From a virus: a stretch of 54,457 nucleotides of DNA. Numbering within the stretch: position 1 is the stretch's first letter; each line of letters starts with the position of its first letter. Made by a program: the position numbers and the translations under genes. Shown here piece after piece: positions 1 to 54,457 of the stretch. Location of the stretch: the UHGV virus genome UHGV-0096558; one strand, written 5' to 3'. The notes under the pieces were generated by a model. That model searched no databases, had not been told where the DNA came from, and saw only the letters and a program-made list of their open reading frames with translations.

Positions 1-145
1 CAACATGTTGAACATATGCACCATTTAGATTTCCTTTATACCCACAATCACGCTCTGCGACACCGAAGTCAAATTCGCGGTTCATCTTGCGATTATATGC
101 TACTTGTTTATGTTCCCATTTTCTCATCCATTCATCGCGTTTCAT
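1..145 (-). CDS. hypothetical protein, N-terminal 48 codons; ORF runs off the left edge
   Basis: ATG at 145 (minus), open to position 1 (MKRDEWMRKWEHKQVAYNRKMNREFDFGVAERDCGYKGNLNGAYVQHV); begins 10 nt after lipoprotein gene stop; frame-compatible with the ORF fragment at 54282-54457. Confidence 0.4.
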   Translation of the reverse strand, partial: MKRDEWMRKWEHKQVAYNRKMNREFDFGVAERDCGYKGNLNGAYVQHV

Positions 146-154
146 GTTTCACCC

Positions 155-814
155 TTAATTCCAGTTGCAAGCGTTTTTTACTTTGTCGATGTGGTTATAA
201 AGACCATCAATGTTAAACACTGCTTTCTCAATGTCGCCAGCTTCCGGCACTACTTCAATGATAAATTGTTTTTCGTTAACCAGATTTTTAATCATTGGAA
301 TGGCTTTTTTGCCGTTCCATAATCCAAGAGCTTTATAGTTAGTTGACCGCCCCCATTCAGTGGCTACAGCTTTGTGATCACCGATCCGGTAGTTAATATA
401 AGTAGTGTCCCCGGCGTCAGTTACACGGTGTGACCATGCTACGAACATTTTTGTTTTATTACCCTGGCAAGCAATTGTTAATACCGGTTTATTCTTATCC
501 TGTGCCTTCAGTGCCGGGAAGGCATCAAGACTTCCGCTGAAATGATCTGCTTTCACAAAAAGGAACACGTTTTTTGTGTCCTGCATATCATCTTTTCTTT
601 CGACCACAAGCCACTGTTTACCAGCTTTTTCTTTTGCTAACTGTGCCTCATATGCGGCTTGTTTTGCTTGTTGTTCCGCAAGCCATTTAGCATTTTTCTC
701 AGCCAATGCTTGTTGTTCTTGAGTGGTCACTATAGGCGCTTTTTCATTATCCTCATTGCAACCAACCAGACCCAATACCGCCGCAATCATTGCCACTTTT
801 GCTAACCGTTTCAT
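155..814 (-). CDS. lipoprotein, 219 aa (signal peptide with lipobox LVGC, coiled-coil segment, C-terminal globular domain); cargo gene
   Basis: ORF track; N-terminus MKRLAKVAMIAAVLGLVGC; RBS GGGGTGGG upstream of ATG at 814. Confidence 0.65.
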   Translation of the reverse strand: MKRLAKVAMIAAVLGLVGCNEDNEKAPIVTTQEQQALAEKNAKWLAEQQAKQAAYEAQLAKEKAGKQWLVVERKDDMQDTKNVFLFVKADHFSGSLDAFPALKAQDKNKPVLTIACQGNKTKMFVAWSHRVTDAGDTTYINYRIGDHKAVATEWGRSTNYKALGLWNGKKAIPMIKNLVNEKQFIIEVVPEAGDIEKAVFNIDGLYNHIDKVKNACNWN

Positions 815-826
815 AACCCACCCCGC

Positions 827-916
827 TTAGTTTTTATTTTTAAGTGATTTTAACATTTCTTCAATGAAATCCGCATAGCGTTCATGTTCGTGGGGACGGT
901 AGTTTACGTTTTTCAT
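827..916 (-). CDS. small ORF, 29 aa (MKNVNYRPHEHERYADFIEEMLKSLKNKN)
   Basis: Manual translation; AGAGGA-like RBS 7-12 nt upstream; stop abuts the lipoprotein gene RBS. Confidence 0.3.
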   Translation of the reverse strand: MKNVNYRPHEHERYADFIEEMLKSLKNKN

Positions 917-995
917 TTTCTTGTCCTCTTTTGCTTCCTCCGGTTTATCCGGTCCTTTTAAATCCCTTTACTCTATCCCTTTCCTTTAGCCTCTT

Positions 996-1035
996 TATAC
1001 AAAATGTATTCGTTGAAGTGAAGCCATTTTGTATA
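996..1035. promoter_or_regulatory. inverted pair of 11-bp motif TATACAAAATG (996-1006) and CATTTTGTATA (1025-1035), 18-bp spacer; in divergent region between minus-strand cargo cassette and tape measure gene
   Basis: Read directly; same motif family recurs across the genome. Confidence 0.4.
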
Positions 1036-1074
1036 AAATAGAGACATAGATCACATCTTGTATGAGGTTAAATC

Positions 1075-3417
1075 ATGGCTACCAGTGTAGGTACAATTTA
1101 TTACGAAGTTGACGCGAAAACTGGTCAACTTCTCGTTGCACAACGACAGGCAGACCAGGCCTTTGACCGTATAGAGCGCGGCGCAAAACAGGCTGACCGC
1201 CAGGTAAACACCCTGAAAACATCCATCAAGGCACTGACCAGGGTTATCCATTTGCTAATTGCTGCCGAGGCTGTGCGCCAATTTATGGATATGGCGGAGC
1301 AAGCAAAAATGCTTCGCGTAAAAATCAAAATGCTTACGGGCGATGCGGAGTCCGCCGGACGGGTTTTCGACGGCCTGAAAGCAATATCCAGGGAAACGGG
1401 GCAAAGCCTGAAGGATACTGGCGAACTATGGCAAGGCCTGGCTATCTCACTGAAGAACACGTCCGCTACGGAAGGGCAATTGCTTAACCTGGTTGGTACG
1501 ATTCAGAAAATGGGGGCGTTGGGCGGTGCGTCAGCGGAGCAGATGTCAAACTCAATGCGTCAATTCCGTCAGTCTATCGACGGAGGCGTGCTTCGTGCTG
1601 AAGAATTCAATAGCCTGTTAGAGAACACCCCGACCATCGTACAGACAATGGCCCGCCAGATGGGGTTATCTATGGGCCAATTCCGCGCAGAAATGCTGGA
1701 AGGCAAGATCACGGCTGAAAGGATGGTTAACGCAATCCAGGCGGCTACGCAGGAAACAAACGAGAAGTTTGCGCAGTTGCCGCGCACATCCGGCATGGCC
1801 CTGAATGAGCTTAAAGTCGAGGTTATGGGGCTTGTTGAGCAGTTGGATGATCTTTTCGGTGTATCCGATACGGTTGTCGCTGGTATCGATCTTGTCACGA
1901 AAGGTGTTAAGGCTTTAGGTGAAGGCGCTGATTTCGCTAAAACCTGCTTTAACACACTGAAGACGGCTGGTAGCGAATTTATTGATATATTTGAAGATGT
2001 CGGAATCAAGGCTGGCGAGGTAGCGGAGAAGATCATCGCAATGGTCACGCCAATCAAAGCACTAATGGACGCCTATAAATGGATGAAGGAGGTTGTAGGG
2101 GAACAAACAGACGAATATAACAGCAACTACGAGAAGAAATACGGTAAGACCGTTGGTAAGGTCATGCAATTACAGGATGATCTGACCGCAGCAATCCAGG
2201 CTACAGAGGAAGCAAGGAAAAATGAACAGAATGCCGCCAATGACGGAGCGATTACCGGATTCGACAAGCCAGTAGACAAACCTAAAAAACAGAAAAAAGA
2301 GAAGAAATCAGAAGCTGATCGGCTTGGTGATAAAGGTATAAGCGTTTCTGACCAGTACAACAAAGACGCCGCCGCTATGCGCAAAGCGTTAGAGAACGGC
2401 AAGGCCATTGATGCTGCATTCGCCCAGGGTAAAATCACCCTCCTTGAGTACCGCGCCGCGCAAAAAGGGATAGGCAAGGAACTGAAGGAAGAATTAGCGC
2501 AAATTCCGGTAGAGGAATTGCGTGATAAATGGGCGCAAATAGTAAGCCCGATGGATCAGCTTAAAGGCGAGGTTGACCCTATTCAGCAGGTCCAGAATGA
2601 ATGGGCAGTCCGTAAGCAAATGCTTATCGACCTGGGCGTTACGGAAGCGCAACAGAAACAGGAACTGTTAGCCTATGAGCAGCAGATCCGCGATCTAAAG
2701 TGGGAACAATGGCAGGCGCAAAGCGACACAAACAGTCTGATAGGTTCTTGTGTCAACGGCCTAAAAGGTGGCATGAGTAATGCGCTTGTTGGTCTGTTAA
2801 ACGGTACTCAATCGCTTAGCGATGTATTCGCAAACTTGGGTAGCAATATTCTTGGTTCAGTAGGGAATAAACTTGCGGAAATTGCTGGCGACTGGATAGC
2901 CGATCAGATCATGATGGAGACACAAAGCAAGGCAACGCAGGCAAGTACAACGGCTGGCGCGGTAGCGGCACAAGGCCAGATTGCAGCGGCGGCGGCCCCG
3001 GCAGCGGCGGCAACAGCGGCGTCAACTGGCGGCGCATGGGCGGCGGCTGGTTCGGCGGCACTTACTGCGATCATGTCGCTGGCGGCGTCAATTTTTGGCG
3101 GCGGGCGATTTAATGGTGGTAGCGTCATTGGTGGCAATATGTACCGCGTAGGGGAACACAACAGGCCGGAGCTATTCCAGACGTCTAACGGAAACCAATA
3201 TATGATTCCGGGCGAGAACGGCAGAGTTATCCCTGGTCGTGATATTGGCGGCGGTGGCGGTATCAGTATGCCTGTCAGTATCACCATTCAGACCACAAAC
3301 GGATTTAGCGACGAGGACAGCCGCAGACTTGAGCAAACAATGGAACGTGTAGCAATGAAAATGATAACAAGGGAATCACAAAGACCGGGCGGAATATTGC
3401 AGCCGCGCCGCAAATAA
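1075..3417 (+). CDS. tail tape measure protein, 780 aa
   Basis: Long helical protein with Ala/Gly-rich C-terminal region and a lambda H-like C-terminal motif; lies immediately upstream of M-L-K-I-J homologues. Confidence 0.75.
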   Translation: MATSVGTIYYEVDAKTGQLLVAQRQADQAFDRIERGAKQADRQVNTLKTSIKALTRVIHLLIAAEAVRQFMDMAEQAKMLRVKIKMLTGDAESAGRVFDGLKAISRETGQSLKDTGELWQGLAISLKNTSATEGQLLNLVGTIQKMGALGGASAEQMSNSMRQFRQSIDGGVLRAEEFNSLLENTPTIVQTMARQMGLSMGQFRAEMLEGKITAERMVNAIQAATQETNEKFAQLPRTSGMALNELKVEVMGLVEQLDDLFGVSDTVVAGIDLVTKGVKALGEGADFAKTCFNTLKTAGSEFIDIFEDVGIKAGEVAEKIIAMVTPIKALMDAYKWMKEVVGEQTDEYNSNYEKKYGKTVGKVMQLQDDLTAAIQATEEARKNEQNAANDGAITGFDKPVDKPKKQKKEKKSEADRLGDKGISVSDQYNKDAAAMRKALENGKAIDAAFAQGKITLLEYRAAQKGIGKELKEELAQIPVEELRDKWAQIVSPMDQLKGEVDPIQQVQNEWAVRKQMLIDLGVTEAQQKQELLAYEQQIRDLKWEQWQAQSDTNSLIGSCVNGLKGGMSNALVGLLNGTQSLSDVFANLGSNILGSVGNKLAEIAGDWIADQIMMETQSKATQASTTAGAVAAQGQIAAAAAPAAAATAASTGGAWAAAGSAALTAIMSLAASIFGGGRFNGGSVIGGNMYRVGEHNRPELFQTSNGNQYMIPGENGRVIPGRDIGGGGGISMPVSITIQTTNGFSDEDSRRLEQTMERVAMKMITRESQRPGGILQPRRK

Positions 3418-3420
3418 ACA

Positions 3421-3452
3421 AAAACCCCGGTACAATGCCGGGGTTATCTTTT
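3421..3452. terminator. bidirectional rho-independent terminator (stem CCCCGG / CCGGGG with flanking A- and T-runs)
   Basis: Hairpin at 3425-3443 between convergent genes (tape measure +, 58-aa ORF -). Confidence 0.6.
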
Positions 3453-3627
3453 AGTTATTCTCAAAACTTGTATATCCTCTTTCAATTTTCCCGCCTCTTA
3501 CACTTCTTGCAAATACTGCATCAGCATGTTTGAAAAATGGTTCAGTATATGTGTCTCCTTTACTATCCATCCATTTCACGATCCAGGCTATACGTTTTAC
3601 ATTGCTTTTATTTGCCGGGTTTTTCAT
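3451..3627 (-). CDS. hypothetical protein, 58 aa (MKNPANKSNVKRIAWIVKWMDSKGD...)
   Basis: Manual translation (below ORF-track size cut-off); GGAGG 9-13 nt upstream of ATG at 3627; stop adjacent to terminator. Confidence 0.5.
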   Translation of the reverse strand: MKNPANKSNVKRIAWIVKWMDSKGDTYTEPFFKHADAVFARSVRGGKIERGYTSFENN

Positions 3628-3746
3628 TTTATTTTCCTCCGCAAATTACAATCTTCCGTTTCTGGCTATATAGCTGCGAGAAAACATCACCAACCAAATA
3701 TTCCAGATCTCCCGCCAGGTGAATTTATCGTCCTCCATATCCCGCC

Positions 3747-4001
3747 TCACTTATGCGCCCCTTTAACCCCGCAGTGGCGGTTATATTCCAGATGATCGAT
3801 GATTAACCAGACTTTGAGATCTTCGCTAAACAGCCGCCAGTCAGGGTTAATATCGAATTTAAAACCGTAACCATCGCGTAACTTTTTGGGGCGCGCCTCT
3901 TTCTTCAAAAATGCTTTAAGCAGTTCCTTACCCTTCTTGATAATCCGGTCCTGTGCGTTTTTCTGTACTTTCAGGTTTTTGTCGATCGCTACCAGTTTCA
4001 T
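3747..4001 (-). CDS. hypothetical protein, 84 aa; cargo gene between tape measure and M
   Basis: ORF track; RBS GGGGGTGAG upstream of ATG at 4001. Confidence 0.6.
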   Translation of the reverse strand: MKLVAIDKNLKVQKNAQDRIIKKGKELLKAFLKKEARPKKLRDGYGFKFDINPDWRLFSEDLKVWLIIDHLEYNRHCGVKGAHK

Positions 4002-4020
4002 AGCTCACCCCCGATTATCC

Positions 4021-4176
4021 TTAATTAAGAGCCTTCAGGAAGAAACCACGGTATTCATCTTCTTTTGCATTCATCATGAATTGACCGTATTTGAATGCAT
4101 CGTCGAAACCCTTAACGATTGCTATTTCCACTTGTTCGAATGCGTTGTTTAGCATTACCACTACATAGCGTTTCAT
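4021..4176 (-). CDS. hypothetical protein, 51 aa (MKRYVVVMLNNAFEQVEIAIVKGFDD...)
   Basis: Internal start of ORF 4021..4227 with strong RBS AAGGAGG; 20 nt upstream of next gene in the same cassette. Confidence 0.5.
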   Translation of the reverse strand: MKRYVVVMLNNAFEQVEIAIVKGFDDAFKYGQFMMNAKEDEYRGFFLKALN

Positions 4177-4242
4177 TTTTGGGCCTCCTTCGTTGGTACT
4201 GCTTTTCTTCTTGCTTTCTATATACATCTTGATGCGTGCTAT

Positions 4243-4330
4243 GTGAAGCCATTTTGTAAACTAGCTATAATCATTGTGATGAAGATCTCATTTTTTGCGT
4301 AGAATCGCGTAAAAGTATATACAAAATGTA
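4243..4330. promoter_or_regulatory. divergent control region carrying GTGAAGCCATTTTGTA (4243-4258, identical 16-mer at 1017-1032) and TATACAAAATGTA (4318-4330), then RBS and M start
   Basis: Read directly. Confidence 0.4.
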
Positions 4331-4346
4331 AATTATAGGGGGATTT

Positions 4347-4700
4347 ATGCCTGAAGTGTTCCGATGGACACCACAAAGAAGCTACAGCGTAAACAGTGAG
4401 CCTAACGTGTCTGTCATTAAGCTGGGGGATGGGTGTGAACAGCGCCAGACAAAAGGGATTAACCCTTTACTTGATAGCTACAGCCTGGTTTTTAAAGGCA
4501 CAAGCGCCGGATGCGGTGACGCCGGAAACGTGGCGCTCCAGGTTGACGCATTTTTAAGGGCGCGTTGCGCGGTCGAGGCGTTTTACTGGACTCCATCAAC
4601 TGACGGGGTGCAAAGGCTTTTTGTATGCAGAAAGTGGAGCATGACGAAAGACGGCCCGGTATGCACGCTAAACGCAACTTTTGAGCAAGTTGTCAATTAA
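4347..4700 (+). CDS. M: minor tail protein M-like
   Basis: 117 aa ending ...ATFEQVVN, as recalled for lambda gpM; position upstream of L. Confidence 0.75.
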   Translation: MPEVFRWTPQRSYSVNSEPNVSVIKLGDGCEQRQTKGINPLLDSYSLVFKGTSAGCGDAGNVALQVDAFLRARCAVEAFYWTPSTDGVQRLFVCRKWSMTKDGPVCTLNATFEQVVN

Positions 4701-4713
4701 TGGAGGTGTCAAT

Positions 4714-4899
4714 ATGTATGCTATTTGTGTAGTGGACCGCACGGGCGCTTTTACATTGTTTGACGACTATGAAATTAAAGATCTTACTGTAAAGGCTGAC
4801 AATGGCGAGATCTGGTATCTTCATGATGTTGGTGACGGGTATGTCGGATGCAGATCGAGAGAGGGTAGGGAAGTGTTATTTTTGCTTGATGGCTTATAA
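4714..4899 (+). CDS. hypothetical protein, 61 aa; inserted between M and L
   Basis: ATG at 4714 with RBS GGAGGTG; ORF track 4681..4899. Confidence 0.5.
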   Translation: MYAICVVDRTGAFTLFDDYEIKDLTVKADNGEIWYLHDVGDGYVGCRSREGREVLFLLDGL

Positions 4900-4903
4900 A
4901 CAC

Positions 4904-4927
4904 GACCCCGCGCGAAGCGGGGTTTAT
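4904..4927. terminator. rho-independent terminator-like hairpin (CCCCGC / GCGGGG) followed by TTTAT
   Basis: Between convergent genes 4714..4899 (+) and 5000..5248 (-). Confidence 0.45.
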
Positions 4928-4999
4928 AGTGTCGATAGCAGAATACATAACAATCCAATGATGATAATAATCACTTCCAAAACGTAATTTTCGCACATC

Positions 5000-5248
5000 T
5001 CATAACGCCCCCTTCAAATATGTCAATCCCTTATCAGTGACGAATGAATGATTTACCTGGTTTTCATCCGTCATGATGATGAATAACTTTTCCTGTAGGT
5101 ATTTTGCTTTCGGGTACAGCGTTAAGCAGACCTGGTACAGTATCCCGCGTTCAATCAGTAAATCAATGAATTCATGTTCATGATAACCGACAAGGCGGGC
5201 GGCCTGCTTCAACGTGTACACATAATTACTGTGATTGCGCCGCGCCAT
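5000..5248 (-). CDS. hypothetical protein, 82 aa (possible helix-turn-helix region)
   Basis: ORF track; RBS AAGGCGG upstream; last gene of a 3-gene minus-strand cassette. Confidence 0.55.
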   Translation of the reverse strand: MARRNHSNYVYTLKQAARLVGYHEHEFIDLLIERGILYQVCLTLYPKAKYLQEKLFIIMTDENQVNHSFVTDKGLTYLKGAL

Positions 5249-5257
5249 ATTGCCGCC

Positions 5258-5611
5258 TTATTTATTGAACGCGCCAAGGTTGTCGATACAGAAATCTTTC
5301 GCCGCTTTTTCGTATTCGCGTTTTGCTTCAGGATCATCTGCCGGGAAACCGTGCGCGTGTATTTCCGGGCAAGACTGATCCATAGAATCCGCAAGGTTTT
5401 CTTTAAAGCAAGCGCCGTTATCAATATCGTATTTCATACATTCCACCTTATCCGGTATTTGCACTGGAGTAATTTTGAATTCTCTGGCGCGTCCGAAGAA
5501 TCGAACAAGTTTTTCTCCTTCCTCGACTGCCATTTCGTAACTGTCATGCAAGCCGTAACCTTCCCAATCATCACTACCAGCCATCCAGACATCAAGACGA
5601 TACTTTTGCAT
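5258..5611 (-). CDS. hypothetical protein, 117 aa
   Basis: In-frame internal ATG of ORF 5258..5689 with RBS GAGGG upstream; acidic protein. Confidence 0.5.
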   Translation of the reverse strand: MQKYRLDVWMAGSDDWEGYGLHDSYEMAVEEGEKLVRFFGRAREFKITPVQIPDKVECMKYDIDNGACFKENLADSMDQSCPEIHAHGFPADDPEAKREYEKAAKDFCIDNLGAFNK

Positions 5612-5615
5612 TTTG

Positions 5616-5780
5616 CTAACCCTCATATTTGACAGGTTTGATCTGGTATCCCAAAACGCGGTCATCCTCCGAAAGTTCAAGCGCATCAATCAGCGCTTCC
5701 CCCTCGTCGTCATACAGAGCGATAACCTTTTCCCTCCCGTCAGTCATGAACACCGTCAACTTCCATAGCTTTTCAGTCAT
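5616..5780 (-). CDS. hypothetical protein, 54 aa (MTEKLWKLTVFMTDGREKVIALYDDEGE...)
   Basis: Internal start of ORF 5616..5900 with GGAGG 6 nt upstream; first gene of cassette. Confidence 0.4.
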   Translation of the reverse strand: MTEKLWKLTVFMTDGREKVIALYDDEGEALIDALELSEDDRVLGYQIKPVKYEG

Positions 5781-5909
5781 CATGCACCTCCGCGCCATTT
5801 TGTTAACTATGCTTCCGTTTGAGTAAAATATACATATTGTAAAAACCGCGATCAATCCATTTTGGTATGATTTAGCGTGACGCAGATCACAAAATGACAA
5901 GGTGAGAAA

Positions 5910-6614
5910 ATGCGCAATATTCCGAGAGAGATGATTATTGATTCCGTCGATGCCGGAGTCGGCGCGGTCATCGACTTATTTGAACTGGACCTGACCCCAC
6001 TTGGCGGCGAGGTTGTCCGCTTCCATTCCGGCGCTAATGGCTATTACGGGAATGTTATCTGGAAGGGTATCGCTTACAACAGCTACCCGATCGAAGTTAG
6101 CGGCTTCGAAATGAAAAACGAGGGGGTATACGCGCGGCCTCAAATGGCAGTAGCCAACATCGGCGGCCTTATTACCGGAATGAATAACGACTTTAACGAC
6201 CTTCGCGGAATGAAAGTTACCCGCCGCCAGGTGGAGGTTAAATACCTGGACGCTGTTAACTTCCCTAACGGCAATCCAGATGCAGATCCTTCTATTGAGG
6301 CGGTATCTGTTTACGTTGTCGAGGCAATGAGTGAAGAAACGGCGGAGCAAGTACAGTACGAACTATCAACGCCAGTAGACGCAGACAAGGCTGTTATACC
6401 TGGGCGCACCATCCTTGCTGACGTTTGCCAGTGGCAATATCGCGGAGACGGTTGCGGATATAGCGGCGGCCCGGTAGCGACTGATAAAGATGCGCCGACC
6501 AGTGATCCAACATTGGATAAATGCAGCCACCGCCTCAGCGGTTGTCGCTTGCGCTTCCCGCGCCCGAATCCGTTACCAATTTCATGTTTCCCCGGATCAA
6601 GCAAGGTGGGCTAA
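5910..6614 (+). CDS. L: minor tail protein L
   Basis: Recognisable similarity to lambda gpL (EIDLT..GGE, ...RRKV..R.LDAVNF.NGN..ADP..., ...W.YRGD.CGYSG..., DKCS..LSGC). Confidence 0.9.
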   Translation: MRNIPREMIIDSVDAGVGAVIDLFELDLTPLGGEVVRFHSGANGYYGNVIWKGIAYNSYPIEVSGFEMKNEGVYARPQMAVANIGGLITGMNNDFNDLRGMKVTRRQVEVKYLDAVNFPNGNPDADPSIEAVSVYVVEAMSEETAEQVQYELSTPVDADKAVIPGRTILADVCQWQYRGDGCGYSGGPVATDKDAPTSDPTLDKCSHRLSGCRLRFPRPNPLPISCFPGSSKVG

Positions 6615-6616
6615 TT

Positions 6617-7348
6617 ATGGCACTTGAAGACAAAATGGTTCGTTATGCCGCCGCTCACCCTCGCGAGGAAGTTTGCGGACTGGTGATAGATAACGATTAT
6701 TTTTACCCGTGCTTAAACATGTCTGAAACGCCCTACAACAGCTTTAAAATTTCGCCGGACGATTACATCAAGGCTGACGAATTGGGCGTCATAACCGCCG
6801 TTTTCCACTCTCACGTTGAAGATATTCCGGTATTGTCGGCGCTGGATCGACAACAACAGGTTATTTCCGGCCTTCCGTGGTTTTTATGTTCCGGTGGCAG
6901 GGTTAGAAAATTCCGCCCGGTAGCGCACCTGTTAGGCCGAAAATTTGAGCACGGAAAAACAGACTGCTACGCGCTTTTCCGGGACGCCTATCACCTTTGC
7001 GGCGTGGATCTGCCGGACTTCGAGCGCCTTGATGGGTGGTGGTTGCATGGTGAAAACCTGTATTTAAAAAACTTGCCGCTAAACGGGTTTTATCAGGTTG
7101 ACGCGCAAAGCATCCAGCCTGGTGACGTGATTATTCGCCAGCCGTTCAAGGGTGCTGATCCATGTCACGCGATGATTTACCTGGGTGATAACACTGTTTT
7201 GCATCATGACAATGCCGGACTGTTAAGTCGCCGCGAGCAGATGCGGCCCGCTTATGTTCGACAAACGCATTCAATATGGAGATCTGACAAATGCTCAAAT
7301 TTAGATTTACGGGCAATCTTCGAAGATATTACGGCAAAGTGTGTTTAA
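6617..7348 (+). CDS. K: tail assembly protein K (MPN/JAB plus NlpC/P60-like domains)
   Basis: ATG at 6617 (MALEDKMVRY...) just after L stop; HSH..D motif and NlpC/P60-like Cys/His region; lambda gpK-like. Confidence 0.85.
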   Translation: MALEDKMVRYAAAHPREEVCGLVIDNDYFYPCLNMSETPYNSFKISPDDYIKADELGVITAVFHSHVEDIPVLSALDRQQQVISGLPWFLCSGGRVRKFRPVAHLLGRKFEHGKTDCYALFRDAYHLCGVDLPDFERLDGWWLHGENLYLKNLPLNGFYQVDAQSIQPGDVIIRQPFKGADPCHAMIYLGDNTVLHHDNAGLLSRREQMRPAYVRQTHSIWRSDKCSNLDLRAIFEDITAKCV

Positions 7349-7821
7349 ACGTTGATACGCCAGCGCAAGGACTTCGCTTATTGACTGCGCAGAATCAGGA
7401 ATTCAAAAAAGCGTTTTTAAACACACCATCACGATTACGGATTGCGGGAAAGGATTATAACGAAAAAACAGCGCCCGCTGCGGTTAATAGCAAATACCCG
7501 GACGGGACCACTGTAATTATTGCGCCAGTAGTGGAAGGTGGGATCGCTGGTATCGGTGTAATTGGCTGGATCATGATTGGTATTTCAGTAGTTAGCGTTG
7601 CGTTTTCCCTCTTTATGTCTCGCAACATGAAGGTAAAAACATCAGCAGAAAGCGCACAGGATAACACCATAACGAATAACACCTACACCAGCGTTGAAAA
7701 CAAGGTAGGCCAGGGTAGACCAGTGCCAATCCTGTTAGGTGAAATGAAAATAGGTTCGAATGTAGGATCGCTTGGTATCGACACAAGCAACAACAAAGAC
7801 GCTCTGGACGTTGTAAGTTAA
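7291..7821 (+). CDS. I: tail assembly protein I
   Basis: Lambda gpI-like; Gly-rich hydrophobic segment then ...ILLGEMKIGS...; overlaps K 3' end. Confidence 0.8.
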   Translation: MLKFRFTGNLRRYYGKVCLNVDTPAQGLRLLTAQNQEFKKAFLNTPSRLRIAGKDYNEKTAPAAVNSKYPDGTTVIIAPVVEGGIAGIGVIGWIMIGISVVSVAFSLFMSRNMKVKTSAESAQDNTITNNTYTSVENKVGQGRPVPILLGEMKIGSNVGSLGIDTSNNKDALDVVS

Positions 7822-7835
7822 TAAAGGGGGTTACT

Positions 7836-10800
7836 ATGGGCGGCGGTGGTGGTAAAGCAAAAACACCAGTTTTATTAAACGATAACTTGTATCATAAGCA
7901 GTTTTATCGCGTCCTGGATATCCTGTCAGAAGGGCCGATTTATGGCCCTGTCAATCAGGCGGCACCGTTAAACTGCGTAATGCTTAATGATACGCCTATA
8001 ACTGACACCGTGGGTAACGCAAGTATCCCCGGCGTTAGTATTGCGTGGCGTCCTGGTAGTCTCGACCAGTCTCCAATCAATGGATTTAACTCCATTGAAT
8101 CGACTGTAATGGTCAATGCACAGGTTAAGCACGATACGCCGATTATACGCACAGTATCAGACAGAAATGTCAATCGTGTACGTCTTAATATTGGCGTTGA
8201 TTCTCTGGTATCGAGCGACAACCAGGGGAACCAGTACGAAACATCCGTACATTTAGCTATAGATATTAAACCTTCATCATCATCGTCATGGACTATAGTT
8301 AAAGATGTAATTATCGGACCGGGTAAAATTAGCGGGGAATACCTTGAATCACACATCATTGATGCGCCGAGTGAGTACCCTTTCGATATTCGCGTTCGCA
8401 GAATTACGGCAGATAGCACCAGCGATCTACTTCAAAACGACACACGCTGGAATAGCTACAGCGAGATCATAGATGACAACCTGTCATATCCTCACACGGC
8501 GGTAGCTGGCTGTGTTATTGATCACGATCAGTATACTGATACACCGACCCGCGCTTATCATCTTCGCGGGCTGATTGTTGACGTGCCGGACAACTATAAC
8601 CCTGAAGCGCGCACGTATTCCGGTTTATGGCTTGGTGGATTTAAAAAGGCGTACACCAATAACCCTGCTTGGCTTTTCCGGTATTTGATTAAAAATGAAC
8701 GCTTTGGCCTTGCACGACAGGCTGGTTATATTGACGTTGATGACGGCGCTTTATACGTGCTTTCTCAATACTGCGACCAGTTGGTTGATGATGGCTACGG
8801 CGGCCTTGAGCCTCGCATGACGCTTAACGCTTACATCACAGAGCAAATGAGCGCCCGCGACTTACTTGATAATATAGCTGGCATGTTCCGTGGTATTGCG
8901 TTATGGGACGGGCAACGTCTTACAGTGATGATTGATGCGCCACAAGATCCGATTGCAACTATCACGAACGCAAATGTCGTAGATGGTGCATTCACCCGTT
9001 CGAGCCTTGCCCGCGCGGAGTGCTATAACGCCGTGATTGTATCCTGGACCGATCCGGGTAACGGTTGGGAACAGTCAAAAGAATACGTTTCTGACGATGA
9101 ACTAATCGCCCGCGACGGCTACAACGAAACCACACTGGAGGCGTTCGGGTGCACGTCTCGCGGACAGGCTTACCGCGCTGGTAAATGGCTAATCGAAACA
9201 GCAAAACGCGAGCCGTCGAAATTTACGTTTAAAATGGCCCGTGACGCCATTCACTTTACACCAGGTGATATCATTGAGATCCTCGACAATAACCGCGCGG
9301 GCGCTCGCTTAGGCGGTCGTATCGTGGCGAACAATGGCAAAGTGATAACGGTCGACAAGGTTGATTCTGAATATATCGCGGCTGGTGACACCATCAGCTT
9401 ACTTGATAGCGATGGTAAATTTAAAAAACACCAGATCACCGGAGTTAACGGAAACAATATTACCCTTGCTGCGGCCCCGGCATGGATTCGCAATGGCACT
9501 GTTTTTGCTGTATCGACTGAAGCAGCAAAACCCGTTTTATGTAGGATCACCAGCGTAGCAGAAACAGAAAATAACAGCGTATACACTATCGAAGCCGCAC
9601 AGCACGACCCTAACAAACAGGCCGTAGTTGATGAAGGCGCAGTCTTCGAAATCAACAACGACACGCTGAATCATTTCCGTGTGCCTAACATTGAAAACCT
9701 CAAGGTAATGAATGTTGGTTCCGAAACCGTTCAGTGCTCCGCGTCGTGGATGACGCAGACCACAACTCACCGTCTGACCTTTGAATTACGTGTTTATAAC
9801 GAAGACAGCAAAGTTGTCGCCAGTTATGAGACGACAGAATTCCGGTATGATTTTAATGGCCTGAATTGCGGTCAATACTCTTTAGGCGTTCGCGCCCGCA
9901 ATGATACCGGTATGAAAGGCGCGGAATCTATCGTTGATCTCGTTATTGGTGCACCTTCAAAACCAATTGGTGTTAACTGGATACCAGGCGTATTTCAGGC
10001 TACTGTGTACCCAATCAGCAAAACAACTCTGACCAGCGATACAAGCTATGAATTCTATTTTGCTGGCGAAACACAAATCACTAATCCGGCATTAGTCACC
10101 ACTAATGCACAATATACCGGACGTGGTTATCAGTGGACGTTCGGCGGAATGAACACGGGCCATACTTATTACGTTTATGTGCGCACGCGTAACGCTTTTG
10201 GTGTATCAGATTTCGTAGAGGCGTCAGGTAAACCAACAGAGGATTTCGATGAAATCAGCGATTACGTAACCAAAGACGTGATGAATTCTGACCAATTTAA
10301 AGGAATGGTTAGCGACATTAAAGATCTTGGCGACCGCACCGACCTTATCGAAAGCGCCACTGACGACCTTAAAACAGCCACTGATAATCTTACCAATATC
10401 ACAAACGGCCTAAGAACTGATACTGACGACCTTATTGCAGAAACAGGGTCAATAAAAGCTGACACAGATACGCTTAAAAAAGACACGGAAGATCTTTATA
10501 AAAAAGTTCAGGAAAACGCCGATGATATCGGACAGCATGAGGTAAGAATTGACTCATTAGAGGTATCAAGTGAAAAAACCGACAGCGAACTGGCGCAGGC
10601 AAAAGCAAGCCTACAAAACGCATCGCTTGCCCTTATTAATAACTCGCTTGCACAGACTAACACCCGCGTAACTCTTACCGCTCAGTACAAGAAAGGTAAA
10701 ACAGAGACGAAAGCGGAAATTGACCGTATTGACAACGTTATCGCTGAAGAGAAAAAAGCGACTGCGGAATCACTGGAAACCATCACGGCAGAGATGAACA

Positions 10801-12275
10801 CGATGGATACCAACCTGAAAGGTCAGATTTCCAATGTTCAGCGTGCAGTAGCTGACGAGGCGAGCGCCCGCGCTGAAGCTATTAGTGGTGTAAACGCATC
10901 GATCACCAACCTTGATAAGAAAACCGACGCCAACGTAAACCGCCTTGATCAAGCTATCGCTGACGAAACCAGCGCCCGGACTCAGGCCGTCAGTGACGTG
11001 AACGCAAGCATCACCACGCTGGACAAGAAAACTGATGCCAGTGTGAAACGACTTGATCAAGCAATCGCAGATGAAACAAGCGCCCGGACTCAGGCCGTCA
11101 GTGACGTGAATGCAAGCATCAGCACGCTTGATAACAAGGTGACAAGCAATGTGACCCGTATCGACAAAGCTATTGCAGATGAGACAAAGGCACGCACAGA
11201 CGCAATAAGCAGCCTTAACTCATCGCTTACCAGTACGATTAATTCGAAAGTATCTGAAGTATCAACAGCACTTTCTACGCATGAAACATCAAGCGCGGAA
11301 AAATTCAGCCAGATCTCTGCATCTTTCGAAGCGGTAAACTCAAGTATCACAGAATGGTCGCAGACCATGACAACGGCGGACGAGGCATTATCAACCAAAA
11401 TTGATCAGTTAACAGTAACCGTTAACGGGAACACAACGGCGATCGAGACAACATCGAAAGCGTTAACCGACTTCAAAGGTAACGTTGATGCGTCATATTC
11501 AATTAAGATTGCCACCGACAACAACGGCAGAAAATACGCAACAGGTATGTCGCTTGGCCTTACTGGTAGCGGTACTGACGTTCAATCGCAGTGTATTTTC
11601 CTTGTTGACCGCTTCGTGTTAATGACTGCCGCCAACGGCACATACCAGACGCCTTTCTATGTCACTAACGGCGCAATGTATGTGCGCGAAGCGTTTATTA
11701 AAGACGCATCGATCACGACTGCAAAAATAGCACAGCAGATTCAATCAACCAACTTTGCTTCCGGTTCCGCTGGGTGGATGATTAACAAAAACGGCAGCGC
11801 GCAATTTAATAACGTAACTGTAAGGGGGACCGTTTACGCAACATCCGGCGAGTTTTCTGGGACCGTTAAAGCTAAAGCATTTGAAGGTGGCATTAGTTCC
11901 GGTACGCAGGGAACAAGAAGTTCCAGCGGGACGATCACAATTAACGTAACCCCAGCAACCCCGAATAGTATGCTATTGCTTTTCGTTTCTGTATACACGG
12001 CTGGCGTGCGCACAGCAAGCGGCGACCATACCGTCACTCTCCATGCGGGAGGTCGTAGTTTTAACGTTCCTCCGTCTTATCTTGCAGGTAGCGGTGTAGC
12101 GTCAACTTACAGGTTCGATTCAACTATAATTATCCCGGTTACAGGGACCAATAAGAGGGCGGTTTCGATATACTTAAGCCAAGTGGGCCACGTATCATTA
12201 ATAAATACAGATATAAGACTTCTCGGCGCTGTATTACTAAACACCTCATTCTCATCAGGTACTTTTGATTTTTGA
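7836..12275 (+). CDS. J: host specificity protein J (central tail fibre / tip attachment), 1479 aa, with inserted coiled-coil repeat region
   Basis: N-terminal region similar to lambda gpJ over roughly 750 aa (e.g. DILSEGPIYGPV, NPAWLFRYL, EPRMTLNAYIT, GCTSRGQAYRAGKWLIE). Confidence 0.9.
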   Translation: MGGGGGKAKTPVLLNDNLYHKQFYRVLDILSEGPIYGPVNQAAPLNCVMLNDTPITDTVGNASIPGVSIAWRPGSLDQSPINGFNSIESTVMVNAQVKHDTPIIRTVSDRNVNRVRLNIGVDSLVSSDNQGNQYETSVHLAIDIKPSSSSSWTIVKDVIIGPGKISGEYLESHIIDAPSEYPFDIRVRRITADSTSDLLQNDTRWNSYSEIIDDNLSYPHTAVAGCVIDHDQYTDTPTRAYHLRGLIVDVPDNYNPEARTYSGLWLGGFKKAYTNNPAWLFRYLIKNERFGLARQAGYIDVDDGALYVLSQYCDQLVDDGYGGLEPRMTLNAYITEQMSARDLLDNIAGMFRGIALWDGQRLTVMIDAPQDPIATITNANVVDGAFTRSSLARAECYNAVIVSWTDPGNGWEQSKEYVSDDELIARDGYNETTLEAFGCTSRGQAYRAGKWLIETAKREPSKFTFKMARDAIHFTPGDIIEILDNNRAGARLGGRIVANNGKVITVDKVDSEYIAAGDTISLLDSDGKFKKHQITGVNGNNITLAAAPAWIRNGTVFAVSTEAAKPVLCRITSVAETENNSVYTIEAAQHDPNKQAVVDEGAVFEINNDTLNHFRVPNIENLKVMNVGSETVQCSASWMTQTTTHRLTFELRVYNEDSKVVASYETTEFRYDFNGLNCGQYSLGVRARNDTGMKGAESIVDLVIGAPSKPIGVNWIPGVFQATVYPISKTTLTSDTSYEFYFAGETQITNPALVTTNAQYTGRGYQWTFGGMNTGHTYYVYVRTRNAFGVSDFVEASGKPTEDFDEISDYVTKDVMNSDQFKGMVSDIKDLGDRTDLIESATDDLKTATDNLTNITNGLRTDTDDLIAETGSIKADTDTLKKDTEDLYKKVQENADDIGQHEVRIDSLEVSSEKTDSELAQAKASLQNASLALINNSLAQTNTRVTLTAQYKKGKTETKAEIDRIDNVIAEEKKATAESLETITAEMNTMDTNLKGQISNVQRAVADEASARAEAISGVNASITNLDKKTDANVNRLDQAIADETSARTQAVSDVNASITTLDKKTDASVKRLDQAIADETSARTQAVSDVNASISTLDNKVTSNVTRIDKAIADETKARTDAISSLNSSLTSTINSKVSEVSTALSTHETSSAEKFSQISASFEAVNSSITEWSQTMTTADEALSTKIDQLTVTVNGNTTAIETTSKALTDFKGNVDASYSIKIATDNNGRKYATGMSLGLTGSGTDVQSQCIFLVDRFVLMTAANGTYQTPFYVTNGAMYVREAFIKDASITTAKIAQQIQSTNFASGSAGWMINKNGSAQFNNVTVRGTVYATSGEFSGTVKAKAFEGGISSGTQGTRSSSGTITINVTPATPNSMLLLFVSVYTAGVRTASGDHTVTLHAGGRSFNVPPSYLAGSGVASTYRFDSTIIIPVTGTNKRAVSIYLSQVGHVSLINTDIRLLGAVLLNTSFSSGTFDF
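10833..11242 (+). repeat. in-frame tandem repeats inside J: two near-identical 108-bp units (10941-11048, 11049-11156) flanked by degenerate copies; exact 32-mer at 10970-11001 and 11078-11109
   Basis: Read directly; encodes repeated motif RLDQAIADETSARTQAVSDVNASIT.LDKKTDA. Confidence 0.7.
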
Positions 12276-12280
12276 TACCA

Positions 12281-12305
12281 GCCCCGCTTCGTGCGGGGTT
12301 TTTTT
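12281..12305 (+). terminator. rho-independent terminator (GCCCCGC / GCGGGG then T7)
   Basis: Immediately after J stop. Confidence 0.7.
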
Positions 12306-12388
12306 ATACGCATTGTAAACTCAAGTTCGTTCTTGTAATGACAAAACGTTAAAATGGTAACGTTAATTAACGAAATGGAGTCATTGCG

Positions 12389-15300
12389 ATGATTTATACA
12401 ACAGGCACAATTGCAATTAGCGGCAATACCTTAACTGGTGTTGGCACTAATTTTACAGCGCCGCTTTCCCTTATCCGTGTAGGCTGTACACTGATCGCCG
12501 TGGGAAACCCGGTGCAAATTTTCTCAATCACAGAGATTAAAAGCGCTACAGAGCTTTCCGTTTACCCTGCCGCAAATCCCGCAATCCCTGCCGGGACAGA
12601 ATTTAGCATCCTGCTTACAGACTCAATTTCCGTCGATGGTCTTGCTCAGGACGTAGCTGAAACACTGCGTTACTACCAGGGCAAGGAAACAGAGATCGCC
12701 GCAGCCGTCGAGTGGTGGAAAGATTTCGGCGGTGATGGTCAGATGGATCAGCTTCTTGCCAACATTCGCGAAGAAACAGCGAAATCAACCGCCAACGCTC
12801 AAAAAACAGAAGCTGACAAGAACACAACCGAAGGTTACAAGAATGCTGCGGCATCATCTGCAACAGCGGCAAAATCATCTCAGGATGCAGCAAAAGCCAG
12901 CGAAACATCAGCCAGCAACAGCAAAACAGCGGCGGCAACCAGCGAAACCAATGCGGCGAAATCAGCAGCCGATGCGCTTAATTATAGAAATCAAGCTCAA
13001 TCCATTGTTGGCAGCAACATTGGCTTAGGTGCATCGCCGCGTGATTGCCCTGACATTTCCGGCAATCCATCCGGTTATATTGGCTTTATGCGCATTATGG
13101 CTGGTGCGAAAGGTTTTCCATCAATCGCATCAGGTGAAAGCAGCCTCACAGGCTTTATTAGCGGAGTTGACGGAAGTCCGACATATGCAGGTATTTTCCA
13201 GGGCTGGGCCTCAAGATCGCTTTATACTTACCGTTGGAGTGAAGGTACAGGCCCGCAATGGACTCGACACGCAAGAAAAGACGAAGTAGATCGCATTTCT
13301 CAAATGAGTGGCGATCAGACGCGCATTTACGCTGGCAACGGTAAAACTTATTTAGAGGTTGGCAATGATCGTGCATGGGGTGTTTATAATAGCGAGACTG
13401 GTCAATGGAAACCGTTAGATCTTGCTCAAGGCGGTACGGCAGGACGTAACGCAGGACAAGCACGCACAAACCTTGAGGTTATGTATGAGAAAAAATCAGA
13501 TCTAAGTTCCACAGATATTAATACGCTTACTGGCGAGTATTCCGGTTTTTATTACCAGGGGTTAAACTCCAACGCTACGTCAGAGCGTGGCTATCCTGTA
13601 TCAAGTGCGGGCGCATTGCTTGTCATCAGAAACAATGCAAACGGTAACGCAGGATGCACGCAGCTTTATTTCCCTTACAATGCCACGACTGGCACATTTT
13701 ATATGCGCCAGTACATTATTATTTCCTCTACGACTGGCTGGGAGTGGACCGCATGGAAGAAATTTCAGTCTCTTGATTTTACTGATAGCCCGCAATTTAC
13801 AAACCTTAATCTTGTAAGATCTTCAGATGTAGCAACTACCGCAGGCGGTATTTTACAAAGCATCCTTAATGATGCATCAGGCGCACAAAGAGCGCGAGCG
13901 CGTTTTTATTCAGAATTCCGTGGCGATGGTAAATCATGGGCCACAATTCACCTACAGAATGGAGATAAAAACCAATACGCAGGATTAAGCGAAGACGGCG
14001 ACTTTACTTTAAATAGCGGTGATTTTATAGGTAGGCGTTTAAGATTAACAGCTAATTTTAATTATCCCGTAGAAATATCAAGCGCTCATCCTACCATCAG
14101 ATTCAACGAAACGGATCGGCCATCAAATACACCTTACTATAGCCTTATCTTTGATGGTGGTAACTGGCGTATTCAGAAAGACGGATATGACGGGACGAAA
14201 ACAAGCTATTCAATGAGCTATAACTATGCAAGGGATGAAATAGAAGTACCTAACCTGAAAGTCAATGCAATTGCAGTACCTACAAACCTTGAACAAACTA
14301 AAACAAATATGCAAATCCCGTTTGCAGGTATTGCGCATTGGGTTGATTACAACGCTCCTACTGGTGCTGAAGCTGGTAAATATTACCCTGTAATTGTCAG
14401 CCATCCTTCATACTATAACGGCGATTTCCTTGTTGAAGTTGCAATGAGAACTAAGTCAATATCTGGCAGTGAAGAGCCTAACTGTAACGCAATTCACTTA
14501 TGGTTGCGTGATGGTGGCTGGTCAGATATGGGTGCGGCTGTATTTGGTCATTATTTCTGTTACGCAAACAATGAAAACGCGATACTTTGCGTGCGCGGTA
14601 CTGATAAAGGTCAGTATCCACATAACGCAATCTATGTTCGCGGTGACGCTTTCCCTATTCGTCTTGCCGTCACGGTTGGCTGTACTGTAACAATACCTAC
14701 AGCAGACTGGAAACCTTCAACAGCGGGCGATAGCCCGACTTATAAATGGGGTATCACTAATTCCTCTGATGGTATTGATTTAGATACTTACGGCATTAGC
14801 AATAACTTACTTGATTTCACATCGAGTGCAACAGGGTTTTATTGCACTGATACATACCGCAATAAATATGGTGATTCTTATCAGGTTATACAATCAAACG
14901 GAACTATACAGCCAGCTAACGGAGTTGCAACATATTTAAATCAAGACTGGAACGCACAACAATCAGACGGAGTAAACAAGTTTAAACCGATTGCTGGTCA
15001 AACGAATACGCCGGAAAATAATGTAGTTTATGGCGGCTTTCATGTTGGCTTTAGCGGTAACTACGCTACTCAATTCGCCGGACGTAATTCAAAATTCTAC
15101 GCCAGAAGTTTTGAGGCCGGAGTAGATAAAGGCTGGTGTCAACTTGCTACGCTTAACGCATCTTCGCAAAGGTGGACTGGATACCAACAATTCAAATCGA
15201 CGGAGTTTTTCGCTGATACTTACACAAGAAAAGTAAGTTTAGCCGTCGCAAATTCAGCGGTAAGAAATGGCGAGCTTTATTTGTGGGGTGCAGAAAGCCG

Positions 15301-15856
15301 TCCGACTGTATTTGAGTACAAGATAAAAGATCCAGACACAAACGCGTCACTTTCATGGGTTTTTTACGCGCAGCAAAACACGGATGATTCTTGTCAATTT
15401 CAGGTTAACGGTGCTGTAAACTGCGTAACAGTAAACCAGTCATCAGACCGAGACTTGAAAGACAATATTCAGGTTATAGGTGATGCTACTGAAGCTATCC
15501 GTAAAATGAACGGGTACACCTACACGCTTAAGGAAAATGGCCTGCCTTACGCTGGCGTTATCGCTCAGGAGGTCATGGAGGCACTACCGGAAGCGGTAGG
15601 ATCGTTTACTCATTACGGTGAAGCATTGCAAGGCCCGACCATTGACGGCAACGAGCTACGCGAAGAAACGCGCTATCTTAATGTTGACTATGCGGCGGTG
15701 ACTGGTTTACTTGTCCAGGTGGCACGCGAAACAGATAACCGCGTCACCGAACTGGAAGAGGAAAACGTCAGCTTACGTGCTAACATTGCCGTCATGGATG
15801 AGCGGATCACAAAACTTGAAGCGCTTGTCAGGAAGTTAACCGGAAGCGAAGAATAA
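12389..15856 (+). CDS. tail fibre protein, 1155 aa, with C-terminal S74-type intramolecular chaperone (autoproteolytic) domain
   Basis: Ala/Ser/Thr-rich repeat region near N-terminus resembling side tail fibre proteins; C-terminal segment ...SSDRDLKDNIQVIGDATEAIRKMNGYTYTLKENG... plus terminal coiled coil typical of endosialidase-type chaperone domains. Confidence 0.8.
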   Translation: MIYTTGTIAISGNTLTGVGTNFTAPLSLIRVGCTLIAVGNPVQIFSITEIKSATELSVYPAANPAIPAGTEFSILLTDSISVDGLAQDVAETLRYYQGKETEIAAAVEWWKDFGGDGQMDQLLANIREETAKSTANAQKTEADKNTTEGYKNAAASSATAAKSSQDAAKASETSASNSKTAAATSETNAAKSAADALNYRNQAQSIVGSNIGLGASPRDCPDISGNPSGYIGFMRIMAGAKGFPSIASGESSLTGFISGVDGSPTYAGIFQGWASRSLYTYRWSEGTGPQWTRHARKDEVDRISQMSGDQTRIYAGNGKTYLEVGNDRAWGVYNSETGQWKPLDLAQGGTAGRNAGQARTNLEVMYEKKSDLSSTDINTLTGEYSGFYYQGLNSNATSERGYPVSSAGALLVIRNNANGNAGCTQLYFPYNATTGTFYMRQYIIISSTTGWEWTAWKKFQSLDFTDSPQFTNLNLVRSSDVATTAGGILQSILNDASGAQRARARFYSEFRGDGKSWATIHLQNGDKNQYAGLSEDGDFTLNSGDFIGRRLRLTANFNYPVEISSAHPTIRFNETDRPSNTPYYSLIFDGGNWRIQKDGYDGTKTSYSMSYNYARDEIEVPNLKVNAIAVPTNLEQTKTNMQIPFAGIAHWVDYNAPTGAEAGKYYPVIVSHPSYYNGDFLVEVAMRTKSISGSEEPNCNAIHLWLRDGGWSDMGAAVFGHYFCYANNENAILCVRGTDKGQYPHNAIYVRGDAFPIRLAVTVGCTVTIPTADWKPSTAGDSPTYKWGITNSSDGIDLDTYGISNNLLDFTSSATGFYCTDTYRNKYGDSYQVIQSNGTIQPANGVATYLNQDWNAQQSDGVNKFKPIAGQTNTPENNVVYGGFHVGFSGNYATQFAGRNSKFYARSFEAGVDKGWCQLATLNASSQRWTGYQQFKSTEFFADTYTRKVSLAVANSAVRNGELYLWGAESRPTVFEYKIKDPDTNASLSWVFYAQQNTDDSCQFQVNGAVNCVTVNQSSDRDLKDNIQVIGDATEAIRKMNGYTYTLKENGLPYAGVIAQEVMEALPEAVGSFTHYGEALQGPTIDGNELREETRYLNVDYAAVTGLLVQVARETDNRVTELEEENVSLRANIAVMDERITKLEALVRKLTGSEE

Positions 15857-15885
15857 GAGGTGATGTGCGAAGAACATTGCCGCGC

Positions 15886-15916
15886 GAAACGAGGCTAACG
15901 CCTCGTTTCTTTTTGC
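15886..15916 (+). terminator. rho-independent terminator (AAACGAGGC / GCCTCGTTT then T-run)
   Basis: After tail fibre gene. Confidence 0.65.
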
Positions 15917-16182
15917 GTACCATTGTGTGTACCATATTATCTTAAGGTTAAATGAGATATGAATAAAATAATGATTTATATATCGTTTTTGCCACTTTGC
16001 ATAATGTCTCTTTCTAATGCTACATACCGCGCACAAGCGTAAACATACGCAAGCAAAATCACCCCTAACACCATGAATTTAGTAGATTTACTTGTTTTCG
16101 CTGTAAACAAGCGCGCTTTTGCGTTATATTGCGTAAACCATGATTTGTGTACCAGGTTGTGCACCAAATAAGGGGGGCGATT

Positions 16183-17403
16183 ATGGCGTTATCTGACACT
16201 AAGTTAAGAAGCATCCACGGTAAAAGTTATGATGGTCCGGTCGAGATCCCGGATGGCGGCGGTCTGTCAGTAAGGGTAAGCCCGAAAGGCGTAATTACGT
16301 TTCAGTATCGCTACAGGTATGACGGGAAGCCTAAAAGAATGAAGCTAGGCAACTATGGCATAATGACGCTAAAGGAGGCCAGGCTAGCGGTAATTGAGTG
16401 CAAGGCGATATTAGCAGACGGCAAAGATCCAGGACTTGCTAAGAAGCAGCGCATTGACGAGGCGAGGGCGAGAGCAACCGTTAGCGATATCGTGAACAAC
16501 TATCTGAATAAACAGACGACCAGGGAAATTAAGGGATACAAAGAGATCAAGCAAAACTTACAAAAGCACATAATCAAGAGGTATGGCGATTTTATTGTGG
16601 ATGACATTAACGCTAGGGCGTGGGAGGCAATATTCTCAGAGATAACGAAAGCGGGCCATCCGGTACAGGCTGGCGCGATGTTGCGCCGCATGAAATCCAT
16701 TGTCGCTATGGCGCAAAGGAAAGGGATAGTAAAAGACAACGAGATCCGCTTGTTGCGAGTGGAAGACGTTGGCAAACCGCCGCGCAAGATCGACAGATAT
16801 TTATCGGGCGAGGAAGTAGGGGAATTCTGGCGTTTTACGGCTGGCGATTTTATGTCTAAGGCCAATATGACATTCTTCAGACTACTGCTATTAACAGGAT
16901 GCAGGACGGTAGAATTGAGGCTAGCAAAGCGTGAACATTTTGATCTCAATAACAGGGTATGGAATATCCCTGCGGAACTATCAAAAAACAAAAAGCGGTT
17001 TACGCGCGGCCTGTCAACGTTAAGCGTAGAGCTATTAAGCATGATGTTTGATTGCCACGGCTTCAACATAGTTTTCCCTGCGGTATTGTCGCTGGATGGT
17101 AAACCAATGGATAAAGCTGTGTGCACAAGACTAGCGACAAGGCTTAGTAATGAAATTGGATTTAAGGCGGGTTTTACTGCGCATGATTTGCGCCGGACGT
17201 GCCGCACGCATTTAGCGGCATTAGGCGTGACCGCCCAGGTAGCCGAAAAAATGTTGGGCCATACCCTGGGCGGAGTATTAGGAGTTTATGACAGATATGA
17301 TTATGTAGAAGAACAGAAAGACGCTGCGGAATTATGGGCTAATTACGTTTTATCAGTATCAGAAAGCAAGCCTACTGACTTAAAGAACTGCATTACATCT
17401 TGA
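16183..17403 (+). CDS. int: tyrosine integrase, P4/CP4-57 type
   Basis: ATG at 16183 with RBS AAGGGGGG; N-terminal arm-binding region (GGGLSVRVSPKGVITFQYRYRYDGKPKRMKLG) and C-terminal HDLRRT...H..G...Y catalytic motifs. Confidence 0.9.
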   Translation: MALSDTKLRSIHGKSYDGPVEIPDGGGLSVRVSPKGVITFQYRYRYDGKPKRMKLGNYGIMTLKEARLAVIECKAILADGKDPGLAKKQRIDEARARATVSDIVNNYLNKQTTREIKGYKEIKQNLQKHIIKRYGDFIVDDINARAWEAIFSEITKAGHPVQAGAMLRRMKSIVAMAQRKGIVKDNEIRLLRVEDVGKPPRKIDRYLSGEEVGEFWRFTAGDFMSKANMTFFRLLLLTGCRTVELRLAKREHFDLNNRVWNIPAELSKNKKRFTRGLSTLSVELLSMMFDCHGFNIVFPAVLSLDGKPMDKAVCTRLATRLSNEIGFKAGFTAHDLRRTCRTHLAALGVTAQVAEKMLGHTLGGVLGVYDRYDYVEEQKDAAELWANYVLSVSESKPTDLKNCITS

Positions 17404-17576
17404 TAACGATATACAGGGCGCGACGTAGTTGATAATTCGTGAAGCGGTTCAGGAAATGGTGTACCTGCCGCTTCCCATTTCATTTTCCATACTCTGAAAG
17501 TTGTCCTACTTATTCCGCCGAGCATTTCCCTGATCCGTGCCGTGGTCAATAATAATGTGGCTGTTTTATTCATCAC
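17343..17576 (-). CDS. AlpA/Xis-like helix-turn-helix regulator or excisionase
   Basis: ...ARIREMLGGISRTTFRVW... motif; start overlaps stop of upstream gene (ATGA); 3' end overlaps int 3' end antisense by about 60 bp. Confidence 0.55.
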   Translation of the reverse strand: MMNKTATLLLTTARIREMLGGISRTTFRVWKMKWEAAGTPFPEPLHELSTTSRPVYRYQDVMQFFKSVGLLSDTDKT

Positions 17577-18220
17577 TTATCACCAGTATATTCAACGTGC
17601 CCGATACATCCATCAATAATTGCTTGCGCCATATTGCGATAATCGCACGAAAAATCATTGTCATGGTTAAAGTCAATCTCTTTTGCTGCGTCTTCACCCA
17701 TAACATTGATAGCAAGTGCAAACGCGATTTCAGCAAGTGCTTTTTCTTTCGGATCAATGTATAAATAATAATTATAAAAACCCCATTCAATAGCATTTTC
17801 TTTCTGTATACTGCCTTTTTCTGTGTATACCCCGTATTTATCACCGATAAATTTAAACATTAAAATCCCAATGTGATAGCCATCAGGATAATAACAATCA
17901 AGCCACACGCCGCACGGAGGCTTTTCTCCTGGCTTCCATTCCGTAACTTCCGACACATCGCAATCATGGCGCTCATCTTCGATTAATTCATCAATAATTT
18001 CGCTTTCTTTATTCATGCCGTCATCATCCATTTCAGAGTAACGCACAAAGCGCCACGTATTAGCCATCAGCGTATAAGATTCACCGCCTACCTTAGATCC
18101 GGCGTAATACTCCGTCCCGAAATCGTAATAACTTGAAAACGTGGTTACTTCAAAAGGCTGAATATCACCACGGAAGCGGTGGAACATTGCGCCTATTGCA
18201 AAAGGGGTTTTCTTCGTCAT
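17573..18220 (-). CDS. hypothetical protein, 215 aa, acidic
   Basis: ORF track; translationally coupled to flanking genes. Confidence 0.6.
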   Translation of the reverse strand: MTKKTPFAIGAMFHRFRGDIQPFEVTTFSSYYDFGTEYYAGSKVGGESYTLMANTWRFVRYSEMDDDGMNKESEIIDELIEDERHDCDVSEVTEWKPGEKPPCGVWLDCYYPDGYHIGILMFKFIGDKYGVYTEKGSIQKENAIEWGFYNYYLYIDPKEKALAEIAFALAINVMGEDAAKEIDFNHDNDFSCDYRNMAQAIIDGCIGHVEYTGDK

Positions 18221-18221
18221 A

Positions 18222-18398
18222 TTACGCCACCGTTACATTGTCAACCTTAATGTAATATTCAGGGTTGTTTTCTATTTCAAATTTAAACTTAGAAAAACAT
18301 TCTCGCCATTCATGGGCTTGATTATTGAAGTAGTACACCGTATGGCGATCTATTTTGTACAAAATCCCCGTTGATCTAGCCATGTAATAACTAACCAT
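18222..18398 (-). CDS. hypothetical protein, 58 aa (MVSYYMARSTGILYKIDRHTVYYFNNQ...)
   Basis: Manual translation; start overlaps NinB stop (TAATG); ends 1 nt before next gene start. Confidence 0.45.
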   Translation of the reverse strand: MVSYYMARSTGILYKIDRHTVYYFNNQAHEWRECFSKFKFEIENNPEYYIKVDNVTVA

Positions 18399-18829
18399 TA
18401 TTGCCCCCAGCGTTTTATGAATTCCTCGTTTAATTTCGTATCACCCGACCATTGAACATCATGTTCAGCACCGAACGAGTAAATCAATTCGATTAGTTCG
18501 CTGAATTCTGATTTACTCATCCGGCTGGTAGACGTTCCCAATACAACGAAGCCGGATTTATCCAGGTTAGGGACGACGCCATATTTCTTAAGCCCGGCAG
18601 TGAATACCGCTTTCCAGTCTTCCGGCGACAGCTTCTTACCGTACCAATTAACCTGATCGCTAATGTCGGTTAACAGCGCCCAAAGCAACGCGTTTTGGCT
18701 TAGCGAGCGGGTTTTCTCCTGGATGGTAATTATCAGCGGGCTTTTGCTATCAGGCTGGATCTCTCTTATCTGCCTGATAGCGTTTTCTTTCACGGCGTCG
18801 TTGACTATCTCAAATCTAATTTGCCGCAT
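18398..18829 (-). CDS. ninB: NinB / Orf-family recombination mediator
   Basis: Similarity to lambda NinB (…EIQPDSKSPLIITIQEKTRSLSQNALLWALL…VVPNLDKSGFVVLGTSTSRMSKSEFSELIELI…). Confidence 0.85.
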   Translation of the reverse strand: MRQIRFEIVNDAVKENAIRQIREIQPDSKSPLIITIQEKTRSLSQNALLWALLTDISDQVNWYGKKLSPEDWKAVFTAGLKKYGVVPNLDKSGFVVLGTSTSRMSKSEFSELIELIYSFGAEHDVQWSGDTKLNEEFIKRWGQ

Positions 18830-19043
18830 TATTTCTTTTCGCCTTATTTTTCGCTTTGTATTCCTGCCAACTTTCCCAGCGCGCCTTTATAATTGCTTTA
18901 AGACTTATCAATCTTGAAGAAGTCATAAAAGCGCCTTTTAAATATTTCATATCAACCGTAACAGGTTTATCAGGATCACTGCCGCGCTTGTATTCCGCGA
19001 TCGTGCTTAAATCCTCCACGGTCAATTCTAAATCCTTGTTCAT
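18816..19043 (-). CDS. hypothetical protein, 75 aa
   Basis: ORF track; in operon. Confidence 0.5.
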   Translation of the reverse strand: MNKDLELTVEDLSTIAEYKRGSDPDKPVTVDMKYLKGAFMTSSRLISLKAIIKARWESWQEYKAKNKAKRNNAAN

Positions 19044-19052
19044 AATTCCCCC

Positions 19053-19259
19053 TTACACAATCCGCATTGTGTTTCGTAATTCACCGCGCAACGCCCGTAA
19101 TGCATCGCGCATTGGCACAAAAACCCGGTTAAATTTTACGTGTTTATATTTCCGCATCAGTGGCGGTGTATACACCTTTGCGTCGTATACTTCCCACGGA
19201 TAATAAACGCGCGTATCGTCAACAAACGTTTCAACTGAATAAAAGATTACCCGTCTCAT
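19053..19259 (-). CDS. hypothetical protein, 68 aa
   Basis: ORF track; in operon. Confidence 0.5.
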   Translation of the reverse strand: MRRVIFYSVETFVDDTRVYYPWEVYDAKVYTPPLMRKYKHVKFNRVFVPMRDALRALRGELRNTMRIV

Positions 19260-19849
19260 AATTCCAACCCCGTTTCACCGTTAAGTTTTTCGATCTCAAA
19301 TACTGGTTTATCCGGTAACAGGCCGTTATTTTTCCGGTATTCATTCAGGCGGCTGTCAAAATCAAACGCGAGATCATTAGCGTGACCGAAGCGCCCAGGT
19401 TTAAACAGTGAGTAAAAATTAAGGCCGTGCTTATTGGTGTCTATGCAAAGCGTTTCATCCAGTACCATTAAACGCAGCGTGCGCGACAGGTAATTCCACG
19501 GAATACCAGTTTCCGCGCTAATGTCACGCATACGCTTTTTAACGCTGTAGTCGCTAAATAACGCCGCCACACGATCGCGCCGTTGCGCATACAAATATTT
19601 AATTCGATACCCCAACAAGCGGCGGCGCGGTCCAAAATATGTATATACACGCTCAACAATACCAGTGTCGATTAAGTGTTTAATTGTCTCAGGTAAGCAT
19701 CCAGCTTCGTCATATTCCGCTGATAATCCTGTTTTCTGGCGTAACTGGTGCATTGTGTCGATGCCATCAAGTTCAAGGATATTGATAATTTTTGCTTCAA
19801 GTTCAATGCTCATTGTTTTTCGCCTCGTTTTAAGCACAAAAACAGCCAC
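19256..19849 (-). CDS. hypothetical protein, 185-197 aa (alternative start at 19812, MSIELEAKIINIL...)
   Basis: ORF track; downstream of helicase gene in same operon. Confidence 0.55.
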   Translation of the reverse strand: MAVFVLKTRRKTMSIELEAKIINILELDGIDTMHQLRQKTGLSAEYDEAGCLPETIKHLIDTGIVERVYTYFGPRRRLLGYRIKYLYAQRRDRVAALFSDYSVKKRMRDISAETGIPWNYLSRTLRLMVLDETLCIDTNKHGLNFYSLFKPGRFGHANDLAFDFDSRLNEYRKNNGLLPDKPVFEIEKLNGETGLEL

Positions 19850-19892
19850 CAGAAAGCGGTCAACTTTCCGGTAAGCCGTCTGCTCAAGTTAA

Positions 19893-21308
19893 TTAAAAGG
19901 ATGCGTTATTCTGGTTGTTTCGTTGGTTAAATCGACTTGTGCGATGATTCATAGACTGAATACATGCAGACGCTGCGCGGGCCTGGTCGCAAGGGAGGAT
20001 ATTGCCGTTGTCGTCAAATCGCTGGTAAACAGTCCCCGTTTTCCCGTGACGGTTTTTCGAAACAATGATCTCCATATATTCGCGGGCAACAGACTGTTCA
20101 TCATAGTACCCGTCGCGGTAGACCATGATGATCCGGTCCGCGTCTTGTTCAAGATTACCGGAATCGCGCAGATCAGAATTGTTCGGGCGCTTGTTCGGTC
20201 GTTCCTCAACGCGGCGGGATAATTGCGCCAGCGCCGCCACTGGCACGCGCAACTCTTTCGCCATCATTTTCAATGACCACGACAATTGCCCTACGGCGAG
20301 ATCATGACGTTCGGCCTTAGCCAGCTTCATTAACCCGATGTAGTCAATCATTACCATCCCCAGGTTAGGATGGTCCTGTTTCATCCGTTCGACGGTGGCG
20401 CGTATTTCCTCGACCGTTAACTGCGATGCGTCAACAATCCACACGTCGAGATCGGCAAGGGCACTCATTCCTTGTGCGACGTGCGCCCAACCTTCGTCAT
20501 CCAGTTTTACCGGATTACGTAGGCAATCCGTTGATAAGTTCCCAGCGCCAGCGATAGCACGTTCAGTCATCTGATCGAGCGACATTTCAAGCGTGAACAG
20601 CAAAACGCCGACCCGCTGACCTTCGCCGCCAGGGTATGGACGTTCAGCCGCCGCGCGGGCAATTGCCAACGCCAACGCCGATTTACCAGACCCCGGACGT
20701 CCGGCGATAAGCACCAGATCAGTAGCGTTAATGCCGCCTAACATTTCGTCGAGTGGGTCAATCCCTGTTTTGATGTTGTCAGAGTTCACGCCACACTCCA
20801 TGCGTTTACTTAACACTTCCGTGTATTCCTGGACCGCATCGCGCAACAGCACCGGGATAATTTGATCTTTTGTTACCTTTAATTTTGAATACCGGGAATC
20901 AAAATCTTTCATCGTCTCCCTGACGACTTCAAGCGTCCCTGTTTCCAGCTTGTAACGAATGTCTTCCATTAGTTCCAGCATTTGCCGCCGCTGGTGTTCT
21001 TCCTGTAGTAGTTGCGCATATCCTTTCAGGTTGGCAGCAGAAGGACACGATCGCGCCGTTTGCATCAGCGGTACAAAATTTTCGTTGCCAATCTCATCAC
21101 CAACCAGCAAGGCGTCGATAAGATTTCTGTTTCTGGCTTGCGCCCGGATAATTTCAAAAGCCCGCTTATATAGCGGAATAGTGAACACTTCAGGATCAAG
21201 CGTAGCGAGAACATCTTGCGCGTTAGGAGTAAGCCCACCTAACAGCAGGCCACCGATAACCGCTGATTCTCTTTCTTGCCGCAATGAGTTTACTTGTTCG
21301 GTTATCAT
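19893..21308 (-). CDS. replicative DNA helicase, DnaB-like
   Basis: Walker A GRPGSGKS, DnaB-type motifs, 471 aa. Confidence 0.9.
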   Translation of the reverse strand: MITEQVNSLRQERESAVIGGLLLGGLTPNAQDVLATLDPEVFTIPLYKRAFEIIRAQARNRNLIDALLVGDEIGNENFVPLMQTARSCPSAANLKGYAQLLQEEHQRRQMLELMEDIRYKLETGTLEVVRETMKDFDSRYSKLKVTKDQIIPVLLRDAVQEYTEVLSKRMECGVNSDNIKTGIDPLDEMLGGINATDLVLIAGRPGSGKSALALAIARAAAERPYPGGEGQRVGVLLFTLEMSLDQMTERAIAGAGNLSTDCLRNPVKLDDEGWAHVAQGMSALADLDVWIVDASQLTVEEIRATVERMKQDHPNLGMVMIDYIGLMKLAKAERHDLAVGQLSWSLKMMAKELRVPVAALAQLSRRVEERPNKRPNNSDLRDSGNLEQDADRIIMVYRDGYYDEQSVAREYMEIIVSKNRHGKTGTVYQRFDDNGNILPCDQARAASACIQSMNHRTSRFNQRNNQNNASF

Positions 21309-21326
21309 TATGGCATCGCCTCCGGT

Positions 21327-22469
21327 TTACAAAATGGAATATTCAGGGTAATAAACAAAGCGCCCGATTTCCCCATGATCAGGACTGTAAATTATTACCG
21401 CAGCCAGCCGCCGCGACCGCCAGCCGCCATTCGTTGAATAAGCGTCTTTGCCAGCTAACGTGCCGTGATACTCAACAACGCCTAACGATGATTCAATCAG
21501 CCGTTGGTGGTGCCAGTGTCCGCAATGGGCGTAAACCGCCGCCGACTTGCCGAAATCCTCCCTCCAGTCAGAGACGCAGGCAGACAACAAATTTTCTGGT
21601 TTTTTGATAGTATGACCGTGATGATAGGCAAGGAATGTTTTGCCGTACTGTGTGTGGTGGACGATAGCAGGGGACACGTCAACCGTCACACGCGGTTCAT
21701 CTTCGTAAAAAGCCGCCAGCGCCGCACGTAGCCAAATCATCCCTGATTGGTCGTGGTTGCCGGATAATACCTGGATCTCGACGTCCTTATGATTTAGCAA
21801 CATCTTTCCGACCGCCCGCCGGACCGAACGGATCGCCACGTAAACAAGTTTTGCGTAGCGTGAATCACAATCTAAGACGTGGTTGCTTGATGGCGTCACT
21901 GGTAATAGCCCGTCAGTGTGAAGAATATCACCGCCTAACAACAAAACAGCCTTTTCAGACATTGGCGCAGCGCCTACCGCGTAGTCGAAGAAGTCATTTA
22001 GCACGCGTTCAGCGATCCCGGTGTCGTAGCTCTCACCGCATTCAGCTTTATGAGCAAGCGCCCCGATATGCAGATCGAATACCGGATAAAGGGCCAGGCT
22101 TTTTTGAAAATCAATTTCCGGCACTGGCACGGCCTCCGCGCGGGGTATTTCTTCCGTGAAGGCGTCACAAGCAGATTGCATTAGCATTTCCATTTCATCG
22201 CGGTCACGGGCTGTTTTAATCCAGCGCATAATCACATTGCCATCCTTATCGACGAGCAATGACTCAGCATTGACGCCAAAACCCGGTGCGCGGCGCGTGG
22301 ATATCAAACCGCGTTTCGCCAACCGTGCGCCCAGGCGTTCGACGTTGCGTTTTGCCATGCCATATTTTTCTGCGATCTGTTTATACGTCAGACCGTTATT
22401 ATGTTCAGCGATTAACTGTTCATCGCTGATCTTTCTTTGACACATAATGTTATATCCTCCGGTATACAT
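21327..22469 (-). CDS. fusion protein: N-terminal helix-turn-helix plus C-terminal calcineurin-like metallophosphoesterase; in the helicase-loader position
   Basis: HTH-like LTYKQIAEKYGMAKRNVERL; phosphoesterase-like motifs VFDLHIGA, GGDILH, GNHD, HCGHWHH; preceded by motif TATACAAAATGTATA and RBS GGAGG. Confidence 0.65.
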   Translation of the reverse strand: MYTGGYNIMCQRKISDEQLIAEHNNGLTYKQIAEKYGMAKRNVERLGARLAKRGLISTRRAPGFGVNAESLLVDKDGNVIMRWIKTARDRDEMEMLMQSACDAFTEEIPRAEAVPVPEIDFQKSLALYPVFDLHIGALAHKAECGESYDTGIAERVLNDFFDYAVGAAPMSEKAVLLLGGDILHTDGLLPVTPSSNHVLDCDSRYAKLVYVAIRSVRRAVGKMLLNHKDVEIQVLSGNHDQSGMIWLRAALAAFYEDEPRVTVDVSPAIVHHTQYGKTFLAYHHGHTIKKPENLLSACVSDWREDFGKSAAVYAHCGHWHHQRLIESSLGVVEYHGTLAGKDAYSTNGGWRSRRLAAVIIYSPDHGEIGRFVYYPEYSIL

Positions 22470-22500
22470 TTTGTATATTCATTGACAGCAAACAATCTCT

Positions 22501-23016
22501 TTATATGCTTCTTCTACCATGTCGAATACTTCCGGCCTGTAATAGAAAAAACTCATTACTACCATCAAATTTTACAGGGAAGTTAATTTTATAATTGCTA
22601 AAAGCCTTATGCATCGTGCTTTCTAATTCATGGATATTTTCAGTTGGCCCTTCTAACGTTTTCACGATATGCAAATCAGGAATTCTAACACCTGCTTTAT
22701 GTGCGCTTTTTAATATTTCATTTCTTCGCTCGTTCTCCTTAACGCTTACACCAATTTTCATTTGTGTAGGCACTTCCAGATCGTCAGTCATGATGTAAAG
22801 TTTACCGCGCTCATGACGAAGAAAGCCGTATTTTGCGCATTTTGGACAGCCGTCGCCGCGCTTAAGGTTGTGGGGTGTACACATCCTTTTATGGCCACAA
22901 ACTCTGCAGCGGCATAATACTTTTGTTTTGCTATTAATAATTTTCCCCAGCACTTCAACATCAGGATTAACTTTCGCAATAGCGGCAACATGTTCCTCAT
23001 GTGTTAACTTACACAT
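22501..23016 (-). CDS. T5orf172 / GIY-YIG-like domain protein with N-terminal zinc ribbon (CRCRVCGH...CPKC)
   Basis: Cys4 cluster and ...LYIMTDD...KIGVS...ENERRNEI... pattern. Confidence 0.45.
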   Translation of the reverse strand: MCKLTHEEHVAAIAKVNPDVEVLGKIINSKTKVLCRCRVCGHKRMCTPHNLKRGDGCPKCAKYGFLRHERGKLYIMTDDLEVPTQMKIGVSVKENERRNEILKSAHKAGVRIPDLHIVKTLEGPTENIHELESTMHKAFSNYKINFPVKFDGSNEFFLLQAGSIRHGRRSI

Positions 23017-23156
23017 CGATCCAACTCCTTAAAACACCTCAGACGCGCTACAACGCAAAATTCCACCGCGTAACCCATTTGCACAGGTTGCAGTGTCTTA
23101 TTGCGTCAGAGGCGCTATCAGGTGGCTAATTTTCGATTTACAGACTGGTAGGTAGG

Positions 23157-23258
23157 TTATGGATTGACTAGAAGGAACAAACCGCCGAACAAGGCGACGT
23201 TAACTGCGATAGCCGCAGCGATGGCAAAAGCCAGGGCGAACATGCGTTTACCGTCCAT
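23157..23258 (-). CDS. possible small hydrophobic peptide, 33 aa (MDGKRMFALAFAIAAAIAVNVALFGGLFLLVNP)
   Basis: Manual translation; GAGAGG 9 nt upstream; single predicted TM helix. Confidence 0.3.
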   Translation of the reverse strand: MDGKRMFALAFAIAAAIAVNVALFGGLFLLVNP

Positions 23259-23391
23259 TTTAAAATCCTCTCTGAATAGTTCTCTGACGAGCTAATCGCA
23301 AAAAGGTAAGCAAGTGTAGCACCCAATGCGATTTAGCTCGCTGGTGAGATTGTTTTGTGGGTAATTTTGGATTTTTGCGGATCGTTGTTGG

Positions 23392-24390
23392 TCAAAGAGC
23401 GCCCGCGCGAGTATCACGTAGCGTTTTTGGTTTAAGCAGGAAATCAAGTGTCGCAGTGAAGCCATTGCCGAAGTAAAAATCTGAAGCCGTGTTTTTGAAC
23501 GTTTCGAAGTAGGCGACAAAGCCGTTAATGCTTTTGTCTTTCAGGTAGTCAGTGAACGCATAGATCTTGCGTTCAAGATCCCGATCCAGTTCGGCAGGTG
23601 GTAACAGGCCGTCAAACGTGCTGTTAAATGCTTCCACCACGTCGGCAGCGTTTACAGTAGATGATAGCTTGCGCCATTGTTCAGCATCAGCCAAATACCC
23701 ATCGAATTTAGTTACCCGGCAAATGTTAACAGGCTTAGGCACTCCACCACGGCTACGCCATTGCGTCAAAGCCCATTCGATTACTAATGTGATCTCATCC
23801 TCCGTGTATGCCTTACGTGTTTTTGTTTCTGTCAGTAGTTCGATAAATGGCTTAGCATCACGACATTTGCATCCTGCTTTTTCGTTGTAGAAGGCTAAGC
23901 AACGGTAAGCAGCCGCGCTTATCTGAAAGTCACCGTCCTGATTGACATGTTTTTCTCCCAGGGGGATATAAGGGGGTATATCTTTATTTAGATTCTCTTT
24001 ACTGGTTATATATGACTGATTAGGGTTGCTCTCTGCCACTACCCCAGGTTGCTTTGTGCCACTACCCTGGTTGCTCTCTGCCACTACCCCCGGTTGCTTT
24101 GTGCCACTACCTGACAGTGAAGGTAAAACGATTACATAGAAATTGCTCGTTTGTTCTTTCCCGCCGATTAAATAGCGAGGCTGTTTTAGTAACAAGCCTT
24201 TTTTGCAAAGCGCCTCAATTGCTCGCATTGCTGTACTTTTATTTATTTCGCATTGCTTCGCTATGTGCTGGTAAGAAGGGTAACACTCGCCGTTATCGTT
24301 AGCGTTATCAGCCAACTTTAACAGTACAAGTTTGTGCATTGGATTACCGACCTCAGTATGAAACACTTCGACCATTAGCCGCATACTCAT
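23392..24390 (-). CDS. replication initiator, lambda O-like (winged-helix N-terminus), contains iterons
   Basis: N-terminal HKLVLLKLADNANDNGECYPSYQHIAKQCEINKSTAMRAIEALCKKGLL; strong RBS AGGAGG; internal 22-bp direct repeats. Confidence 0.7.
   Translation of the reverse strand: MSMRLMVEVFHTEVGNPMHKLVLLKLADNANDNGECYPSYQHIAKQCEINKSTAMRAIEALCKKGLLLKQPRYLIGGKEQTSNFYVIVLPSLSGSGTKQPGVVAESNQGSGTKQPGVVAESNPNQSYITSKENLNKDIPPYIPLGEKHVNQDGDFQISAAAYRCLAFYNEKAGCKCRDAKPFIELLTETKTRKAYTEDEITLVIEWALTQWRSRGGVPKPVNICRVTKFDGYLADAEQWRKLSSTVNAADVVEAFNSTFDGLLPPAELDRDLERKIYAFTDYLKDKSINGFVAYFETFKNTASDFYFGNGFTATLDFLLKPKTLRDTRAGAL
24024..24113. repeat. four tandem 22-bp iteron-like repeats (GGTTGCTCTCTGCCACTACCCC / GGTTGCTTTGTGCCACTACCCT alternating) inside the initiator gene; candidate origin of replication
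   Basis: Read directly; encodes duplicated peptide SGSGTKQPGVVAESN. Confidence 0.6.
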
Positions 24391-24699
24391 AAATATTGGC
24401 CTCCTATGGTTAAAAATGAACGCGCGGGCGGGTATCCCATTAGCATTAGGTAGCAGTGATTGACCGCTTAACAGATCCCGCCGTTGCGTGATATTTGTTT
24501 TTCGCTTCGCAGCGACACCTAGTTTTTAAAGAGCATAAGGTATGCGCCTTTTTGTGCTATTCCGTTATCTTTTTTCTTGCGTCTTTGCAACTATGGCCTT
24601 ACCTTGTCTGCAAGTTTACAGAATGGCGTTTTTAGGTCAAGACTTGAAAAATACATTTTGTGACTTGTATCAAACTTTTTGAGGTTATAGGGTAGCGAC

Positions 24700-25347
24700 A
24701 TGAAAACAAAATGGTATGACTTAGCAAAGCAGCTCATGCGAGCGCAAGGTATGAGCCAAGATTCACTCGCGGATCTCATGGGGATAACTAAAGGCGGCCT
24801 GTCACACTGGCTTAACGGTCGCCGCGAGCCAAATCTTGAAGATATTGCGCGGATTATGCGGGCGCTTGGTCGTCGGCAATTCACTGTTACACATGATGGA
24901 ATGGTCATTGATGATTCTGTTTCTAACACGTTACCGGGAGCGCCGCAGCGTGATTTAGGTAGTTACCCGGTTGTTGACTGGAAGGACACAGTAAACAATA
25001 TGGATGATACAAGGCTATCAACATTACCACACGTTACGACTAGCGTTATTTGTTCAGATGATAGTTACTGGCTGGTTGCCAAAGGTGAATCAATGAACGC
25101 GCCGCAGGGGTTGAGCATCCCGGCGGGGACGATGATACTTGTTGACCCGCACGCGCCAGCTATTGACGGCAAACTGGTTATAGCCCAGCTTGAGGAAGGG
25201 CAGATACCGACGTTTAAACAGTTGATTATTGATGGAGGTCAAAGGCTTTTACGTTCGCTCAATCCGCTGTATCCGCCAATCCCTATGAATCCAGAATCAA
25301 AAATTATAGGCGTGGTGGTTGATGCGAAGATCGTAAACCTGCCATAA
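24700..25347 (+). CDS. cI: CI-like repressor (HTH plus S24 LexA-type autopeptidase domain)
   Basis: N-terminal HTH (SQDSLADLMGITKGGLSHWLNG); C-terminal ...LVAKGESM... and ...VVVDAKIVNL; divergent from replication operon. Confidence 0.85.
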   Translation: MKTKWYDLAKQLMRAQGMSQDSLADLMGITKGGLSHWLNGRREPNLEDIARIMRALGRRQFTVTHDGMVIDDSVSNTLPGAPQRDLGSYPVVDWKDTVNNMDDTRLSTLPHVTTSVICSDDSYWLVAKGESMNAPQGLSIPAGTMILVDPHAPAIDGKLVIAQLEEGQIPTFKQLIIDGGQRLLRSLNPLYPPIPMNPESKIIGVVVDAKIVNLP

Positions 25348-25352
25348 ACATT

Positions 25353-25378
25353 AGCCGCCGGATGGCGGCTTTACTTTG
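25353..25378 (+). terminator. terminator-like hairpin (AGCCGCC / GGCGGCT) after repressor gene, weak T-run
   Basis: Read directly. Confidence 0.4.
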
Positions 25379-25457
25379 CCCGGGAAACACCAAAACGTAA
25401 ACATAAAACGCCATTTATTGTTTAAATATCAATAATATATAAAATATTTTAAAAAAG

Positions 25458-25499
25458 TATACAAAATGGATTGACTCGGTGTTTTACGGGGCGTATATT
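25458..25499 (+). promoter_or_regulatory. candidate early promoter: motif TATACAAAATGGA then TTGACT (25471-25476), 17-nt spacer, TATATT (25494-25499); AT-rich upstream
   Basis: Near-consensus sigma-70 hexamers with 17-bp spacing. Confidence 0.5.
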
Positions 25500-25754
25500 G
25501 CGAGTCAAAGGAAGGTCGCAGGTAACAAAAAGCAACTTCCTGGCACTTTAAAAATCAGGCTTAACACCTTGTCAACCGTGGAGTAACTCCCCGATGGGGG
25601 ACCGAAAGCGGCACTGATAACAAGGCGCATGGGGTGTTTAAAGCGTTACATCCCCCACGAAACCGCACGCAAGGCGACGAGTCAGCTTGCTTGGAGTGAG
25701 CAAGGTCACGCTGGGAACGGCGATGATTGCGGGATTAGTTGAAAGATGTTAAGC

Positions 25755-25792
25755 CGCTCATTAACAATCTGGTCAGCCGCTGGAAGTGCGGC
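25755..25792 (+). promoter_or_regulatory. candidate nut-like site: boxA-like CGCTCATTAA (25755-25764) and boxB-like hairpin GCCGC-TGGAAGT-GCGGC (25776-25792)
   Basis: Inference from lambda nut architecture; lies in about 340-nt leader upstream of an arginine-rich small protein. Confidence 0.25.
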
Positions 25793-25847
25793 AATTAACG
25801 AAGATGATTTTTATTAAGTTTCATCAAGGATATACGGAGATCAGATT

Positions 25848-26138
25848 ATGAGCGTTACAATTATGTATGGCAAATGTGACAGTAAACTGAATGCCAGGGA
25901 ACGCAGAAGGATAAAAAGAGAAAACGAAAGAAAATCATCACCTGCAATCAATAAAACAGACAATGTGGATAAAGCTATTCGATTTGCAAACGAGGAAAGA
26001 TGCAAACCAAATAGCATTAAAGAACGTCGCAAAGGATCAGTAAAATGGTATACGGAAAATGAAAGCGGCAGCTACTACCACGCAACGCAACCACGCCATT
26101 TAGGGGAAAAACCCCTGGATAAAGTCCGCTACCATTAA
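25848..26138 (+). CDS. basic protein with N-terminal arginine-rich motif (RERRRIKRENERK); possible N-like antiterminator
   Basis: ORF track; first gene after long leader; arginine-rich motif reminiscent of lambda N. Confidence 0.5.
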   Translation: MSVTIMYGKCDSKLNARERRRIKRENERKSSPAINKTDNVDKAIRFANEERCKPNSIKERRKGSVKWYTENESGSYYHATQPRHLGEKPLDKVRYH

Positions 26139-26168
26139 TACAAAATGTAAACATTCGGAGGTGACATT

Positions 26169-26288
26169 ATGGTTATTCGGGCGCTTCAATTCAAACTGGC
26201 AGTAGCGGAAATGCTTCACGATGCCGAAATGTGGAGCGCCGCGAATAAAGCCTTATACATAGTGTTAACAGCACGGGAGATTAAATAG
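26169..26288 (+). CDS. small ORF, 39 aa
   Basis: Preceded by ATACAAAATGTAAAC and RBS GGAGG; stop overlaps Erf GTG start. Confidence 0.4.
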   Translation: MVIRALQFKLAVAEMLHDAEMWSAANKALYIVLTAREIK

Positions 26289-26929
26289 TGAAAACAGAGT
26301 TACATAAAAAGCTATGGACGATTCAGCAAACGCTGAACGCGCCGAAAAATCAGCGTAATAATTTCGGTGGATATAATTACAGGTCGGCGGAGGATATTTT
26401 AGAGGCGGTTAAACCACTACTTCAAAATATCACGCTGACTGTTAGTGATGAAATTGTCCTGATCGGCAATCGCTATTATGTGAAAGCAACGGCGACGCTA
26501 AGCGACGGTGAAGACGTAATAGCGGTAACTGCTTATGCCAGGGAGGAAGAAAGCAAGAAGGGTATGGACGCCAGCCAGCTAACAGGAGCAACATCAAGTT
26601 ACGCGCGTAAATATGCTTTGAACGGTTTATTCTGTATAGATGATGCTCGCGATCCTGATACTGATGCTTACGCGAAGCAGACAGGCCAGCAGCCGCGACA
26701 ACAGAAAAACCCACCAAAACAACAACCGCAGCAGAAGAAAGCGCCGCCAAATCCTGATGAAGTATTAGCACGTTTCTGTGATGCAGCAGCGAAAGCGCAG
26801 GACGCTAACAAGCTGCGTGAAATATTTGGCAAATGCTGGAAATTACTACCGGAAGGATCGGAACATCGAATCAAGGCAAAAGATGTTTATGACATCCGGG
26901 TAGCAGAGCTTAACGGGGAGATGGGTTAA
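26288..26929 (+). CDS. erf: Erf-family single-strand annealing recombinase
   Basis: Similarity to P22 Erf (…LNAPKNQ.N.FG.Y.YRS.EDILE.VKPLL…DEIVLIG.RYYVKATAT…GMDA.Q.TGATSSYARKY.LNGLF.IDDA…). Confidence 0.85.
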   Translation: MKTELHKKLWTIQQTLNAPKNQRNNFGGYNYRSAEDILEAVKPLLQNITLTVSDEIVLIGNRYYVKATATLSDGEDVIAVTAYAREEESKKGMDASQLTGATSSYARKYALNGLFCIDDARDPDTDAYAKQTGQQPRQQKNPPKQQPQQKKAPPNPDEVLARFCDAAAKAQDANKLREIFGKCWKLLPEGSEHRIKAKDVYDIRVAELNGEMG

Positions 26930-27345
26930 TGAGTTTAAATTCAATCACGCTGGGCGGGAATATCGGTAATGATATGGAGGTTCGCTACACACAAAACGGG
27001 AAAGCGATTGGTAGTTTTCCGTTAGCTGTAACGAATGGCTACGGCGATAATAAGCGGACAATGTGGATCACTTGCATGGTATTCGGTGAGCGCGCGGAAA
27101 AATTAGCGCCGCATATCCGCAAGGGTGGAAAAATAGTGGTAAGCGGTCGCCTGGATGTTCGGCAATATGACCGGAACGACGGCACGAAGGGGACGACGGT
27201 AGAAGTGGCAGTTAACGAATTTGAATTCATGAACGTTAACCAACAAGGCCAGCAGCAAGGCCAGCAGCAGAAAGCGCCACCGCCTCAAAATAATAACGGG
27301 AATAATCCGCCGCCGATGGACTTCGACGATGATATTCCGTTCTGA
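26929..27345 (+). CDS. ssb: single-stranded DNA-binding protein
   Basis: OB-fold pattern, Gln/Pro-rich linker, acidic C-terminal tail DFDDDIPF. Confidence 0.9.
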   Translation: MSLNSITLGGNIGNDMEVRYTQNGKAIGSFPLAVTNGYGDNKRTMWITCMVFGERAEKLAPHIRKGGKIVVSGRLDVRQYDRNDGTKGTTVEVAVNEFEFMNVNQQGQQQGQQQKAPPPQNNNGNNPPPMDFDDDIPF

Positions 27346-27360
27346 TTCAATAGGTTAGCG

Positions 27361-27639
27361 ATGGGTGATTATTTAAAAGCACCGCCGCCGCCGCGAACAA
27401 AAGAGCAAGTTTTAAGAGAAGCCCGTGATCAAATCGATCGCGGGCTTTTTTTATGCGGCACGGCAGCGGATCGAATGGCGAAAAGATTTAGTGACCTGTA
27501 CGCAAAGCAAATATGGTTCGACAACTGGCAGGCAAGTTTTTACCCACTACAGAAAGCTGATGATATGCATTGGCCTGAATATGTCGATCCACGTATGCGC
27601 AAATATCGCGGGCGTATGGGCCAGGTTATTAACGATTAA
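27361..27639 (+). CDS. hypothetical protein, 92 aa
   Basis: ORF track. Confidence 0.55.
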   Translation: MGDYLKAPPPPRTKEQVLREARDQIDRGLFLCGTAADRMAKRFSDLYAKQIWFDNWQASFYPLQKADDMHWPEYVDPRMRKYRGRMGQVIND

Positions 27640-27653
27640 TGAGGTATTAAATC

Positions 27654-27878
27654 ATGATCGAAGATAAAGAAGTTGACGGAGAAATTCCTGATGGCGCTGA
27701 TGAGCTTATCACTTTCGGCGGCGGGCTGTACGAATTCGAGACGTCTGCGGGCTGGGTTGATAAATGGCCTTTCCCTACTCGACAGGAATTAAGCGAACGT
27801 AAATCATTTGGCGAAGATGCCGAACGCCTGGCGAATAATAAATGGTTGGATAAATTTATTGCGGAGGCTGATAAATGA
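27654..27878 (+). CDS. hypothetical protein, 74 aa
   Basis: ORF track. Confidence 0.55.
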   Translation: MIEDKEVDGEIPDGADELITFGGGLYEFETSAGWVDKWPFPTRQELSERKSFGEDAERLANNKWLDKFIAEADK

Positions 27879-27996
27879 GCATGGTAAAATTGCGGCATTA
27901 GCCGCCGCCTTCGTTATTGGGGTGATTTATATCACAGCTTCTTTTTATGTCGCCGTTTTTATTGCTGAATTAATTGTTGCATTGTTGGGGTGAGTT

Positions 27997-28116
27997 ATGA
28001 AGGTTTGCAAGAATATTGTGATGGTCGCTTTTTGCGTTATTTGTTTCCTGTTTACGATTGTGTTTTGCGGCGCACTTGCGGCGGTGATTAGCTTTATTTG
28101 TAAAGGGGCGATGTGA
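27997..28116 (+). CDS. small membrane peptide, 39 aa (MKVCKNIVMVAFCVICFLFTIVFCGALAAVISFICKGAM)
   Basis: Manual translation; RBS GGGGTGAG; stop overlaps next start. Confidence 0.4.
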   Translation: MKVCKNIVMVAFCVICFLFTIVFCGALAAVISFICKGAM

Positions 28117-28388
28117 TGGTTACTTGGAATGTAAAAGAGGGCGATCTTGTTGTTTTGCCAGAATATCGTAGCGACCCTGGTCTGGTTGTGCTGAACAAGA
28201 CATATAACGATCTTGAACGCCCGATCCTGGTTAAATATCTGGACGGAACAATTATAGAGCCGCGTTTCTTCGACAAGATTGAACTGAAGGCCCGCAATGT
28301 TCGCGTTAAGCCGTTCCGGGCTTATGTTGAAAACCACTGGCGGAAATTGTTCGCCGGACTGAATGGGATGTTTGGCGTATGGCTATAA
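28116..28388 (+). CDS. hypothetical protein, about 90 aa
   Basis: ORF track (28113..28388), ATG at 28116. Confidence 0.55.
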   Translation: MVTWNVKEGDLVVLPEYRSDPGLVVLNKTYNDLERPILVKYLDGTIIEPRFFDKIELKARNVRVKPFRAYVENHWRKLFAGLNGMFGVWL

Positions 28389-28570
28389 AAGAAGTAAAGG
28401 TTAAACACCTGAAAGGCGGGGAGCGCTTAAAGGCGTGGTGGGGCCGTGAATTTACAGCTACTGCTTTCAGATTCAGGCAAGGCGGAGAGGTCATTATATA
28501 CGACGAAAACATGGATGAAGTTGGTAAATGGCATCTTGAGCAATACGTCGAGGTGTTAAATGAAAATTAA
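28379..28570 (+). CDS. hypothetical protein, 63 aa
   Basis: ORF track. Confidence 0.5.
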   Translation: MAIKEVKVKHLKGGERLKAWWGREFTATAFRFRQGGEVIIYDENMDEVGKWHLEQYVEVLNEN

Positions 28571-28892
28571 ATTCCATAAAGCATATGATAGCGAAACAAA
28601 CAAGCTATCACTATTTATCGAATTCGAACGCCGGATCGTGGTTGTGCCCTGGGCACGGCGCTTTAATGACGCCGCCGGACGTAGACAATTCGCGGTCGAT
28701 ATGCTGTTACGCGGTTGCGGCCTTATGCGTCCGCTATCTGATTTAAAAAGAATGATGCCGGGATCGTTCGGTCAGATTGATGAAATAGAAATAAGCCCGG
28801 AAGAACTGAAACGGGAGCGTGATTTATTCCTTTCAAGCGAAGGAAACCCGTTTAATTCAGAAACAGAAATGAAATGGCATCACCCACTATAA
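28560..28892 (+). CDS. hypothetical protein, 110 aa
   Basis: ORF track. Confidence 0.55.
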   Translation: MKIKFHKAYDSETNKLSLFIEFERRIVVVPWARRFNDAAGRRQFAVDMLLRGCGLMRPLSDLKRMMPGSFGQIDEIEISPEELKRERDLFLSSEGNPFNSETEMKWHHPL

Positions 28893-28905
28893 AAGGATAA
28901 ATATC

Positions 28906-29526
28906 ATGAACGACATCAAAACAGCTTACTCTCTCGGTAATGAAGGTATGTTGATCACTCGCTATACAGATGATGCAAACTTTCACGAAGTGGAAATTAA
29001 AGATTATCACGAAGTATTGAAAGATATGGAAGCTGGCGCGTATGACGCTGATTTGAATCTGGCGCTACAGGTTGTTGATATTGTGATGGGTGCGTCAATC
29101 CGCGATTACGTGTCTTTAAGTATGGAAGAAAAAACATCGGTAGCGCGTTATGTATTCTCTCTTACTTTTGTGAAGCGCATGGAGGAAGAATTCGGACGCG
29201 TACCAGTGCCGGAAGAGGTTGATCCGCTCGCGTTCGGAAGTGCTGTTATTTTCCCGTTGAACAAGGATCAGCTTGGTAGTGTTTCATTGCATTCTATGCG
29301 CGGCCTGATGAAAAACATCTTTGAAGTTAAGATGTTGCAGAAATGTATTGAGGAAGGCCACAAAGAGGAAGAAGTAAAAGCGTTCATGCCATTGTTTTAC
29401 GGTGAAATGGTTGGCAATGATATGCGCGCAAATGATTTCGGTGTACAGGCGGCTATCGCTGTGCTTAATGATGCACGGAAAAACGCACAGCCGATGCCTG
29501 AACAGGGAAAACGTGTACTGCATTAA
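28906..29526 (+). CDS. hypothetical protein, 206 aa
   Basis: ORF track. Confidence 0.6.
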   Translation: MNDIKTAYSLGNEGMLITRYTDDANFHEVEIKDYHEVLKDMEAGAYDADLNLALQVVDIVMGASIRDYVSLSMEEKTSVARYVFSLTFVKRMEEEFGRVPVPEEVDPLAFGSAVIFPLNKDQLGSVSLHSMRGLMKNIFEVKMLQKCIEEGHKEEEVKAFMPLFYGEMVGNDMRANDFGVQAAIAVLNDARKNAQPMPEQGKRVLH

Positions 29527-29625
29527 CCGAGTGATTCCGATCACATAAATATACATTTTGTATCGTGATCGCATATCCGTTTTGTAAGTCGAAATCAAAA
29601 GGTTTACGGTGCGGAGGAAGCAAAA

Positions 29626-29844
29626 ATGGAACGCGAATTCATGCTTTATTGCGTTGAAGGTGGCGTAGGTCATGATGCCTACGTTGCCGGGAAAAGCTAT
29701 CCAACCGATGAAGTGCTTTCTAATATGCACTTCAGGGAAAATGAAAGCCAGGTGTCTGTGTGGAAGAAATGCGTAGATGGTATTGAGGTCGTTAGCCTTG
29801 AAAGATATTTAGGTAAATTCGACTACGGAGTTATTGAGGCTTAA
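29626..29844 (+). CDS. hypothetical protein, 72 aa
   Basis: ORF track; RBS GGAGGAAG; preceded by palindrome GTGATTCCGATCAC and TATACATTTTGTAT. Confidence 0.55.
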   Translation: MEREFMLYCVEGGVGHDAYVAGKSYPTDEVLSNMHFRENESQVSVWKKCVDGIEVVSLERYLGKFDYGVIEA

Positions 29845-29846
29845 CT

Positions 29847-29939
29847 ATGGACGACACATTGCTATTTATGTGTATTTGTTGGGGGTTTATTGCTTTCTGT
29901 TTATTTGTTAGATGGTTTATTGAATACCATATGAGGTGA
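29847..29939 (+). CDS. possible small hydrophobic peptide, 30 aa
   Basis: Manual translation; RBS-like GAGG 8 nt upstream. Confidence 0.3.
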   Translation: MDDTLLFMCICWGFIAFCLFVRWFIEYHMR

Positions 29940-29942
29940 TAT

Positions 29943-30134
29943 ATGAAAAAGGTTGGCGAATACATGATACCGGATAACGCTAAATTAGCCGGAATCGGTC
30001 AATTTGGCTGTTATTACTATAACTGTGTCGGTGATATTTATCAGGTTAGTCTTGTTGGTGGTGTACAGCATTTTCGTCTGATGCACTTTGAATTAAGCGC
30101 ACTTAAAAAGGCGGTGTTAATGTATGAAGTTTAA
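29943..30134 (+). CDS. hypothetical protein, 63 aa
   Basis: ORF track; RBS GAGGTGA. Confidence 0.5.
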   Translation: MKKVGEYMIPDNAKLAGIGQFGCYYYNCVGDIYQVSLVGGVQHFRLMHFELSALKKAVLMYEV

Positions 30135-30327
30135 ACACTATAGGGAATGGAAAATTCCAGAAGCAGCAACAAAGGCAGCGCCAGGAAATTTTTCTGGCGT
30201 TTATTTTTATATGGATGGCAAATGGTATTTCGGCAGCAGGCCGGATCACTATTATCAGGAAATGTGCAAGCCTCACGTATGGGATATTAAAGAGCGCGTG
30301 AAAGGCGGGGTAATTGAGGACGTTTAA
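30124..30327 (+). CDS. hypothetical protein, 67 aa
   Basis: ORF track. Confidence 0.5.
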   Translation: MKFKHYREWKIPEAATKAAPGNFSGVYFYMDGKWYFGSRPDHYYQEMCKPHVWDIKERVKGGVIEDV

Positions 30328-30328
30328 A

Positions 30329-30565
30329 ATGCTTAAGAGCTTTTTTAACTGGTTGGGGGCGTGGCTTTTGGCTACGCTTTTTGTTTTCCTGGCGGCCCTG
30401 ACTGTTATCGGTGTTATTATGCTGGGGGCTATGTTTATTACGTGGTCGCTTCCTGAATTTAACGACATTGGGAATATTCTTTTTGCAGCCCGCGCTTTAT
30501 TGGCTGTGAGCGCATTCATTGGTTTTTGCTGGACTGCTGCGCCGGATTGGGATGATACATGGTGA
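30329..30565 (+). CDS. membrane protein, 78 aa, two predicted TM helices
   Basis: ATG at 30329 with RBS GAGGA; ORF track 30314..30565. Confidence 0.5.
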   Translation: MLKSFFNWLGAWLLATLFVFLAALTVIGVIMLGAMFITWSLPEFNDIGNILFAARALLAVSAFIGFCWTAAPDWDDTW

Positions 30566-30569
30566 TCCT

Positions 30570-30803
30570 ATGGCTTTATTCAATATGTCTGAGCCGCAAT
30601 TTAACGCCGTAAAGACTGCCGCCCGCGCCGCGCTTTCGGCCTGCAAAGCGGAGGTAGAAAAGAACGGCTACAGCGATAAAGCCACGCGTCTGATACTCGA
30701 CAAGCATTATCGCAAGGTCGCCCCGCTAATCAGTATTGAGCGTTTTGTGTGGTTGGTGGGGTATCTGAATAACCGCTGGGGAACAGATCAGGATTATTTC
30801 TAA
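30570..30803 (+). CDS. hypothetical protein, 77 aa
   Basis: ATG at 30570 with RBS GGTGA; ORF track 30519..30803. Confidence 0.5.
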   Translation: MALFNMSEPQFNAVKTAARAALSACKAEVEKNGYSDKATRLILDKHYRKVAPLISIERFVWLVGYLNNRWGTDQDYF

Positions 30804-30812
30804 GGGGGCGTA

Positions 30813-31352
30813 ATGAAAAATGATTACGGCGGCAGCCATACGCCGAAAGAAATAAAAGACTTATGGCAAACGCCAAAACCCGTTTTTAGAGGAATGGATC
30901 GGGAATTCGAATTCGTCGCGGACGTGGCGGCAAACAAGGCAAACGCATTAATCCCGCGATATATAACAGAAGAAATGGACACGTTGCATTATCCGTGGGG
31001 AGCGGTGGCAATGCCTGGTGAGTATGTCTGGCTTAATCCACCATATTCTAATCCGGGGCCATTCGTTGATAAGGCGGCGATTGAACACAGCCGAAACCAT
31101 ATCGGATGCGTAATGTTATTGCCCGCTGACATTTCTGTTAGCTGGTTTATGAATGGCGTGGAGACGGCAAATGAATGCCGATTAATCACGCGCGGGCGGC
31201 TGGCGTTTATCAATGCTGCGACAGGGAAACCAGCAAGCGGAAATAATAAGGGTAGCTTGTTTTTGATCTGGCATCCACGGTGCAGACATGAATGTATTTT
31301 CACGCAGATAACACGTAAAGAGCTATACGCAAGAGGTGCAGAAAATGAATAA
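30813..31352 (+). CDS. DNA N6-adenine methyltransferase, phage Dam-like orphan methyltransferase
   Basis: NPPY motif (WLNPPYSN) and surrounding pattern; RBS AAGGGGG. Confidence 0.75.
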   Translation: MKNDYGGSHTPKEIKDLWQTPKPVFRGMDREFEFVADVAANKANALIPRYITEEMDTLHYPWGAVAMPGEYVWLNPPYSNPGPFVDKAAIEHSRNHIGCVMLLPADISVSWFMNGVETANECRLITRGRLAFINAATGKPASGNNKGSLFLIWHPRCRHECIFTQITRKELYARGAENE

Positions 31353-31857
31353 AGCGGCTGAATTGCTGAGACTTGCGGCTGAAACTATCGAGGCTAGAGG
31401 GGAGCAAAACGGATACGATCGAAAAGAAGAGAAATCAGCGCCAAAAATAGCGGCTATTTTCAACGCTAAGATGAATGCAAATTTGACCCCGCTTGATGTA
31501 TGGGATCTAATGATTTGCCTCAAGGAAGCGCGTTTAGGGGCTATTCTCGCTAATGGAACTGATCCGCTCGACACTCTTATAGACCTTATTGCTTATAACG
31601 CGCTTAAGGCCGAACAAATATTAACGGAGCGGGAGGATGAGCAAAAGAAAAAACAGGGCGTTTTTGATCTCCCTATCGGTGGATTGAAGAAAACTTTTGC
31701 TGACCTTGCCGGACCAGAACCATCTATTGTACCGGGGACAATCCCACCCGTGATGTTTAACGGTGGTGAGATTACTAATCGGCTTGATGTGAAGTTTGAC
31801 AACGAATCGCTATTACGCGCGGCGGGGTATCATAAAAATGGAAAGGGTGACAATTGA
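31345..31857 (+). CDS. hypothetical protein, 170 aa
   Basis: ATG at 31345 with RBS AAGAGGTG. Confidence 0.55.
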   Translation: MNKAAELLRLAAETIEARGEQNGYDRKEEKSAPKIAAIFNAKMNANLTPLDVWDLMICLKEARLGAILANGTDPLDTLIDLIAYNALKAEQILTEREDEQKKKQGVFDLPIGGLKKTFADLAGPEPSIVPGTIPPVMFNGGEITNRLDVKFDNESLLRAAGYHKNGKGDN

Positions 31858-32341
31858 CAGGTTATTAGCCTGCGTTTATGTCGCCGTTTTTGTGATCATC
31901 AATCTTATTGTTAATCATTGCGGCCCGTGGGTAATTCCGATCACCACGGTAGCCGCCGTGTGTGTCAATATGATGATCCGTGACCTCCTGTTATATGACG
32001 GCGGCCTGAAATGGTCGGCTACAACATGCGCCGCCGCTGGCGCAATCACGGTGCTGATAAATTACGACGCAGGAATGGTGGCGATCGCGTCATTCGTTGC
32101 GGTTGTTTCCGGTGCGCTTATTTCTGGCGGCGTTTACCGGGTTTTACCTGGTGATTTCGATTCGAAACGCTGGCCTGCAAATATAGCGTCCGCCATTGGT
32201 GATGCGTTAATTTTTCCTACGCTATCGTTTATGGCGTTTATGCCGGAAATATCAGCTATGCAATTCATCTCAAAAATGGCAGCGGTAACGGTGATCACCA
32301 TCATTATGCGCCGCTATTTCACGTTTGAGGGTAGAAAATGA
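31838..32341 (+). CDS. integral membrane protein, about 167 aa, 4-5 predicted TM helices
   Basis: ORF track 31796..32341; strongly hydrophobic. Confidence 0.5.
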   Translation: MERVTIDRLLACVYVAVFVIINLIVNHCGPWVIPITTVAAVCVNMMIRDLLLYDGGLKWSATTCAAAGAITVLINYDAGMVAIASFVAVVSGALISGGVYRVLPGDFDSKRWPANIASAIGDALIFPTLSFMAFMPEISAMQFISKMAAVTVITIIMRRYFTFEGRK

Positions 32342-33120
32342 GCAGGGCTAAACATTGGTTAAATAATTGGCTTAGAAGTTGGGTGGTGTGGTCGCTGTAC
32401 GACGGCAGCGGGTACGCCGTTAAAGATTGGGCGGAAGCAGGATATAAGTGCTATTGCTTCAACTATGACGGCGCAAATCACGGCGATTATGAAGGCGTTA
32501 AAATCATTCATCCAAATATTGAATACGTTAACGTATGGATTGACAACCATTTCCTGGTAATGTTCTCCCCTGAATTGTCTGTTTATCCAGAGCCTGACAT
32601 TATCTTGGGCTTTCCTCCATGCGACCATCTCGCCGTGTCCGGCGCTCGTTGGTTCGCTGATAAACGTAAAAAAGATCCTGACTTCCAGGTAAAGGCGGCG
32701 TATAACGCAAAAATTGTAGAAAAACTGGCGAATATGTATAACGTGCCGTGGATGGTGGAAAATCCAGTGGGCGCACTGTCAACGTTATGGCGTAAACCGG
32801 ATTTTATCTTCAATCCTTGCGCTTACGGTGGCTACCTGCCGGAAGATGACAAGCATCCTGCTTTCCCTGATGTTTACCCACCGCGCGACGCGTACACGAA
32901 GAAAACTTGCATATGGTGCGGCAACGGATTCAGGCAGCCGCTTTTTAGACCTGTAGATCTTAACTCTGGTGATAACCCTGGGTGGGCGAAAACCGGAGGC
33001 AGGACGAAACGAACAAAGATGATCCGCTCACTAACACCGCGTGGCTTTGCCCGTGCTGTATTCTTGGCTAACGACCGGGCCATCACGCGGACTACGCTTA
33101 ACCGCGTTTTACCGGACTAA
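32338..33120 (+). CDS. DNA cytosine-5 methyltransferase-like protein, 260 aa
   Basis: C5-MTase-like motifs: GFPPCDHLAVSG (PC motif) and MVENPVGAL (ENV motif); N-terminal Gly-rich motif. Confidence 0.65.
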   Translation: MSRAKHWLNNWLRSWVVWSLYDGSGYAVKDWAEAGYKCYCFNYDGANHGDYEGVKIIHPNIEYVNVWIDNHFLVMFSPELSVYPEPDIILGFPPCDHLAVSGARWFADKRKKDPDFQVKAAYNAKIVEKLANMYNVPWMVENPVGALSTLWRKPDFIFNPCAYGGYLPEDDKHPAFPDVYPPRDAYTKKTCIWCGNGFRQPLFRPVDLNSGDNPGWAKTGGRTKRTKMIRSLTPRGFARAVFLANDRAITRTTLNRVLPD

Positions 33121-33279
33121 AGTTCACAAAATGGCGTCATTGCGTGATATGGATCACATAATGGCGCTTTTCGCTTTGTTCTGGTGTATCCATATTGTAT
33201 ACTTCAAGCAAACAAAATGCTCTTTAAAAATCCGGCAGCGCTGAAATGCGTAGAAATCACCTGAAAAGGAGAGAGCATT

Positions 33280-33456
33280 ATGTCTTTTGATGATTACCAA
33301 TGGCATGACGACTATGAAAGAGAAAGCGTCATGCGTGCAATGTGCAATGTATGCAGCACGAAGAAAGGAGGCTGTAACGAGTGCAACGAATGCTTAGAAC
33401 ATTGGCTAAGGGCCGGACACGCCGAAAGGCTGAACGAAACAGAGAATCAAAAATAA
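33280..33456 (+). CDS. NinF-like small Cys-rich protein, 58 aa
   Basis: Manual translation MSFDDYQWHDDYERESVMRAMCNVCSTKKGGCNECNECLEHWL...; RBS AAGGAGAG. Confidence 0.45.
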   Translation: MSFDDYQWHDDYERESVMRAMCNVCSTKKGGCNECNECLEHWLRAGHAERLNETENQK

Positions 33457-33470
33457 TCGGGGTGGTTTTT

Positions 33471-34076
33471 ATGCAGAACCCTAAAAAACCCATAAGACGC
33501 CGTTGCAAATGCTGCGGCGTTTTTTTTGAGCCTAAATATCACAATCAAACGTGGTGCAGCGATGAATGTCTGGAAGAACTGAAGTTTGATCAGCTATGTC
33601 GCGACCGTGAGAAGGCTATGAAGGCTATGGAGCGGAAGAAACGCCGTGATAGCCAGCGTGAAGAACGCAACCGGAAGCGTAAACAGTTAAATCCGCGTAG
33701 TTATTGGATCAAACAAGTTCAAAATGTATTTAACGCCTATATTCGCGAACGTGACGCGCGCTTGCCGTGTATATCTTGCGGGACTTACTACGGTGAGCAA
33801 TGCGGGTGGGATGCAGGTCATTACAGGACGGTAGCCGCCGCCGGACACCTTCGATTTAACGAGGATAATTGCCATAAACAATGCAGACACTGCAACCAGA
33901 CATTAGACGGCAACATTGGAGGATATCGCCCGGCACTGATTCGAAAAATTGGCCTCGCCAGGGTGGTAGCACTGGAGAACAACAATGATACGCATAAATG
34001 GACGATCGCAGAATGTAAGGAGCTAATAAACATCTATCAGGCGAAATTGGACGCCTTAAGGAGAAAGGCAGCATGA
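33471..34076 (+). CDS. ninG: NinG / Rap recombination protein
   Basis: Similarity to lambda NinG (…RRCK..C...F.P....Q.WCS.EC…PRSYWIKQ.Q..FNAYIRERDA.LPCISCGT…DAGHYRT.AAA..LRFNE.N.HKQC..CNQ…). Confidence 0.85.
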   Translation: MQNPKKPIRRRCKCCGVFFEPKYHNQTWCSDECLEELKFDQLCRDREKAMKAMERKKRRDSQREERNRKRKQLNPRSYWIKQVQNVFNAYIRERDARLPCISCGTYYGEQCGWDAGHYRTVAAAGHLRFNEDNCHKQCRHCNQTLDGNIGGYRPALIRKIGLARVVALENNNDTHKWTIAECKELINIYQAKLDALRRKAA

Positions 34077-34474
34077 ATGAATATACTTTTAGCCTGCCTT
34101 ACCCGCCATCGAATAATCGCTATTACCGACATTCGCGCGGTTTTCACTATATAAGCAAAGTGGGGAAGGAATACAGGGAGCAAGTAAGAGACATCATCGA
34201 ATTATTAAATTTAGACATTAACCTATCTTGCCGACTGGCAATCGCCATTTATGCCGCGCCGCCGGATAACCGGATCAGAGATCTGGATAATATCCCCAAA
34301 TGCCTTTTTGATAGCCTTACTTACGCCGGATTCTGGACTGATGACGGACAAATCGACTCAATAAAAATTGTACGCTGCCGGAAGGTAAAAGGCGGGCGAT
34401 TGTTTATCAAGGTGCGCGAACGCGGCGACCTGCTACCGGATATTGACGAATACGCGACCAATATGTGGGGGTGA
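34073..34474 (+). CDS. rusA: RusA-like Holliday junction resolvase
   Basis: 133 aa; N-terminal ...LPYPPSNNRYY... and acidic catalytic region; follows NinG. Confidence 0.8.
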   Translation: MNEYTFSLPYPPSNNRYYRHSRGFHYISKVGKEYREQVRDIIELLNLDINLSCRLAIAIYAAPPDNRIRDLDNIPKCLFDSLTYAGFWTDDGQIDSIKIVRCRKVKGGRLFIKVRERGDLLPDIDEYATNMWG

Positions 34475-34476
34475 CA

Positions 34477-34713
34477 ATGGAGCAAATAAACATTGTTGTT
34501 AAATGCATTCAATCAAGCGTCGATTTTTTCACAGAAGGGAAAAAGTATTCAGGTTTTATAAAGCATGGGTGTTTTGCTTTTATCTTGCAAGATGATCTTG
34601 TATCGGATTTCGACGACGCCGACGCTTGGCGATTAGTACAGTATTTCCCATCAAAAAATGAGTATTTCTTACAGGGCCATTTTAAAACTCGGTTTAAGGT
34701 GGTAGAAAAATGA
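34477..34713 (+). CDS. hypothetical protein, 78 aa
   Basis: ATG at 34477, RBS GGGGGTGA. Confidence 0.5.
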   Translation: MEQINIVVKCIQSSVDFFTEGKKYSGFIKHGCFAFILQDDLVSDFDDADAWRLVQYFPSKNEYFLQGHFKTRFKVVEK

Positions 34714-34844
34714 AAAACGAAATTAAAGACCTGAAGATAGATATCCAGCGAGACAAGTGCGATCTGGAAACGATCCGAAGAATACAGGCTTTTCACATGC
34801 GCGAATTGCTCGCATTAAAAGAGCTTGAGAGAAAGCTGGTCTAG
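34710..34844 (+). CDS. small ORF, 44 aa, predicted coiled coil
   Basis: Manual translation; ATGA overlap with upstream stop. Confidence 0.35.
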   Translation: MKNEIKDLKIDIQRDKCDLETIRRIQAFHMRELLALKELERKLV

Positions 34845-34891
34845 TCTATTTCTGATCGTGAAAGCCTTGTATCTCGTTACGGGGGAAAACG

Positions 34892-35620
34892 ATGAATCTT
34901 GAATCCATTCTAAAATTCCATTTTCCGAAATCACCGCGATTATCTGACGAAAGCCGGGGCACGTCCCCGGACGCGCTTAATACTACGGATGCACTAACCG
35001 CCGCTGGCATGGCGCAATCGCGAGTAGAGCTTGGATATAGCGCTTTTTTAGGGAAGATGGAACTATCGCAAGCCGAAAAACACAGGGCCGTAGTTTTGCT
35101 TACAGAGCGTTTAAGAGCTATGGCGAAAGATTACGAATACGTGATGGAATTAAATGAAGAACAACGCAATGATCTTATTATTCTTGTTGCCGTTTTCGCG
35201 TTTCGGGATTATTGCCAGAGTGCGGCGACAGAAAAAGTTTGCCCTAAGTGCGGCGGTCACGGGCATTTACCAAATCCATATTGCGAATACACATCAACAA
35301 TTTGCGCACGGTGCGGCGGCAAAGGTTACGTTAAAAACCATTGCCAACGTTGCAAGGGGCGTGGAGAAGTACCGGATAAAACAGCCAGCGAAGCGGCGGA
35401 AATGCCAGTATTCAAAACGTGCCAGCATTGCGGCGGGCGCGGGGACTCGCGTTTCCCGGTAGATCTCGTCCGGCAGGCGGTTAATCAGCTTGTTTTTCCG
35501 GTAAGCCGATCAACATGGTGGAAGAAATACCGGGTTTTCTATGAAGACGCCATAGCTGAGCTATTCAAAGAAGAGGCCCGCGCGGAAAGTGAGATCAAAC
35601 TAGTGACACGGGGTGAATAA
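34892..35620 (+). CDS. zinc-finger protein with four CxxCxGxG repeats; possible late-gene antiterminator (Q-like)
   Basis: CPKCGGHGH, CARCGGKGY, CQRCKGRGE, CQHCGGRGD; position downstream of nin/RusA genes. Confidence 0.4.
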   Translation: MNLESILKFHFPKSPRLSDESRGTSPDALNTTDALTAAGMAQSRVELGYSAFLGKMELSQAEKHRAVVLLTERLRAMAKDYEYVMELNEEQRNDLIILVAVFAFRDYCQSAATEKVCPKCGGHGHLPNPYCEYTSTICARCGGKGYVKNHCQRCKGRGEVPDKTASEAAEMPVFKTCQHCGGRGDSRFPVDLVRQAVNQLVFPVSRSTWWKKYRVFYEDAIAELFKEEARAESEIKLVTRGE

Positions 35621-35820
35621 TGGATAAGCTGGAAATAAACGATCGGTTCGCTGTTATCTTATTTGAAGATAAAACAGGCGGCGCATGGTGTAAGAAAGTT
35701 ACTGGTGCTGAAGCACGATTAATACTAGGCATGGCAAGCGCATTAAACGAAGGTGAATTGCCCGCCATCCCTGTTAAGCCAGTGCATATCTATAAAAGGG
35801 GCGACGATGAAAATAATTAA
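35620..35820 (+). CDS. hypothetical protein, 66 aa
   Basis: ORF track. Confidence 0.5.
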   Translation: MDKLEINDRFAVILFEDKTGGAWCKKVTGAEARLILGMASALNEGELPAIPVKPVHIYKRGDDENN

Positions 35821-36154
35821 CATCGGGTGGTTATATTGCGAAAACTGCGACGACGACGGCATGGTCGTTAAGACTGAAAAAGGTTGCGGCTTCATACTGT
35901 ATCAAGACGATAAGTTTGTTTGCCCGCGATGCGGTGGTCGTGGTGAGATAGAAATCGTTGATGATATTGCTACCGCACCTAAGCCATCGCGCATTGTCCT
36001 TGATGAAAAAATAAAAATTCATCCTGATTTATTACAGCAAATTATCGATCACGTATCGGCAGCCGCAATCTATGGCGATAACAATTATCAGCGTGAAATG
36101 AACGTCGAACGTGTAATTGAGCAGTATTTCGAAGGTGACGACAATGAAGCCTAA
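35807..36154 (+). CDS. zinc-ribbon protein, 115 aa (CENC...CPRCGG)
   Basis: ATG at 35807 within ORF 35753..36154. Confidence 0.5.
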   Translation: MKIINIGWLYCENCDDDGMVVKTEKGCGFILYQDDKFVCPRCGGRGEIEIVDDIATAPKPSRIVLDEKIKIHPDLLQQIIDHVSAAAIYGDNNYQREMNVERVIEQYFEGDDNEA

Positions 36155-36413
36155 ATTAAAAGAACATGAATTTAGGGAGCTTGTAAACGGAATAACTGAT
36201 AAGGCTAGGGCGTACTCAAATACACAACAATTAAGGGCGGTGATAATTACGGAATTAAGGAAATATATAGACCTAAGAGATCCTGTCGATGTTATGACGA
36301 TGGACGAGGCCATCAAGCGCCGGACTGCTGAATGGTCAGTTAGTAACACCGGATTAACCGGATACATTGAAGGCTATAACGACTGTTTACAGGATCATAG
36401 CGATGGCAAGTAA
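36144..36413 (+). CDS. hypothetical protein, 89 aa
   Basis: ATG at 36144 within ORF 36117..36413. Confidence 0.5.
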   Translation: MKPKLKEHEFRELVNGITDKARAYSNTQQLRAVIITELRKYIDLRDPVDVMTMDEAIKRRTAEWSVSNTGLTGYIEGYNDCLQDHSDGK

Positions 36414-36708
36414 AGACCTGCATTTGAATCTGAAAGGGGAATATTTCCACGCTATCCGGGCGGGAAAGAAGGTGGAGGAATACCGGCTTTATAATGACTA
36501 TTGGCGCAAGCGCTTGGAAGGTCGGGAATATGAACGTTTGTTCATTAAATGGGGTTATCCAGCAGGACACGAAGAACACCGGATTATAGATCTACCTTAT
36601 TTTGGCTATGAAGTGAAAACAATCATACATCCGTTGTTCGGACCTGATCCTGTTAAGGTATTCGCAATTAAATGTGATGTGAATTGGATGCTAAGAGGTG
36701 AAAAATGA
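36403..36708 (+). CDS. ASCH-like (PUA-fold) domain protein, 101 aa
   Basis: ...EYFHAIRAGKKVEEYR... resembles the ASCH G-K-T-x-E-x-R signature. Confidence 0.4.
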   Translation: MASKDLHLNLKGEYFHAIRAGKKVEEYRLYNDYWRKRLEGREYERLFIKWGYPAGHEEHRIIDLPYFGYEVKTIIHPLFGPDPVKVFAIKCDVNWMLRGEK

Positions 36709-36917
36709 AAAGTAACCGTAAACGCCTGGTAAGGGCATATGACAAAGCCTTAAAGGCTTTTGACGATCTGAGACACAATAAACGCCAGCGCCGTAAATGG
36801 GCGCGAATGCTTGTTAGTGAATGGCATAACGAAGATTTCTTTTTGGAAGCGCGGCACATGACGCAAGAAGACGCGGATCAATTAGCTTACGATAACGTTT
36901 ACTATATGATGTGGTGA
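36705..36917 (+). CDS. hypothetical protein, 70 aa
   Basis: ORF track. Confidence 0.5.
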   Translation: MKSNRKRLVRAYDKALKAFDDLRHNKRQRRKWARMLVSEWHNEDFFLEARHMTQEDADQLAYDNVYYMMW

Positions 36918-36921
36918 TAAT

Positions 36922-37287
36922 ATGCAGATAATCATTGATTACCTTTGCCACGCTGCAAATACAATTTTCGGTATGTATCAACAACCGTTTCTCAAAGAAT
37001 GGGATGATATGCTAAACGACATCCTCGACAAAGGATTAATAATGGAGGTTGACGAGCTTACAATCAGATTTAATTATGAGGGTGAAGAATATCTAATTTG
37101 GGTGGGTAATAGATGGTATTCATACGGTCATATTTATTCAATTGGTGGTAAGTTCATTAAAAGAAAACAGGAATTCAGACCGCGCTTCCGCACAATGCGC
37201 CGCCTGCATGATCTGCATATGAAGTTATTCGAAGATCAGGAAGCACGGGAGTTATTCAAAATTTACGGGGATAAATCATGGAGCTAA
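36922..37287 (+). CDS. hypothetical protein, 121 aa
   Basis: ORF track. Confidence 0.55.
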   Translation: MQIIIDYLCHAANTIFGMYQQPFLKEWDDMLNDILDKGLIMEVDELTIRFNYEGEEYLIWVGNRWYSYGHIYSIGGKFIKRKQEFRPRFRTMRRLHDLHMKLFEDQEARELFKIYGDKSWS

Positions 37288-37508
37288 AAATCTGGCAGGC
37301 TATCGACGTAGTTGATAATGAATTGTCTATGTTTGCCACTGACGGAAAGCGCGTGGTGATCGCTACATGGACGCGCTTGCATGACGATATCACTTTTCGC
37401 CGCAAAGTTGCCGAGGGTCTTTTCTCTGATGGCGGCTACACGATGAATATCGCACAGCTTGCCAGAATGAAGGATGAAAAGCTGGTAGACAGCTATACAA
37501 CAGCATAA
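37278..37508 (+). CDS. hypothetical protein, 76 aa
   Basis: ORF track. Confidence 0.5.
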   Translation: MELKIWQAIDVVDNELSMFATDGKRVVIATWTRLHDDITFRRKVAEGLFSDGGYTMNIAQLARMKDEKLVDSYTTA

Positions 37509-37518
37509 CGGGGTAAAT

Positions 37519-37752
37519 ATGCGTATCTATGAACACAAGTGGGATAAAACCCGCTTTTTTGTTCGTGCTGGCGTGGCGTACCAGTATCACGAATGCGGAT
37601 ATATTGAGGCGCTTGCTTACGACCTGGATTTCGAACAAGAAAGAGAATGGTTTGATTTCAAGATCTACCGGAAACGCAAGCCAACGCGCGACGAGCGCCA
37701 CGCTATCCGGGACTTTTTAATCAGCATTGACCGCTGGGAGGCAGAGGAATGA
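37519..37752 (+). CDS. hypothetical protein, 77 aa
   Basis: ORF track. Confidence 0.5.
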   Translation: MRIYEHKWDKTRFFVRAGVAYQYHECGYIEALAYDLDFEQEREWFDFKIYRKRKPTRDERHAIRDFLISIDRWEAEE

Positions 37753-37976
37753 AAGTTAAATTCTTGCACGATCACGGATACCCTTCATTGAAACATGTTG
37801 TTGGTAAGGTCGTTAATGTCGTCCATAGCGATGAGATTACTTGCATGATTAATGGTGCTGATCTCATTGCCGCTGGTGCTGATGACCATTATATCAATCC
37901 GGCGTGGTCGTATACGTTCAGTCTTGGTGACTTCGTGGGTGACAAGGGGCGCGGTCTGCAAATAGTCGAGGGTTAA
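37749..37976 (+). CDS. hypothetical protein, 75 aa
   Basis: ORF track. Confidence 0.5.
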   Translation: MKVKFLHDHGYPSLKHVVGKVVNVVHSDEITCMINGADLIAAGADDHYINPAWSYTFSLGDFVGDKGRGLQIVEG

Positions 37977-37980
37977 TATC

Positions 37981-38196
37981 ATGGACGTTTACGAAGATTT
38001 ATACCTTCAGACAAATACCCGCACTTTTTATTTTCTGAAAAACGGCGTCGTATATCGCAGCGATGACGGGGTAATAATGAAAGAGTGGTTATTTAAGCGT
38101 AAAGACCTACTCGACGATCTGGTTTTTGCCGGGATATTCCGTAAACGTCCGGCTAACCTGGAAGAAGAAATGTTGATCGACGAGGTATTAAAATGA
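37981..38196 (+). CDS. hypothetical protein, 71 aa
   Basis: ORF track. Confidence 0.5.
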   Translation: MDVYEDLYLQTNTRTFYFLKNGVVYRSDDGVIMKEWLFKRKDLLDDLVFAGIFRKRPANLEEEMLIDEVLK

Positions 38197-38438
38197 AAGT
38201 GAATTATTTCAGGGCAAAAGACAAGGCAACAGGAAAGCGGGTGGCTATCCTGGTTAATGAAGCAAATTATATGTTTGTTCTCCAGCCGTGGTGCATAGCT
38301 GACTATAACGATGATTATCGCCGTCACGCTGCGCGGCGGGCGGTCGGGATGAAAGGCTGGCAACCGCGAGACATGCTTAATTATTGCGACTGGAACCTGA
38401 TAGCAAAATACACGGTCGATTATAAAGGGGTTTTCTGA
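38193..38438 (+). CDS. hypothetical protein, 81 aa
   Basis: ORF track. Confidence 0.5.
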   Translation: MKVNYFRAKDKATGKRVAILVNEANYMFVLQPWCIADYNDDYRRHAARRAVGMKGWQPRDMLNYCDWNLIAKYTVDYKGVF

Positions 38439-38440
38439 TT

Positions 38441-38656
38441 ATGTTTGCAAGATGCGTTTATTCTGACACTACGTGCTTTACTACTGGCGAACTATATAGC
38501 GTTGATCTTCTTAATGGGTGCGAGCGCGGCGCTGGCGGTATTCATTATGTAAAAGATAATGATGGCGATGCGTGGCAATTTTACGGCGATTACGTAAAAG
38601 GGGTTGTTAAGGGTAGTTTTGATAATCGTGTGATGGCGCGTTTTGTTAAGTGGTGA
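38441..38656 (+). CDS. small protein, paralogue family member (C..S...F..G..Y ... D..G..W.FY pattern)
   Basis: ORF track; shares motif with 38666..38905 and 38902..39126. Confidence 0.5.
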   Translation: MFARCVYSDTTCFTTGELYSVDLLNGCERGAGGIHYVKDNDGDAWQFYGDYVKGVVKGSFDNRVMARFVKW

Positions 38657-38665
38657 GGTAGTGTT

Positions 38666-38905
38666 ATGAGACAGAATCAGAGATACCAGTGCACATACTC
38701 ACGATGCAGCGCGTTTTTTAAGAATGGCAAGATCTACGAAGTCGGCGCGGCATTGGTTGACGCAAAGGATCAGGAATATATTCACGCCATTACTGACGAC
38801 CAGGGCCAGTTATGGCGATTTTATAAGATGGGCTGTGGCACTGCGCTTGTTTATGCGCGTGCTGGTGGTGGTGCTTTTGCTGCGTTTTCGTATGTAGGGG
38901 TATGA
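38666..38905 (+). CDS. small protein, paralogue family member
   Basis: ORF track; CTYSRCSAFFKNGKIYEV...DDQGQLWRFY. Confidence 0.5.
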   Translation: MRQNQRYQCTYSRCSAFFKNGKIYEVGAALVDAKDQEYIHAITDDQGQLWRFYKMGCGTALVYARAGGGAFAAFSYVGV

Positions 38906-39126
38906 AAATGATTTTAACGTGTAACGAGTCGGAATTAGGCTGTTTTGAGGAAGGCGCACAGTATACGGCTGAAAAACCGATGGGATTGTCGCCTAAGTTG
39001 CCGTTTATCGTCGTGACTGACACTTACGGTCACTTATGGTATGCAGAGCCGCGCCGGGGGACTGGTCGCTACGTTGTCCGTAGTTCTGACGGGGCTATGA
39101 AAGTTACTTTTACGGAAGAAACATAA
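38902..39126 (+). CDS. small protein, paralogue family member
   Basis: ORF track; CNESELGCFEEGAQYTA...DTYGHLWYAE. Confidence 0.5.
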   Translation: MKMILTCNESELGCFEEGAQYTAEKPMGLSPKLPFIVVTDTYGHLWYAEPRRGTGRYVVRSSDGAMKVTFTEET

Positions 39127-39184
39127 ATGTGATCTTCATCACAAGGTATACAAAATGGCATTGTTTCGGCAGTGCCATTTTGTT
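39127..39184. promoter_or_regulatory. compound element: palindrome GTGATCTTCATCAC, then TATACAAAATGGCA / TGCCATTTTGT inverted repeat (11-bp arms, 11-bp spacer)
   Basis: Read directly; upstream of gene 39225. Confidence 0.4.
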
Positions 39185-39224
39185 ATAAAGAAGCTGAAGA
39201 GAGAACAATGCGGAGGGCAGAAAA

Positions 39225-39497
39225 ATGAAACGCTGGATTAACGAAGAAACAGAAGCCCGCTTCAATGCAATTTGGGATCTGATTGAAAAAGAGGACGGCG
39301 TTTCTAGTCCCTACCTGAACAATCTTGAGTTCCACTATGTAGAAGCGATGAACGCAGAGCATGACCACGAAGGCGGTGCTGATGAATTCGCCAAAAAATA
39401 CGGCTTCGATGATGCAAACCATATGATTAACAACGTGGTGATGCAGGCAGAGGAAGACTACGAATGCAAATCACTTGAATTCGCACGCATGGCATAA
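39225..39497 (+). CDS. hypothetical protein, 90 aa
   Basis: ORF track; RBS GGAGGG. Confidence 0.55.
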   Translation: MKRWINEETEARFNAIWDLIEKEDGVSSPYLNNLEFHYVEAMNAEHDHEGGADEFAKKYGFDDANHMINNVVMQAEEDYECKSLEFARMA

Positions 39498-39507
39498 GGG
39501 GGAAAAC

Positions 39508-39648
39508 ATGAACGCTAACGCTAAATATCCGGCTTGGGTTTTCGAACTGTACGCAAGATACTTTGAATTACTGGCACCAGATGAAGAAGCATTAAGCATT
39601 GACGAGTACGCGGAGTGCTTAGGATTTAAAGGAGACGAAGAAGCATAA
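39508..39648 (+). CDS. small ORF, 46 aa, acidic
   Basis: Manual translation; RBS AGGGGGA. Confidence 0.4.
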   Translation: MNANAKYPAWVFELYARYFELLAPDEEALSIDEYAECLGFKGDEEA

Positions 39649-39691
39649 AACACGGGGCCGGATGGCCCCATCAAATCAGAAGGGTGTAATT

Positions 39692-39991
39692 ATGAAAAGC
39701 GCTAAATTTATTGCGTGCTGTTTTGTTGAAGTCCCTAACGATGATGTTTTCTGCAATTATGAATTTAAAGACAGCGCCGGAATCGTTCATGTTGTGGTTG
39801 GCAAGCGTGGCGACTGGTTATATATCACTGATGGAGACAGGATCTTCACTAAAAACCAGTTATTCAGAATAAAGTCAGAAAATAATGAAATACCTGTAGG
39901 TAATATGGGGATCATGAATTACCACGCCTGCTTATGGTTAAAATCTGATGCGGTAAATAAAGCGCGTAGCTTACCTGGTGCTGAATTTTAA
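39692..39991 (+). CDS. hypothetical protein, 99 aa (possible distant member of the small paralogue family)
   Basis: ATG at 39692 within ORF 39662..39991; RBS AAGGGTG. Confidence 0.5.
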   Translation: MKSAKFIACCFVEVPNDDVFCNYEFKDSAGIVHVVVGKRGDWLYITDGDRIFTKNQLFRIKSENNEIPVGNMGIMNYHACLWLKSDAVNKARSLPGAEF

Positions 39992-40014
39992 TTTCTTACG
40001 AAGGAGAATAAACA

Positions 40015-40338
40015 ATGACTAAATTTATCAGCGTTAAGGTTTTCCGTGGCACTATTCCAGAAGGTGAAAAATACGGCAAATTCGGTGGAATGCCTGGTGC
40101 ATGTTTCCGTGTAGCAACGGAAGACGACGAGCATGTTAAATGCTTCCACGTATCGGAGCCGCCTTTTAATCCAGAACATCTTGAAAACCCTGATAAGGTT
40201 AAAATGTTCGTTTTTGCTTCACTGATGCTTAATCCTTACCCTGATCTTGATGTCGAGTTGGTTGGCGCGGAAAAGATCGCGGAATACAAAATAACAGAAT
40301 CGGAAGACGGAGACTCAAAAATTGAGCGCATCAAATAA
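40015..40338 (+). CDS. hypothetical protein, 107 aa
   Basis: ORF track; RBS AAGGAGAA. Confidence 0.55.
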   Translation: MTKFISVKVFRGTIPEGEKYGKFGGMPGACFRVATEDDEHVKCFHVSEPPFNPEHLENPDKVKMFVFASLMLNPYPDLDVELVGAEKIAEYKITESEDGDSKIERIK

Positions 40339-40570
40339 ACCTTACAAAATCCGGTGTAAAGGTGAATACCCTGGCTTTACGACTGGTTGCGAATACCTGG
40401 GCCACATTGGGTACGGTCCTTTTGGTGAGTTAGGGATGAATACGATGGACGACGACGGCGATAATCGGACGCTCGATCTTGATACGGATGACTTCGAATA
40501 TATCCCGCAAGTTACTTACCGTGCCGTTGATGATTTCCTGGCTGAACAAGAAGACGACGAGGATGATTAA
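40322..40570 (+). CDS. hypothetical acidic protein, 82 aa
   Basis: ORF track. Confidence 0.5.
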   Translation: MSASNKPYKIRCKGEYPGFTTGCEYLGHIGYGPFGELGMNTMDDDGDNRTLDLDTDDFEYIPQVTYRAVDDFLAEQEDDEDD

Positions 40571-40702
40571 ATGGAAGAGTGGTATAAAAATTTATTAATC
40601 ATGTTTCTTGCTGAAAATTGGGCGCTATTTGAGCGTTTTTGCGATGAGCATGGTGAAGACCCTAACGATATTTATCACGATCTTGGGGGTGAGGATGATT
40701 AA
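40571..40702 (+). CDS. small ORF, 43 aa
   Basis: Manual translation; start directly after upstream stop. Confidence 0.35.
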   Translation: MEEWYKNLLIMFLAENWALFERFCDEHGEDPNDIYHDLGGEDD

Positions 40703-40895
40703 CTGCCTTGTGGCCGTAATTATTTTGCTATATATCGCTGGCGCTATCCTGATGTCTTGTTTTATCAGAAGTAACGATCTCGATCGTGGTGGCCTTGAGA
40801 TTACTTTCTGGCCTGTAGCGGTATTTATCGCTTTCGTTGAAGCTACGCGCATACAGATCAAAAGAGCTATTAAGGAGCGTAAAAATGGGAAATAG
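40696..40895 (+). CDS. small membrane protein, 66 aa, two predicted TM helices
   Basis: ATG at 40696 within ORF 40608..40895; RBS GGGGGTGAGG. Confidence 0.45.
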
Positions 40896-41109
40896 CGACC
40901 ATGAATATGACGGTGTTTATCAGTCATTGGCGTCACGCGCTTATTATCGCCTTGAAGGTGAACACGTAATGATGCGATTACTCCAGTGTGATCCGTGGCA
41001 TAAAACAATTTTACCTGTGACAGCGAAAGAAGTTATCACGATGTTTAATCACGGGCACTGGCGCAAGGTTGGTGATATTAAATTCAGGATGTTTAAGGAT
41101 GGTGATTAA
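40885..41109 (+). CDS. hypothetical protein, 74 aa
   Basis: ATG at 40885 with RBS AAGGAGCG. Confidence 0.5.
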   Translation: MGNSDHEYDGVYQSLASRAYYRLEGEHVMMRLLQCDPWHKTILPVTAKEVITMFNHGHWRKVGDIKFRMFKDGD

Positions 41110-41292
41110 ATGATTGAAGATGGCATATACGCCGTAACACTAATCGACAAGATGTTTTATCGCGTAGAGGGTGGTGATATTCGCGTTTGCGTTAGCGATG
41201 GTGAGTGGGTAGCGCCAATCATCAAGACGACGCGAGAAACAATTAAAATCTGGCTTGATAATGGTGATTTGGTGAAAGTTAGTGATTTGTAG
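41110..41292 (+). CDS. hypothetical protein, 60 aa
   Basis: ORF track. Confidence 0.5.
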   Translation: MIEDGIYAVTLIDKMFYRVEGGDIRVCVSDGEWVAPIIKTTRETIKIWLDNGDLVKVSDL

Positions 41293-41355
41293 CCATAATC
41301 GCGCATAAAAAACAAATAGATTAAAATATTTCCTAACAATGCGAAATTGTAATTA

Positions 41356-41378
41356 CCCGGCCCAGCGCCGGGTTTTTG
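41356..41378 (+). terminator. rho-independent terminator (CCCGGC / GCCGGG then T5) immediately upstream of lysis cassette
   Basis: Read directly; position analogous to a tR-prime-type late terminator. Confidence 0.6.
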
Positions 41379-41397
41379 CTTTGTTGGAGGAAAATCT

Positions 41398-41598
41398 ATG
41401 TTCGACAAAATACGGGAGGCGTGCGCGTATGTGACCGGGGCCGTAACTGCTTTTTTCGGCGCGATAACCATCAATGACATTGCCGTCTTTGTGGGTATCT
41501 TATCAACCGTAGGCACATTTGCCGTTAACTATTACTTCAAATCACAGGAGAACAAACGAGCGCAAGAGGAACACGACGCGCGAATGGGGAATAAGTAA
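41398..41598 (+). CDS. holin, small two-TM, pinholin-like
   Basis: 66 aa, two hydrophobic helices, charged C-terminus; immediately upstream of SAR endolysin. Confidence 0.7.
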
Positions 41599-41599
41599 C

Positions 41600-42091
41600 A
41601 TGATTAGCCAATCGCTGAAGAATAAAATTATTGCTGCGGCGGCTGGTGGGGCGATCGCTATTGCGGCTGTGATGGTTAAACCATTAGAAGGCGTGGAGTA
41701 CGATCCGTATCGTGATGTTATCGGTGTATGGACTGTTTGCTATGGTCATACCGGGAAAGACATCATGCTGGGTAAGACTTACACGCAATCAGAATGCGAT
41801 GCATTGTTAAATAAAGACCTGCACAAAACCGCAAAAGCGATCGATCCTTATATTAAAGTCGAAATATCAGATTTTACCCGCGCGGCGCTTTATTCATTCG
41901 CCTATAACGTAGGCGCTACCAACTTCAAAACATCAACATTATTAAAACTACTCAATGACGGCAAGAAATCAGAAGCGTGCGCACAGCTTAAACGCTGGAT
42001 TTATGCTGGTGGTAAACAGTGGCAAGGTTTAATCAACCGCCGTGATGTTGAATATGCCGTTTGCGAATGGGGGGAAACGTGGACAAGGTGA
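41600..42091 (+). CDS. SAR endolysin (lysozyme with N-terminal signal-anchor-release helix)
   Basis: N-terminal Gly/Ala-rich TM ([17 protein letters not shown]), then E..(8)..D..(5)..T catalytic pattern ([22 protein letters not shown]). Confidence 0.8.
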
Positions 42092-42549
42092 AGGCGTTAA
42101 TCATCGCCGCTATCGTTTGTGTCGTTGTTGGGCTTGTTGCCGCGCTTAGTCACTGTCAGTCAGTGATAAACACAATGCAAAGCGAGCTAACTACTACGCA
42201 GGGCGCACTAAAAACAGCAAGTAACACTATTCAGCAGATGAAGGAGCGAAACGCCGAACTGTCAAAACTTGATAAGAGGTATCACGATGAAATTAAAGCT
42301 ATCAGATCTGACATTGCTGATCTGCGTGCTGGTATTGATAGCGGTGCTATCCGGTTGCACGTCAACGCAATACCAGTGCGAGTGTCAGACGCCACCGGAA
42401 CCGCCAGCAGCATTGATGGAGCCGCCTGTAGACTCACTCCCGACGCTGAATCGGCTTATCTATCCCTCAGAGAACAACTAAAAGAGAAAGACGCGAAGAT
42501 CACCGGATTGCAGGACTACATCAAGACGCAGTGCATACGCAAAGAATAA
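42082..42549 (+). CDS. i-spanin (Rz-like)
   Basis: N-terminal TM then coiled coil; GTG at 42082 with RBS GGGGGG (alternative ATG at 42067); overlaps endolysin stop. Confidence 0.65.
42287..42481 (+). CDS. o-spanin (Rz1-like outer-membrane lipoprotein) embedded in the i-spanin gene in another frame
   Basis: Signal peptide with lipobox LSGC, Pro-rich mature region; entirely inside the Rz-like gene. Confidence 0.65.
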   Translation: MKLKLSDLTLLICVLVLIAVLSGCTSTQYQCECQTPPEPPAALMEPPVDSLPTLNRLIYPSENN

Positions 42550-42886
42550 CAGCGCGTGGACGTGTCGCCGTTTCCGCCAGCCAGCCATAACCGGGCCAAT
42601 CCTTCCCGCGAGCGACGGCGGAAAAGTCAAAAACACGTAATACCGGATCAACAGTCCCATTAACAGGTCGGCGCTACCTGGGTAGAAGAAAGCGCCATTC
42701 ACTCACCTGCCACGCGTAGGACGAGCGCCCGGATCTGTTTATCAGAGATGTTAAGCAGGTCCAGTTTTATAAAATTCTGCAAACGGTACTCACTAAGCGC
42801 CGTTTTCAGTGTTTTATATCTGTTTTCACTCCCTGCGGTGTCGAGTTTTGCGGGGGTTATATTTTTCAGAATAGGAGATTATTCTG

Positions 42887-43429
42887 ATGGCTAAGGCTAA
42901 AGGCATTAAGTTGCCTCAATTCAAGATCCCACTCTTTGAGCATACAACCGTTTTCTTTTGCCCGACCCGCGAGATGTTTTATGAATTTTGCGAAAAGGCA
43001 GGAATTCCAATTGAACCTGATTTCGAACTGGCGGGAGGATTGACGCTTACTTGCACTGGTGAGAAAGGCGGTAACTTCTACGTGATCGCAGTATTCGACA
43101 ATGAGTTAGGAACACTGGTCCATGAATGCGCTCACACCACATTCCATGTTTTAAGTGATGTAGGCGTCGTGGCGACCACTGATCCAACTCATCCGGCGAA
43201 TGAGACTTACGCTTACATGGTAGGCCGCATCTTTGATGCATTTTTCCCTATACTGGCTGAATCAAACGAAGCACAGGTTGCAGCAATGCAGGCGGCTGAA
43301 GTCGTCGAGCAGGCATTAGAACAGGCAGAACAGCCGAAGGAAGAAGAAAAACCCGCGAAGAAAGGCAAACGTAAGCCGAAATCAAAAGAAGCGTATGTAC
43401 CGCGCGTAATGAGCTTTAAACGAGGCTGA
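42887..43429 (+). CDS. hypothetical protein with HExxH motif (HECAH); possible zinc-metallopeptidase-like protein with basic Lys-rich C-terminus
   Basis: ORF track; RBS AGGAGA; HECAHTTFH at residues about 78-86. Confidence 0.55.
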   Translation: MAKAKGIKLPQFKIPLFEHTTVFFCPTREMFYEFCEKAGIPIEPDFELAGGLTLTCTGEKGGNFYVIAVFDNELGTLVHECAHTTFHVLSDVGVVATTDPTHPANETYAYMVGRIFDAFFPILAESNEAQVAAMQAAEVVEQALEQAEQPKEEEKPAKKGKRKPKSKEAYVPRVMSFKRG

Positions 43430-43431
43430 TT

Positions 43432-43527
43432 ATGGATGAGCGCATCATCGCAGGATTAATCGGTATTTCTGTATTTCTGGTGGGTTTTATTATCGCCGTA
43501 CTGATAACCGTAAAAAGCAAGTATTAG
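43432..43527 (+). CDS. mini-ORF 1 of tandem array: 31-aa single-TM peptide (MDERIIAGLIGISVFLVGFIIAVLITVKSKY)
   Basis: Manual translation; RBS GAGG 6 nt upstream. Confidence 0.45.
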   Translation: MDERIIAGLIGISVFLVGFIIAVLITVKSKY

Positions 43528-43540
43528 ATGGGGTGGCAAG

Positions 43541-43615
43541 ATGGTTGACCCGCTAATTATCCTTTCTGCCTGCGTCGCTGTATGGCTGGCGATCATGATA
43601 TTCATTGAAAGCTGA
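43541..43615 (+). CDS. mini-ORF 2: 24-aa hydrophobic peptide (MVDPLIILSACVAVWLAIMIFIES)
   Basis: Manual translation; G-rich RBS. Confidence 0.4.
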   Translation: MVDPLIILSACVAVWLAIMIFIES

Positions 43616-43626
43616 AGGTATTCACC

Positions 43627-43701
43627 ATGAATATTTACGATCTCATCTGGTGGTCGTTGGTCGCCGTCATTATCTATTTCTGGTGGAAGAATGTTGTATA
43701 G
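43627..43701 (+). CDS. mini-ORF 3: 24-aa hydrophobic peptide (MNIYDLIWWSLVAVIIYFWWKNVV)
   Basis: Manual translation; RBS GAAGG 8 nt upstream. Confidence 0.4.
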   Translation: MNIYDLIWWSLVAVIIYFWWKNVV

Positions 43702-43709
43702 GTGAAAGC

Positions 43710-43790
43710 ATGAACGCATACGAAATGCTATTGCTGGTGGCTGTAGTTGTAGTCATTGCCGTAGATGTTTATCGGGAGTTTAAAAAATGA
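43710..43790 (+). CDS. mini-ORF 4: 26-aa hydrophobic peptide (MNAYEMLLLVAVVVVIAVDVYREFKK)
   Basis: Manual translation; RBS AGGTGA. Confidence 0.4.
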   Translation: MNAYEMLLLVAVVVVIAVDVYREFKK

Positions 43791-43855
43791 AATGGCTTGA
43801 TTTCCTTTTCCTGATCGTTGCGATTGTTCTTACCATGACCGCGCTGACTCAATAG
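43787..43855 (+). CDS. mini-ORF 5: 22-aa hydrophobic peptide (MKWLDFLFLIVAIVLTMTALTQ)
   Basis: Manual translation; ATGA start/stop overlap with mini-ORF 4. Confidence 0.4.
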   Translation: MKWLDFLFLIVAIVLTMTALTQ

Positions 43856-43863
43856 GTGAGCAA

Positions 43864-43938
43864 ATGGATGTTATCGAAGCCGTATTATTCGTATGTATCG
43901 CCGCGTTAATTATTGTTGGAGTGATTATCAATGTCTGA
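43864..43938 (+). CDS. mini-ORF 6: 24-aa hydrophobic peptide (MDVIEAVLFVCIAALIIVGVIINV)
   Basis: Manual translation; RBS AGGTGAG. Confidence 0.4.
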   Translation: MDVIEAVLFVCIAALIIVGVIINV

Positions 43939-43999
43939 TGGTGATTTCTTATTCATGGCTTTATGTACGCTGTTAATCGTTATTGTTTTCTTCGCATAA
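43931..43999 (+). CDS. mini-ORF 7: 22-aa hydrophobic peptide (MSDGDFLFMALCTLLIVIVFFA)
   Basis: Manual translation; overlaps mini-ORF 6 stop. Confidence 0.4.
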   Translation: MSDGDFLFMALCTLLIVIVFFA

Positions 44000-44008
44000 G
44001 GGTAAACA

Positions 44009-44092
44009 ATGAAAGAGCTATTCGACTGGTTGGAAGTATTAACATACTGCGCAAGTTTTGTTGCTTGCGTATATATCATCAATAAATATTGA
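44009..44092 (+). CDS. mini-ORF 8: 27-aa hydrophobic peptide (MKELFDWLEVLTYCASFVACVYIINKY)
   Basis: Manual translation; RBS AAGGG; ends 10 nt before terminase small subunit gene. Confidence 0.4.
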   Translation: MKELFDWLEVLTYCASFVACVYIINKY

Positions 44093-44102
44093 GAGGTGAA
44101 TT

Positions 44103-44588
44103 ATGGCCCGCACTAAAAAGGCAAATGCTGACGATAAAAAGCCAGCCGCTAAAAAGGTGGGCCGTCCGCATGGTTATACCGAAGAAAAGGCATTAGAAAT
44201 CTGTGAGCTGGTGGCGGACGGTCAGAGCGTTAATAAAATATCGAAGATGCCTGGTATGCCTACCCGTTCAACAATCCTGAAGTGGTTTAGGGATGTGCCT
44301 GAATTTTCGGACATGTATATGCGCGCGAAAGAAATCGGCTTCGAGGTATTAGCTGATGAGATCCTCGACATAGCTGATGATGCTAAGAACGTTGATAAAG
44401 ACCAACTACGCCGCCACCAACTAATGATTGAAACGCGTAAGTGGTTACTGGCAAAACTGCAACCGCGCAAATATGGCGAACGCGTTACACAGGAGATCGT
44501 CGGCAACAAGGAAGAAGCGCCCGTCCAGGTTGAAGTCACGAAAGAAGAGATCGCCCGCATCGTCCAGGAAGTAGAAGACGAGGTGTGA
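44103..44588 (+). CDS. terminase small subunit
   Basis: 161 aa; HTH-like N-terminus (GRPHGYTEEKALEICELVADGQSVNKISKMPGMPTRSTILKW); directly upstream of large terminase. Confidence 0.8.
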   Translation: MARTKKANADDKKPAAKKVGRPHGYTEEKALEICELVADGQSVNKISKMPGMPTRSTILKWFRDVPEFSDMYMRAKEIGFEVLADEILDIADDAKNVDKDQLRRHQLMIETRKWLLAKLQPRKYGERVTQEIVGNKEEAPVQVEVTKEEIARIVQEVEDEV

Positions 44589-44590
44589 TT

Positions 44591-46069
44591 ATGTTGTCCA
44601 TCAAAGAAAGGGTTATTCAGTCAAAATGTGAAAACGATGGCTTGTTCTTCAACCGTTACTTCTACAAGCAGGCAAACGGAACGAAGATGTTAATCTCAGG
44701 CCATCACATAGCCATACGTGATGCACTGCAACGTGTTATTAATGGTGAGATTACCCGCCTCATCATTAACATCCCTCCAGGGTACGGTAAAACCATGATC
44801 GCAACTATCAACATGATGGCGCGGTCCCTCGCAATAAATCCCCGCACACGCTTCCTTCACGTTTCCTATTCCGACAACCTTGCGTTACTCAATTCCTCGA
44901 CAGTCAGAAGCATGGTTTGTTCGCAGGAATACCAAAAGCTATGGCCCATGAAGATCCGCAACGATGCCAACAGTAAATCGATGTGGTGGACGGAACAGGG
45001 CGGCGGGATATATGCCGCATCGTCACACGGTCAGATTACGGGTTTTCGTGCTGGGTACATGGAGCCAGGCTTTAACGGCGCGATGATTATCGACGACCCA
45101 TTAAAGCCCGCTGACGCTTACTCTGATGTGATGCGGGAGAAGGTAAAGACCAACTATAACGACACGCTGGCTTCACGTCTGGCAGTGCAAACCACGCCCG
45201 TGATCGTCATTATGCAACGCATCCACTACGATGATTTGTCCGGCTACCTGTTACGCGGTGGCAGTGGTGAGAAATGGTATCACCTTAACCTGCCAGTGAA
45301 GATCGACAATAGCATCGACTATTGGGATCTGTACCCTGAAAACGAATTCGCTATTCCTATTGCTCACAACCTGCCAGACGGCTGGCTATGGCCTAAAAAG
45401 CACAATGATAGCCATGAGGCCGGACTGAAAGCTCACCGTAGGTCATTCGAGGCACAGTACATGCAGCGCCCGCGTAAATTCGACGAGGAAGGCGCGTTAT
45501 GGACTGAAGCCATGATAACCGCCGCGCACCGGATGCAGATAACGCAGGACAAGATCCGCACGGTGATAGCCATCGACCCGGCGACAACATCATCTGATGA
45601 GTCAGACGAAACAGGGATTGTAGCCTGTTCAGCCTATGGTGGCGGCAAGTACGCACAGTATTCTGTAGATGGTGACTATTCAGGCCGCATGTCTCCTAAC
45701 GACTGGGCGCAAGCATCAATGAACGCTTACAACATCCATGAAGCTGATGCGATCGTTATCGAAACAAACCAGGGCGGTGAAATGGCTAAGGCCACGCTAC
45801 GTAATGCCGGATTCAAGGGGCGCATTGTTGAGGTGCACGCAAGTAAAGGTAAATTCGCCCGCGCCGAGCCAATATCAGCACTGTATGCACAAGGAAGGGT
45901 GGCGCACACTGGCAACCTGTACACGCTGGAAAACCAGATGATGGAATATGTGCCAGCCACCGCCAAAAAATCACCTGACCGTATGGACGCTATGGTATGG
46001 GGTATCACTGAACTAAGCCAGCCACAGGCGATGGGCCTTATGTTGCCTAAGCGCCTGCGCGGATTTTAA
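44591..46069 (+). CDS. terminase large subunit
   Basis: ATPase Walker A-like IPPGYGKT, DE-containing Walker B (MIIDDP), C-terminal nuclease region; ATG at 44591 (alternative GTG 44585). Confidence 0.8.
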   Translation: MLSIKERVIQSKCENDGLFFNRYFYKQANGTKMLISGHHIAIRDALQRVINGEITRLIINIPPGYGKTMIATINMMARSLAINPRTRFLHVSYSDNLALLNSSTVRSMVCSQEYQKLWPMKIRNDANSKSMWWTEQGGGIYAASSHGQITGFRAGYMEPGFNGAMIIDDPLKPADAYSDVMREKVKTNYNDTLASRLAVQTTPVIVIMQRIHYDDLSGYLLRGGSGEKWYHLNLPVKIDNSIDYWDLYPENEFAIPIAHNLPDGWLWPKKHNDSHEAGLKAHRRSFEAQYMQRPRKFDEEGALWTEAMITAAHRMQITQDKIRTVIAIDPATTSSDESDETGIVACSAYGGGKYAQYSVDGDYSGRMSPNDWAQASMNAYNIHEADAIVIETNQGGEMAKATLRNAGFKGRIVEVHASKGKFARAEPISALYAQGRVAHTGNLYTLENQMMEYVPATAKKSPDRMDAMVWGITELSQPQAMGLMLPKRLRGF

Positions 46070-46147
46070 AAACCATCCCACAATCCCCCACAAGTTTTTC
46101 TATTTTTCGCGTAGCAACGCGTAAACATGTATTCAGGAGTAAACATT

Positions 46148-47521
46148 ATGCCATCCAATTTAGAATTGGCGGTTAATGCTGCCTTGTCACAACGCCAGGC
46201 GGCCTTTGCCCGTTATGCCGCCGCTCACCCATTCACTATGGGTATTGATGCTAAGCGTAGCGCCGCGTGGAGTGAGTACGGATTCAAGGAAGAGATTACC
46301 TATACCGATTTATATAAGCTGTATCGTCGCGGTGGTATTGCTCACGGGGCCATTGAAAAAATTATTACCACATGCTGGCGTGACACTCCGGCGCTGATAG
46401 AAGGTACTGAAGACGAGAAAGCGGAAACGGAAACACCCTGGGAAAGAGAAATCAAGAAACAATTCGATAACCGATTCTGGCGTGTTGTTGCTGAATGCGA
46501 TCGCCGTCGCCTGGTTGGTCGTTATGCCGGACTATTGATTCACGTCAAAGATAACCAGCCGTGGGATCGTCCAGTAACCAAAGGCGTAGGCATTGCCAAA
46601 TTCACCCCTGTATGGGCTGGCGCACTGACACCGAAGGATTTCGATGAAAACCCGGATAGCGATAACTACGGCCTGCCGACATGGTGGGAATACAAAGAAC
46701 GCATCAACAGTAAGACCATCGCAAGGAAAATACATCCAGACCGGATATTTATCTTTGGTGACTATTCTGATGATGCTATCGCTTTCCTTGAGCCATCCTA
46801 TAACGCATTCGTCTCACTGGAGAAAGTGGAAGGCGGTAGCGGTGAGTCATTCCTGAAGAACGCCGCACGCCAGCTTGCCATCTCATTCGACAAAGACATT
46901 GACTTCCGCTCACTGGCTGCAACGTATGACTGCGACGTTGCAGAGTTACGCGAAAAATTCAATGAAGCCGCAGCGGAAATGAATAAAGGTAATGATGTGA
47001 TGATGGCGTTACAGGGGGCAACAGTAAGCCCGCTGGTAACTGCTGTATCTGACCCGTCCGCAACCTATGACGTAAACCTGCAAACCGCCGCCGCTGGTAT
47101 CGACATTCCGACGCGTATCCTGGTAGGGAATCAGCAGGGCGAACGCGCATCAACTGAAGATCTCCGGTATTTCAATAACCGATGCATGACCCGCCGTCAG
47201 GAAATCGGAGGTGAGCTTGAAGAGCTATTCCGCAAACTGGCAGATCTGCGCCTTATCAGTATGCCAGTCGATATCTCTGTTTTATGGGATGACCTTAACG
47301 CCATGACAAAAGCCGAGCTATTGGAAGCGGCACACAAAATGGCGCAAATCAATCAGGCATGTCTCGCTACTGGTGAGGAAATATTTAGCGGCGATGAGAT
47401 CCGCGAAGCTGCCGGATACGATGGCCCAGCCAGTGAAGTAGAACCGGAAGACGAGGAAAACGATGATGAAGGTGAAGAAAATAATCAGGAGAATACCGCC
47501 CTCCGCGATAATTCCATCTAA
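46148..47521 (+). CDS. portal protein
   Basis: Position after TerL; about 460 aa with acidic C-terminal tail; ATG at 46148 with RBS AGGAG. Confidence 0.7.
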   Translation: MPSNLELAVNAALSQRQAAFARYAAAHPFTMGIDAKRSAAWSEYGFKEEITYTDLYKLYRRGGIAHGAIEKIITTCWRDTPALIEGTEDEKAETETPWEREIKKQFDNRFWRVVAECDRRRLVGRYAGLLIHVKDNQPWDRPVTKGVGIAKFTPVWAGALTPKDFDENPDSDNYGLPTWWEYKERINSKTIARKIHPDRIFIFGDYSDDAIAFLEPSYNAFVSLEKVEGGSGESFLKNAARQLAISFDKDIDFRSLAATYDCDVAELREKFNEAAAEMNKGNDVMMALQGATVSPLVTAVSDPSATYDVNLQTAAAGIDIPTRILVGNQQGERASTEDLRYFNNRCMTRRQEIGGELEELFRKLADLRLISMPVDISVLWDDLNAMTKAELLEAAHKMAQINQACLATGEEIFSGDEIREAAGYDGPASEVEPEDEENDDEGEENNQENTALRDNSI

Positions 47522-48407
47522 CACCGAAGACCCGACCATGACAGGGAAGTTGCGATCGGGAGCTATTAAGCGTTTCAAATCCTGCCTGAAGAAAATAGCC
47601 GATCCATATATCGCCATACTGGGCAAAATACAATATAGCCTGGCTGTTAATAAGAAATACACATTCCAGATTTACATGGATGAATTGCACGACATGCTGG
47701 AGGACGCCAGCGACATGATTGATGAGATATTCGAGCTAACCGACCCGGAAAGTTTTTGGTTCTGGCAGGAATACGTGAAGGTCGCGTATCAGCGAGGCAC
47801 GGCACAGGAATACGCCAACCTTGCTAATCAGTCGGTCACGTACTCAAGCGCTTACCCTGATGTATCCGCCGTGCTATCAAGCACAACCTACCGCACGCGC
47901 CTTGCCCTGGTCCGTACCCGTGTATTTGAAGAAATGCGCGGGCTAACAGCACAGATCAAGAAGGATATGGCCCGACGATTAACCGAAGGGATGGCCCGTG
48001 GCTTAAACCCACTGGAAATAGCGCGCACATTGCAGCAGGAAACGCAATTGCCGCTATACAGGTGCAAACGTATTGCCCGAACTGAAATATGCACAGCGTT
48101 ACGCACAGCGCGTATGGATGAGGCAGAAGCGGCGACAGAAGAGCTTAATCTGCGCACTATGCAAATGCACATTTCGGCATTGTCACCGACTACCAGGCTA
48201 TCGCACGCGCAGCGGCACGGGAAAACATACACCATAGATGAGCAGCGCGAATGGTGGAGCAGATCCCCAAATTCAATTAACTGCAAATGTAGCACGATTA
48301 CCGTATTGGTTGACGAAGACGGTAACATATTAAACAAACGAATATTAGATCGGGCGCAAGAAAACTATAAGGTTGCGCACGCTAAATATGGCGAAGATTG
48401 GGAGTAA
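47463..48407 (+). CDS. head morphogenesis protein (Mu F / SPP1 gp7-like)
   Basis: Position after portal; start uncertain (ATG 47463 with RBS GAGGA overlapping portal end, or ATG 47538). Confidence 0.65.
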   Translation: MMKVKKIIRRIPPSAIIPSNTEDPTMTGKLRSGAIKRFKSCLKKIADPYIAILGKIQYSLAVNKKYTFQIYMDELHDMLEDASDMIDEIFELTDPESFWFWQEYVKVAYQRGTAQEYANLANQSVTYSSAYPDVSAVLSSTTYRTRLALVRTRVFEEMRGLTAQIKKDMARRLTEGMARGLNPLEIARTLQQETQLPLYRCKRIARTEICTALRTARMDEAEAATEELNLRTMQMHISALSPTTRLSHAQRHGKTYTIDEQREWWSRSPNSINCKCSTITVLVDEDGNILNKRILDRAQENYKVAHAKYGEDWE

Positions 48408-48411
48408 AACC

Positions 48412-49683
48412 GTGAGTAAAGAACTGATTCAGGTTAATACCAAATTAACCGCTAATACAATCCGCCGGGAAACGTATAACGGGCGTGAACATATTGTCGT
48501 CCCGTCCTACACGTTACCATTCAATATCGTTATGAATCGGGAATATTACCCGGAAGCTGAAATTATCGCTAATTACCAGTCGCTGGAGGGAACACTCGCC
48601 CCGTTAGGTCATCCTACCGTGGACGGTAAATTTGTTTCCGCATTTAGCCCGGAAGGATTAAACACGGGTTTTTGTGGAGCGTGGAATAGAAACGTTGAAT
48701 TACGCGGCAACCGTGTTTATGTGGAAAAATGGGTGGATGTGGAAACCGCCAGCCATTCAGAGCAAGGCCGCGAATTATTAAGCAGACTGGAAGCACTGGA
48801 GAAAGGAGAAAGCAAAGATCCGATCTGGTCATCCGTCGCTGTATATCGTCAACGTATGCCAGCTACTGAAGAGATGAAAGCCCAGGGGGCCGACCATGTG
48901 GTGAAAATCATGTCTATCGACCATGACGCTATTTTGCTGCATGAGCCGCCAGCCGCTTCACCAGAGCAAGGCGTTGGCCTGATGGTTAATACTGACCAGG
49001 CGAAACCGTTAATGGCGGTGGCAATGAAAGAAAACAGCTACCGCACACTTGAGAAACAATTAACCGACGCCGCGCGGGAATTATTCCCTGATGCCGATTA
49101 TGTGTATGTGGTGGACTTCACTGATAAAGAAGTGACGATCGCCACTAATACTGAAAGTGCTCAAGTTTGCACATATGAAAAACAGGCTGATAAAATTATT
49201 CTCAATAATGGCGAGCTTGCAACCAACGAGGAAAGTAAATCCTGGTTTACGCAGTTCGCTGAACACCTTTCTAATCTTTTCTCCCTGAATGAAAAAATTA
49301 AGGCCAATAAATCGGAGGACGATCCCATGCCTTTGACCAAAGAAGAACGCGCCGAACTGGTAAAAGAAATTAACGAAGGCTTAGCCGCTAATATCGCTAA
49401 TGCAGTAGCAGAGGCATTAAAACCAGTACAGGCAAGCGTTGAAGAATTACAGACCAATCAGAAAGCGATTAAAGAAGAGATCGCAGCAAACGCAGATAAA
49501 GAAGCAGCAGAAAAACGCGCCGCAGTAGCAAAAGTACACGGCGAAATTGTTGCTAACGCATTAAGTGGGGAAGCGTTAGAAGCAATGTTTAAATCCCTGG
49601 GCAAAGCCGCGCCAATGGCAGCAAACTCCGCCGCTGGTGGAAATAAACCTGCTACCCCTGACATTAACAACTATTTCGCATAA
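48412..49683 (+). CDS. putative scaffolding / prohead-processing protein
   Basis: GTG at 48412 with RBS GGGAG (alternative ATG 48388); C-terminal Ala/Glu/Lys-rich coiled coil typical of scaffold proteins; position between MuF-like and capsid genes. Confidence 0.5.
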   Translation: MSKELIQVNTKLTANTIRRETYNGREHIVVPSYTLPFNIVMNREYYPEAEIIANYQSLEGTLAPLGHPTVDGKFVSAFSPEGLNTGFCGAWNRNVELRGNRVYVEKWVDVETASHSEQGRELLSRLEALEKGESKDPIWSSVAVYRQRMPATEEMKAQGADHVVKIMSIDHDAILLHEPPAASPEQGVGLMVNTDQAKPLMAVAMKENSYRTLEKQLTDAARELFPDADYVYVVDFTDKEVTIATNTESAQVCTYEKQADKIILNNGELATNEESKSWFTQFAEHLSNLFSLNEKIKANKSEDDPMPLTKEERAELVKEINEGLAANIANAVAEALKPVQASVEELQTNQKAIKEEIAANADKEAAEKRAAVAKVHGEIVANALSGEALEAMFKSLGKAAPMAANSAAGGNKPATPDINNYFA

Positions 49684-49693
49684 GAGGTGAATT

Positions 49694-50104
49694 ATGGCCC
49701 GTTTTCGTCGTGTGAATATTGACGGTAAATCTATTACCGAAACCGCAGTATCTGCCGCAGAGCTTAAACCAGGCACCCCTGTTAAAATGACGGCTGGTAA
49801 ATTCGTTGCCGCCACCGATACCGAAGGCCGTATTTATGTTGTTAATCCGGCATACCATGAAGGCTTGGGTATTGAAGATGCAATTCCGGCTGGTCATTCC
49901 GTGGTCGCTGACTACGCAGAAGAAGCCCGCGAATTCGCAATCCTGCTTCCTGAAGGTACTTACACCAAAGACGCAGGAATCACCATTGGTGCTGATGGCT
50001 TTAAGGTCGCGGCAACTGGTGAATCTGCCGATCCGGTTTTCGCTTTCTGCCAGGAAACTGTAACCCTTGAAGCGGCTGATTTTGTACGTGTCCGCGTTGC
50101 ATAA
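49694..50104 (+). CDS. putative head structural / decoration protein, 136 aa
   Basis: Position between scaffold-like and major capsid genes. Confidence 0.4.
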   Translation: MARFRRVNIDGKSITETAVSAAELKPGTPVKMTAGKFVAATDTEGRIYVVNPAYHEGLGIEDAIPAGHSVVADYAEEAREFAILLPEGTYTKDAGITIGADGFKVAATGESADPVFAFCQETVTLEAADFVRVRVA

Positions 50105-50123
50105 TAATAAGAGGTGAAAAACT

Positions 50124-51176
50124 ATGTTGTTTAATAAACACAACCTTGCTACCAACAGCCGCATTCGTGCCCAGTGGGATCACCTTTGGGCGCAGCGCAA
50201 CATGTTCAATGATCGTGACGGCGCTCTTATTGCCGCAAATATGGCAAACATGACCGCTGACATCCTGGCATGTAATGCCGTTGGCGGCTTCGATCAGGAA
50301 TTTTGGAAAGCTGTCGATAACCAGATTATCGAAATGAGCACCGAAGAGACTGGTATTGAAATTGTAAACGATCTAATGGCTGTACAAACCGTATTACCGA
50401 TCGGTAAAACAGAGAAAATGTACAGCGTATCCGGTGATATTAACGATGAAGTCGTCGTTAGTATTGATGGTCAAGCCCCGCATGGCTTTGATCACACTGA
50501 ATATGGCAGCGATGGCGACCCGATCCCGATGTTCGCAGCGGGTTACGGTGTTAACTGGCGTCATTCCGAAGGTCTGAAAACTGTAGGCATCGACCTTGCA
50601 CTGGATAGCCAGCGTCTGAAACTGCAAAAATTCAACAAAGCCCGCGTTGATTACTACCTTAACGGTAACGCAAAAATCAACGTCAACGGTAAACCTGGTC
50701 AGGGTATTAAAAATCACCGCAATACCCAGCAACTGACCATGACCACCGAAGACCTCACCACTGACTCATTCGATGACATCATCAAATTCTTCACCACTGG
50801 TGCATTCGGTGTTATGGCCCGTAACAACCGCGTTGATCAGTATGACATCATGTGGGTGTCCCCTGAAATTATGGCTAACCTGGCAGCGCCGCACATTGCA
50901 AACGGTACTGTAGTCGGTACTGTGCTGAATATCGTTAAACCGTTCATTCCGGTTAAAGAAATCCGCCAGACCTACGCTCTGACAGGTAACGAGTTCATCG
51001 CTTACCAACGCCGCCGCAACGTCATTACCCCGCTGGTTGGTATGACGACTGGTGTCGTTCCTCTGCCGCGCTTTATGCCGACTGATAACTACAACTTCAA
51101 AATCATGTCTGCCGAAGGCTTACAAATCACCTGCGACATGCTGGGCCGTTCCGGTGTCGTTTACGGTCACAAATAA
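50124..51176 (+). CDS. major capsid protein (probable HK97-fold)
   Basis: 350 aa; position; strong terminator directly after gene. Confidence 0.6.
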   Translation: MLFNKHNLATNSRIRAQWDHLWAQRNMFNDRDGALIAANMANMTADILACNAVGGFDQEFWKAVDNQIIEMSTEETGIEIVNDLMAVQTVLPIGKTEKMYSVSGDINDEVVVSIDGQAPHGFDHTEYGSDGDPIPMFAAGYGVNWRHSEGLKTVGIDLALDSQRLKLQKFNKARVDYYLNGNAKINVNGKPGQGIKNHRNTQQLTMTTEDLTTDSFDDIIKFFTTGAFGVMARNNRVDQYDIMWVSPEIMANLAAPHIANGTVVGTVLNIVKPFIPVKEIRQTYALTGNEFIAYQRRRNVITPLVGMTTGVVPLPRFMPTDNYNFKIMSAEGLQITCDMLGRSGVVYGHK

Positions 51177-51195
51177 TTTTGTATTTCCTGTAACT

Positions 51196-51223
51196 CCCCG
51201 GCGCGATGCCGGGGATTTTTTTT
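51196..51223 (+). terminator. rho-independent terminator (TCCCCGGC / GCCGGGGA then T8)
   Basis: Read directly after capsid gene. Confidence 0.7.
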
Positions 51224-51240
51224 GTATGTGGAGAAAACAA

Positions 51241-51628
51241 AATGGTTACTACACAACAGGCGCGGGAATACCTTGAAAGCCAGGGTGTGGAAATACCCGA
51301 TGTAATTTTATCCTTGCTGGTGGAGCAGGCAAATAGCGTTAATGAATGCCTTGATGCCAACTATCCGGCCTCCACTGCAACATTAATCCAGCTTTATCTC
51401 ATTGGCCTGTTAGGACTCAGCCAGGCTGATAAATACGTTTCCTCGCAGACTGGTCCGAACGGTGCAAGCCAGTCCTACCGCTATGTCGATTTCAGTAAAA
51501 GATGGAAAGCGGCCTATTCGTTGCTTTACTCCCTTGATAAGCATCATTGCACAGCCGAACTGATTCCGGCTGATCCTGATAACACCGCGCACGCCGGACT
51601 ATGGATAGGTAAGAGTGGGAGGATGTAA
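51241..51628 (+). CDS. putative head-tail connector / DNA packaging protein, 129 aa
   Basis: ATG at 51241 with RBS GGAGAA; position. Confidence 0.4.
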
Positions 51629-51630
51629 CC

Positions 51631-51816
51631 ATGTGGAACGACCTAACATTACCAGATCCGGTATTACCGAAACTGTTCACCCGCGTATGGGTGAAGACAG
51701 ACACCGGGCGACAGGTAGCCGCCTATCTCAATGATGCTGGCGAATGGGTAATTCTTTGCCCGCGCGTGGCGAAAACTCATCCGAAAATTGTTAAGTGGAG
51801 TTACGGCTATGAGTAA
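51631..51816 (+). CDS. hypothetical protein, 61 aa
   Basis: ORF track. Confidence 0.45.
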   Translation: MWNDLTLPDPVLPKLFTRVWVKTDTGRQVAAYLNDAGEWVILCPRVAKTHPKIVKWSYGYE

Positions 51817-52177
51817 GATCGCGCGATTCAGCTACAAGGCATTAGCCACCATTTACCCCGTAACGCGTGACGACTGGACAAACTCCGATGTATACGGTGC
51901 ACCATACCTGATTGATTGTTCATGGGAGCGCACCGACGGCACGGCAACAGACACAAACGGCAATGAGGTTAGCAATACAATAACCGTATTTACCGAACTG
52001 CTTCACAATATGCAGCCAGTACAGCGCCCTGATAGGGGGTGGATGATTGCCACTGGTGACACCACTGATATTTCCGACCCGCTGGCGGCAGGTGCGAACG
52101 TTATAACCGGAATCGTTGAATGGGATATGAGCATGTTTAACGACACGCCGGATTATAAGATCGTGACAGGGGGTTAA
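51809..52177 (+). CDS. putative head-tail adaptor / head closure protein
   Basis: ATG at 51809 within ORF 51788..52177; position. Confidence 0.45.
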   Translation: MSKIARFSYKALATIYPVTRDDWTNSDVYGAPYLIDCSWERTDGTATDTNGNEVSNTITVFTELLHNMQPVQRPDRGWMIATGDTTDISDPLAAGANVITGIVEWDMSMFNDTPDYKIVTGG

Positions 52178-52179
52178 TC

Positions 52180-52644
52180 ATGCCTATCAAGGGTGTTAAA
52201 CGTGTCAGGGAGCGATTAAAGCAGGAGCTAAAGGAAATCACAGATAAGAAAACTCATGAGGTGTTATGGCGTGTAGGAATGCTGGCTGGTGGCTTTGCTG
52301 CGAATATGACGCCAGTCGATACGGGTTTTTTAATTAACAGTCAATTCCAGTATATAGGTAACACGGCGGAGGGTATGCAGTTACGGCTGGGATATACGGC
52401 CCGTTACGCTGAATGGGTGCACAATATGCCGGGCACATTAAAAGGCCAGCCGCGCGAACATTTCGGGAAAACAAATAACCTTTCAGATTTCGGGCCGAAA
52501 CAGGTAATTGAGTTCGGCGGCGGTACTGGAAAGGGTAAATATTGGGACCCAAACGCGGAGCCGGAATTTTTGCGCAAGGCATTCGAAGATCCAAACAACG
52601 CCGACGATATTTATAAAGAGATTGTAGAAGGTTACAAAACATGA
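52180..52644 (+). CDS. HK97 gp10-like tail component protein
   Basis: 154 aa; position in head-tail joining block. Confidence 0.45.
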   Translation: MPIKGVKRVRERLKQELKEITDKKTHEVLWRVGMLAGGFAANMTPVDTGFLINSQFQYIGNTAEGMQLRLGYTARYAEWVHNMPGTLKGQPREHFGKTNNLSDFGPKQVIEFGGGTGKGKYWDPNAEPEFLRKAFEDPNNADDIYKEIVEGYKT

Positions 52645-53027
52645 AACGCAGCGAAGTATACGACGAAATAAGGGATTGGATTAAATTCCACGGGTACGAT
52701 GAAGGCTATATTTTGCAGGCCCGTTTCTGGAATGAGCGATCCAATTCAAATAACGACAGATACATTGTCATCCAGCAAAACGGCGGCGCGGCTGGAGAAG
52801 AAGCAATAACCCGTGATTATTTCCGCATCCTGGTTATTTCCGCGCGTAATGATGCAAATATCAGTGAAGTGGAAGACCTTGCCGACGCCATCCGTCAAAG
52901 TATGTTAACCGAATACAGAACTGATAAAATTACATACATGAAGCCAGTAGGCGCTATTCCTGCAATGCAGACCAGAGAAGGGCGCTTTATTTTTACCGTA
53001 GCTTTTCAAACTATCATATCCAGATAA
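52641..53027 (+). CDS. putative tail completion / terminator protein
   Basis: Position immediately upstream of tail tube gene. Confidence 0.4.
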   Translation: MKRSEVYDEIRDWIKFHGYDEGYILQARFWNERSNSNNDRYIVIQQNGGAAGEEAITRDYFRILVISARNDANISEVEDLADAIRQSMLTEYRTDKITYMKPVGAIPAMQTREGRFIFTVAFQTIISR

Positions 53028-53039
53028 GAGGTAATAAAC

Positions 53040-53525
53040 ATGTCTCAGACTTGCGAAAAAGGCGCATTTTCAGGCCGCGACGTTGCTGTATTCTTCGCTA
53101 TCGCTTGTCCAAATGCGAAGCCGGACACTGATGATTATAAAGCGTTAGGCATGATGCGTGGTAAAACCCTTTCCGTCGAATGGGAAACCGCAGACGCCAC
53201 CGCTGATAAATCCGCCGACTACACTAAAGAATCCCTGGTCACTTACAAAAATATTTCATTCTCAGGTGACGGCGTATCGCGTACTGAAGAAATCCACAAC
53301 CAGAAGACACTAAAACGCCACGTTATTAACCCAGGCCAAACGACCGGATCTCAGCCGTATGTGTGGCTGAAAATTGTTTCTCCTGTAGACGTAACTGAAG
53401 GGCCGTTCCTTTGCACTTCCTTTAAAGAAGAAAACCCGCACGATGACGCGTCTACCTGGTCTATTGAGTGCTCAAGCGCCGGACAGGTGACTTGCGGCGA
53501 CATCCCGACAGATCCGGTGGTGTAA
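53040..53525 (+). CDS. major tail (tube) protein
   Basis: 161 aa; position between tail completion and chaperone genes. Confidence 0.5.
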   Translation: MSQTCEKGAFSGRDVAVFFAIACPNAKPDTDDYKALGMMRGKTLSVEWETADATADKSADYTKESLVTYKNISFSGDGVSRTEEIHNQKTLKRHVINPGQTTGSQPYVWLKIVSPVDVTEGPFLCTSFKEENPHDDASTWSIECSSAGQVTCGDIPTDPVV

Positions 53526-53578
53526 TAAACAATTTCAACAATCGGGGCCATCTGGCCCCTTTCTTTTAGGGTGAAACT

Positions 53579-54256
53579 ATGATTCATGTTCGTACCGGAC
53601 AATTTGCAGCGGTGGTGAACGGTAAACGCTATGAATTTAACCCGTGCTTCGCTGCGATGGCTAAGATAGGTAATGACAGGGAACTGGTTGAATACTTCGC
53701 GCTTATCCATGGAAGCAAATACCCTTCACGCTTACCTGTAGATCCAGACCTCCGCAAACGCGTTATGGCGCGGTGTTATGGTGAGATAGTGCAAACGTCA
53801 ATACACATCCTTAAATGTTGCTCAGACGACGAAACAGGCCCGTTATTGGGCGAATGCTGGTTTACTCCTTCAGGTAAGTTAAAGTTAAAGCCCGGATTAA
53901 TGCCGATCGAGGATGTCATCACGCTTGCGCAGCACTGCATGTACCACGGTCTTATTGGTGATGGCCCGGAAGAGGAATCCGGGGAGATCCAGGAGGGGGA
54001 ATATAAGCCAACGTTTGACATACTGGAATTCGTTTATTCTGCCGTTGCTCACCTGGGATTGTCAGAATCTGAAGCATGGGCCATGACTATGACCGGATAT
54101 AGGGCCGCTGTACGCGCTAAAACGCCGCCAGACGAAAGAAATGAGAGAAGCAAACCAAACGTTCACATAAATAAACGTGCTTATGACGAGCAAATGGAGG
54201 CCGCTAAAAGGGTGTTAGAAATGATGAAAAATCGTGAGCAAGAAAAAGCCCGGTAG
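53579..54256 (+). CDS. putative tail assembly chaperone
   Basis: Position between tail tube and (across the window junction) tape measure; acidic; no frameshift partner ORF recognised. Confidence 0.4.
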   Translation: MIHVRTGQFAAVVNGKRYEFNPCFAAMAKIGNDRELVEYFALIHGSKYPSRLPVDPDLRKRVMARCYGEIVQTSIHILKCCSDDETGPLLGECWFTPSGKLKLKPGLMPIEDVITLAQHCMYHGLIGDGPEEESGEIQEGEYKPTFDILEFVYSAVAHLGLSESEAWAMTMTGYRAAVRAKTPPDERNERSKPNVHINKRAYDEQMEAAKRVLEMMKNREQEKAR

Positions 54257-54271
54257 ATCCGGGCGTTTTTG
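54247..54271. terminator. bidirectional terminator-like hairpin (GCCCGG / CCGGGC) with T-run downstream and A-run upstream
   Basis: Between convergent chaperone gene and minus-strand ORF fragment. Confidence 0.5.
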
Positions 54272-54281
54272 TTAAGTTCGC

Positions 54282-54457
54282 TTATGCTATTTTTTCGTAA
54301 AGCACATTCATCTGTGTGCGAATCACTGTTAATATATTGATTGCTGCGTTCTTATTAATGCGTTTATTCGCTACTATTTTTGTTTTCCCATCAATAACAA
54401 CCAGATCTGCGTGCAATACATGGTTGAAGTTGACAATGTAATAATACTGTTTATCGC
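54282..54457 (-). CDS. hypothetical protein, C-terminal 57 codons; ORF enters from beyond the right edge
   Basis: Open minus-strand frame ending at TAA (54282-54284): ...DKQYYYIVNFNHVLHADLVVIDGKTKIVANKRINKNAAINILTVIRTQMNVLYEKIA; frame-compatible with the 5' fragment at 1-145. Confidence 0.4.
   Translation of the reverse strand, partial: DKQYYYIVNFNHVLHADLVVIDGKTKIVANKRINKNAAINILTVIRTQMNVLYEKIA

Follow-up and report, generated by a model that had tools for sequence, protein, structure and literature searches.

Genes at the edges of the window

The window analysed here is the whole stretch of 54,457 nucleotides of the viral genome UHGV-0096558, numbered from its first letter. Around the point where its end meets its start we find the following features, given in the order in which they lie on the joined sequence:

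53579..54256, plus strand: DUF6246 protein, 225 aa (Pfam DUF6246, 1e-53), the last structural gene before the window end.
54248..54264, both strands: bidirectional terminator-like hairpin GCCCGG-TAGAT-CCGGGC, with T-runs on both strands.
54282..54457, minus strand: 3' part of a split gene (bases 2-3 of codon 49, codons 50-106 and the stop TAA at 54284-54282).
1..145, minus strand: 5' part of the split gene (codons 1-48 and base 1 of codon 49).
155..814, minus strand: gene for a VasI/TagO-like lipoprotein of 219 aa with the lipobox LVGC; it precedes the 106-aa gene and has the same orientation.
827..916, minus strand: predicted small ORF of 29 aa, a gene call in public contigs, mapped by exact match; first in the cassette.
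1075..3417, plus strand: tape measure protein, 780 aa (Pfam TMP_3, 3.3e-49), the first structural gene after the window start.

The minus-strand frame that begins with the ATG at 145-143 comprises 48 codons, the last of which ends at position 2, and leaves position 1 over. Positions 54457-54456 complete this spare base to a GGC codon (Gly49), after which 57 further codons lead to Ala106 at 54287-54285 and to a TAA stop, which appears as TTA at 54282-54284 on the plus strand. The joined ORF (145..1 followed by 54457..54282) comprises 106 amino acids and a stop in 321 nt, and the two remaining minus-strand frames across the join are stop-rich and closed. This reading of both edges agrees with the earlier note, which had joined the two fragments in frame through a single GGC codon into an ORF of 106 codons. 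The 5' part is annotated as a truncated 48-aa gene at the start of one assembled contig, NODE_529, while a single intact 106-aa gene is called in another, k119_85979. The edge fragments are one gene and are to be annotated as such.

Gene order is likewise unbroken over the junction, as had been claimed: tail tube, DUF6246, then on the opposite strand the 106-aa gene, the VasI/TagO-like lipoprotein gene and the 29-aa ORF, and finally the tape measure gene. An E. coli prophage and independent contigs share this order. The DUF6246 gene occupies the same position in all relatives, and its product is a putative tail assembly chaperone, a name that rests on this position and on a sub-threshold match to Phage_TAC_6 (E = 0.095). 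The tape measure gene is annotated as such in the phages MagusPhagus and mEp021 and in the prophage of E. coli M1/5; mEp021 (MH706966) is the archetype of the mEpimmI group described by Negrete-Mendez et al. 2025 (PMC11893012).

Identity of the joined protein

A search for the joined protein in related phages, proposed earlier as a check, was successful: the product is identical at 106 of 106 positions to WP_001703223.1, which RefSeq annotates in E. coli M1/5 as a single CDS of 321 nt. Among 5.8 billion proteins the family forms only three clusters, all of them exactly 106 aa long and 72-99% identical over their full length. The genes of all members occupy one and the same slot, on the opposite strand between those for tape measure and DUF6246, and Logan contigs with 72-84% identical homologues likewise span the junction.

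These observations bear on whether the frame match might have arisen by chance, the window being an incomplete linear fragment whose edge ORFs come from two unrelated genes. When joins were simulated on this genome, 23% of the random chimeric ones were equally open on both sides (at least 48 stop-free codons in one frame on either side), compared with 55% of truly contiguous positions, and the frame match by itself carries a likelihood ratio of only ~2.4; the earlier note was right to call it weak evidence on its own. A chance match is contradicted by the complete agreement of the joined protein with one annotated CDS, by the constant length of its family, and by the junction DNA itself, which one chromosome, six IMG/VR contigs and several ENA/Logan contigs carry without a break. 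By these sequence comparisons chance is already refuted as an explanation, and we give it a negligible probability.

Source contig and circular map

The SPAdes contig NODE_529_length_54512 (ENA ERZ1303395, also at JGI) starts with window base 1 and matches the stretches 1-2314 and 52079-54457 of the window letter for letter. After base 54457 it continues for 55 more nt that are identical to window 1-55, and since 54,512 - 55 = 54,457, the window is NODE_529 minus its k-mer overlap. A MEGAHIT contig, k119_85979 (ERZ27272234), measures 54,576 nt, that is 54,457 + 119, and runs from window 25032 to 54457 and on from 1 to 25150; over the junction, 3,678 nt of it match window 52079..54457 plus 1..1299 at 100% identity. 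A second MEGAHIT contig, k127_57810 (ERZ917691), measures 54,584 nt, or 54,457 + 127, and starts at window 10583, and a Logan contig of 54,377 nt starts at window 11081. The k127 overlap was deduced from size and start point; for k119_85979 the end was read and the start deduced from coordinate offsets.

The overlaps match the k in the names of both MEGAHIT contigs, and 55 is a common SPAdes k, as would apply to NODE_529. Overlaps that scale with the k of the assembler, together with break points that differ, point to a circular assembly graph and not to a fixed terminal repeat. Terminal overlap of k-mer size is the 'DTR' criterion of completeness in CheckV-type tools and in IMG/VR. In the window itself we found no terminal direct repeat; its ends abut flush.

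The Logan contig is 80 nt below unit length and breaks at 11000/11081, within repeats of the gene for the J-like central tail fibre (7836-12275). These repeats, at 10851-11174, are three tandem, diverged copies of a 108-nt (36-codon) unit.

The earlier note had proposed two further points to be checked, the topology of the source record and continuity across the junction. The source closes on itself, through the 55-nt repeat of NODE_529, and the k119 and k127 contigs are other rotations of the same circle from other samples. Continuity, for which contigs and a chromosome serve as a proxy, is found at 100% identity inside k119_85979. It is found again, base-exact, in the M1/5 prophage: window 46067-54457 corresponds to bases 31353-22977 of the extracted region and window 1-827 to bases 22976-22150, which makes the last and first bases of the window adjacent. 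Six IMG/VR contigs also contain the exact 49-nt junction string, and in each of them a single HSP covers the junction. A search of genome_contigs with the exact junction 49-mer gave no match. The exact attP 49-mer gave no match in IMG/VR, and the window itself is therefore not in that collection. Exact-protein look-ups led to the assemblies described here; look-ups with the highly conserved tail assembly protein I and N-like protein matched chromosomal prophages only.

The circle could in principle be an artefact of assembly, arising from false closure via a repeat or from two related phages collapsed into one chimera. Several mEpimmI variants are often present in one metagenome, and three IMG/VR contigs that share the junction string come from a single sample, 3300045988. 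Against such an origin, two assemblers working at three k values recovered the 54,457-nt unit from at least three sample accessions, and the sampled stretches are 100% identical. Moreover, the sequence holds no long internal repeat that could have led to false closure, and its gene order and length match those of isolate genomes. We consider an artefact extremely improbable.

The best explanation is that a gut-metagenome contig, whose assembly graph closed on itself, was opened by the assembler at an arbitrary point. This opening fell inside the 321-nt minus-strand accessory gene between the genes for DUF6246, in the chaperone position, and tape measure; trimming of the 55-nt k-mer overlap then left the two gene halves at the window edges, hence the in-frame join. 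A gene split by linearising a circular contig is a routine by-product of record storage.

Attachment site, gene content and completeness

Two features concern integration:

16004..16024 (approximate), no strand assigned: attP core, located by aligning the window with both prophage ends of strain MFDS1019527.
16183..17403, plus strand: tyrosine integrase, 406 aa as called (Pfam Arm-DNA-bind_3 and Phage_integrase; phrog_1), a gene call.

The left arm of attP corresponds to the tail-fibre-side arm of the prophage and the right arm to the integrase-side arm, as seen in the lysogen at the start of mppA. In the window both arms lie side by side and attP is intact; in the lysogen MFDS1019527 they lie ~52 kb apart, beside mppA and mpaA. 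The open frame of the integrase begins at a GTG at 16147. The start of mppA is the type III integrase site of the mEpimmI group (PMC11893012), and the integrase and att site of the window match type III.

In the left phage arm, 15959-16024 on the plus strand encodes MNKIMIYISFLPLCIMSLS... in frame with the attP core, and in lysogen MFDS1019527 the annotated mppA CDS begins inside phage DNA. The phage therefore seems to give MppA a replacement start and signal peptide on integration.

The window could have been a prophage, cut from a chromosome or from a host-flanked contig and then re-ordered, in which case the join would be an artefact of extraction; the close relatives are indeed known mostly as E. 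coli prophages (PMC11893012). Lysogens, however, open at attP, between the tail fibre and integrase genes, and it is precisely there that the window is uninterrupted, with no host gene. Matches to E. coli chromosomes end at the att core: towards the tail fibre gene they stop at ~15940, and towards the integrase gene they begin again at ~16004. Four assemblies of ~54.4-54.6 kb, moreover, contain no host DNA and have different start points. An origin by prophage extraction is thus very hard to credit. The finding named earlier as refuting a closed genome, namely host DNA or some other continuation beyond either edge, was not made; an intact attP was found instead, and no host gene in the window.

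The modules present comprise the integrase, an O-like initiator, a DnaB-like helicase, a CI-like repressor with HTH_3 and Peptidase_S24 domains, TerS and TerL, portal, a Mu-F-like protein, capsid and tail genes, and lysis genes that were assigned by alignment to annotated relatives. Scans for tRNA genes and with Rfam found nothing. The map is circular, its unit length is 54,457 bp, the junction is identical in the contigs compared, attP is intact and host DNA is absent. Contig overlaps, junction identity, intact attP and lack of host DNA together bear out the proposal that this is a complete phage genome with a circular map. We are highly confident that the window is the complete, unit-length (54,457 bp), circle-assembling genome of a temperate siphophage of the mEpimmI group, linearised at an arbitrary point.

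Two further observations concern individual genes. At 24001-24111 the gene for the O-like initiator (23392-24390, minus strand) contains, in its 5' part, about four copies of an iteron-like direct repeat, GGTTGCT[C/T]T[C/G]TGCCACTACC; by analogy with lambda, these repeats are likely to be the replication origin. The gene at the portal position of the M1/5 prophage (NZ_CP053296.1 2704898-2706271) is named 'anti-CBASS protein Acb1 family protein' in RefSeq, and its counterpart in the window (46127-47521) scores as a portal (Phage_portal_3, phrog_146). The Acb1-family name may be either a naming quirk or something worth attention.

Packaging and virion ends

The packaging genes are the following:

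44103..46069, plus strand: small (Sf6-like) and large terminase genes (Pfam Sf6_terminase, 1.3e-37, and Terminase_6C, 2e-13; phrog TerS and TerL); a pac site would be expected close to them.

Sf6, P22 and T1 are phages with headful (pac) packaging. The window also encodes a Mu-F/SPP1 gp7-like head protein, of a kind typical of pac phages. Distant relatives of TerL include proteins of T1-like phages and mycobacteriophages, with ~30% similarity over half its length to T1-type TerL; among solved terminase structures TerL had no match at E of 0.01 or below. From the Sf6-type TerS, the Terminase_6C domain of TerL, the Mu-F-like protein and the distant T1-like relationship of TerL, we infer that headful packaging, and with it terminally redundant and circularly permuted virion DNA, is the probable mode. 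Such DNA would naturally assemble as a circle. We stress that cos ends, short direct terminal repeats and replicative or excised prophage circles give a circular graph too, so that the assemblies do not prove physical permutation.

The physical ends may instead be fixed, as cos ends or as a short exact terminal repeat, with the circle formed by ligation or by collapse of the repeat; the window edges would still be arbitrary. HNH endonuclease genes are often linked with cos packaging in HK97-like phages, and some relatives of the window carry such genes. In mEp021, however, they lie in the replication and tail regions and not beside the terminase, and the Sf6-family TerS, the nuclease domain and T1-like distant relatives of TerL and the gp7-like protein all speak against fixed ends. 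The assemblies cannot separate the two modes, and the published description of the mEpimmI group reports neither packaging mode nor termini (PMC11893012). Fixed ends are in our judgement unlikely, though they retain an appreciable share of the probability, and headful packaging remains the mode that we favour.

The accessory cassette

On the minus strand the cassette between the DUF6246 and tape measure genes begins with the 29-aa ORF (916-827), continues with the VasI/TagO-like gene (814-155) and ends with the 106-aa gene. The predicted hairpin at 54248-54264, which comes from a consensus scan only and was placed on the window through an exact contig match, lies between the convergent DUF6246 and 106-aa genes and is common to both.

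The product of 155-814 matches Pfam VasI at 5.2e-16 (59.3 bits versus a cut-off of 26.5) and its counterpart in M1/5 is named 'TagO' by PGAP. It also matches phrog_1848 (6e-57), a phage family of unknown function, from which it follows that this VasI-like lipoprotein family recurs in phages. No T6SS genes were found near the gene, whose location is an accessory slot of the phage tail module.

The 106-aa protein is without a Pfam or PHROG family, and its matches to PDB sequences are insignificant (E of at least 0.4). Apart from the 106-aa family itself, a profile search against 1.84 billion representatives gave a single protein, of 4,834 aa, which we rejected as spurious: it consists of 46 near-identical, low-complexity, Gly/Ala/Val-rich repeats of ~105 aa, and it reached E = 3e-37 against the profile by adding up weak repeat matches, so that E-values from this search are not to be taken literally. 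The AlphaFold model of the 106-aa protein has a mean pLDDT of 45, too low for a fold search.

The content of the slot varies, with different small genes there in MagusPhagus, mEp554 and mEp021. One 106-aa homologue is flanked by genes for proteins of 160 aa and 124 aa and not by a VasI-like gene; the orphan thus occurs in some relatives without this neighbour, which weakens the idea of an obligate pair. The 106-aa gene is an orphan in a variable accessory-gene slot, and our best guess is that it is an accessory gene expressed in the lysogen. Together with the VasI/TagO-like gene it would most likely form a lysogen-expressed accessory ('moron') cassette with its own terminator. One might speculate that a self-terminated cassette expressed by the prophage alters the envelope of the lysogen, for instance by protecting against or modulating T6SS attack or by superinfection exclusion; we regard this as a long shot. 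If it were true, the 106-aa orphan would be the founding member of a new family with an accessory or defence role.

Reverse-oriented small genes are not confined to the junction. Three such islands, all on the minus strand, interrupt the plus-strand tail module: 54282..916 (wrapping around the junction), 3451-4227, which separates the tape measure gene from the minor tail gene at 4347-4700, and about 4784-5689, between this minor tail gene and the gene for tail protein L. They include genes for a protein with a ParE-like toxin domain (3747-4001) and a fragment with a KilAC antirepressor domain (5000-5248), and their content differs between relatives.

Significance and comparison with known systems

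Given a complete genome, the gene content can be read as a full inventory, and neither edge of the window is a biological terminus. The value of this result is mainly one of bookkeeping, and no open question is touched by it: the mEpimmI group has been published, the exact sequence is present in public assemblies and the joined protein is in RefSeq, so that what we describe is already known. What the window adds is one more genome in free-phage form, with attP intact and an mppA-type integrase, for a recently described group of gut coliphages.

As a record, the window resembles other circular metagenome contigs recognized by the DTR criterion, with the same k-size overlaps (55, 119 and 127), an arbitrary start and a gene split at the ends. 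It differs from them in being the trimmed form, and there is otherwise nothing of note. In its packaging genes it is like Sf6, P22 and T1 in that TerS belongs to the Pfam Sf6_terminase family and TerL is distantly T1-type; there is no close sequence kinship to these phages and no match to a solved structure.

The prophage of E. coli M1/5 (NZ_CP053296.1, about 2.683-2.738 Mb, at ydaM/dgcM) encodes an identical 106-aa protein and the same TagO-like gene, and its junction region is contiguous and 97% identical. In contrast to the window, it lies integrated at ydaM and has an integrase of type Ia; its J and tail fibre genes differ, and it covers ~85% of the window.

MagusPhagus (PP925836.1, 54,396 bp) is the closest isolate genome and covers 89% of the window in one colinear rotation. 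Identity is mostly 91-94% in the early, head and packaging regions, with TerL 98.6% identical, but only ~83% in the tail region, and the integrase/att region is distinct. MagusPhagus carries a different gene, of 137 aa, in place of the 106-aa and TagO-like genes of the window. Its record was opened at the end of the repressor gene, and its own ends meet between window positions 25347 and 25348.

The authors who described the mEpimmI group retrieved its members by BLASTn, requiring coverage of 60% or more and identity of 70% or more to mEp021 (PMC11893012); Nus-dependent growth and immunity group I are its experimental phenotype. By this measure the window falls within the group, mEp021 covering 78.5% of it at a mean identity of 83.9%, and the syntenic core modules of the group, among them a tyrosine integrase of types I-IV with its att site, a CI-like repressor and an N-like antiterminator, are present as judged by colinearity with mEp021 and MagusPhagus, by the domains of the repressor and by the type III integrase/attP; the 50-gene core of the group was compared at the level of modules. 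At 54.5 kb the window lies within the 53.0-54.7 kb of the group, and it is colinear after rotation with mEp021, which has 54,655 bp. The shared order is int, replication, CI-like repressor, N-like, Erf/SSB, Nin, Q-like, lysis, TerS/TerL, portal, head, tail, J and fibre. It differs in two points: records of the mEp phages open at attP and follow the prophage order, whereas the window is cut inside an accessory gene; and between the DUF6246 and tape measure genes the mEp phages carry other accessory genes, mEp021_63 and mEp554_92/93.

What the first reader, a model, noticed from the sequence alone, without database searches (positions are those of the whole stretch)
155..916. Lipoprotein cargo cassette between tail assembly chaperone and tape measure: candidate superinfection exclusion or host-interaction factor
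A 219-aa lipoprotein (lipobox LVGC, coiled coil, C-terminal globular domain) is encoded antisense to the tail operon, flanked by a 29-aa ORF upstream and a roughly 106-aa ORF downstream that appears to span the window junction. Phage lipoproteins encoded beside receptor-binding genes (for example T5 Llp, lambdoid Cor-type proteins) often block the phage's own receptor. Placement between the tail chaperone and tape measure genes is unusual.
Basis: inference. Interest (0 to 1): 0.55.

Follow-up and report, generated by a model that had tools for sequence, protein, structure and literature searches.

The report
Prophage lipoprotein with T6SS VasI domain
The gene is real and encodes a probably outer-membrane lipoprotein whose globular part belongs to the VasI/TagO family (an uncharacterised type VI secretion accessory domain), carried as a swappable accessory gene inside a temperate coliphage's tail operon; it most likely acts in the periplasm of the lysogen, perhaps to block incoming phages, but its function is untested.

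Summary
A 219-aa lipoprotein gene (814..155, minus strand), a 29-aa ORF (916..827) and a 106-aa ORF that crosses the window junction form an antisense cassette. It lies between a DUF6246 gene and the tape measure gene and ends at a bidirectional terminator.

Residues 55-218 are a VasI/TagO domain (Pfam PF11319, E=5e-16), and 98%-identical E. coli prophage copies are named TagO. The phage belongs to the mEpimmI (mEp021) group. In that group this slot is a mix-and-match accessory site whose first genes share one signal-peptide start.

Neither small ORF is an obligate partner. The lipoprotein is under purifying selection (dN/dS 0.08-0.26).

VasI-domain genes recur in unrelated temperate phages at accessory or lysogeny-module positions. 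The domain always carries an export or membrane-anchor signal and is sometimes fused to peptidoglycan-binding modules.

Best reading (about 0.4): a lysogen-expressed periplasmic barrier to incoming phage. This is unproven. It is a new member of a known but uncharacterised family, of moderate interest.

The parts
155..814 (-). 219-aa lipoprotein with a VasI/TagO domain. Signal peptide and lipobox are aa 1-19 (nt 814-758), with Asn at +2. Linker and long helix are aa 20-64. The VasI beta-rich domain is aa 65-219 (nt 622-158).
   Evidence: ORF. Pfam PF11319 E=5.2e-16. phrog_1848 E=6e-57. TIGR03360 scores 46.5 bits, below its cutoff of 124. Invariant C116, C216, T121, R143, P190, F200 and W218 in a 28-sequence alignment. 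AlphaFold pLDDT 88.6. dN/dS 0.08-0.26.
827..916 (-). 29-aa hydrophilic small ORF upstream of the lipoprotein, preceded by a GAGGA ribosome-binding site. It is an optional element of the slot.
   Evidence: ORF. Conserved as an ORF with mostly synonymous changes in mEp021, MagusPhagus and STEC308. Cleanly absent (133-bp indel) in the M1/5 and 2017C-4173W12 prophages. No family hit.
1..145 (-). 5' part (48 codons plus the first base of codon 49) of the 106-aa ORF. Its ATG is at 145-143, 10 nt after the lipoprotein stop, with an AAGGGTG ribosome-binding site.
   Evidence: Circular join. Identical protein annotated in the M1/5 prophage. Only three 90%-identity clusters exist in 5.8 billion proteins, all from E. 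coli or metagenomes. No Pfam, PHROG or PADLOC family.
54282..54457 (-). 3' part of the 106-aa ORF, including the TAA stop at 54284-54282.
   Evidence: The ORF also occurs without the VasI gene, after a different 160-aa secreted protein (L011-L013).
54248..54264 (.). Bidirectional intrinsic terminator (GCCCGG-loop-CCGGGC with T-runs on both strands). It ends both the antisense cassette and the DUF6246 gene.
994..1037 (.). 18-nt inverted repeat (TTTATACAAAATG ... CATTTTGTATAAA) in the divergent region between the cassette and the tape measure gene. It overlaps a plausible minus-strand sigma-70 promoter: -35 TTCACT at 1022-1017, 17-nt spacer, -10 TATAAA at 999-994.
   Evidence: Inverted repeat. 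Arms conserved in five relatives while the spacer varies. Motif enriched in the window, 12 matches against 3.25 expected. The promoter was read by eye; the consensus scan did not list it because the last base of the -10 is A.
53579..54256 (+). Flanking gene: DUF6246/phrog_791 protein at the position of a tail assembly chaperone, downstream of the tail tube gene (53040-53525).
1075..3417 (+). Flanking gene: 780-aa tape measure protein.
   Evidence: ORF. Annotated as tape measure protein in MagusPhagus, mEp021 and E. coli prophages. Pfam TMP_3 is on record for the corresponding tape measure genes of related loci.

Best explanation
The gene is a prophage accessory gene ('moron') that is probably expressed in the lysogen.

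**Proposed localisation (inferred)**
- The product would be exported by Sec, lipidated at Cys19 and, because residue +2 is Asn rather than Asp, sorted to the inner leaflet of the outer membrane.
- A roughly 33-residue helix would hold a compact VasI/IalB-like beta domain a few nanometres into the periplasm, near the peptidoglycan. The domain is probably disulfide-bonded (C116-C216).

**Proposed action (inferred)**
- There it would act as a protein-binding barrier that interferes with envelope penetration or DNA delivery by incoming phages.
- This would be superinfection exclusion or defence acting in the periplasm, not masking of a surface receptor.

**What is shown**
- Gene reality, family membership, export signals and cassette architecture.
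- Slot variability and recurrence of the domain in temperate phages.

**What is inferred**
- Outer-membrane sorting, expression in the lysogen and the anti-phage effect itself.

The 29-aa and 106-aa ORFs are independent, optional neighbours rather than obligate partners.
For: **(1) Accessory-gene signatures**
- The cassette is antisense to the late tail genes.
- G+C is 0.32-0.42, against 0.48-0.51 for the flanking genes.
- It has its own bidirectional terminator and a conserved upstream region with a plausible promoter.

**(2) The slot is a swap site for exported proteins**
- Occupants seen: VasI alone (L009); VasI plus the 106-aa ORF (window, M1/5, L014); VasI plus a 124-aa lipoprotein (STEC308, 2017C); a 160-aa secreted protein plus the 106-aa and 124-aa genes (L011-13); a 138-aa secreted protein (mEp021, MagusPhagus).
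- All first genes begin MKRL[AI]K.
- DNA homology to mEp021 ends inside the signal-peptide codons, at window position 781.

**(3) The tail operon also carries other antisense cassettes**
- One encodes a ParE-like toxin and another a KilAC-domain protein.

**(4) The same phage group uses lipoproteins for exclusion**
- This was shown experimentally (PMC11893012).
- This genome lacks that Lpp type.

**(5) VasI-domain genes occur in other temperate phages at accessory or lysogeny-module positions**
- Directly after the CI-like repressor in Brucella phage BiPBO1.
- In the immunity region, on the CI strand, in a Labrenzia phage.
- Between ogr and the integrase or attachment end in P2-like phages.
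- In Pasteurella phage Pmp14, downstream of the tail chaperone genes and beside an ATPase/PD-(D/E)XK nuclease gene.

**(6) The domain is always extracytoplasmic and linked to the cell wall**
- Homologues carry signal peptides, lipoboxes or membrane anchors.
- Fusions to PG_binding_1 (2 of 10 long homologues) and to a TonB C-terminal domain (1 of 10) were found.

**(7) An experimental precedent at fold level**
- A preprint reports that SDIC4B, a protein with a VasI-like fold, alone gives protection against phages (the SDIC4 locus gives 10-200-fold) (10.1101/2024.01.28.577318).
- Its sequence, read from the supplement, has a signal peptide.

**(8) The gene is functional**
- Purifying selection shows this.
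Against: - No experiment exists on this protein or on any close homologue.
- It has no hit in PADLOC.
- No gene-wide signature of diversifying selection was seen (dN/dS at or below 0.26). An arms-race exclusion factor might show one.
- The family name comes from type VI secretion clusters, where its role is unknown (PMC13584744). Other envelope functions are equally compatible with the anatomy.
- The consensus scan found no promoter. Expression in the lysogen is assumed.
Confidence: 0.4

Rival explanations
1. **Type VI secretion role.** As a VasI/TagO-domain protein, the phage copy either plugs into the host's own T6SS (E. coli T6SS-2 clusters carry a tagO gene) or protects the lysogen's envelope against T6SS attack by neighbours.
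For: The Pfam VasI match is above threshold. NCBI names 98%-identical copies TagO. tagO lies next to tssH in E. coli T6SS-2 clusters (PMC10562709). T6SS is a phage-tail-like puncturing device, so a periplasmic factor could plausibly act on either kind of needle (inference).
Against: It scores 46.5 bits against a cutoff of 124 for the T6SS equivalog model TIGR03360. No T6SS genes lie nearby; the context is a phage tail operon. It lacks the N-terminal C-x(9-10)-RL-x-C-[YF]-D motif seen in many family members, which is replaced here by a lipid anchor and helix. Related mEp phages grow on E. coli K-12 W3110, which by my own knowledge lacks a T6SS. No function is known for VasI/TagO in any T6SS.
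Confidence: 0.15
2. **Lysogenic-conversion envelope or virulence factor unrelated to phage or T6SS defence.** The protein would act like lambda Bor or Lom, or Bartonella IalB, changing envelope robustness, serum resistance, adhesion or invasion of the host bacterium.
Against: IalB's mechanism is itself unknown, and related IalB-domain proteins are periplasmic growth-pole factors. The virulence label in the literature is annotation only. The gene is found in only about 15 of 5426 complete E. coli genomes, so it is not a common pathotype marker.
Confidence: 0.2
3. **Role in the phage's own lytic cycle.** The lipoprotein would inactivate receptors or envelope sites on lysing cells so that progeny are not wasted on debris (the second role described for T5 Llp), or it would assist envelope disruption.
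For: It is a lipoprotein with a periplasmic helix. There are weak sub-threshold resemblances to Rz-like spanin and Lpp-type profiles (phrog_812 E=0.052, NF040598 E=0.095).
Against: The phage has its own spanin pair (Rz1-like lipoprotein at 42287-42481). The gene is antisense to late transcription, so it should be silenced rather than induced late. Many group members lack the gene altogether.
Confidence: 0.05

Closest known systems
VasI / TagO (Pfam PF11319; TIGR03360), type VI secretion accessory protein (V. cholerae VCA0118, E. coli T6SS-2 TagO)
   Same: There is significant sequence homology over the whole roughly 155-residue domain. The conserved Cys pair, R143, the G-L-W motif and the C-terminal C-N-W are all present. 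The protein is extracytoplasmic.
   Different: It is encoded in a phage tail operon, not a T6SS cluster. It falls below the T6SS equivalog cutoff. The N-terminal Cys-RLxC[YF]D motif is replaced by a lipobox and a long helix. The function of the reference family is unknown.
SDIC4B (Pfam PF27224), secreted protein with a VasI-like fold from Serratia defence islands; anti-phage in a preprint (10.1101/2024.01.28.577318)
   Same: Both have an N-terminal export signal and a small beta-rich domain. The order of secondary-structure elements is the same, with a matching Cys-(about 49)-G/W motif-(about 50)-Cys spacing. Both models best match IalB at low rmsd. Both families occur in phages (phrog_3429 and phrog_1848).
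   Different: No sequence or profile-profile similarity was found. SDIC4B is a soluble periplasmic protein with no lipid anchor or helix. It is associated with BrxR and defence islands rather than a tail operon.
Superinfection-exclusion lipoproteins: mEpimmI Lpp021/Lpp010 (PMC11893012); T5 Llp, lambdoid Cor and Streptococcus phage TP-J34 Ltp (the last three from my own knowledge)
   Same: All are prophage- or phage-encoded lipoproteins acting at the envelope. Lpp genes lie within the structural gene cluster and are antisense to it. By my recollection, Ltp blocks DNA entry by targeting the tape measure protein, which is the kind of periplasmic mechanism proposed here.
   Different: Lpp021 is 72 aa and Cys-rich, lies next to J, and is unrelated in sequence. 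Llp, Cor and Ltp have other folds by recollection; this was not tested here. No exclusion phenotype is known for this protein.
IalB (invasion-associated locus B, Bartonella; PDB 3dtd)
   Different: Sequence identity is 9% and there is no Pfam IalB hit. IalB is alphaproteobacterial and chromosomal, and its mechanism is unknown.

Membership tests
VasI/TagO (PF11319) | Domain match above Pfam's gathering score | tested here: met
   59.3 bits against a cutoff of 26.5, E=5.2e-16. Residues 55-218 match profile positions 25-184 of 184.
VasI/TagO (PF11319) | Family-invariant residues (Cys pair, Arg, G-L-W, C-terminal C-x-W) | tested here: met
   C116, C216, T121, R143, P190, F200 and W218 are invariant, and G164-L165-W166 is at least 90% conserved, in 28 diverse sequences.
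VasI/TagO (PF11319) | Equivalog of T6SS VasI (TIGR03360 cutoff) | tested here: not met
   46.5 bits against a cutoff of 124.2.
VasI/TagO (PF11319) | Encoded within a type VI secretion gene cluster | tested here: not met
   The neighbours are tail tube, DUF6246, tape measure and minor tail genes. The window is a complete temperate phage genome.
SDIC4B-type periplasmic anti-phage protein (PF27224) | Sequence or profile homology to SDIC4B | tested here: not met
   hhalign probability below 1% with single-sequence, 18-sequence and 120-sequence profiles. The two proteins fall in different PHROGs.
SDIC4B-type periplasmic anti-phage protein (PF27224) | Shared VasI/IalB-like fold | tested here: inconclusive
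SDIC4B-type periplasmic anti-phage protein (PF27224) | Reduces plating of phages when expressed alone | not testable with these tools
   This needs a plating assay. The precedent is in the preprint.
Phage superinfection-exclusion lipoproteins (Lpp021/Lpp010 of mEpimmI; Llp/Cor type) | Lipobox signal peptide | tested here: met
   L16-V17-G18-C19 after a K/R-rich n-region and a hydrophobic core.
Phage superinfection-exclusion lipoproteins (Lpp021/Lpp010 of mEpimmI; Llp/Cor type) | Sequence relatedness to a proven exclusion lipoprotein | tested here: not met
   BLASTP against Lpp021 gives E=6. Pfam, PHROGs and NCBIfam returned no hit named as an exclusion lipoprotein. Llp, Cor and Ltp sequences were not compared directly.
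Phage superinfection-exclusion lipoproteins (Lpp021/Lpp010 of mEpimmI; Llp/Cor type) | Gene adjacent to the receptor-binding protein gene | tested here: not met
   J is at 7836-12275, about 7 kb away. The lipoprotein abuts the tape measure gene.
Phage superinfection-exclusion lipoproteins (Lpp021/Lpp010 of mEpimmI; Llp/Cor type) | Excludes the carrier phage or relatives | not testable with these tools
   This needs infection assays of the kind used in PMC11893012.
Prophage moron (lysogen-expressed accessory cassette) | Autonomous unit: own terminator and promoter, atypical composition, present or absent among close relatives | tested here: met
   Terminator. G+C 0.32-0.42 against 0.48-0.51. 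Replaced by unrelated genes in mEp021 and MagusPhagus. The promoter is only inferred.

The most novel reading that the evidence does not exclude
VasI-fold proteins may be a general class of periplasmic 'needle blockers'. They would bind or obstruct the tip of tail-like puncturing devices as these cross the peptidoglycan layer. That would explain two things at once: why the domain sits in type VI secretion clusters (protection from sister-cell or own firing, or guidance of the tube), and why temperate phages of several unrelated lineages carry exported copies as superinfection-exclusion genes. The E. coli lipoprotein version would be a simple genetic handle on a T6SS accessory protein whose function is still listed as unknown.
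Probability: 0.1. Interest if true: 0.8.

Novelty: new member of a known kind. Interest (0 to 1): 0.42.

Why it matters
VasI/TagO is listed as 'function unknown' in a 2026 review of T6SS accessory factors. A stand-alone phage-borne lipoprotein version can be tested alone in E. coli K-12 with plating, adsorption and T6SS-competition assays. That would give the first phenotype for the sequence family. If it blocks phage entry, it would add a periplasmic, non-receptor-masking exclusion mechanism to coliphages and tie the SDIC4 defence fold to a large Pfam family. The slot itself matters too. It shows accessory genes being exchanged downstream of a conserved promoter, leader and signal-peptide module inside a tail operon, which is a useful place to mine for envelope-acting phage factors.

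Tried and rejected
- **PADLOC** scan of all three ORFs: no hit.
- **PDB sequence search** with the lipoprotein: only chance-level matches.
- **Sequence link to SDIC4B:** hhalign of the VasI alignment against SDIC4B alone, against an 18-sequence family alignment, and with 160- versus 120-sequence profiles in local and global modes all gave nothing. I therefore rejected a sequence-level link.
- **mEp021_63-type slot occupant as a diverged VasI protein:** hhalign matched only the signal peptide, and there were no Pfam or PHROG hits.
- **106-aa ORF:** no phage tblastn hit and only three near-identical clusters. Its function is left open. I rejected it as an obligate partner because the VasI gene occurs without it and it occurs without the VasI gene.
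- **Consensus promoter scan:** found nothing on the minus strand upstream of the cassette. The promoter I give was read by eye.
- **Rfam scan of 1-1300:** only sub-threshold noise.
- **Diversifying selection:** dN/dS is at or below 0.26 everywhere measurable. The N-terminal half of the domain has 2-3 times higher dN, but dS is saturated.
- **Contexts of more distant VasI homologues** (P0016, P0019): contigs too short to be informative.
- **Virion structural lipoprotein:** rejected because of the Sec/lipobox signal, the antisense orientation and absence from close relatives.
- **Complementary distribution with Lpp-type exclusion lipoproteins:** unclear. This window has none. The M1/5 and 2017C prophages carry a different small secreted protein after J.
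Full report
**1. What is there**

The window is a circularly permuted genome of about 54.5 kb from a temperate siphophage of the mEpimmI (mEp021) group. It is 81-86% identical in nucleotide sequence to MagusPhagus, mEp021, mEp554, mEp010 and mEp044 over the tape measure region.

On the minus strand lie three ORFs:
- a 29-aa ORF (916..827);
- a 219-aa ORF (814..155);
- a 106-aa ORF, starting 10 nt after the 219-aa stop, that runs 145..1 and continues at 54457..54285.

The joined 106-aa protein is identical to an annotated gene of the E. coli M1/5 prophage. The junction is therefore genuine.

The cassette converges on a DUF6246/phrog_791 gene (53579-54256, plus strand) at a bidirectional terminator (54248-54264). 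It diverges from the 780-aa tape measure gene (1075-3417). The tail tube gene precedes DUF6246.

The label 'tail assembly chaperone' for DUF6246 rests on position and a weak Phage_TAC_6 hit (E=0.095).

**2. The lipoprotein**

The N-terminus MKRLAKVAMIAAVLGLVG-C has a K/R-rich n-region, a hydrophobic core and a canonical lipobox.
- Residue +2 is Asn. By the E. coli '+2 rule' (established knowledge), this predicts outer-membrane sorting.
- Residues 55-218 match Pfam PF11319 (VasI/EvfG/VC_A0118): 59 bits against a cutoff of 26.5, E=5e-16. They also match phrog_1848 (unknown function, E=6e-57).
- The T6SS equivalog model TIGR03360 is matched only below threshold, at 46.5 against 124 bits.
- PADLOC and PDB sequence searches give nothing.
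- A full HMMER scan of 1.84 billion representatives finds 1153 relatives.

In a 28-sequence alignment the following are conserved:
- C116, C216, T121, R143, P190, F200 and W218 are invariant;
- G164-L165-W166 is nearly invariant;
- the family ends in C-N-W.

The two invariant cysteines in an exported protein suggest a disulfide (inference).

Many family members carry an N-terminal C-x(9-10)-RL-x-C-[YF]-D motif. In this protein that motif is replaced by the lipid anchor, a short linker and a helix.

AlphaFold2 gives a confident model: pLDDT 88.6 and pTM 0.77, with a helix at 31-63 and a mainly beta domain at 69-216.
- Among viral models, only uncharacterised proteins match.
- The 'coiled coil' is not established. 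It is a single long Ala/Gln/Lys/Glu-rich helix.

**3. It is a real, selected gene**

[quoted passage not shown] More distant copies (54-78% amino-acid identity) occupy related prophages.

Pairwise dN/dS is 0.08-0.26. Variation concentrates in the linker and the N-terminal half of the domain. The helix core and the C-terminal half are conserved. No gene-wide diversifying selection is seen.

**4. The slot is a swap site for exported proteins**

The occupants seen between DUF6246 and the tape measure gene are:

| Occupants | Where |
|---|---|
| VasI alone | L009 |
| VasI + 106-aa ORF | window, M1/5, L014 |
| VasI + unrelated 124-aa lipoprotein (weak BamE-like hit) | STEC308, 2017C-4173W12 |
| 160-aa secreted protein + 106-aa + 124-aa | L011-L013 |
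| 138-aa secreted protein alone | mEp021, MagusPhagus |

- Every first gene starts MKRL[AI]K, followed by a hydrophobic stretch.
- Nucleotide homology between the window and mEp021 stops at position 781, inside the signal-peptide codons.
- The upstream region is shared.
- Cargo is thus exchanged downstream of a conserved promoter, leader and signal-peptide module.

The neighbouring small ORFs behave as follows.
- **29-aa ORF.** It is conserved as a coding sequence in four phages: an in-frame indel and mostly synonymous changes. It lies in a 133-bp segment that is cleanly missing from two VasI-bearing prophages.
- **106-aa ORF.** It belongs to a tiny family of three clusters and has no family assignment.
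- Neither is an obligate partner of the lipoprotein.

The cassette has low G+C: 0.32 for the 29-aa ORF, 0.42 for the lipoprotein and 0.37 for the 106-aa ORF, against 0.48-0.51 for the flanking genes.

The same tail operon carries two more antisense cassettes. One encodes a ParE-like toxin (3747-4001) and one a KilAC-domain protein (5000-5248).

**5. Regulation (inferred)**

The consensus scan finds no sigma-70 site upstream. By eye, TTCACT-17 nt-TATAAA lies at 1022-994 on the minus strand.

That sequence is embedded in an 18-nt inverted repeat (994-1037).
- The arms are conserved in five relatives while the spacer varies.
- The core motif is enriched in the genome, with 12 matches against 3.25 expected. 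It recurs as a second inverted pair at about 39145-39190 and as single copies upstream of several plus-strand genes.
- It matches no Rfam family and is not discussed in the mEpimmI paper.

Late plus-strand transcription must read through the terminator and the whole antisense cassette to reach the tape measure gene. This arrangement is typical of lysogen-expressed accessory genes (inference).

**6. Comparative and literature evidence on function**

VasI/TagO is listed with function 'unknown' in a 2026 review of T6SS accessory factors (PMC13584744). E. coli T6SS-2 clusters contain a tagO gene (PMC10562709).

VasI-domain genes occur in other temperate phages:
- P2-like phages of E. coli, Klebsiella and Citrobacter, between ogr and the integrase or attachment end, preceded by a zinc-ribbon membrane protein;
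- Brucella phage BiPBO1, directly after the CI-like repressor on the same strand;
- a Labrenzia phage, in the immunity region on the CI strand;
- Pasteurella phage Pmp14, downstream of the tail chaperone genes. There it sits among other secreted proteins, beside a HATPase_c_3 plus PD-(D/E)XK gene and a KilA-N gene.

Long family members carry PG_binding_1 (2 of 10) or a TonB C-terminal domain (1 of 10) after the VasI domain. This places the domain's action at the periplasm and cell wall.

The mEpimmI paper shows that small lipoproteins after J (Lpp021, Lpp010) exclude phages of the group (PMC11893012).
- This genome has none. Its only other lipobox ORF is the Rz1-like spanin.
- Lpp021 is unrelated to the VasI lipoprotein.

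A preprint reports SDIC4 (10.1101/2024.01.28.577318).
- SDIC4B, described as having a VasI-like fold, suffices for protection against phages; the SDIC4 locus gives 10-200-fold.
- I recovered its sequence from the supplement. It has a cleavable signal peptide, so it is also periplasmic.
- Its family (PF27224, phrog_3429) shows no profile similarity to VasI.
- Its AlphaFold model (pLDDT 78) has the same order of strands and helices as the VasI domain.
- The Cys-(49)-G/W motif-(50)-Cys spacing is the same.

The fold link is plausible but not proven.

**7. Interpretation**

The most likely reading, at a confidence of about 0.4, is this:
- The gene is a lysogen-expressed accessory gene.
- Its product is anchored in the outer membrane and projects a VasI/IalB-like protein-binding domain towards the peptidoglycan.
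- There it interferes with envelope crossing by incoming phages.

The rivals are:
- a T6SS-related role (0.15);
- a Bor/Lom/IalB-like host-fitness factor (0.2);
- a role in the phage's own lytic cycle (0.05).

None can be separated further without experiments.

**8. Novelty and verdict**

Its functional idea is partly supported in spirit. However, the Llp/Cor analogy and the 'fixed three-gene cassette' are not supported, and the family identity was missed.

The protein is a clear sequence member of a known but uncharacterised family. Close copies are already annotated in RefSeq. I therefore rate it 'new member of a known kind', with moderate interest. Its value is as a simple experimental handle on VasI/TagO function and as an example of signal-peptide-anchored cargo exchange inside a tail operon.

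Noticed in passing
window 994-1037; also 39145-39190, 4316-4328, 25456-25468, 26135-26147: The motif TTTATACAAAATG (core ATACAAAATG) is enriched: 12 matches with up to 2 mismatches against 3.25 expected. It forms inverted pairs at two sites: between the cassette and the tape measure gene, and near 39.1 kb. Single copies lie just upstream of several plus-strand genes, including beside an early promoter-like TTGACT-17-TATATT after the CI-like repressor gene. The arms are conserved in relatives while the spacer varies. It is a candidate operator or promoter element and is not described in the mEpimmI paper.
   Followed up: partly
window 827-916 (minus strand): The 29-aa ORF behaves as a real small gene. 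It has a ribosome-binding site, an in-frame indel and mostly synonymous substitutions in mEp021 and MagusPhagus. It sits upstream of whichever exported protein occupies the slot, yet it is cleanly deleted (133 bp) in two prophages. Its function is unknown; it could be a leader or regulatory peptide.
   Followed up: partly
window 758-814 versus L002 3470-3534, L001 3370-3433, L011 2982-3050: Unrelated first genes of the slot all start MKRL[AI]K followed by a hydrophobic core: the VasI lipoprotein, a 138-aa secreted protein and a 160-aa secreted protein. Nucleotide homology ends inside the signal-peptide codons. The recombination breakpoint for cargo exchange therefore lies within the signal peptide.
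   Followed up: yes
window 3451-4227 and 5000-5900 (minus strand): Two further antisense cassettes interrupt the tail operon. One has a ParE-like toxin (3747-4001) with small neighbours, possibly a toxin-antitoxin pair. The other has a KilAC antirepressor-domain protein (5000-5248) plus two unassigned ORFs.
   Followed up: partly
window 7836-16150: J (1479 aa) is followed directly by a 1155-aa fibre protein. By eye, its C-terminus looks like an intramolecular chaperone/peptidase domain. The integrase follows. There is no small Lpp021/Lpp010-type exclusion lipoprotein, unlike 40 of 48 group members reported in PMC11893012.
   Followed up: partly
L016 (Pasteurella phage Pmp14) 1497-6417: Downstream of the tail chaperone genes there is an island of three signal-peptide proteins, one of them a clear VasI domain. 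It also holds a 652-aa HATPase_c_3 plus PD-(D/E)XK protein (a candidate defence nuclease) and a KilA-N protein. This is a second, unrelated siphophage with VasI cargo next to the tail chaperone genes.
   Followed up: partly
L018 (Xuanwuvirus P88_4B11) 2169-3399; L006 3169-4399: P2-like phages carry a 297-aa VasI protein with three N-terminal repeats of the C-x-RL-x-C-Y-D motif. It is always preceded by a 110-aa zinc-ribbon membrane protein. The pair lies between ogr and the integrase or attachment end. It is a possible two-gene module.
   Followed up: no
SDIC4B sequence (preprint supplement) versus window 155-814 product: SDIC4B has no sequence similarity to VasI. It nevertheless shares the order of secondary-structure elements and the spacing Cys51-(49)-Gly100/Trp101-(50)-Cys150, compared with Cys116-(48)-Gly164/Trp166-(52)-Cys216. 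This hints at very distant homology.
   Followed up: partly

Follow-up and report, generated by a model that had tools for sequence, protein, structure and literature searches.

Dispersed copies of a recurrent palindrome as probable operators of the CI-type immunity repressor in an mEp021-like coliphage

The window (the whole stretch of 54,457 nucleotides analysed here) is the complete genome of a temperate coliphage of the mEp021-like ("mEpimmI") type. We propose, with a probability of roughly 0.8, that the motif recurring in it belongs to the operator recognized by Rep, the CI-type immunity repressor that this phage encodes. Rep operators are unpublished, and their dispersal would be unusual: two outgroups with whole genomes restrict their operators to OL and OR, whereas here they are spread over the genome, accessory cassettes included. 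The initial annotation had read the motif as an operator, a promoter element or a boundary used in module exchange; the operator is strongly supported, and the boundary is borne out partially, at one place. Of the CI-like, N-like and Q-like proteins named as candidate binders, the first is retained and the other two are not.

A genome-wide enumeration against shuffled sequence, suggested at the outset as a check, places the 9-mer TACAAAATG or its complement far above background, with 10 occurrences in the window against 1.10 expected (100 dinucleotide-preserving shuffles, sd 0.99, maximum 3, none reaching 10). The count of about ten copies therefore stands, but the expectation of 0.4 set against it does not, as the shuffles average about 1.1. 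With at most one mismatch, TATACAAAATG is found 11 times (1.83 expected), and an unbiased scan of k-mers ranks ACAAAATG/CATTTTGT first among all over-represented 8-mers of the window (20 against 3.2); TACAAAATGTA has five copies where 0.04 are expected. Some 15 of the 20 ACAAAATG sites lie between genes; four (6630, 24706, 47334, 51237) are coding or mere start-codon context, and that at 21329 spans a gene boundary. Motif coordinates were verified base by base. Positions 996-1006, 1025-1035, 4249-4258, 4318-4328, 25458-25470 and 29550-29563 are correct, as are the variants at 5879-5900 and 33121-33169 and the palindrome at 29531-29544. The sites first placed at 22473-22487, 26147-26158 and 39145-39155 lie at 22467-22477, 26137-26147 and 39147-39157, and the palindrome listed at 39127-39140 lies at 39128-39143. 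The supposed partner at 39171-39181 is CATTTTGT at 39176-39183, which reads CATTTTGTTATA and not CATTTTGTATA. An identical 16-mer does occur twice, starting at 1018 (not 1017) and 4243, and an exact site at 21328-21336 had been overlooked.

The 9-mer belongs to a longer palindrome of 15 bp, TATACA-N3-TGTATA, whose centre is A/T-rich. This palindrome, as a rule accompanied by a weaker partner at a distance of 24-25 bp, replaces the 9- to 11-mer as the likely functional unit. A matrix trained solely on 14 outgroup sites, six of them from an Erwinia phage genome, finds eight sites of operator grade (14 bits or more) in the window, where 0.72 would be expected and no shuffle gave more than three. 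All eight are between genes, and they extend over 32 kb (Table 1). The Erwinia genome, the source of six of the 14 training sites, has none outside OL/OR; the density in 80 family loci is 2.2-2.4 per 10 kb, and the same scan over 484 kb of distant tail-gene relatives returned none. An operator-like partner lies 24-25 bp from six of the eight strong sites (each with a null probability of 0.001-0.024). This is also the outgroup spacing, and mean partner score has a single peak there across offsets of 12-59 bp; the strong sites at 4318 and 33187 have no partner. Several partners score low (1.0-6.8 bits), and part of the partner conservation could be due to the overlap of two of them with start codons. 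The original site list was mixed, in that 5886 (ATCACAAAATG, the right half of a CRP-like site), 33123, 33209 and 39172 score as non-operators.

Table 1. Positions of rep and of operator, partner, CRP-type and terminator sites in the window.
Feature	Sequence	Score (bits)	Position	Strand	Remark
Strongest operator	TATACAaaaTGTATT	20.0	996..1010		Identical to Erwinia OL1
Partner operator	AAGCCAtttTGTATA	11.1	1021..1035		25 bp from 996
Half-consensus operator, leftward	TTTACAaaaTGGCTT	7.9	4246..4260		Same register as PR
Operator	TATACAaaaTGTAAA	16.5	4318..4332		No 25-bp partner
Operator	TATACAtatTGTAAA	16.5	5829..5843		Over P_c-left -10 (TATATT)
Weak partner, leftward	ATACCAaaaTGGATT	4.9	5854..5868		25 bp from 5829
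Operator-like	TATACGcatTGTAAA	11.0	12305..12319		Gap between J gene and tail-fibre gene
Operator-like	TTTACAaaaTGGAAT	10.2	21326..21340		Just 5' of helicase gene RBS (minus strand)
Weak partner	GACACAtaaTGTTAT	6.8	22439..22453		24 bp from 22463; null probability 0.004
Perfect palindrome	TATACAtttTGTATA	19.7	22463..22477		Within leftward early operon
PL -10 site	TTTACAgaaTGGCGT	1.8 (in window)	24615..24629		Over -10 TAAACT (24618-24613, minus strand)
Operator-like	AATACAtttTGTGAC	12.5	24650..24664		Between PL and rep start
rep, CI-type immunity repressor (HTH + S24/LexA-like C-terminal domain)			24700..25347	+	Proposed motif binder
PR operator	TATACAaaaTGGATT	16.8	25458..25472		Centre about -41
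Weak PR partner	TTTACGgggCGTATA	4.9	25483..25497		25 bp from 25458; family-conserved
Operator	AATACAaaaTGTAAA	16.7	26137..26151		Right after stop codon of N-like gene (25848-26138)
Operator	TATACAtttTGTATC	18.7	29550..29564		Intergenic gap before gene 29626-29844
Partner operator	TATCCGtttTGTAAG	10.5	29574..29588		24 bp from 29550; null probability 0.0015
Operator	TATCCAtatTGTATA	16.5	33187..33201		Overlaps candidate -10 (TATACT)
Perfect CRP-type palindrome	TGTGAtcttcaTCACA		39128..39143		Match to TGTGA-N6-TCACA
Inverted pair		7.9 and -2.1	39147..39186		Probable terminator hairpin

Rep is 97% identical to the mEp021 repressor and homologous to full-length lambda CI (PDB 3bdn, E 3.9e-19, residues 15-208). 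Its copies are at least 91.6% identical in every family locus spanning the gene, and its N-terminal 67 amino acids are 100% identical across seven sequenced family phages. The closest non-family repressor, that of Erwinia phage Midgardsormr38, shares 45% identity overall and 63% in the DNA-binding domain, with ITKGAVSHWLNARREP as its recognition helix versus ITKGGLSHWLNGRREP in Rep. Midgardsormr38 carries three copies of TATACA-N3-TGTATA in its cro-cI gap and three at an OL-like locus, and all five of its sites with at most two mismatches fall within these two clusters. Enterobacter phage ENT1 has three sites at OR and two, spaced by 25 bp, at OL, and its 48 kb contain no others; a Klebsiella prophage has AATACAaaaTGGAAG and AATACGgaaTGTAAT directly 5' of its repressor. 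All three combine a near-identical CI-type recognition helix with the same palindrome clustered beside cI, and it is by position and repetition that these sites are presumed to be operators. The palindrome might be bound by another protein, whether Cro-like, some other phage HTH protein or a host factor: Cro shares CI's operators in classical switches, and in some family members a small HTH protein (mEp021 gp14) is the first gene of the PL operon. However, the window has neither a gp14 homologue nor a cro-like gene between PR and the N-like gene and yet retains all its sites, the site tracks one repressor DNA-binding-domain lineage across genera, and a host factor fails to explain the absence from distant coliphage relatives; we give such a binder very little credence.

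Comparison of motif positions across related phages, another suggested check, finds the strong sites conserved in the family and none in distant relatives. Within the family, conservation is 96.5% in the arms, 92.5% in the centres and 88.9% in the flanks, and the substitutions tolerated are those found among outgroup operators. Six of the eight strong sites score at least 12.9 bits in every family variant, and a minority of the 996 and 4318 variants fall to 7.0 and 9.0. At 996, the left arm and centre (positions 1-9) do not differ among 23 unique family sequences and the right arm is variable (minimum 7.0 bits, 87% with at least 10 bits); variants of 4318 range from 9.0 to 16.5 bits, 28 of 28 variants of 26137 reach at least 15.9 bits, and at 22463 the arms are kept while the centre alternates between ttt, gaa and tat. 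All seven strong sites of mEp021 lie between annotated genes.

Of the eight operator-grade sites, PR has one and PL none; the others are at tail-module accessory promoters and within early operons. PR and PL were also picked independently by a promoter scanner, and at both the motif and the two hexamers are invariant in the family while the spacers vary. The final two bases of the PR operator are the first two of the -35 (TTGACT, 25471-25476), its right half TGGATT matches Erwinia OL3, and its partner overlaps the -10 (TATATT, 25494-25499); 34 unique family sequences share the block AAAAAGTATACAAAATGG unchanged, with a variable promoter spacer. PL is not a clean case. The commonest family variant of its -10 site (9 of 24 unique sequences) is TTTACAaaaTGGAA, the form scoring about 10 bits at 21326, the sites of the PL region are 35 bp apart and not 25, and that at 24650 overlaps a CRP-like site (24659-24674).

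The PR design, with an operator, a -35 and a second operator over the -10, recurs at three leftward sigma-70-type promoters of tail-module cargo. Its elements keep the same register at PR, P_c-left, P_a-left and P_b-left (operator 1-15, -35 14-19, operator 26-40, -10 37-42). At P_a-left the 996 operator covers the -10 (TATAAA), and its partner adjoins the -35 (TTCACT) and covers a rightward TATAAA; the 4246 site adjoins the -35 (TTCACA) of P_b-left; and P_c-left (TTGATC-17-TATATT), also found by the promoter scanner, has the 5854 partner adjoining its -35. The cargo -10 hexamers TATAAA and TATATA lack the usual final T, and the A/T-rich palindrome embeds a -10-like sequence, which may inflate the apparent association with promoters. 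These leftward cassettes encode a VasI-like protein, a ParE-like toxin and a KilAC/ANT antirepressor-domain protein, and at the position of the 12305 site relatives hold a leftward lipoprotein cassette with stronger sites. Could the motif be an element read by the host polymerase without a phage protein, as a -10 region (CATTTTG-TATAnT) or a UP-element-like A-tract 5' of the -35, propagated as a shared promoter cassette? Its CATTTTG contexts mostly run into a -10-like hexamer (TAAACT, TATACT, TATAAA, TATATT), and in four promoters ACAAAATGG lies at -45 to -37, which we take to be the place of the alpha-CTD proximal subsite (AAAAAARNR). We nevertheless consider this improbable: distant relatives with the same host polymerase lack the motif, which is specific to the family, no promoter stands in register with the strong sites at 22463, 26137 and 4318, and the palindromic symmetry, the conserved arms with variable centre and the identical sequence in outgroup cI-cro operator clusters are left unexplained.

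Promoter/stem-loop cassettes have been proposed for T4-type phages, and the motif might similarly be a short conserved homology at which phages exchange accessory cassettes. Such a boundary fits at 990-1040 alone, where the same operator/promoter module fronts six cargo types in 36 loci and, in 10 of the 36, window homology stops at the promoter edge; every leftward tail-module cassette does have motif copies at its 5' end. At P_b-left and P_c-left, however, the cargo is essentially uniform and homology continues 420-900 nt beyond the motif, half of the strong sites are away from cassette borders, and the palindrome, spacing and outgroup operators are not accounted for. A boundary role would itself follow from a conserved regulatory module, and as the explanation of the motif we regard it as unlikely.

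Outside the cassette promoters, the 4318 operator is just 5' of the RBS of the minor tail gene at 4347-4700, the 22463 palindrome is upstream of that of gene 21327-22445, whose start codon its partner overlaps, and the 33187 operator, with a promoter predicted from sequence, is just upstream of the nutR2 boxA (GCTCTTTAAAAA, about 33219). The frequent placement shortly before an RBS remarked on earlier is seen at several sites, but is a by-product of short intergenic gaps. An element acting in RNA, such as a 5'-UTR hairpin, a translational operator or a processing site near the RBS, with the inverted pairs as terminators, would agree with several sites being 13-21 nt 5' of start codons, with the better folding of inverted pairs than of shuffles (990-1042, z -4.9/-7.9; 39143-39195, z -5.2/-5.3; 33123-33180, z -3.7) and with a structure at 39150 that resembles a genuine bidirectional terminator. 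We think it a poor candidate: PR, 29550, 26137 and 22463 fold no better than shuffles (z -0.4, +1.4, +0.4, -1.5), both orientations relative to transcription occur, and the upstream PR site, being 5' of the -35 hexamer, is absent from the PR transcript. Moreover, the unit is a DNA palindrome with partner spacing fixed at 24-25 bp, and in three other phages the same sequence makes up classical clusters of DNA operators.

By analogy with lambda CI, we infer that Rep binds the 15-bp palindrome, presumably as a dimer, and a strong and a weak site 24-25 bp apart would fit cooperative binding of two dimers. At PR, where one site adjoins the -35 and the other covers the -10, bound Rep should thus exclude RNA polymerase, and repetition of this design at the three cargo promoters would keep the cassettes silent in the lysogen. 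They would fire on derepression, probably aided by cAMP-CRP at adjacent TGTGA-N6-TCACA sites. However, lambda CI bound at OR2 activates PRM, and repression of the cargo promoters is uncertain because a centre at -41 with a 2-bp overlap of the -35 is the geometry of lambda CI at OR2/PRM. At 22463, 26137, 29550 and 33187 in early operons, and at 4318 before a tail gene, Rep may block secondary promoters or, alternatively, be a roadblock to elongating polymerase.

The proposed Rep operators resemble lambda-type CI operators (OL1-3 and OR1-3 of lambda, 434, P22 and relatives), and Rep likewise has an HTH and an S24/LexA-like C-terminal domain (PMC11893012). In both, sites of about 15 bp are partly palindromic with half-sites about one helical turn apart, overlap the -35 and -10 of divergent early promoters beside the repressor gene, and have strong and weak neighbours at the spacing of roughly 25 bp that cooperative binding would predict; the window's sequence is moreover common to outgroup phages of textbook 3+3 layout. 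Classical operators are, however, restricted to OL and OR, whereas those of the window are dispersed, and no cro gene seems to adjoin PR in the window. In their dispersal, the sites recall the stoperators of cluster A mycobacteriophages (L5 gp71, Bxb1, TipsytheTRex), where many immunity-repressor sites are found genome-wide, in promoters and short intra-operon intergenic gaps, suggesting prophage-wide silencing (PMC9283540); window sites occupy the same kinds of place. An L5-type repressor acts as a monomer and reads an asymmetric 13-mer through two DNA-binding domains, at more than 20 sites whose orientation tracks transcription and matters for function (PMC9283540), whereas the window has a CI-type protein, a palindromic site, 24-25 bp pairs and about eight strong sites, at which a block to elongation would be a possible effect. 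P1 C1 is likewise a coliphage immunity repressor over many dispersed operators, including those of accessory/antirepressor-type functions; P1 has 22 operators (PMC8546580), and because they are many and dispersed its repressor controls many separate operons. P1 differs in its asymmetric 17-mer operators (ATTGCTCTAATAAATTT), in a repressor, C1, that has no relation to the CI/LexA type, and in a prophage that is a plasmid without N/Q antitermination.

The GTGAT-N4-ATCAC palindrome described beside the motif is present, but is not one element with it, being an independently enriched TGTGA-N6-TCACA (CRP-type) site, with eight copies at one mismatch or fewer against 1.37 expected. The 39128 site matches perfectly, its left flank AAATGTGATCT being that of the consensus, and CRP-like relatives are found at 1040, 4275, 5876, 24659, 29530 and 33143; at 4275 the half-sites are kept in the family and the 6-nt spacer varies. 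These putative cAMP-CRP sites, assigned by sequence, would be centred at about -60.5 or -70.5, near class I positions, as counted from predicted transcription starts on which the positions depend; a phage-encoded protein of similar specificity is another possible reader. The adjacent 39147/39176 pair folds into a GC-topped hairpin of 15 bp with a U-run after it on each strand (-20.6 and -15.4 kcal/mol of free energy, with z-scores of -5.2 and -5.3), and for this reason is most likely mainly a bidirectional intrinsic terminator.

The window represents the complete, or almost complete, genome of a temperate siphophage of the mEp021 group ("mEpimmI"), whose members are Nus-dependent and have N-like and Q-like antiterminators. 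Over long stretches it is 86–88% identical to mEp010, mEp013, mEp044 and mEp554 and 88–96% identical to MagusPhagus, and IMG/VR contig 3300045988_060283 encodes proteins 100% identical to those of both probe genes. About half of the phages in a human-faecal collection of temperate coliphages belong to this group, which has 48 known members; one highly conserved CI-type repressor, Rep, is common to them all, and the operators of Rep were left undefined (PMC11893012). Relatives were collected by anchoring on the minor tail protein and the N-like protein, and the motif was not used as bait. As no heteroimmune relative was found among 43 early-region loci searched for a control, all of which carry the same Rep, outgroup repressors were taken as the control instead, namely those of Erwinia phage Midgardsormr38, Enterobacter phage ENT1 and Klebsiella prophage ST512-KPC3phi13.5.

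The initial annotation described the 9-mer TACAAAATG or its complement as over-represented, and shuffles of the window bear this out (10 copies versus 1.10 expected). Most of the site coordinates were right; two were off by 6–10 nt, the shared 16-mer begins at 1018, and a site at 21328 had been missed. The most over-represented 8-mer of the whole window is ACAAAATG (20 versus 3.2 expected), with about 15 of its 20 sites intergenic. Counted per 10 kb, it has 5.3 copies in the 37 tail loci of the family, 8.5 times the expected density, 4.9 in the 43 early-region loci and only 0.52 in 42 distant relatives that have the tail protein in common at 63–69% identity; the sequence around it falls into more than 25 unrelated contexts across the family. 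TACAAAATGTA, the core of the palindrome TATACA-N3-TGTATA, is the reading at five of the ten exact sites. The palindrome itself occurs in the window 14 times with at most two mismatches (2.2 expected); the copy at 22463 is perfect. A literature search for the motif sequence returned primers and eukaryotic hits only. The consensus sequences of IHF, Fis, OmpR, PhoP, DnaA, sigma-54 and LexA were also considered, and none fits more than one site.

Other 8-mers are in excess over the whole window as well: AAAACCCG/CGGGTTTT (19 versus 3.0), AGCGCCCG (15 versus 2.4) and CGCCGGAC (13 versus 1.9), while GTGTACAC has 118 copies in the family tail loci against 6.9 expected. CGGGTTTT is probably a marker of terminator stems followed by T-runs. 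Codons 2–5 of rep (AAA ACA AAA TGG) hold the ACAAAATG 8-mer through coding coincidence.

[quoted passage not shown] Its nearest homologue outside the family is the repressor of Midgardsormr38. The two proteins are 45% identical overall, 63% identical in the N-terminal domain and nearly alike in the predicted recognition helix (ITKGAVSHWLNARREP in Midgardsormr38, ITKGGLSHWLNGRREP in Rep). The layout of Midgardsormr38 is textbook lambda: the cro–cI gap carries TATACAtttCGTATC, TATACAAAATGTGTC and ATACAgatTGTAT, and all five sites with at most two mismatches in the genome lie either in this OR cluster or in another, OL-like one, which has three sites spaced 25–32 bp apart. ENT1, with the same helix, carries a triplet of sites at OR and, at OL, a pair with a spacing of 25 bp, and has no further site of that quality outside OR and OL in the 48 kb scanned. 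The Klebsiella prophage, the helix of which is slightly different, has AATACAaaaTGGAAG and AATACGgaaTGTAAT immediately before its repressor gene. Since the same sequence recurs at OL, OR and repressor-proximal positions in the outgroups, where operators were recognized by position and repetition, we infer that repressors of this lineage have TATACA-N3-TGTATA as their operator.

A weight matrix was derived from 14 operators of phages outside the family alone, which themselves span 10.8–20 bits, and sites scoring at least 14 bits were counted as strong. Eight such sites are found in the window, against 0.72 expected and a shuffle maximum of 3, with scores within the range of the training operators; all are intergenic, and about ten weaker ones accompany them (see table). 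The same threshold gives 7 sites in mEp021, every one of them between annotated genes, 10 in mEp010, 2.2–2.4 per 10 kb over 80 family loci, and none in the 484 kb of distant relatives scanned. Operator-grade sites are thus not confined to OL and OR, as the eight lie between 996 and 33201 with one alone at PR, whereas the two outgroups scanned whole, Midgardsormr38 and ENT1, confine theirs to these two loci.

Features of the window (strong operators score at least 14 bits; partners are weaker copies at 24–25 bp)
Feature	Position	Strand or direction	Details
Strong operator	996		partner 1021
Strong operator	4318		short gap before tail gene
Strong operator	5829		partner 5854
Strong operator	22463		partner 22439; short gap within leftward operon
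Strong operator	25458		partner 25483
Strong operator	26137		partner 26161; short intra-operon gap, directly after N-like gene
Strong operator	29550		partner 29574; short gap within operon
Strong operator	33187		over candidate -10 hexamer just upstream of nutR2
CRP-type palindromes	1040, 4275, 5876, 24659, 27921, 29530, 33143, 39128		
PR	25471-25499		TTGACT-17-TATATT; found independently by promoter scanner
PL	24640-24613	minus	TTGACC-16-TAAACT; found independently by promoter scanner
P_a-left		leftward	TTCACT-17-TATAAA; operators 1021 + 996
P_b-left		leftward	TTCACA-17-TATATA; operators 4246 + 4221
P_c-left		leftward	TTGATC-17-TATATT; operators 5854 + 5829
Accessory cassette	155-814	minus	VasI-like (T6SS-associated) protein
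Accessory cassette	3451-4227	minus	ParE-like toxin + small neighbouring ORFs
Accessory cassette	5000-5800	minus	KilAC/ANT antirepressor-domain protein
nutL	24520-24536	minus	
nutR1	25543-25559		
nutR2	33217-33231		

An operator-like partner at 24–25 bp accompanies six of the eight strong sites (null probability 0.001–0.024 each), and the mean partner score over all eight peaks at 24–26 bp and nowhere else within 12–59 bp. This matches the OL spacing in both outgroups (25 bp) and is the spacing that two dimers would need to bind cooperatively, if Rep is dimeric and cooperative by analogy with lambda CI. At the gene starts 22445 and 26179 the context is ACATTATG(T/G), similar to the operator core ACA-N3-TG. 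Pairing of the motif with these start regions in a translational hairpin was rejected, since folding is not better than in shuffles; the similarity is better explained by the weak partner operators that the start regions form, 24 bp from the strong operators 22463 and 26137.

In alignments of 16–35 unique family sequences per site, conservation is highest in the palindrome arms, at 96.5% (73% of columns invariant), and lower in the centres, at 92.5%, and flanks, at 88.9%. For six of the strong sites no family variant scores below 12.9 bits; the other two, 996 and 4318, drop to 7.0 and 9.0 bits in minority variants. The substitutions tolerated in the family (TATACG, CGTATA, TGTGTT and the centre swaps ttt/gaa/tat) are those found among outgroup operators. 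At PR the block AAAAAGTATACAAAATGG and both hexamers are invariant across the family and the 17-nt spacer is variable, and PL behaves likewise; an operator in the spacers of PR and PL (GGYGTTTTAYG, AAAACGCCATT) can be discarded, as these positions vary in a family with one shared immunity.

At PR, the upstream operator (25458–25472) ends two bases into the -35 hexamer, with its centre at about -41, and its partner (25483–25497) covers the -10 hexamer, centred at about -16. Over the PL -10 hexamer the window has a weak site (1.8 bits), which reaches about 10 bits in the commonest family variant. Downstream of PR and PL lie the boxA elements of nutR1 and nutL, respectively. The register of PR, with an operator at 1–15, the -35 at 14–19, a second operator at 26–40 and the -10 at 37–42, is common to three cargo promoters, P_a-left, P_b-left and P_c-left, which sit at the 5' ends of accessory cassettes inserted in the rightward tail operon. 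The apparent inverted pairs and the shared 16-mer follow from this arrangement, because the outer operator halves are consensus, whereas the -35 hexamer and the spacer limit what the inner halves can be. Activation instead of repression could occur at some promoters, since the -41 geometry is that of lambda OR2 relative to PRM. MagusPhagus and mEp010 have a fourth cassette, encoding a lipoprotein, between J and the tail fibre, with its own operator pair.

Reading the motif as a pure promoter element fails, being at odds with the family specificity and with the sites outside promoters; at 22463 and 26137, where a promoter in the shared register was sought, none fits. The motif as a -35 or -10 hexamer in itself was rejected as well, since no consistent partner hexamer was found at most sites and those outside promoters would be unexplained. 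A terminal-inverted-repeat or MITE origin of the cassettes was rejected on the ground that both motif copies are at the same (5') end of each cassette. The proposal that the motif marks module boundaries has local support at P_a-left, where there are six cargo types and, in 10 of 36 loci, homology breaks off where the promoter begins or ends, and it fails at P_b-left and P_c-left; a conserved regulatory "socket" beside variable cargo fits both observations.

The GTGAT-N4-ATCAC palindrome is equivalent to TGTGA-N6-TCACA, which occurs at eight window sites with at most one mismatch (1.37 expected), the one at 39128 being perfect. Most of these lie 20–45 bp from an operator, and their centres are about 60.5 or 70.5 bp upstream of the cargo-promoter starts, as placed from the -10 hexamers; CRP sites would be expected at -41.5, -61.5, -71.5 and so on from a transcription start. 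At 4275 the family conserves the half-sites, and the 6-nt spacer between them is free to vary. The parsimonious candidate binder is cAMP-CRP. The CRP-type motif also accounts for ATCACAAAATG (5886), which had been proposed as a variant of the recurrent motif and scores -1.0 as an operator. Many CRP-type palindromes contain GATC (Dam) sites, within TGTGATC or GATCACA. Rep appears to gate the accessory cassettes of the tail operon with CRP-like input and to have sites inside early operons as well.

RNA structure is not the common denominator of the sites: a gain in folding over shuffles is confined to true inverted pairs and is absent at PR, 29550, 26137 and 22463. A/U-rich sequence without a GC clamp forms the stem at 990–1042, and a stable GC-containing hairpin followed by a U-run is present at 39143–39195 (-20.6 kcal/mol, z -5.2), with a hairpin and U-run also at 33123–33180. 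The element at 39147–39186 is best read as a bidirectional terminator, because its operator scores are poor (7.9 and -2.1), the GC-topped hairpin is strong and there are U-runs on both strands.

The three nut sites reported for mEp021 were located in the window by a shared boxA, GCTCTTTAAAAA (CACTTTAAAAA at nutR1). Each boxA has an ACAAAA(A/T)G-like stretch before it and a small hairpin with an A-rich loop after it. At nutR2, ACAAAATG directly adjoins boxA; identity of the motif with a boxA or nut element was nonetheless dismissed, as boxA is a different sequence (24520-36 minus, 25545, 33219) that the motif merely abuts, at nutR2. At 33187–33225 a candidate sigma-70 promoter, TTGTTC-16-TATACT, overlaps operator 33187; its start would fall a few bases before the nutR2 boxA, and it could account for the presence of a third nut site in the family at such a distance from PR.

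As a sequence element, the window site is an ordinary CI-type operator; the departure is in the layout. It resembles lambda-type CI operators in being a part-palindrome of about 14–17 bp with half-sites about one helical turn apart, in going with an HTH and S24/LexA-like repressor, in overlapping core elements of early promoters and in its fixed short spacing. The classical two-locus layout is kept by Midgardsormr38 and ENT1, whereas the sites of the mEpimmI family are spread over at least 32 kb. Many repressor sites in promoters and short intergenic gaps recall the stoperators of cluster A mycobacteriophages, although the window count is below the more than 20 of L5. L5-type stoperators are asymmetric 13-mers bound by a monomeric repressor with two DNA-binding domains, and their orientation tracks transcription and is needed for function (PMC9283540); a further feature of stoperators is that elongating RNA polymerase is halted by the bound repressor. 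Rep, in contrast, is CI-type, its site is palindromic, and half-consensus sites are found in both orientations relative to transcription. The P1 C1 repressor has 22 dispersed 17-mer operators (PMC8546580). These two systems are the closest functional analogues, and both involve unrelated proteins and asymmetric sites; the window case lacks the defining features of either family while resembling their mode of working.

The analysis yields a concrete candidate for the Rep operator, TATACA-N3-TGTATA in pairs 24–25 bp apart, with a site map, and the results suggest that Rep controls more than the two early promoters. We put at about three in ten the probability of the full reading, that a CI-type repressor of a widespread family of gut coliphages has moved from a two-locus layout to a genome-wide regulon, in which Rep directly gates accessory cassettes (the antirepressor-domain gene and the toxin module) jointly with cAMP-CRP, and operator pairs within operons are elongation roadblocks. 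At 22463 and 26137, Rep would act as such a roadblock or on something not yet recognized. If true, this regulon would be the dimeric, palindrome-reading counterpart of the mycobacteriophage stoperators. Confirmation would provide a CI-type case of a strategy, dispersed operators, that until now has been documented for repressors of unrelated kinds (P1 C1, L5 gp71), and show how accessory genes come to be wired into the lysis–lysogeny switch via a reusable promoter socket.

The switch may work without Cro, as 24391–24612 holds no homologue of mEp021 gp14/mEp010_17, the small HTH protein encoded by the first gene of the PL operon there, and no cro-like ORF was found between PR and the N-like gene (25848). 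An antirepressor under the control of Rep may take over from Cro the task of making the switch irreversible. In Midgardsormr38, 10441–12777 encodes Arc-family regulators and two antirepressors within the tail-gene region, in a P22 immI-like module, at the position where mEpimmI phages hold the ANT cassette under Rep operators. Upstream of rep, 24661–24702 contains no Shine-Dalgarno sequence, and a -10-like TTATAG stands about 10 nt before the ATG; the transcript from which rep is translated may therefore be leaderless, or nearly so, like that of lambda cI from PRM.

Follow-up and report, generated by a model that had tools for sequence, protein, structure and literature searches.

The window, by which we mean the whole 54,457-nt stretch of viral DNA analysed, belongs to the mEpimmI (mEp021-like) group; its DNA is 83–88% identical to that of MagusPhagus and of the mEp phages. 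This group of temperate coliphages has been described and is reported to be as common as the lambdoid phages in one human faecal isolate collection; the same paper contains no discussion of the small genes treated here (PMC11893012). Among 5426 complete E. coli genomes, 35 carry the locus. The interval from the tape measure gene through the genes for minor tail proteins M (4347–4700, plus strand; Pfam Phage_min_tail, E 1.8e-27) and L (5910–6614, plus strand; Pfam Phage_tail_L, E 4.3e-72) holds two minus-strand operons, A1-A2-As-A3 (4176–3451) and B1-B2-B3 (5780–5000), and a plus-strand gene, P1 (4714–4899). Seven of the eight small genes are antisense to the tail genes, P1 alone being on the late strand. 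An earlier note on this DNA had described two minus-strand cassettes and a plus-strand reading frame here, with coordinates and strands that we confirm. Its count of three small genes per cassette is right for B, whereas in cassette A a fourth gene, As (3738–3646), had been overlooked. Each gene does have its own ribosome-binding site, as was claimed, in the form of a GGAGG-like Shine-Dalgarno sequence 5–10 nt upstream. The base composition of the cassettes differs modestly from that of the neighbouring genes: in 300-nt segments, G+C is 0.39–0.45 in cassette A and 0.44–0.48 in cassette B, compared to 0.46–0.60 in the tape measure gene and 0.50–0.55 in M and L.

Cassette A begins with A1 (4021–4176, minus strand; 51 aa; phrog_29810), the candidate partner of A2. 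There follow A2 itself (3747–4001, minus strand; 84 aa, pI 9.9), As (3646–3738, minus strand; 30 aa), which starts a few bases past the A2 stop codon, and A3 (3451–3627, minus strand; 58 aa, basic, pI 9.9). A2 is present in all 39 loci of the group and A1 in 37. The other two genes are flexible, As occurring in 22 and A3 in 17 of the 39, and As is annotated in MagusPhagus. The dN/dS ratio is 0.06 for A1, A2 and As, and 0.11 for A3, whose homologues were seen in mEpimmI phages only. A2 matches the Pfam family PF24732 ParE_like (E 7.9e-11, 42.2 bits; curated cut-off 24.4 bits), and neither A1 nor As matched a family in Pfam or NCBIfam.

P1 (61 aa, acidic; phrog_3249) directly follows M and is present in 38 of the 39 loci, with a dN/dS of 0.09. 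Virulent T1-like phages have homologues of P1, 38–48% identical, which lie with their small early genes and outside the tail clusters. The first gene of cassette B, B1 (5616–5780, minus strand; 54 aa, acidic), is followed by B2 (5258–5611, minus strand; 117 aa, pI 4.7), in which the alignment distinguishes a variable N-terminal domain from a conserved, Cys/His-containing C-terminal part. The N-terminal domain is modeled as beta-beta-alpha-beta with an AF2 pLDDT above 90. B1 aligned with this domain end to end over 48 columns (hhalign, P 1.5e-4), the sole strong pair (P < 0.001) among 36 hhalign pairs, and B1 is likely its paralogue. Among 1.84 billion proteins, homologues of B2 were limited to 8 representative clusters. 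No other genes of the region diverge as much as B1 and B2 (51–91% identity; dN/dS 0.25 and 0.21, respectively), and the two proteins are, like P1, acidic (pI 4.4–4.7). The last gene, B3 (5000–5248, minus strand; 82 aa), is the most conserved (dN 0.034, dS 0.31). It encodes a stand-alone KilAC domain (Pfam ANT/KilAC, E 1.5e-6, 28.9 bits), which shares 33–41% identity with the C-terminal portion of Rha/Ant proteins from phages of Vibrio, Cronobacter and Hafnia. A single sub-threshold match to UPF0175 (E 0.0034) hints at a helix-turn-helix. B3 is a probable DNA-binding KilAC protein.

A divergent control region lies ahead of each cassette. Region A (4177–4346), between A1 and M, contains the predicted minus-strand promoter P_A, composed of the element TTTACAAAATGGC at 4260–4248, a −35 hexamer TTCACA at 4247–4242 and a −10 hexamer TATATA at 4224–4219. 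The plus strand of this region has a TATAAT at 4266–4271, and the 15-mer TATACAAAATGTAAA is located at 4318–4332, just 5' of the ribosome-binding site of M. Region B (5781–5909), between B1 and L, contains the predicted minus-strand promoter P_B, with the element CCAAAATGGA at 5865–5856, TTGATC at 5855–5850 as −35 and TATATT at 5832–5827 as −10. The 15-mer TATACATATTGTAAA at 5829–5843 overlaps the −10 of P_B, a promoter with quasi-palindromes in two places, one near −41 and the other covering the −10; an extended −10-like TGgTATGAT is present on the plus strand, 5' of L. The Jukes-Cantor (JC) distance between loci is 0.15 for region A and 0.12 for region B, compared to dS values of 0.4–1.0 in the flanking genes A1, M, B1 and L (about 0.9 around region A). 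The control regions are far better conserved than the synonymous sites of the genes that flank them.

The recurrent motif that the earlier note had reported in these regions proved real. With up to two mismatches, TATACANANTGTAAA occurs 14 times for 2.0 expected, a count that none of 100 shuffles reached, and the 8-mer ACAAAATG occurs 20 times for 2.3 expected. All 11 sites with at most one mismatch to TATACAAAATG are intergenic and have the same positions in mEp021. The motif belongs to a promoter module, in which TATACAAAATGG is followed by a −35, 17–18 nt and a −10, and which is present in five copies in the window. A search with the pattern AWAWTGGN-N6-N16-18-TANAWW returned these five for 0.56 expected. 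The sites belong to the three minus-strand cassettes of the tail region, to an additional cargo gene and to the early P_R-like promoter. A generic promoter scan of the region gave 6 sites versus 5.9 in shuffles, and the cassette promoters are to be taken as predictions from sequence.

Folding placed a hairpin terminator, T1 (3423–3445, both strands), directly 3' of cassette A, common to this cassette on the minus strand and to the tape measure gene on the plus strand (−16.8 kcal/mol and z −3.9 on the plus strand, −15.1 kcal/mol and z −2.8 on the minus strand, where the U-tract is better). A second, T2 (4905–4923, both strands), was predicted downstream of cassette B, between it and the plus-strand P1 (−18.4 and −16.4 kcal/mol, z −3.5 and −3.1, with weak U-tracts on both strands); the annotation of mEp021 lists its counterpart as a terminator in both orientations. 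Both hairpins are G+C-rich. The generic terminator scan returned 4 sites for 2.7 expected, which by itself is no statistical support. The cassettes had been described as each having a divergent control region and a terminator; the control regions prove to be conserved and the terminators to be predicted hairpins, so that each cassette is a separate unit.

Pairwise comparison of 9–31 distinct sequences from related loci gave dN/dS ratios of 0.05–0.25 for all eight reading frames; the flanking tail genes gave 0.07 (M) and 0.04 (L). The eight are real genes under purifying selection. That they are inserted was borne out by 43 more distant loci (M 63–69% identical), in which the gap between the tape measure gene and M is 3–18 nt in 17 cases and that between M and L is 44–46 nt in 8. 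These relatives have H, M and L contiguous or carry different small genes at the same junctions, which identifies the H/M and M/L junctions as insertion hot spots. The designation of the genes as cargo, in the sense of a sporadic presence, did not hold up, as A1, A2, P1 and B1–B3 are each in 36–39 of the 39 group loci. Nearly every member of the group has the promoter-proximal genes, and variation is seen only at the terminator-proximal ends; in some loci the stretch from B2 to T2 contains inserted flexible genes. Such near-universality fits the vertical inheritance of a now-integral function equally well as it fits a 'moron'.

We interpret the interval as containing two autonomous antisense accessory operons ('morons') at the H/M and M/L junctions of a lambda-type tail-tip module, and we put the probability of this reading at roughly 0.6. 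Each operon would start at a predicted sigma-70-type promoter, in which TATACAAAATGG abuts the −35, followed by a 17-nt spacer and a TATAWW −10 overlaid by a second quasi-palindromic copy of the motif, and would end at the hairpin that it shares with the converging tail gene. A Q-type late regulator is annotated in mEp021, the region of which is colinear with the window. Considering that the group has such a regulator, late transcription must cross the hairpins and run antisense through both cassettes, and this noncontiguous operon layout would damp cassette expression late in infection. Since the early P_R-like promoter has the same upstream element, the cassettes are probably co-switched with the early genes; they would be turned on when the phage infects or is induced, rather than simply being expressed constitutively in the lysogen. 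The products are probably small conflict-type proteins and not virion parts, the set consisting of the ParE/RelE-like A2 with its small neighbours, the paralogous acidic alpha/beta domains of B1 and B2, B3, and the late-strand partner P1. Our working guess is a role in conflict with the host or with other phages, as counter-defence, exclusion or an abortive toxin. The profile searches and structure predictions that had been proposed for these proteins produced the Pfam matches of A2 and B3, and models without a functional lead.

The opposite-strand arrangement within tail genes is of a kind already known, its nearest precedents being gp15 of HK97 and the noncontiguous tai/ati operon of phi80. 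The moron gene 15 of phage HK97 encodes a single membrane protein, and its expression from the prophage has been shown (PMC3594210; Cumby et al. 2012). The present locus resembles it in that extra DNA lies in the tail operon beside the tape measure gene, the HK97 gene being described as having its own promoter and terminator. It differs in having multi-gene operons that are near-universal in the lineage, with products of GRAVY −0.8 to 0.0, none of which was noted as hydrophobic by this measure. In phage JBD26, Tab, a moron protein of 83 aa, is encoded within the late operon, and late transcription supplies a counter-defence (PMC10884400). Small proteins encoded within the late operon are a feature in common with the Tab/anti-Tab system, which differs in its Pseudomonas host and in the location of Tab between the terminase genes.

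The control of the cassettes could go beyond a shared promoter module. The 15-bp quasi-palindrome (TATACAAAATGTAWA or TWTACAAAATGGC) may be the operator of one regulator, whether a CI-like repressor, a Cro-like partner or B3, and the cassettes would then be early genes that are under immunity control although housed among the late ones; we offer this tentatively and would not wager on it. Were it so, the early P_R, P_L/P_RM, the three antisense tail-gene operons and further cargo genes would be tied together, along with the sites just 5' of ribosome-binding sites within operons, and the cassettes would not be prophage-expressed morons. The latter sites resemble the 'stoperators' of mycobacteriophage L5, which has many copies of its repressor site in short intergenic gaps across its genome; in P22, the late region harbours a secondary regulatory cassette, immI. 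Both are echoed in the window by the scattered 15-mer and by the 'antirepressor-like' KilAC gene. In contrast to L5 and P22, the sites in the window are quasi-palindromic and several are promoter-associated. Expression of the cassettes from the prophage is doubtful, since the repressor has to keep the early P_R-like promoter off and the cassette promoters have the upstream element of that promoter. The shared element could also be a plain UP-like A-tract, in which case the promoters would be constitutive and the cassettes expressed in the prophage, as the earlier note had supposed. The regulatory lead is to us the more useful one: a single short element common to the early promoter and every tail-region antisense cassette is a direct experimental handle on the firing time of the embedded operons. 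The eight constrained small proteins are restricted to the lineage and sit where other phages carry defence, exclusion or counter-defence genes, which makes them reasonable candidates for new conflict proteins.

More specific functions can be weighed against this background. Cassette A might be a type II toxin-antitoxin module, with A2 as a toxin of the ParE/RelE fold and A1 as its antitoxin, for prophage stabilisation or the abortion of infection by other phages. We regard this as possible, with the odds leaning against it. A2 scores above the curated ParE_like cut-off, in agreement with the PGAP label of its homologues ('ParE family toxin-like'). The two genes share an operon, in the order small gene and then toxin, with a spacing of 19 nt; A2 is basic and A1 is near neutral in pI, and both are tightly constrained. 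A2 thus resembles the toxins of ParDE and RelBE in being small, basic and preceded by a smaller gene, but its neighbours are not constant and no antitoxin domain is recognisable in the protein encoded upstream, A1 having matched no antitoxin family. A1 is missing in two loci (L004 and L005) in which A2 is intact, 96–98% identical and directly after the promoter, and As is missing in 17 of the 39 loci, so that A2 has no universal partner. Nor does the pair co-vary, as A2 alleles of 62% identity are found beside A1 of 98% identity. The predicted structure of A2 has a pLDDT of 58; a Foldseek search with this low-confidence model gave no match, and hhalign against RelE/ParE sequences gave a probability of 6.7%. 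BLAST-level homologues of A2 were found only within the mEpimmI group, none of them on plasmids. On this evidence A2 is a putative member of the ParE/RelE superfamily. Of the toxin-antitoxin character that had been suggested, the 42-bit similarity to ParE_like stands, and neither small neighbour is a constant partner, A1 being absent from two and As from 17 of the 39 A2-bearing loci.

Cassette B and P1 together recall the taiEcA/atiEcA pair of phage phi80, in which a gene of opposite orientation interrupts a Q-dependent late operon next to a small late-strand partner, and late read-through reduces expression of the antisense gene (PMC11364771). The layout here is similar, with genes of opposite orientation within a Q-dependent late operon and P1 adjoining cassette B; unlike phi80, where a single protein of 205 aa is encoded upstream of the packaging genes, the window has three small genes between M and L. 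By analogy with this pair or with Tab/anti-Tab of JBD26, B1–B3 made in the lysogen would block a competitor and late P1 would protect the phage's own development, a noncontiguous defence/counter-defence operon that we judge unlikely. P1 and B1–B3 are lost jointly, as a clean deletion, in L028 and E. coli MS 21-1, with 0 discordant among 38 loci that cover the region. However, there is one deletion type only, and these genes were probably lost together just once. The occurrence of P1 homologues in virulent T1-like phages is consistent with this proposal, in that such phages could use a counter-defence, and a lysogenic defence would not serve them. Against it, the upstream element of P_B is that of the early promoter, which speaks against simple constitutive expression in the prophage, and nothing here resembles TaiEcA or AtiEcA in sequence: blastp and tblastn comparisons of phi80 orf63 and orf64 with the cassette proteins and the whole window found nothing. 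The broader suggestion of defence modules found no support in PADLOC-DB 2.0, which gave no match at E ≤ 1e-3 for any of the nine proteins from the window or of the ten flexible neighbours; at E ≤ 0.1 the only matches were A2 with PDC-M02A (E 0.018, 13 bits) and mEp021_65 with PDC-S57 (E 0.0027, 15 bits).

An Acr-Aca type of organisation, with counter-defence or host-takeover operons fired at infection, acidic fast-changing products and B3 as a conserved DNA-binding autoregulator that would turn off a strong promoter by way of the palindromic sites, appears comparably improbable. It would account for the acidity of B1, B2 and P1, for the divergence of B1 and B2 beside a conserved B3, for the flexible insertions between B2 and T2, for the quasi-palindromes at P_B and for the promoter module held in common with the early promoter. 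Yet a helix-turn-helix in B3 is indicated solely by the sub-threshold UPF0175 match, the same palindromes recur at many other places and are thus not specific to cassette B, and the dN/dS of B1 and B2 (0.2–0.25) is not that of diversifying selection.

That the small genes encode group-specific conserved tail-assembly or virion accessory proteins, as their position inside the tail module, their presence in nearly all group members and a constraint like that of M and L might suggest, is very improbable, given that seven of the eight are antisense with their own control regions and terminators, that P1 and B1–B3 are dispensed with in L028 and MS 21-1, that relatives with the same M, L and tape measure families lack every one of these genes, and that P1 homologues lie outside tail clusters. 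Tail-component homologues had been named as what would overturn the earlier note; what we found were cargo-free relatives and, in the MS-informed annotation of mEp021, gp65–74 without a virion flag.

The window also has a third minus-strand cassette (916–155), between the tail chaperone genes and the tape measure gene. Its position, adjoining the latter, exactly matches that of gene 15 in HK97.

The tape measure gene (1075-3417, plus strand; the counterpart of lambda H), the minor tail gene M (4347-4700, plus strand; Pfam Phage_min_tail, E 1.8e-27) and L (starting at 5910; Pfam Phage_tail_L, E 4.3e-72) are separated by two minus-strand cassettes of small genes and by a plus-strand ORF, P1 (4714-4899, 61 aa), which begins 13 nt after M. 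Coordinates and strands are those reported in the earlier note. Its count of three genes per cassette is correct for cassette B, between M and L, which consists of B1 (5780-5616, 54 aa), B2 (5611-5258, 117 aa) and B3 (5248-5000, 82 aa). Cassette A, between the tape measure gene and M, contains a fourth ORF that had been overlooked, As (3738-3646, 30 aa), together with A1 (4176-4021, 51 aa), A2 (4001-3747, 84 aa) and A3 (3627-3451, 58 aa). As had been proposed, a Shine-Dalgarno sequence precedes every small gene, and each cassette has a terminator, predicted as a hairpin. The G+C-rich hairpin at which the tape measure gene ends (3423-3445) and a second one after P1 (4905-4923) fold on either strand, with computed energies of -15 to -18 kcal/mol and z of -2.8 to -3.9; an Rfam scan of the whole window returned no RNA family. 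In the GenBank record of phage mEp021, these minus-strand genes are likewise annotated, together with their ribosome-binding sites and terminators. A long ORF at 6521-7348 overlaps the end of L; by comparison with mEp021, K starts approximately 21 nt past L, at the ATG of ACAAAATGG (6635).

The region is 83-88% identical to Escherichia phages MagusPhagus, mEp021, mEp010, mEp013, mEp044, mEp515 and mEp554, and 35 of 5426 complete E. coli genomes carry it as a prophage. These phages make up the mEpimmI group, for which a 2025 paper proposed a new clade, Nus-dependent, non-lambdoid and of a single immunity type; that account leaves the minus-strand genes undiscussed, except that its manually defined set of core proteins includes a "KilAC-like antirepressor" (PMC11893012). 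From 80 viral contigs centred on M homologues, we compared 39 loci of the group. Pairwise dN/dS was 0.06 for A1, A2 and As, 0.11 for A3, 0.09 for P1, 0.11 for B3, 0.21 for B2 and 0.25 for B1, compared to 0.07 for M and 0.04 for L. At the level of sequence, the cassette ORFs are thus real, constrained protein-coding operons of the whole lineage. Within the group the description of these genes as cargo, in the sense of sporadic passengers, does not hold: A2 is present in 39/39 loci, P1 in 38, A1, B2 and B3 in 37 each and B1 in 36 (one contig is incomplete), and it is As (22/39) and A3 (17/39) that are flexible. The promoter-distal ends of both cassettes carry a changing set of orphan genes, which in mEp021 include zinc-ribbon and T5orf172 genes; these two domains, in mEp021_65/66, were the only ones that Pfam and PADLOC scans assigned among the flexible neighbours. 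In one locus (L028), P1 through B1 were lost in a single clean deletion that kept the control region of L, and the E. coli MS 21-1 prophage matches this locus as far as gene order goes.

The claim that the cassettes are inserted was borne out by more distant relatives, among which the contiguous, lambda-like H-M-L order exists, the cassettes being extra to the ancestral order. In 43 such loci (M 63-69% identical), the gap between the tape measure gene and M ranges from 3 to 498 nt and that between M and L from 44 to 761 nt. Both junctions are essentially closed in four of them, and the remainder have unrelated small genes at the junctions, on either strand. Because the distant loci vary from closed to loaded in this manner, the two junctions are, on sequence grounds, insertion hot spots. 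Of four cargo-free relatives inspected at the M-L junction, three (L044, L045 and L075) keep a G+C-rich hairpin followed by a T-run within the 44-46-nt gap, so that some terminator-like structure may have been present here before the insertions. Genes of the homing-endonuclease type occupy the same junctions in locus L038 and in mEp021: in the former, a 157-aa ORF (4514-4987; HNH/AP2-type homing endonuclease by eye) lies between a copy of the recurrent 15-bp motif discussed below and the M start codon, and in the latter the T5orf172 and zinc-ribbon genes (2643-3977) adjoin the tape measure terminator. An annotated HNH endonuclease gene also sits between I and J of mEp021 (8474-9040).

The earlier note had suggested toxin-antitoxin-like or defence functions. 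Profile searches assigned A2 to ParE_like and B3 to KilAC. The match of A2 to Pfam ParE_like (PF24732; E 7.9e-11, 42 bits against a cut-off of 24) gives partial support to cassette A as a ParE-type toxin module. A2 is basic (pI 9.9), and its relatives found by BLAST or by a word-indexed search are restricted to this phage group. Comparison of the A2 family with approximate sequences of RelE, YoeB, YafQ, ParE and HigB gave an hhalign probability of 6.7%, a result that cannot be relied on. The sequences of A2, B2 and B3 and the A2 profile found no relative among PDB chains. Structure prediction, likewise proposed, was confident for the N-domain of B2 and yielded no functional lead for A2, whose AlphaFold2 model was poor (pLDDT 58) and gave an uninformative Foldseek search of the PDB, with no fold match. 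The toxin-antitoxin reading is weakened by the lack of a constant partner: two loci (L004 and L005) lack A1, their intact A2 coming immediately after the promoter, As is absent at 17 loci, and A2 alleles that are just 62% identical adjoin A1 proteins that are 98% identical.

B3 is a stand-alone KilAC domain (Pfam, E 1.5e-6) that shows 33-41% identity with the C-terminal portion of Rha/Ant-type proteins from phages of Vibrio, Cronobacter and Hafnia. At the nucleotide level no gene of the region is better conserved (dS 0.31; B1, 0.41; other genes, 0.8-1.3). The acidic B2 is an orphan family, since an exhaustive HMMER search of 1.84 billion proteins found eight representative clusters at E <=1e-3, and the named matches in the word-indexed search were all from E. 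coli or bacteriophages. Its N-domain (beta-beta-alpha-beta) varies between homologues; the C-terminal part is conserved, with Cys81 and Cys108 invariant and His85 nearly so. Fold searches with B2 returned generic small domains and uncharacterised phage proteins only. Across its homologues (P0043-P0093), B2 (5258-5611) is a three-part mosaic, in which the N-domain occurs as several unrelated-looking alleles, the middle segment as two alternatives (MKYDIDNGACFKEN... or MNPKDINFNVNV...) and the C-terminal part in one conserved form. Among the 36 pairs of an all-against-all profile comparison of the cassette proteins, the single match at P <0.001 was an end-to-end alignment of B1 and the B2 N-domain (hhalign P 1.5e-4), so that B1 and B2 are probably tandem paralogues. 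A1 and P1 had also been considered as sharing this fold, which the same comparison did not support. Virulent T1-like phages have homologues of P1 (Rtp gene 57 and Rogue1 gene 53; 38-48% identity), located not in tail clusters but in a set of small early genes flanked by the helicase/VRR-NUC genes and an exonuclease gene.

For the proposal of defence, searches of PADLOC with the cassette proteins and the flexible neighbouring genes, and of NCBIfam with the cassette proteins, gave no significant match. Work published in 2024 described small defence genes whose counter-defence partner is expressed late (PMC11364771, PMC10884400), and a pair of this kind, formed by cassette B and P1 after the manner of phi80 Tai/Ati, is partly supported; against it, no homology to phi80 Tai/Ati was found in the cassette proteins or elsewhere in the window. 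Partial support likewise exists for an Acr-Aca-like counter-defence operon. Our working guess is that the cassettes have a putative accessory role in conflict and not one in virion assembly; the observation of the earlier note is confirmed, and its interpretation partly supported. Morons inside tail operons have long been familiar, an example being HK97 gene 15 next to the tape measure gene (PMC3594210). The arrangement of this locus is therefore already known in kind; it differs from moron and defence-counter-defence loci in being multi-gene and in its uncharacterised protein families.

Both divergent control regions are strongly conserved, differing between group members by a Jukes-Cantor (JC) distance of just 0.12-0.15; synonymous sites of the flanking genes A1, M, B1 and L differ by 0.4-1.0. 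The predicted cassette promoters share a minus-strand design, in which an upstream element, TATACAAAATGG(A/C), abuts a -35-like hexamer followed by a 17-nt spacer and a TATAWW -10. The promoter of cassette A, P_A (predicted; 4260-4219), reads TTTACAAAATGGC, TTCACA, 17 nt, TATATA, and that of cassette B, P_B (predicted; 5865-5827), CCAAAATGGA, TTGATC, 17 nt, TATATT. The pattern occurs at exactly five places in the window, compared to 0.56 expected. One is a P_R-like early rightward promoter (25458-25500) downstream of the repressor gene, which leads into a nut-like hairpin and an N-like gene. Another (39147, plus strand; TATACAAAATGGC, ATTGTT, 18 nt, TATAAA) stands upstream of a cargo gene absent from mEp021 and precedes an acidic ORF of 90 aa (39225-39497, plus strand); since the stretch 38441-39648 has no counterpart in mEp021, sequence comparison makes it another cargo unit. 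The fifth module (minus strand, 1034-994; element 1034-1023, -35 1022-1017, -10 999-994) precedes a third minus-strand cassette (155-1074), which is placed like HK97 gene 15, with the tail chaperone genes on one side and the tape measure gene on the other. This cassette encodes a 29-aa ORF (916-827) and a 219-aa lipoprotein (814-155) with the lipobox LVGC and a T6SS VasI-like domain (Pfam VasI, E 5e-16), and its promoter region contains an 18-nt inverted repeat (994-1037).

The feature that extends the known picture is a single cis-element common to the early promoter, to all three antisense operons embedded in the tail region and to other cargo genes. Candidates for the protein that binds this putative site are the CI-like repressor, a Cro-like protein and B3; the element is possibly a plain UP-like A-tract. 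Among solved structures the repressor is closest to lambda CI, chiefly in the C-terminal domain, and this gives no hint of the operator sequence. Immunity requires the repressor to silence the early promoter; as the cassettes have the element in common with that promoter, their co-regulation with early genes appears somewhat more likely than constitutive prophage expression. Each cassette would be transcribed leftward from its own sigma-70-type predicted promoter and stop at the shared hairpin. As mEp021 carries an annotated Q-type late regulator, late transcription would have to read through the hairpins and run antisense across both cassettes. Such a layout would resemble the "noncontiguous operon" of phi80 taiEcA/atiEcA, where late read-through lowers expression of the antisense gene (PMC11364771).

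The recurrent motif noted earlier in the control regions, a quasi-palindromic 15-mer, is real, with 14 matches in the window compared to 2.0 expected, and belongs to the repeated promoter design. A second copy of it (TATACA-N3-TGTAWA) overlaps the -10 in three of the five promoters. Copies lie directly 5' of the ribosome-binding sites of M, the helicase gene, the 380-aa gene at 22443 and the gene upstream of erf, with a weaker copy (two mismatches) before erf itself and further copies in the predicted promoters P_L and P_RM, inside their spacers. All 11 sites with <=1 mismatch to TATACAAAATG are intergenic and have the same positions in mEp021. Judged by eye, the copies did not fit consistently as sigma-70 -10 or extended -10 elements, as LexA, CRP, IHF or TyrR sites or as start-stop mini-ORFs, and these readings of the 15-mer were dropped; its reverse strand (TTTACATTTTG) may resemble OmpR sites. 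In the early operons, copies occur in short intergenic gaps (21326, 22467, 24615, 24650, 25458, 26137, 26254, 29554 and 33191), often 2-8 nt before a Shine-Dalgarno site and also around the predicted P_L, P_RM and P_R, at positions kept in mEp021. Besides the one at the K start, several other copies of an enriched 8-mer, ACAAAATG, hold probable start codons, such as that of the repressor gene at 24711, and one 15-mer copy, TATACAAAATGTATA at 22463-22477, is perfectly palindromic.
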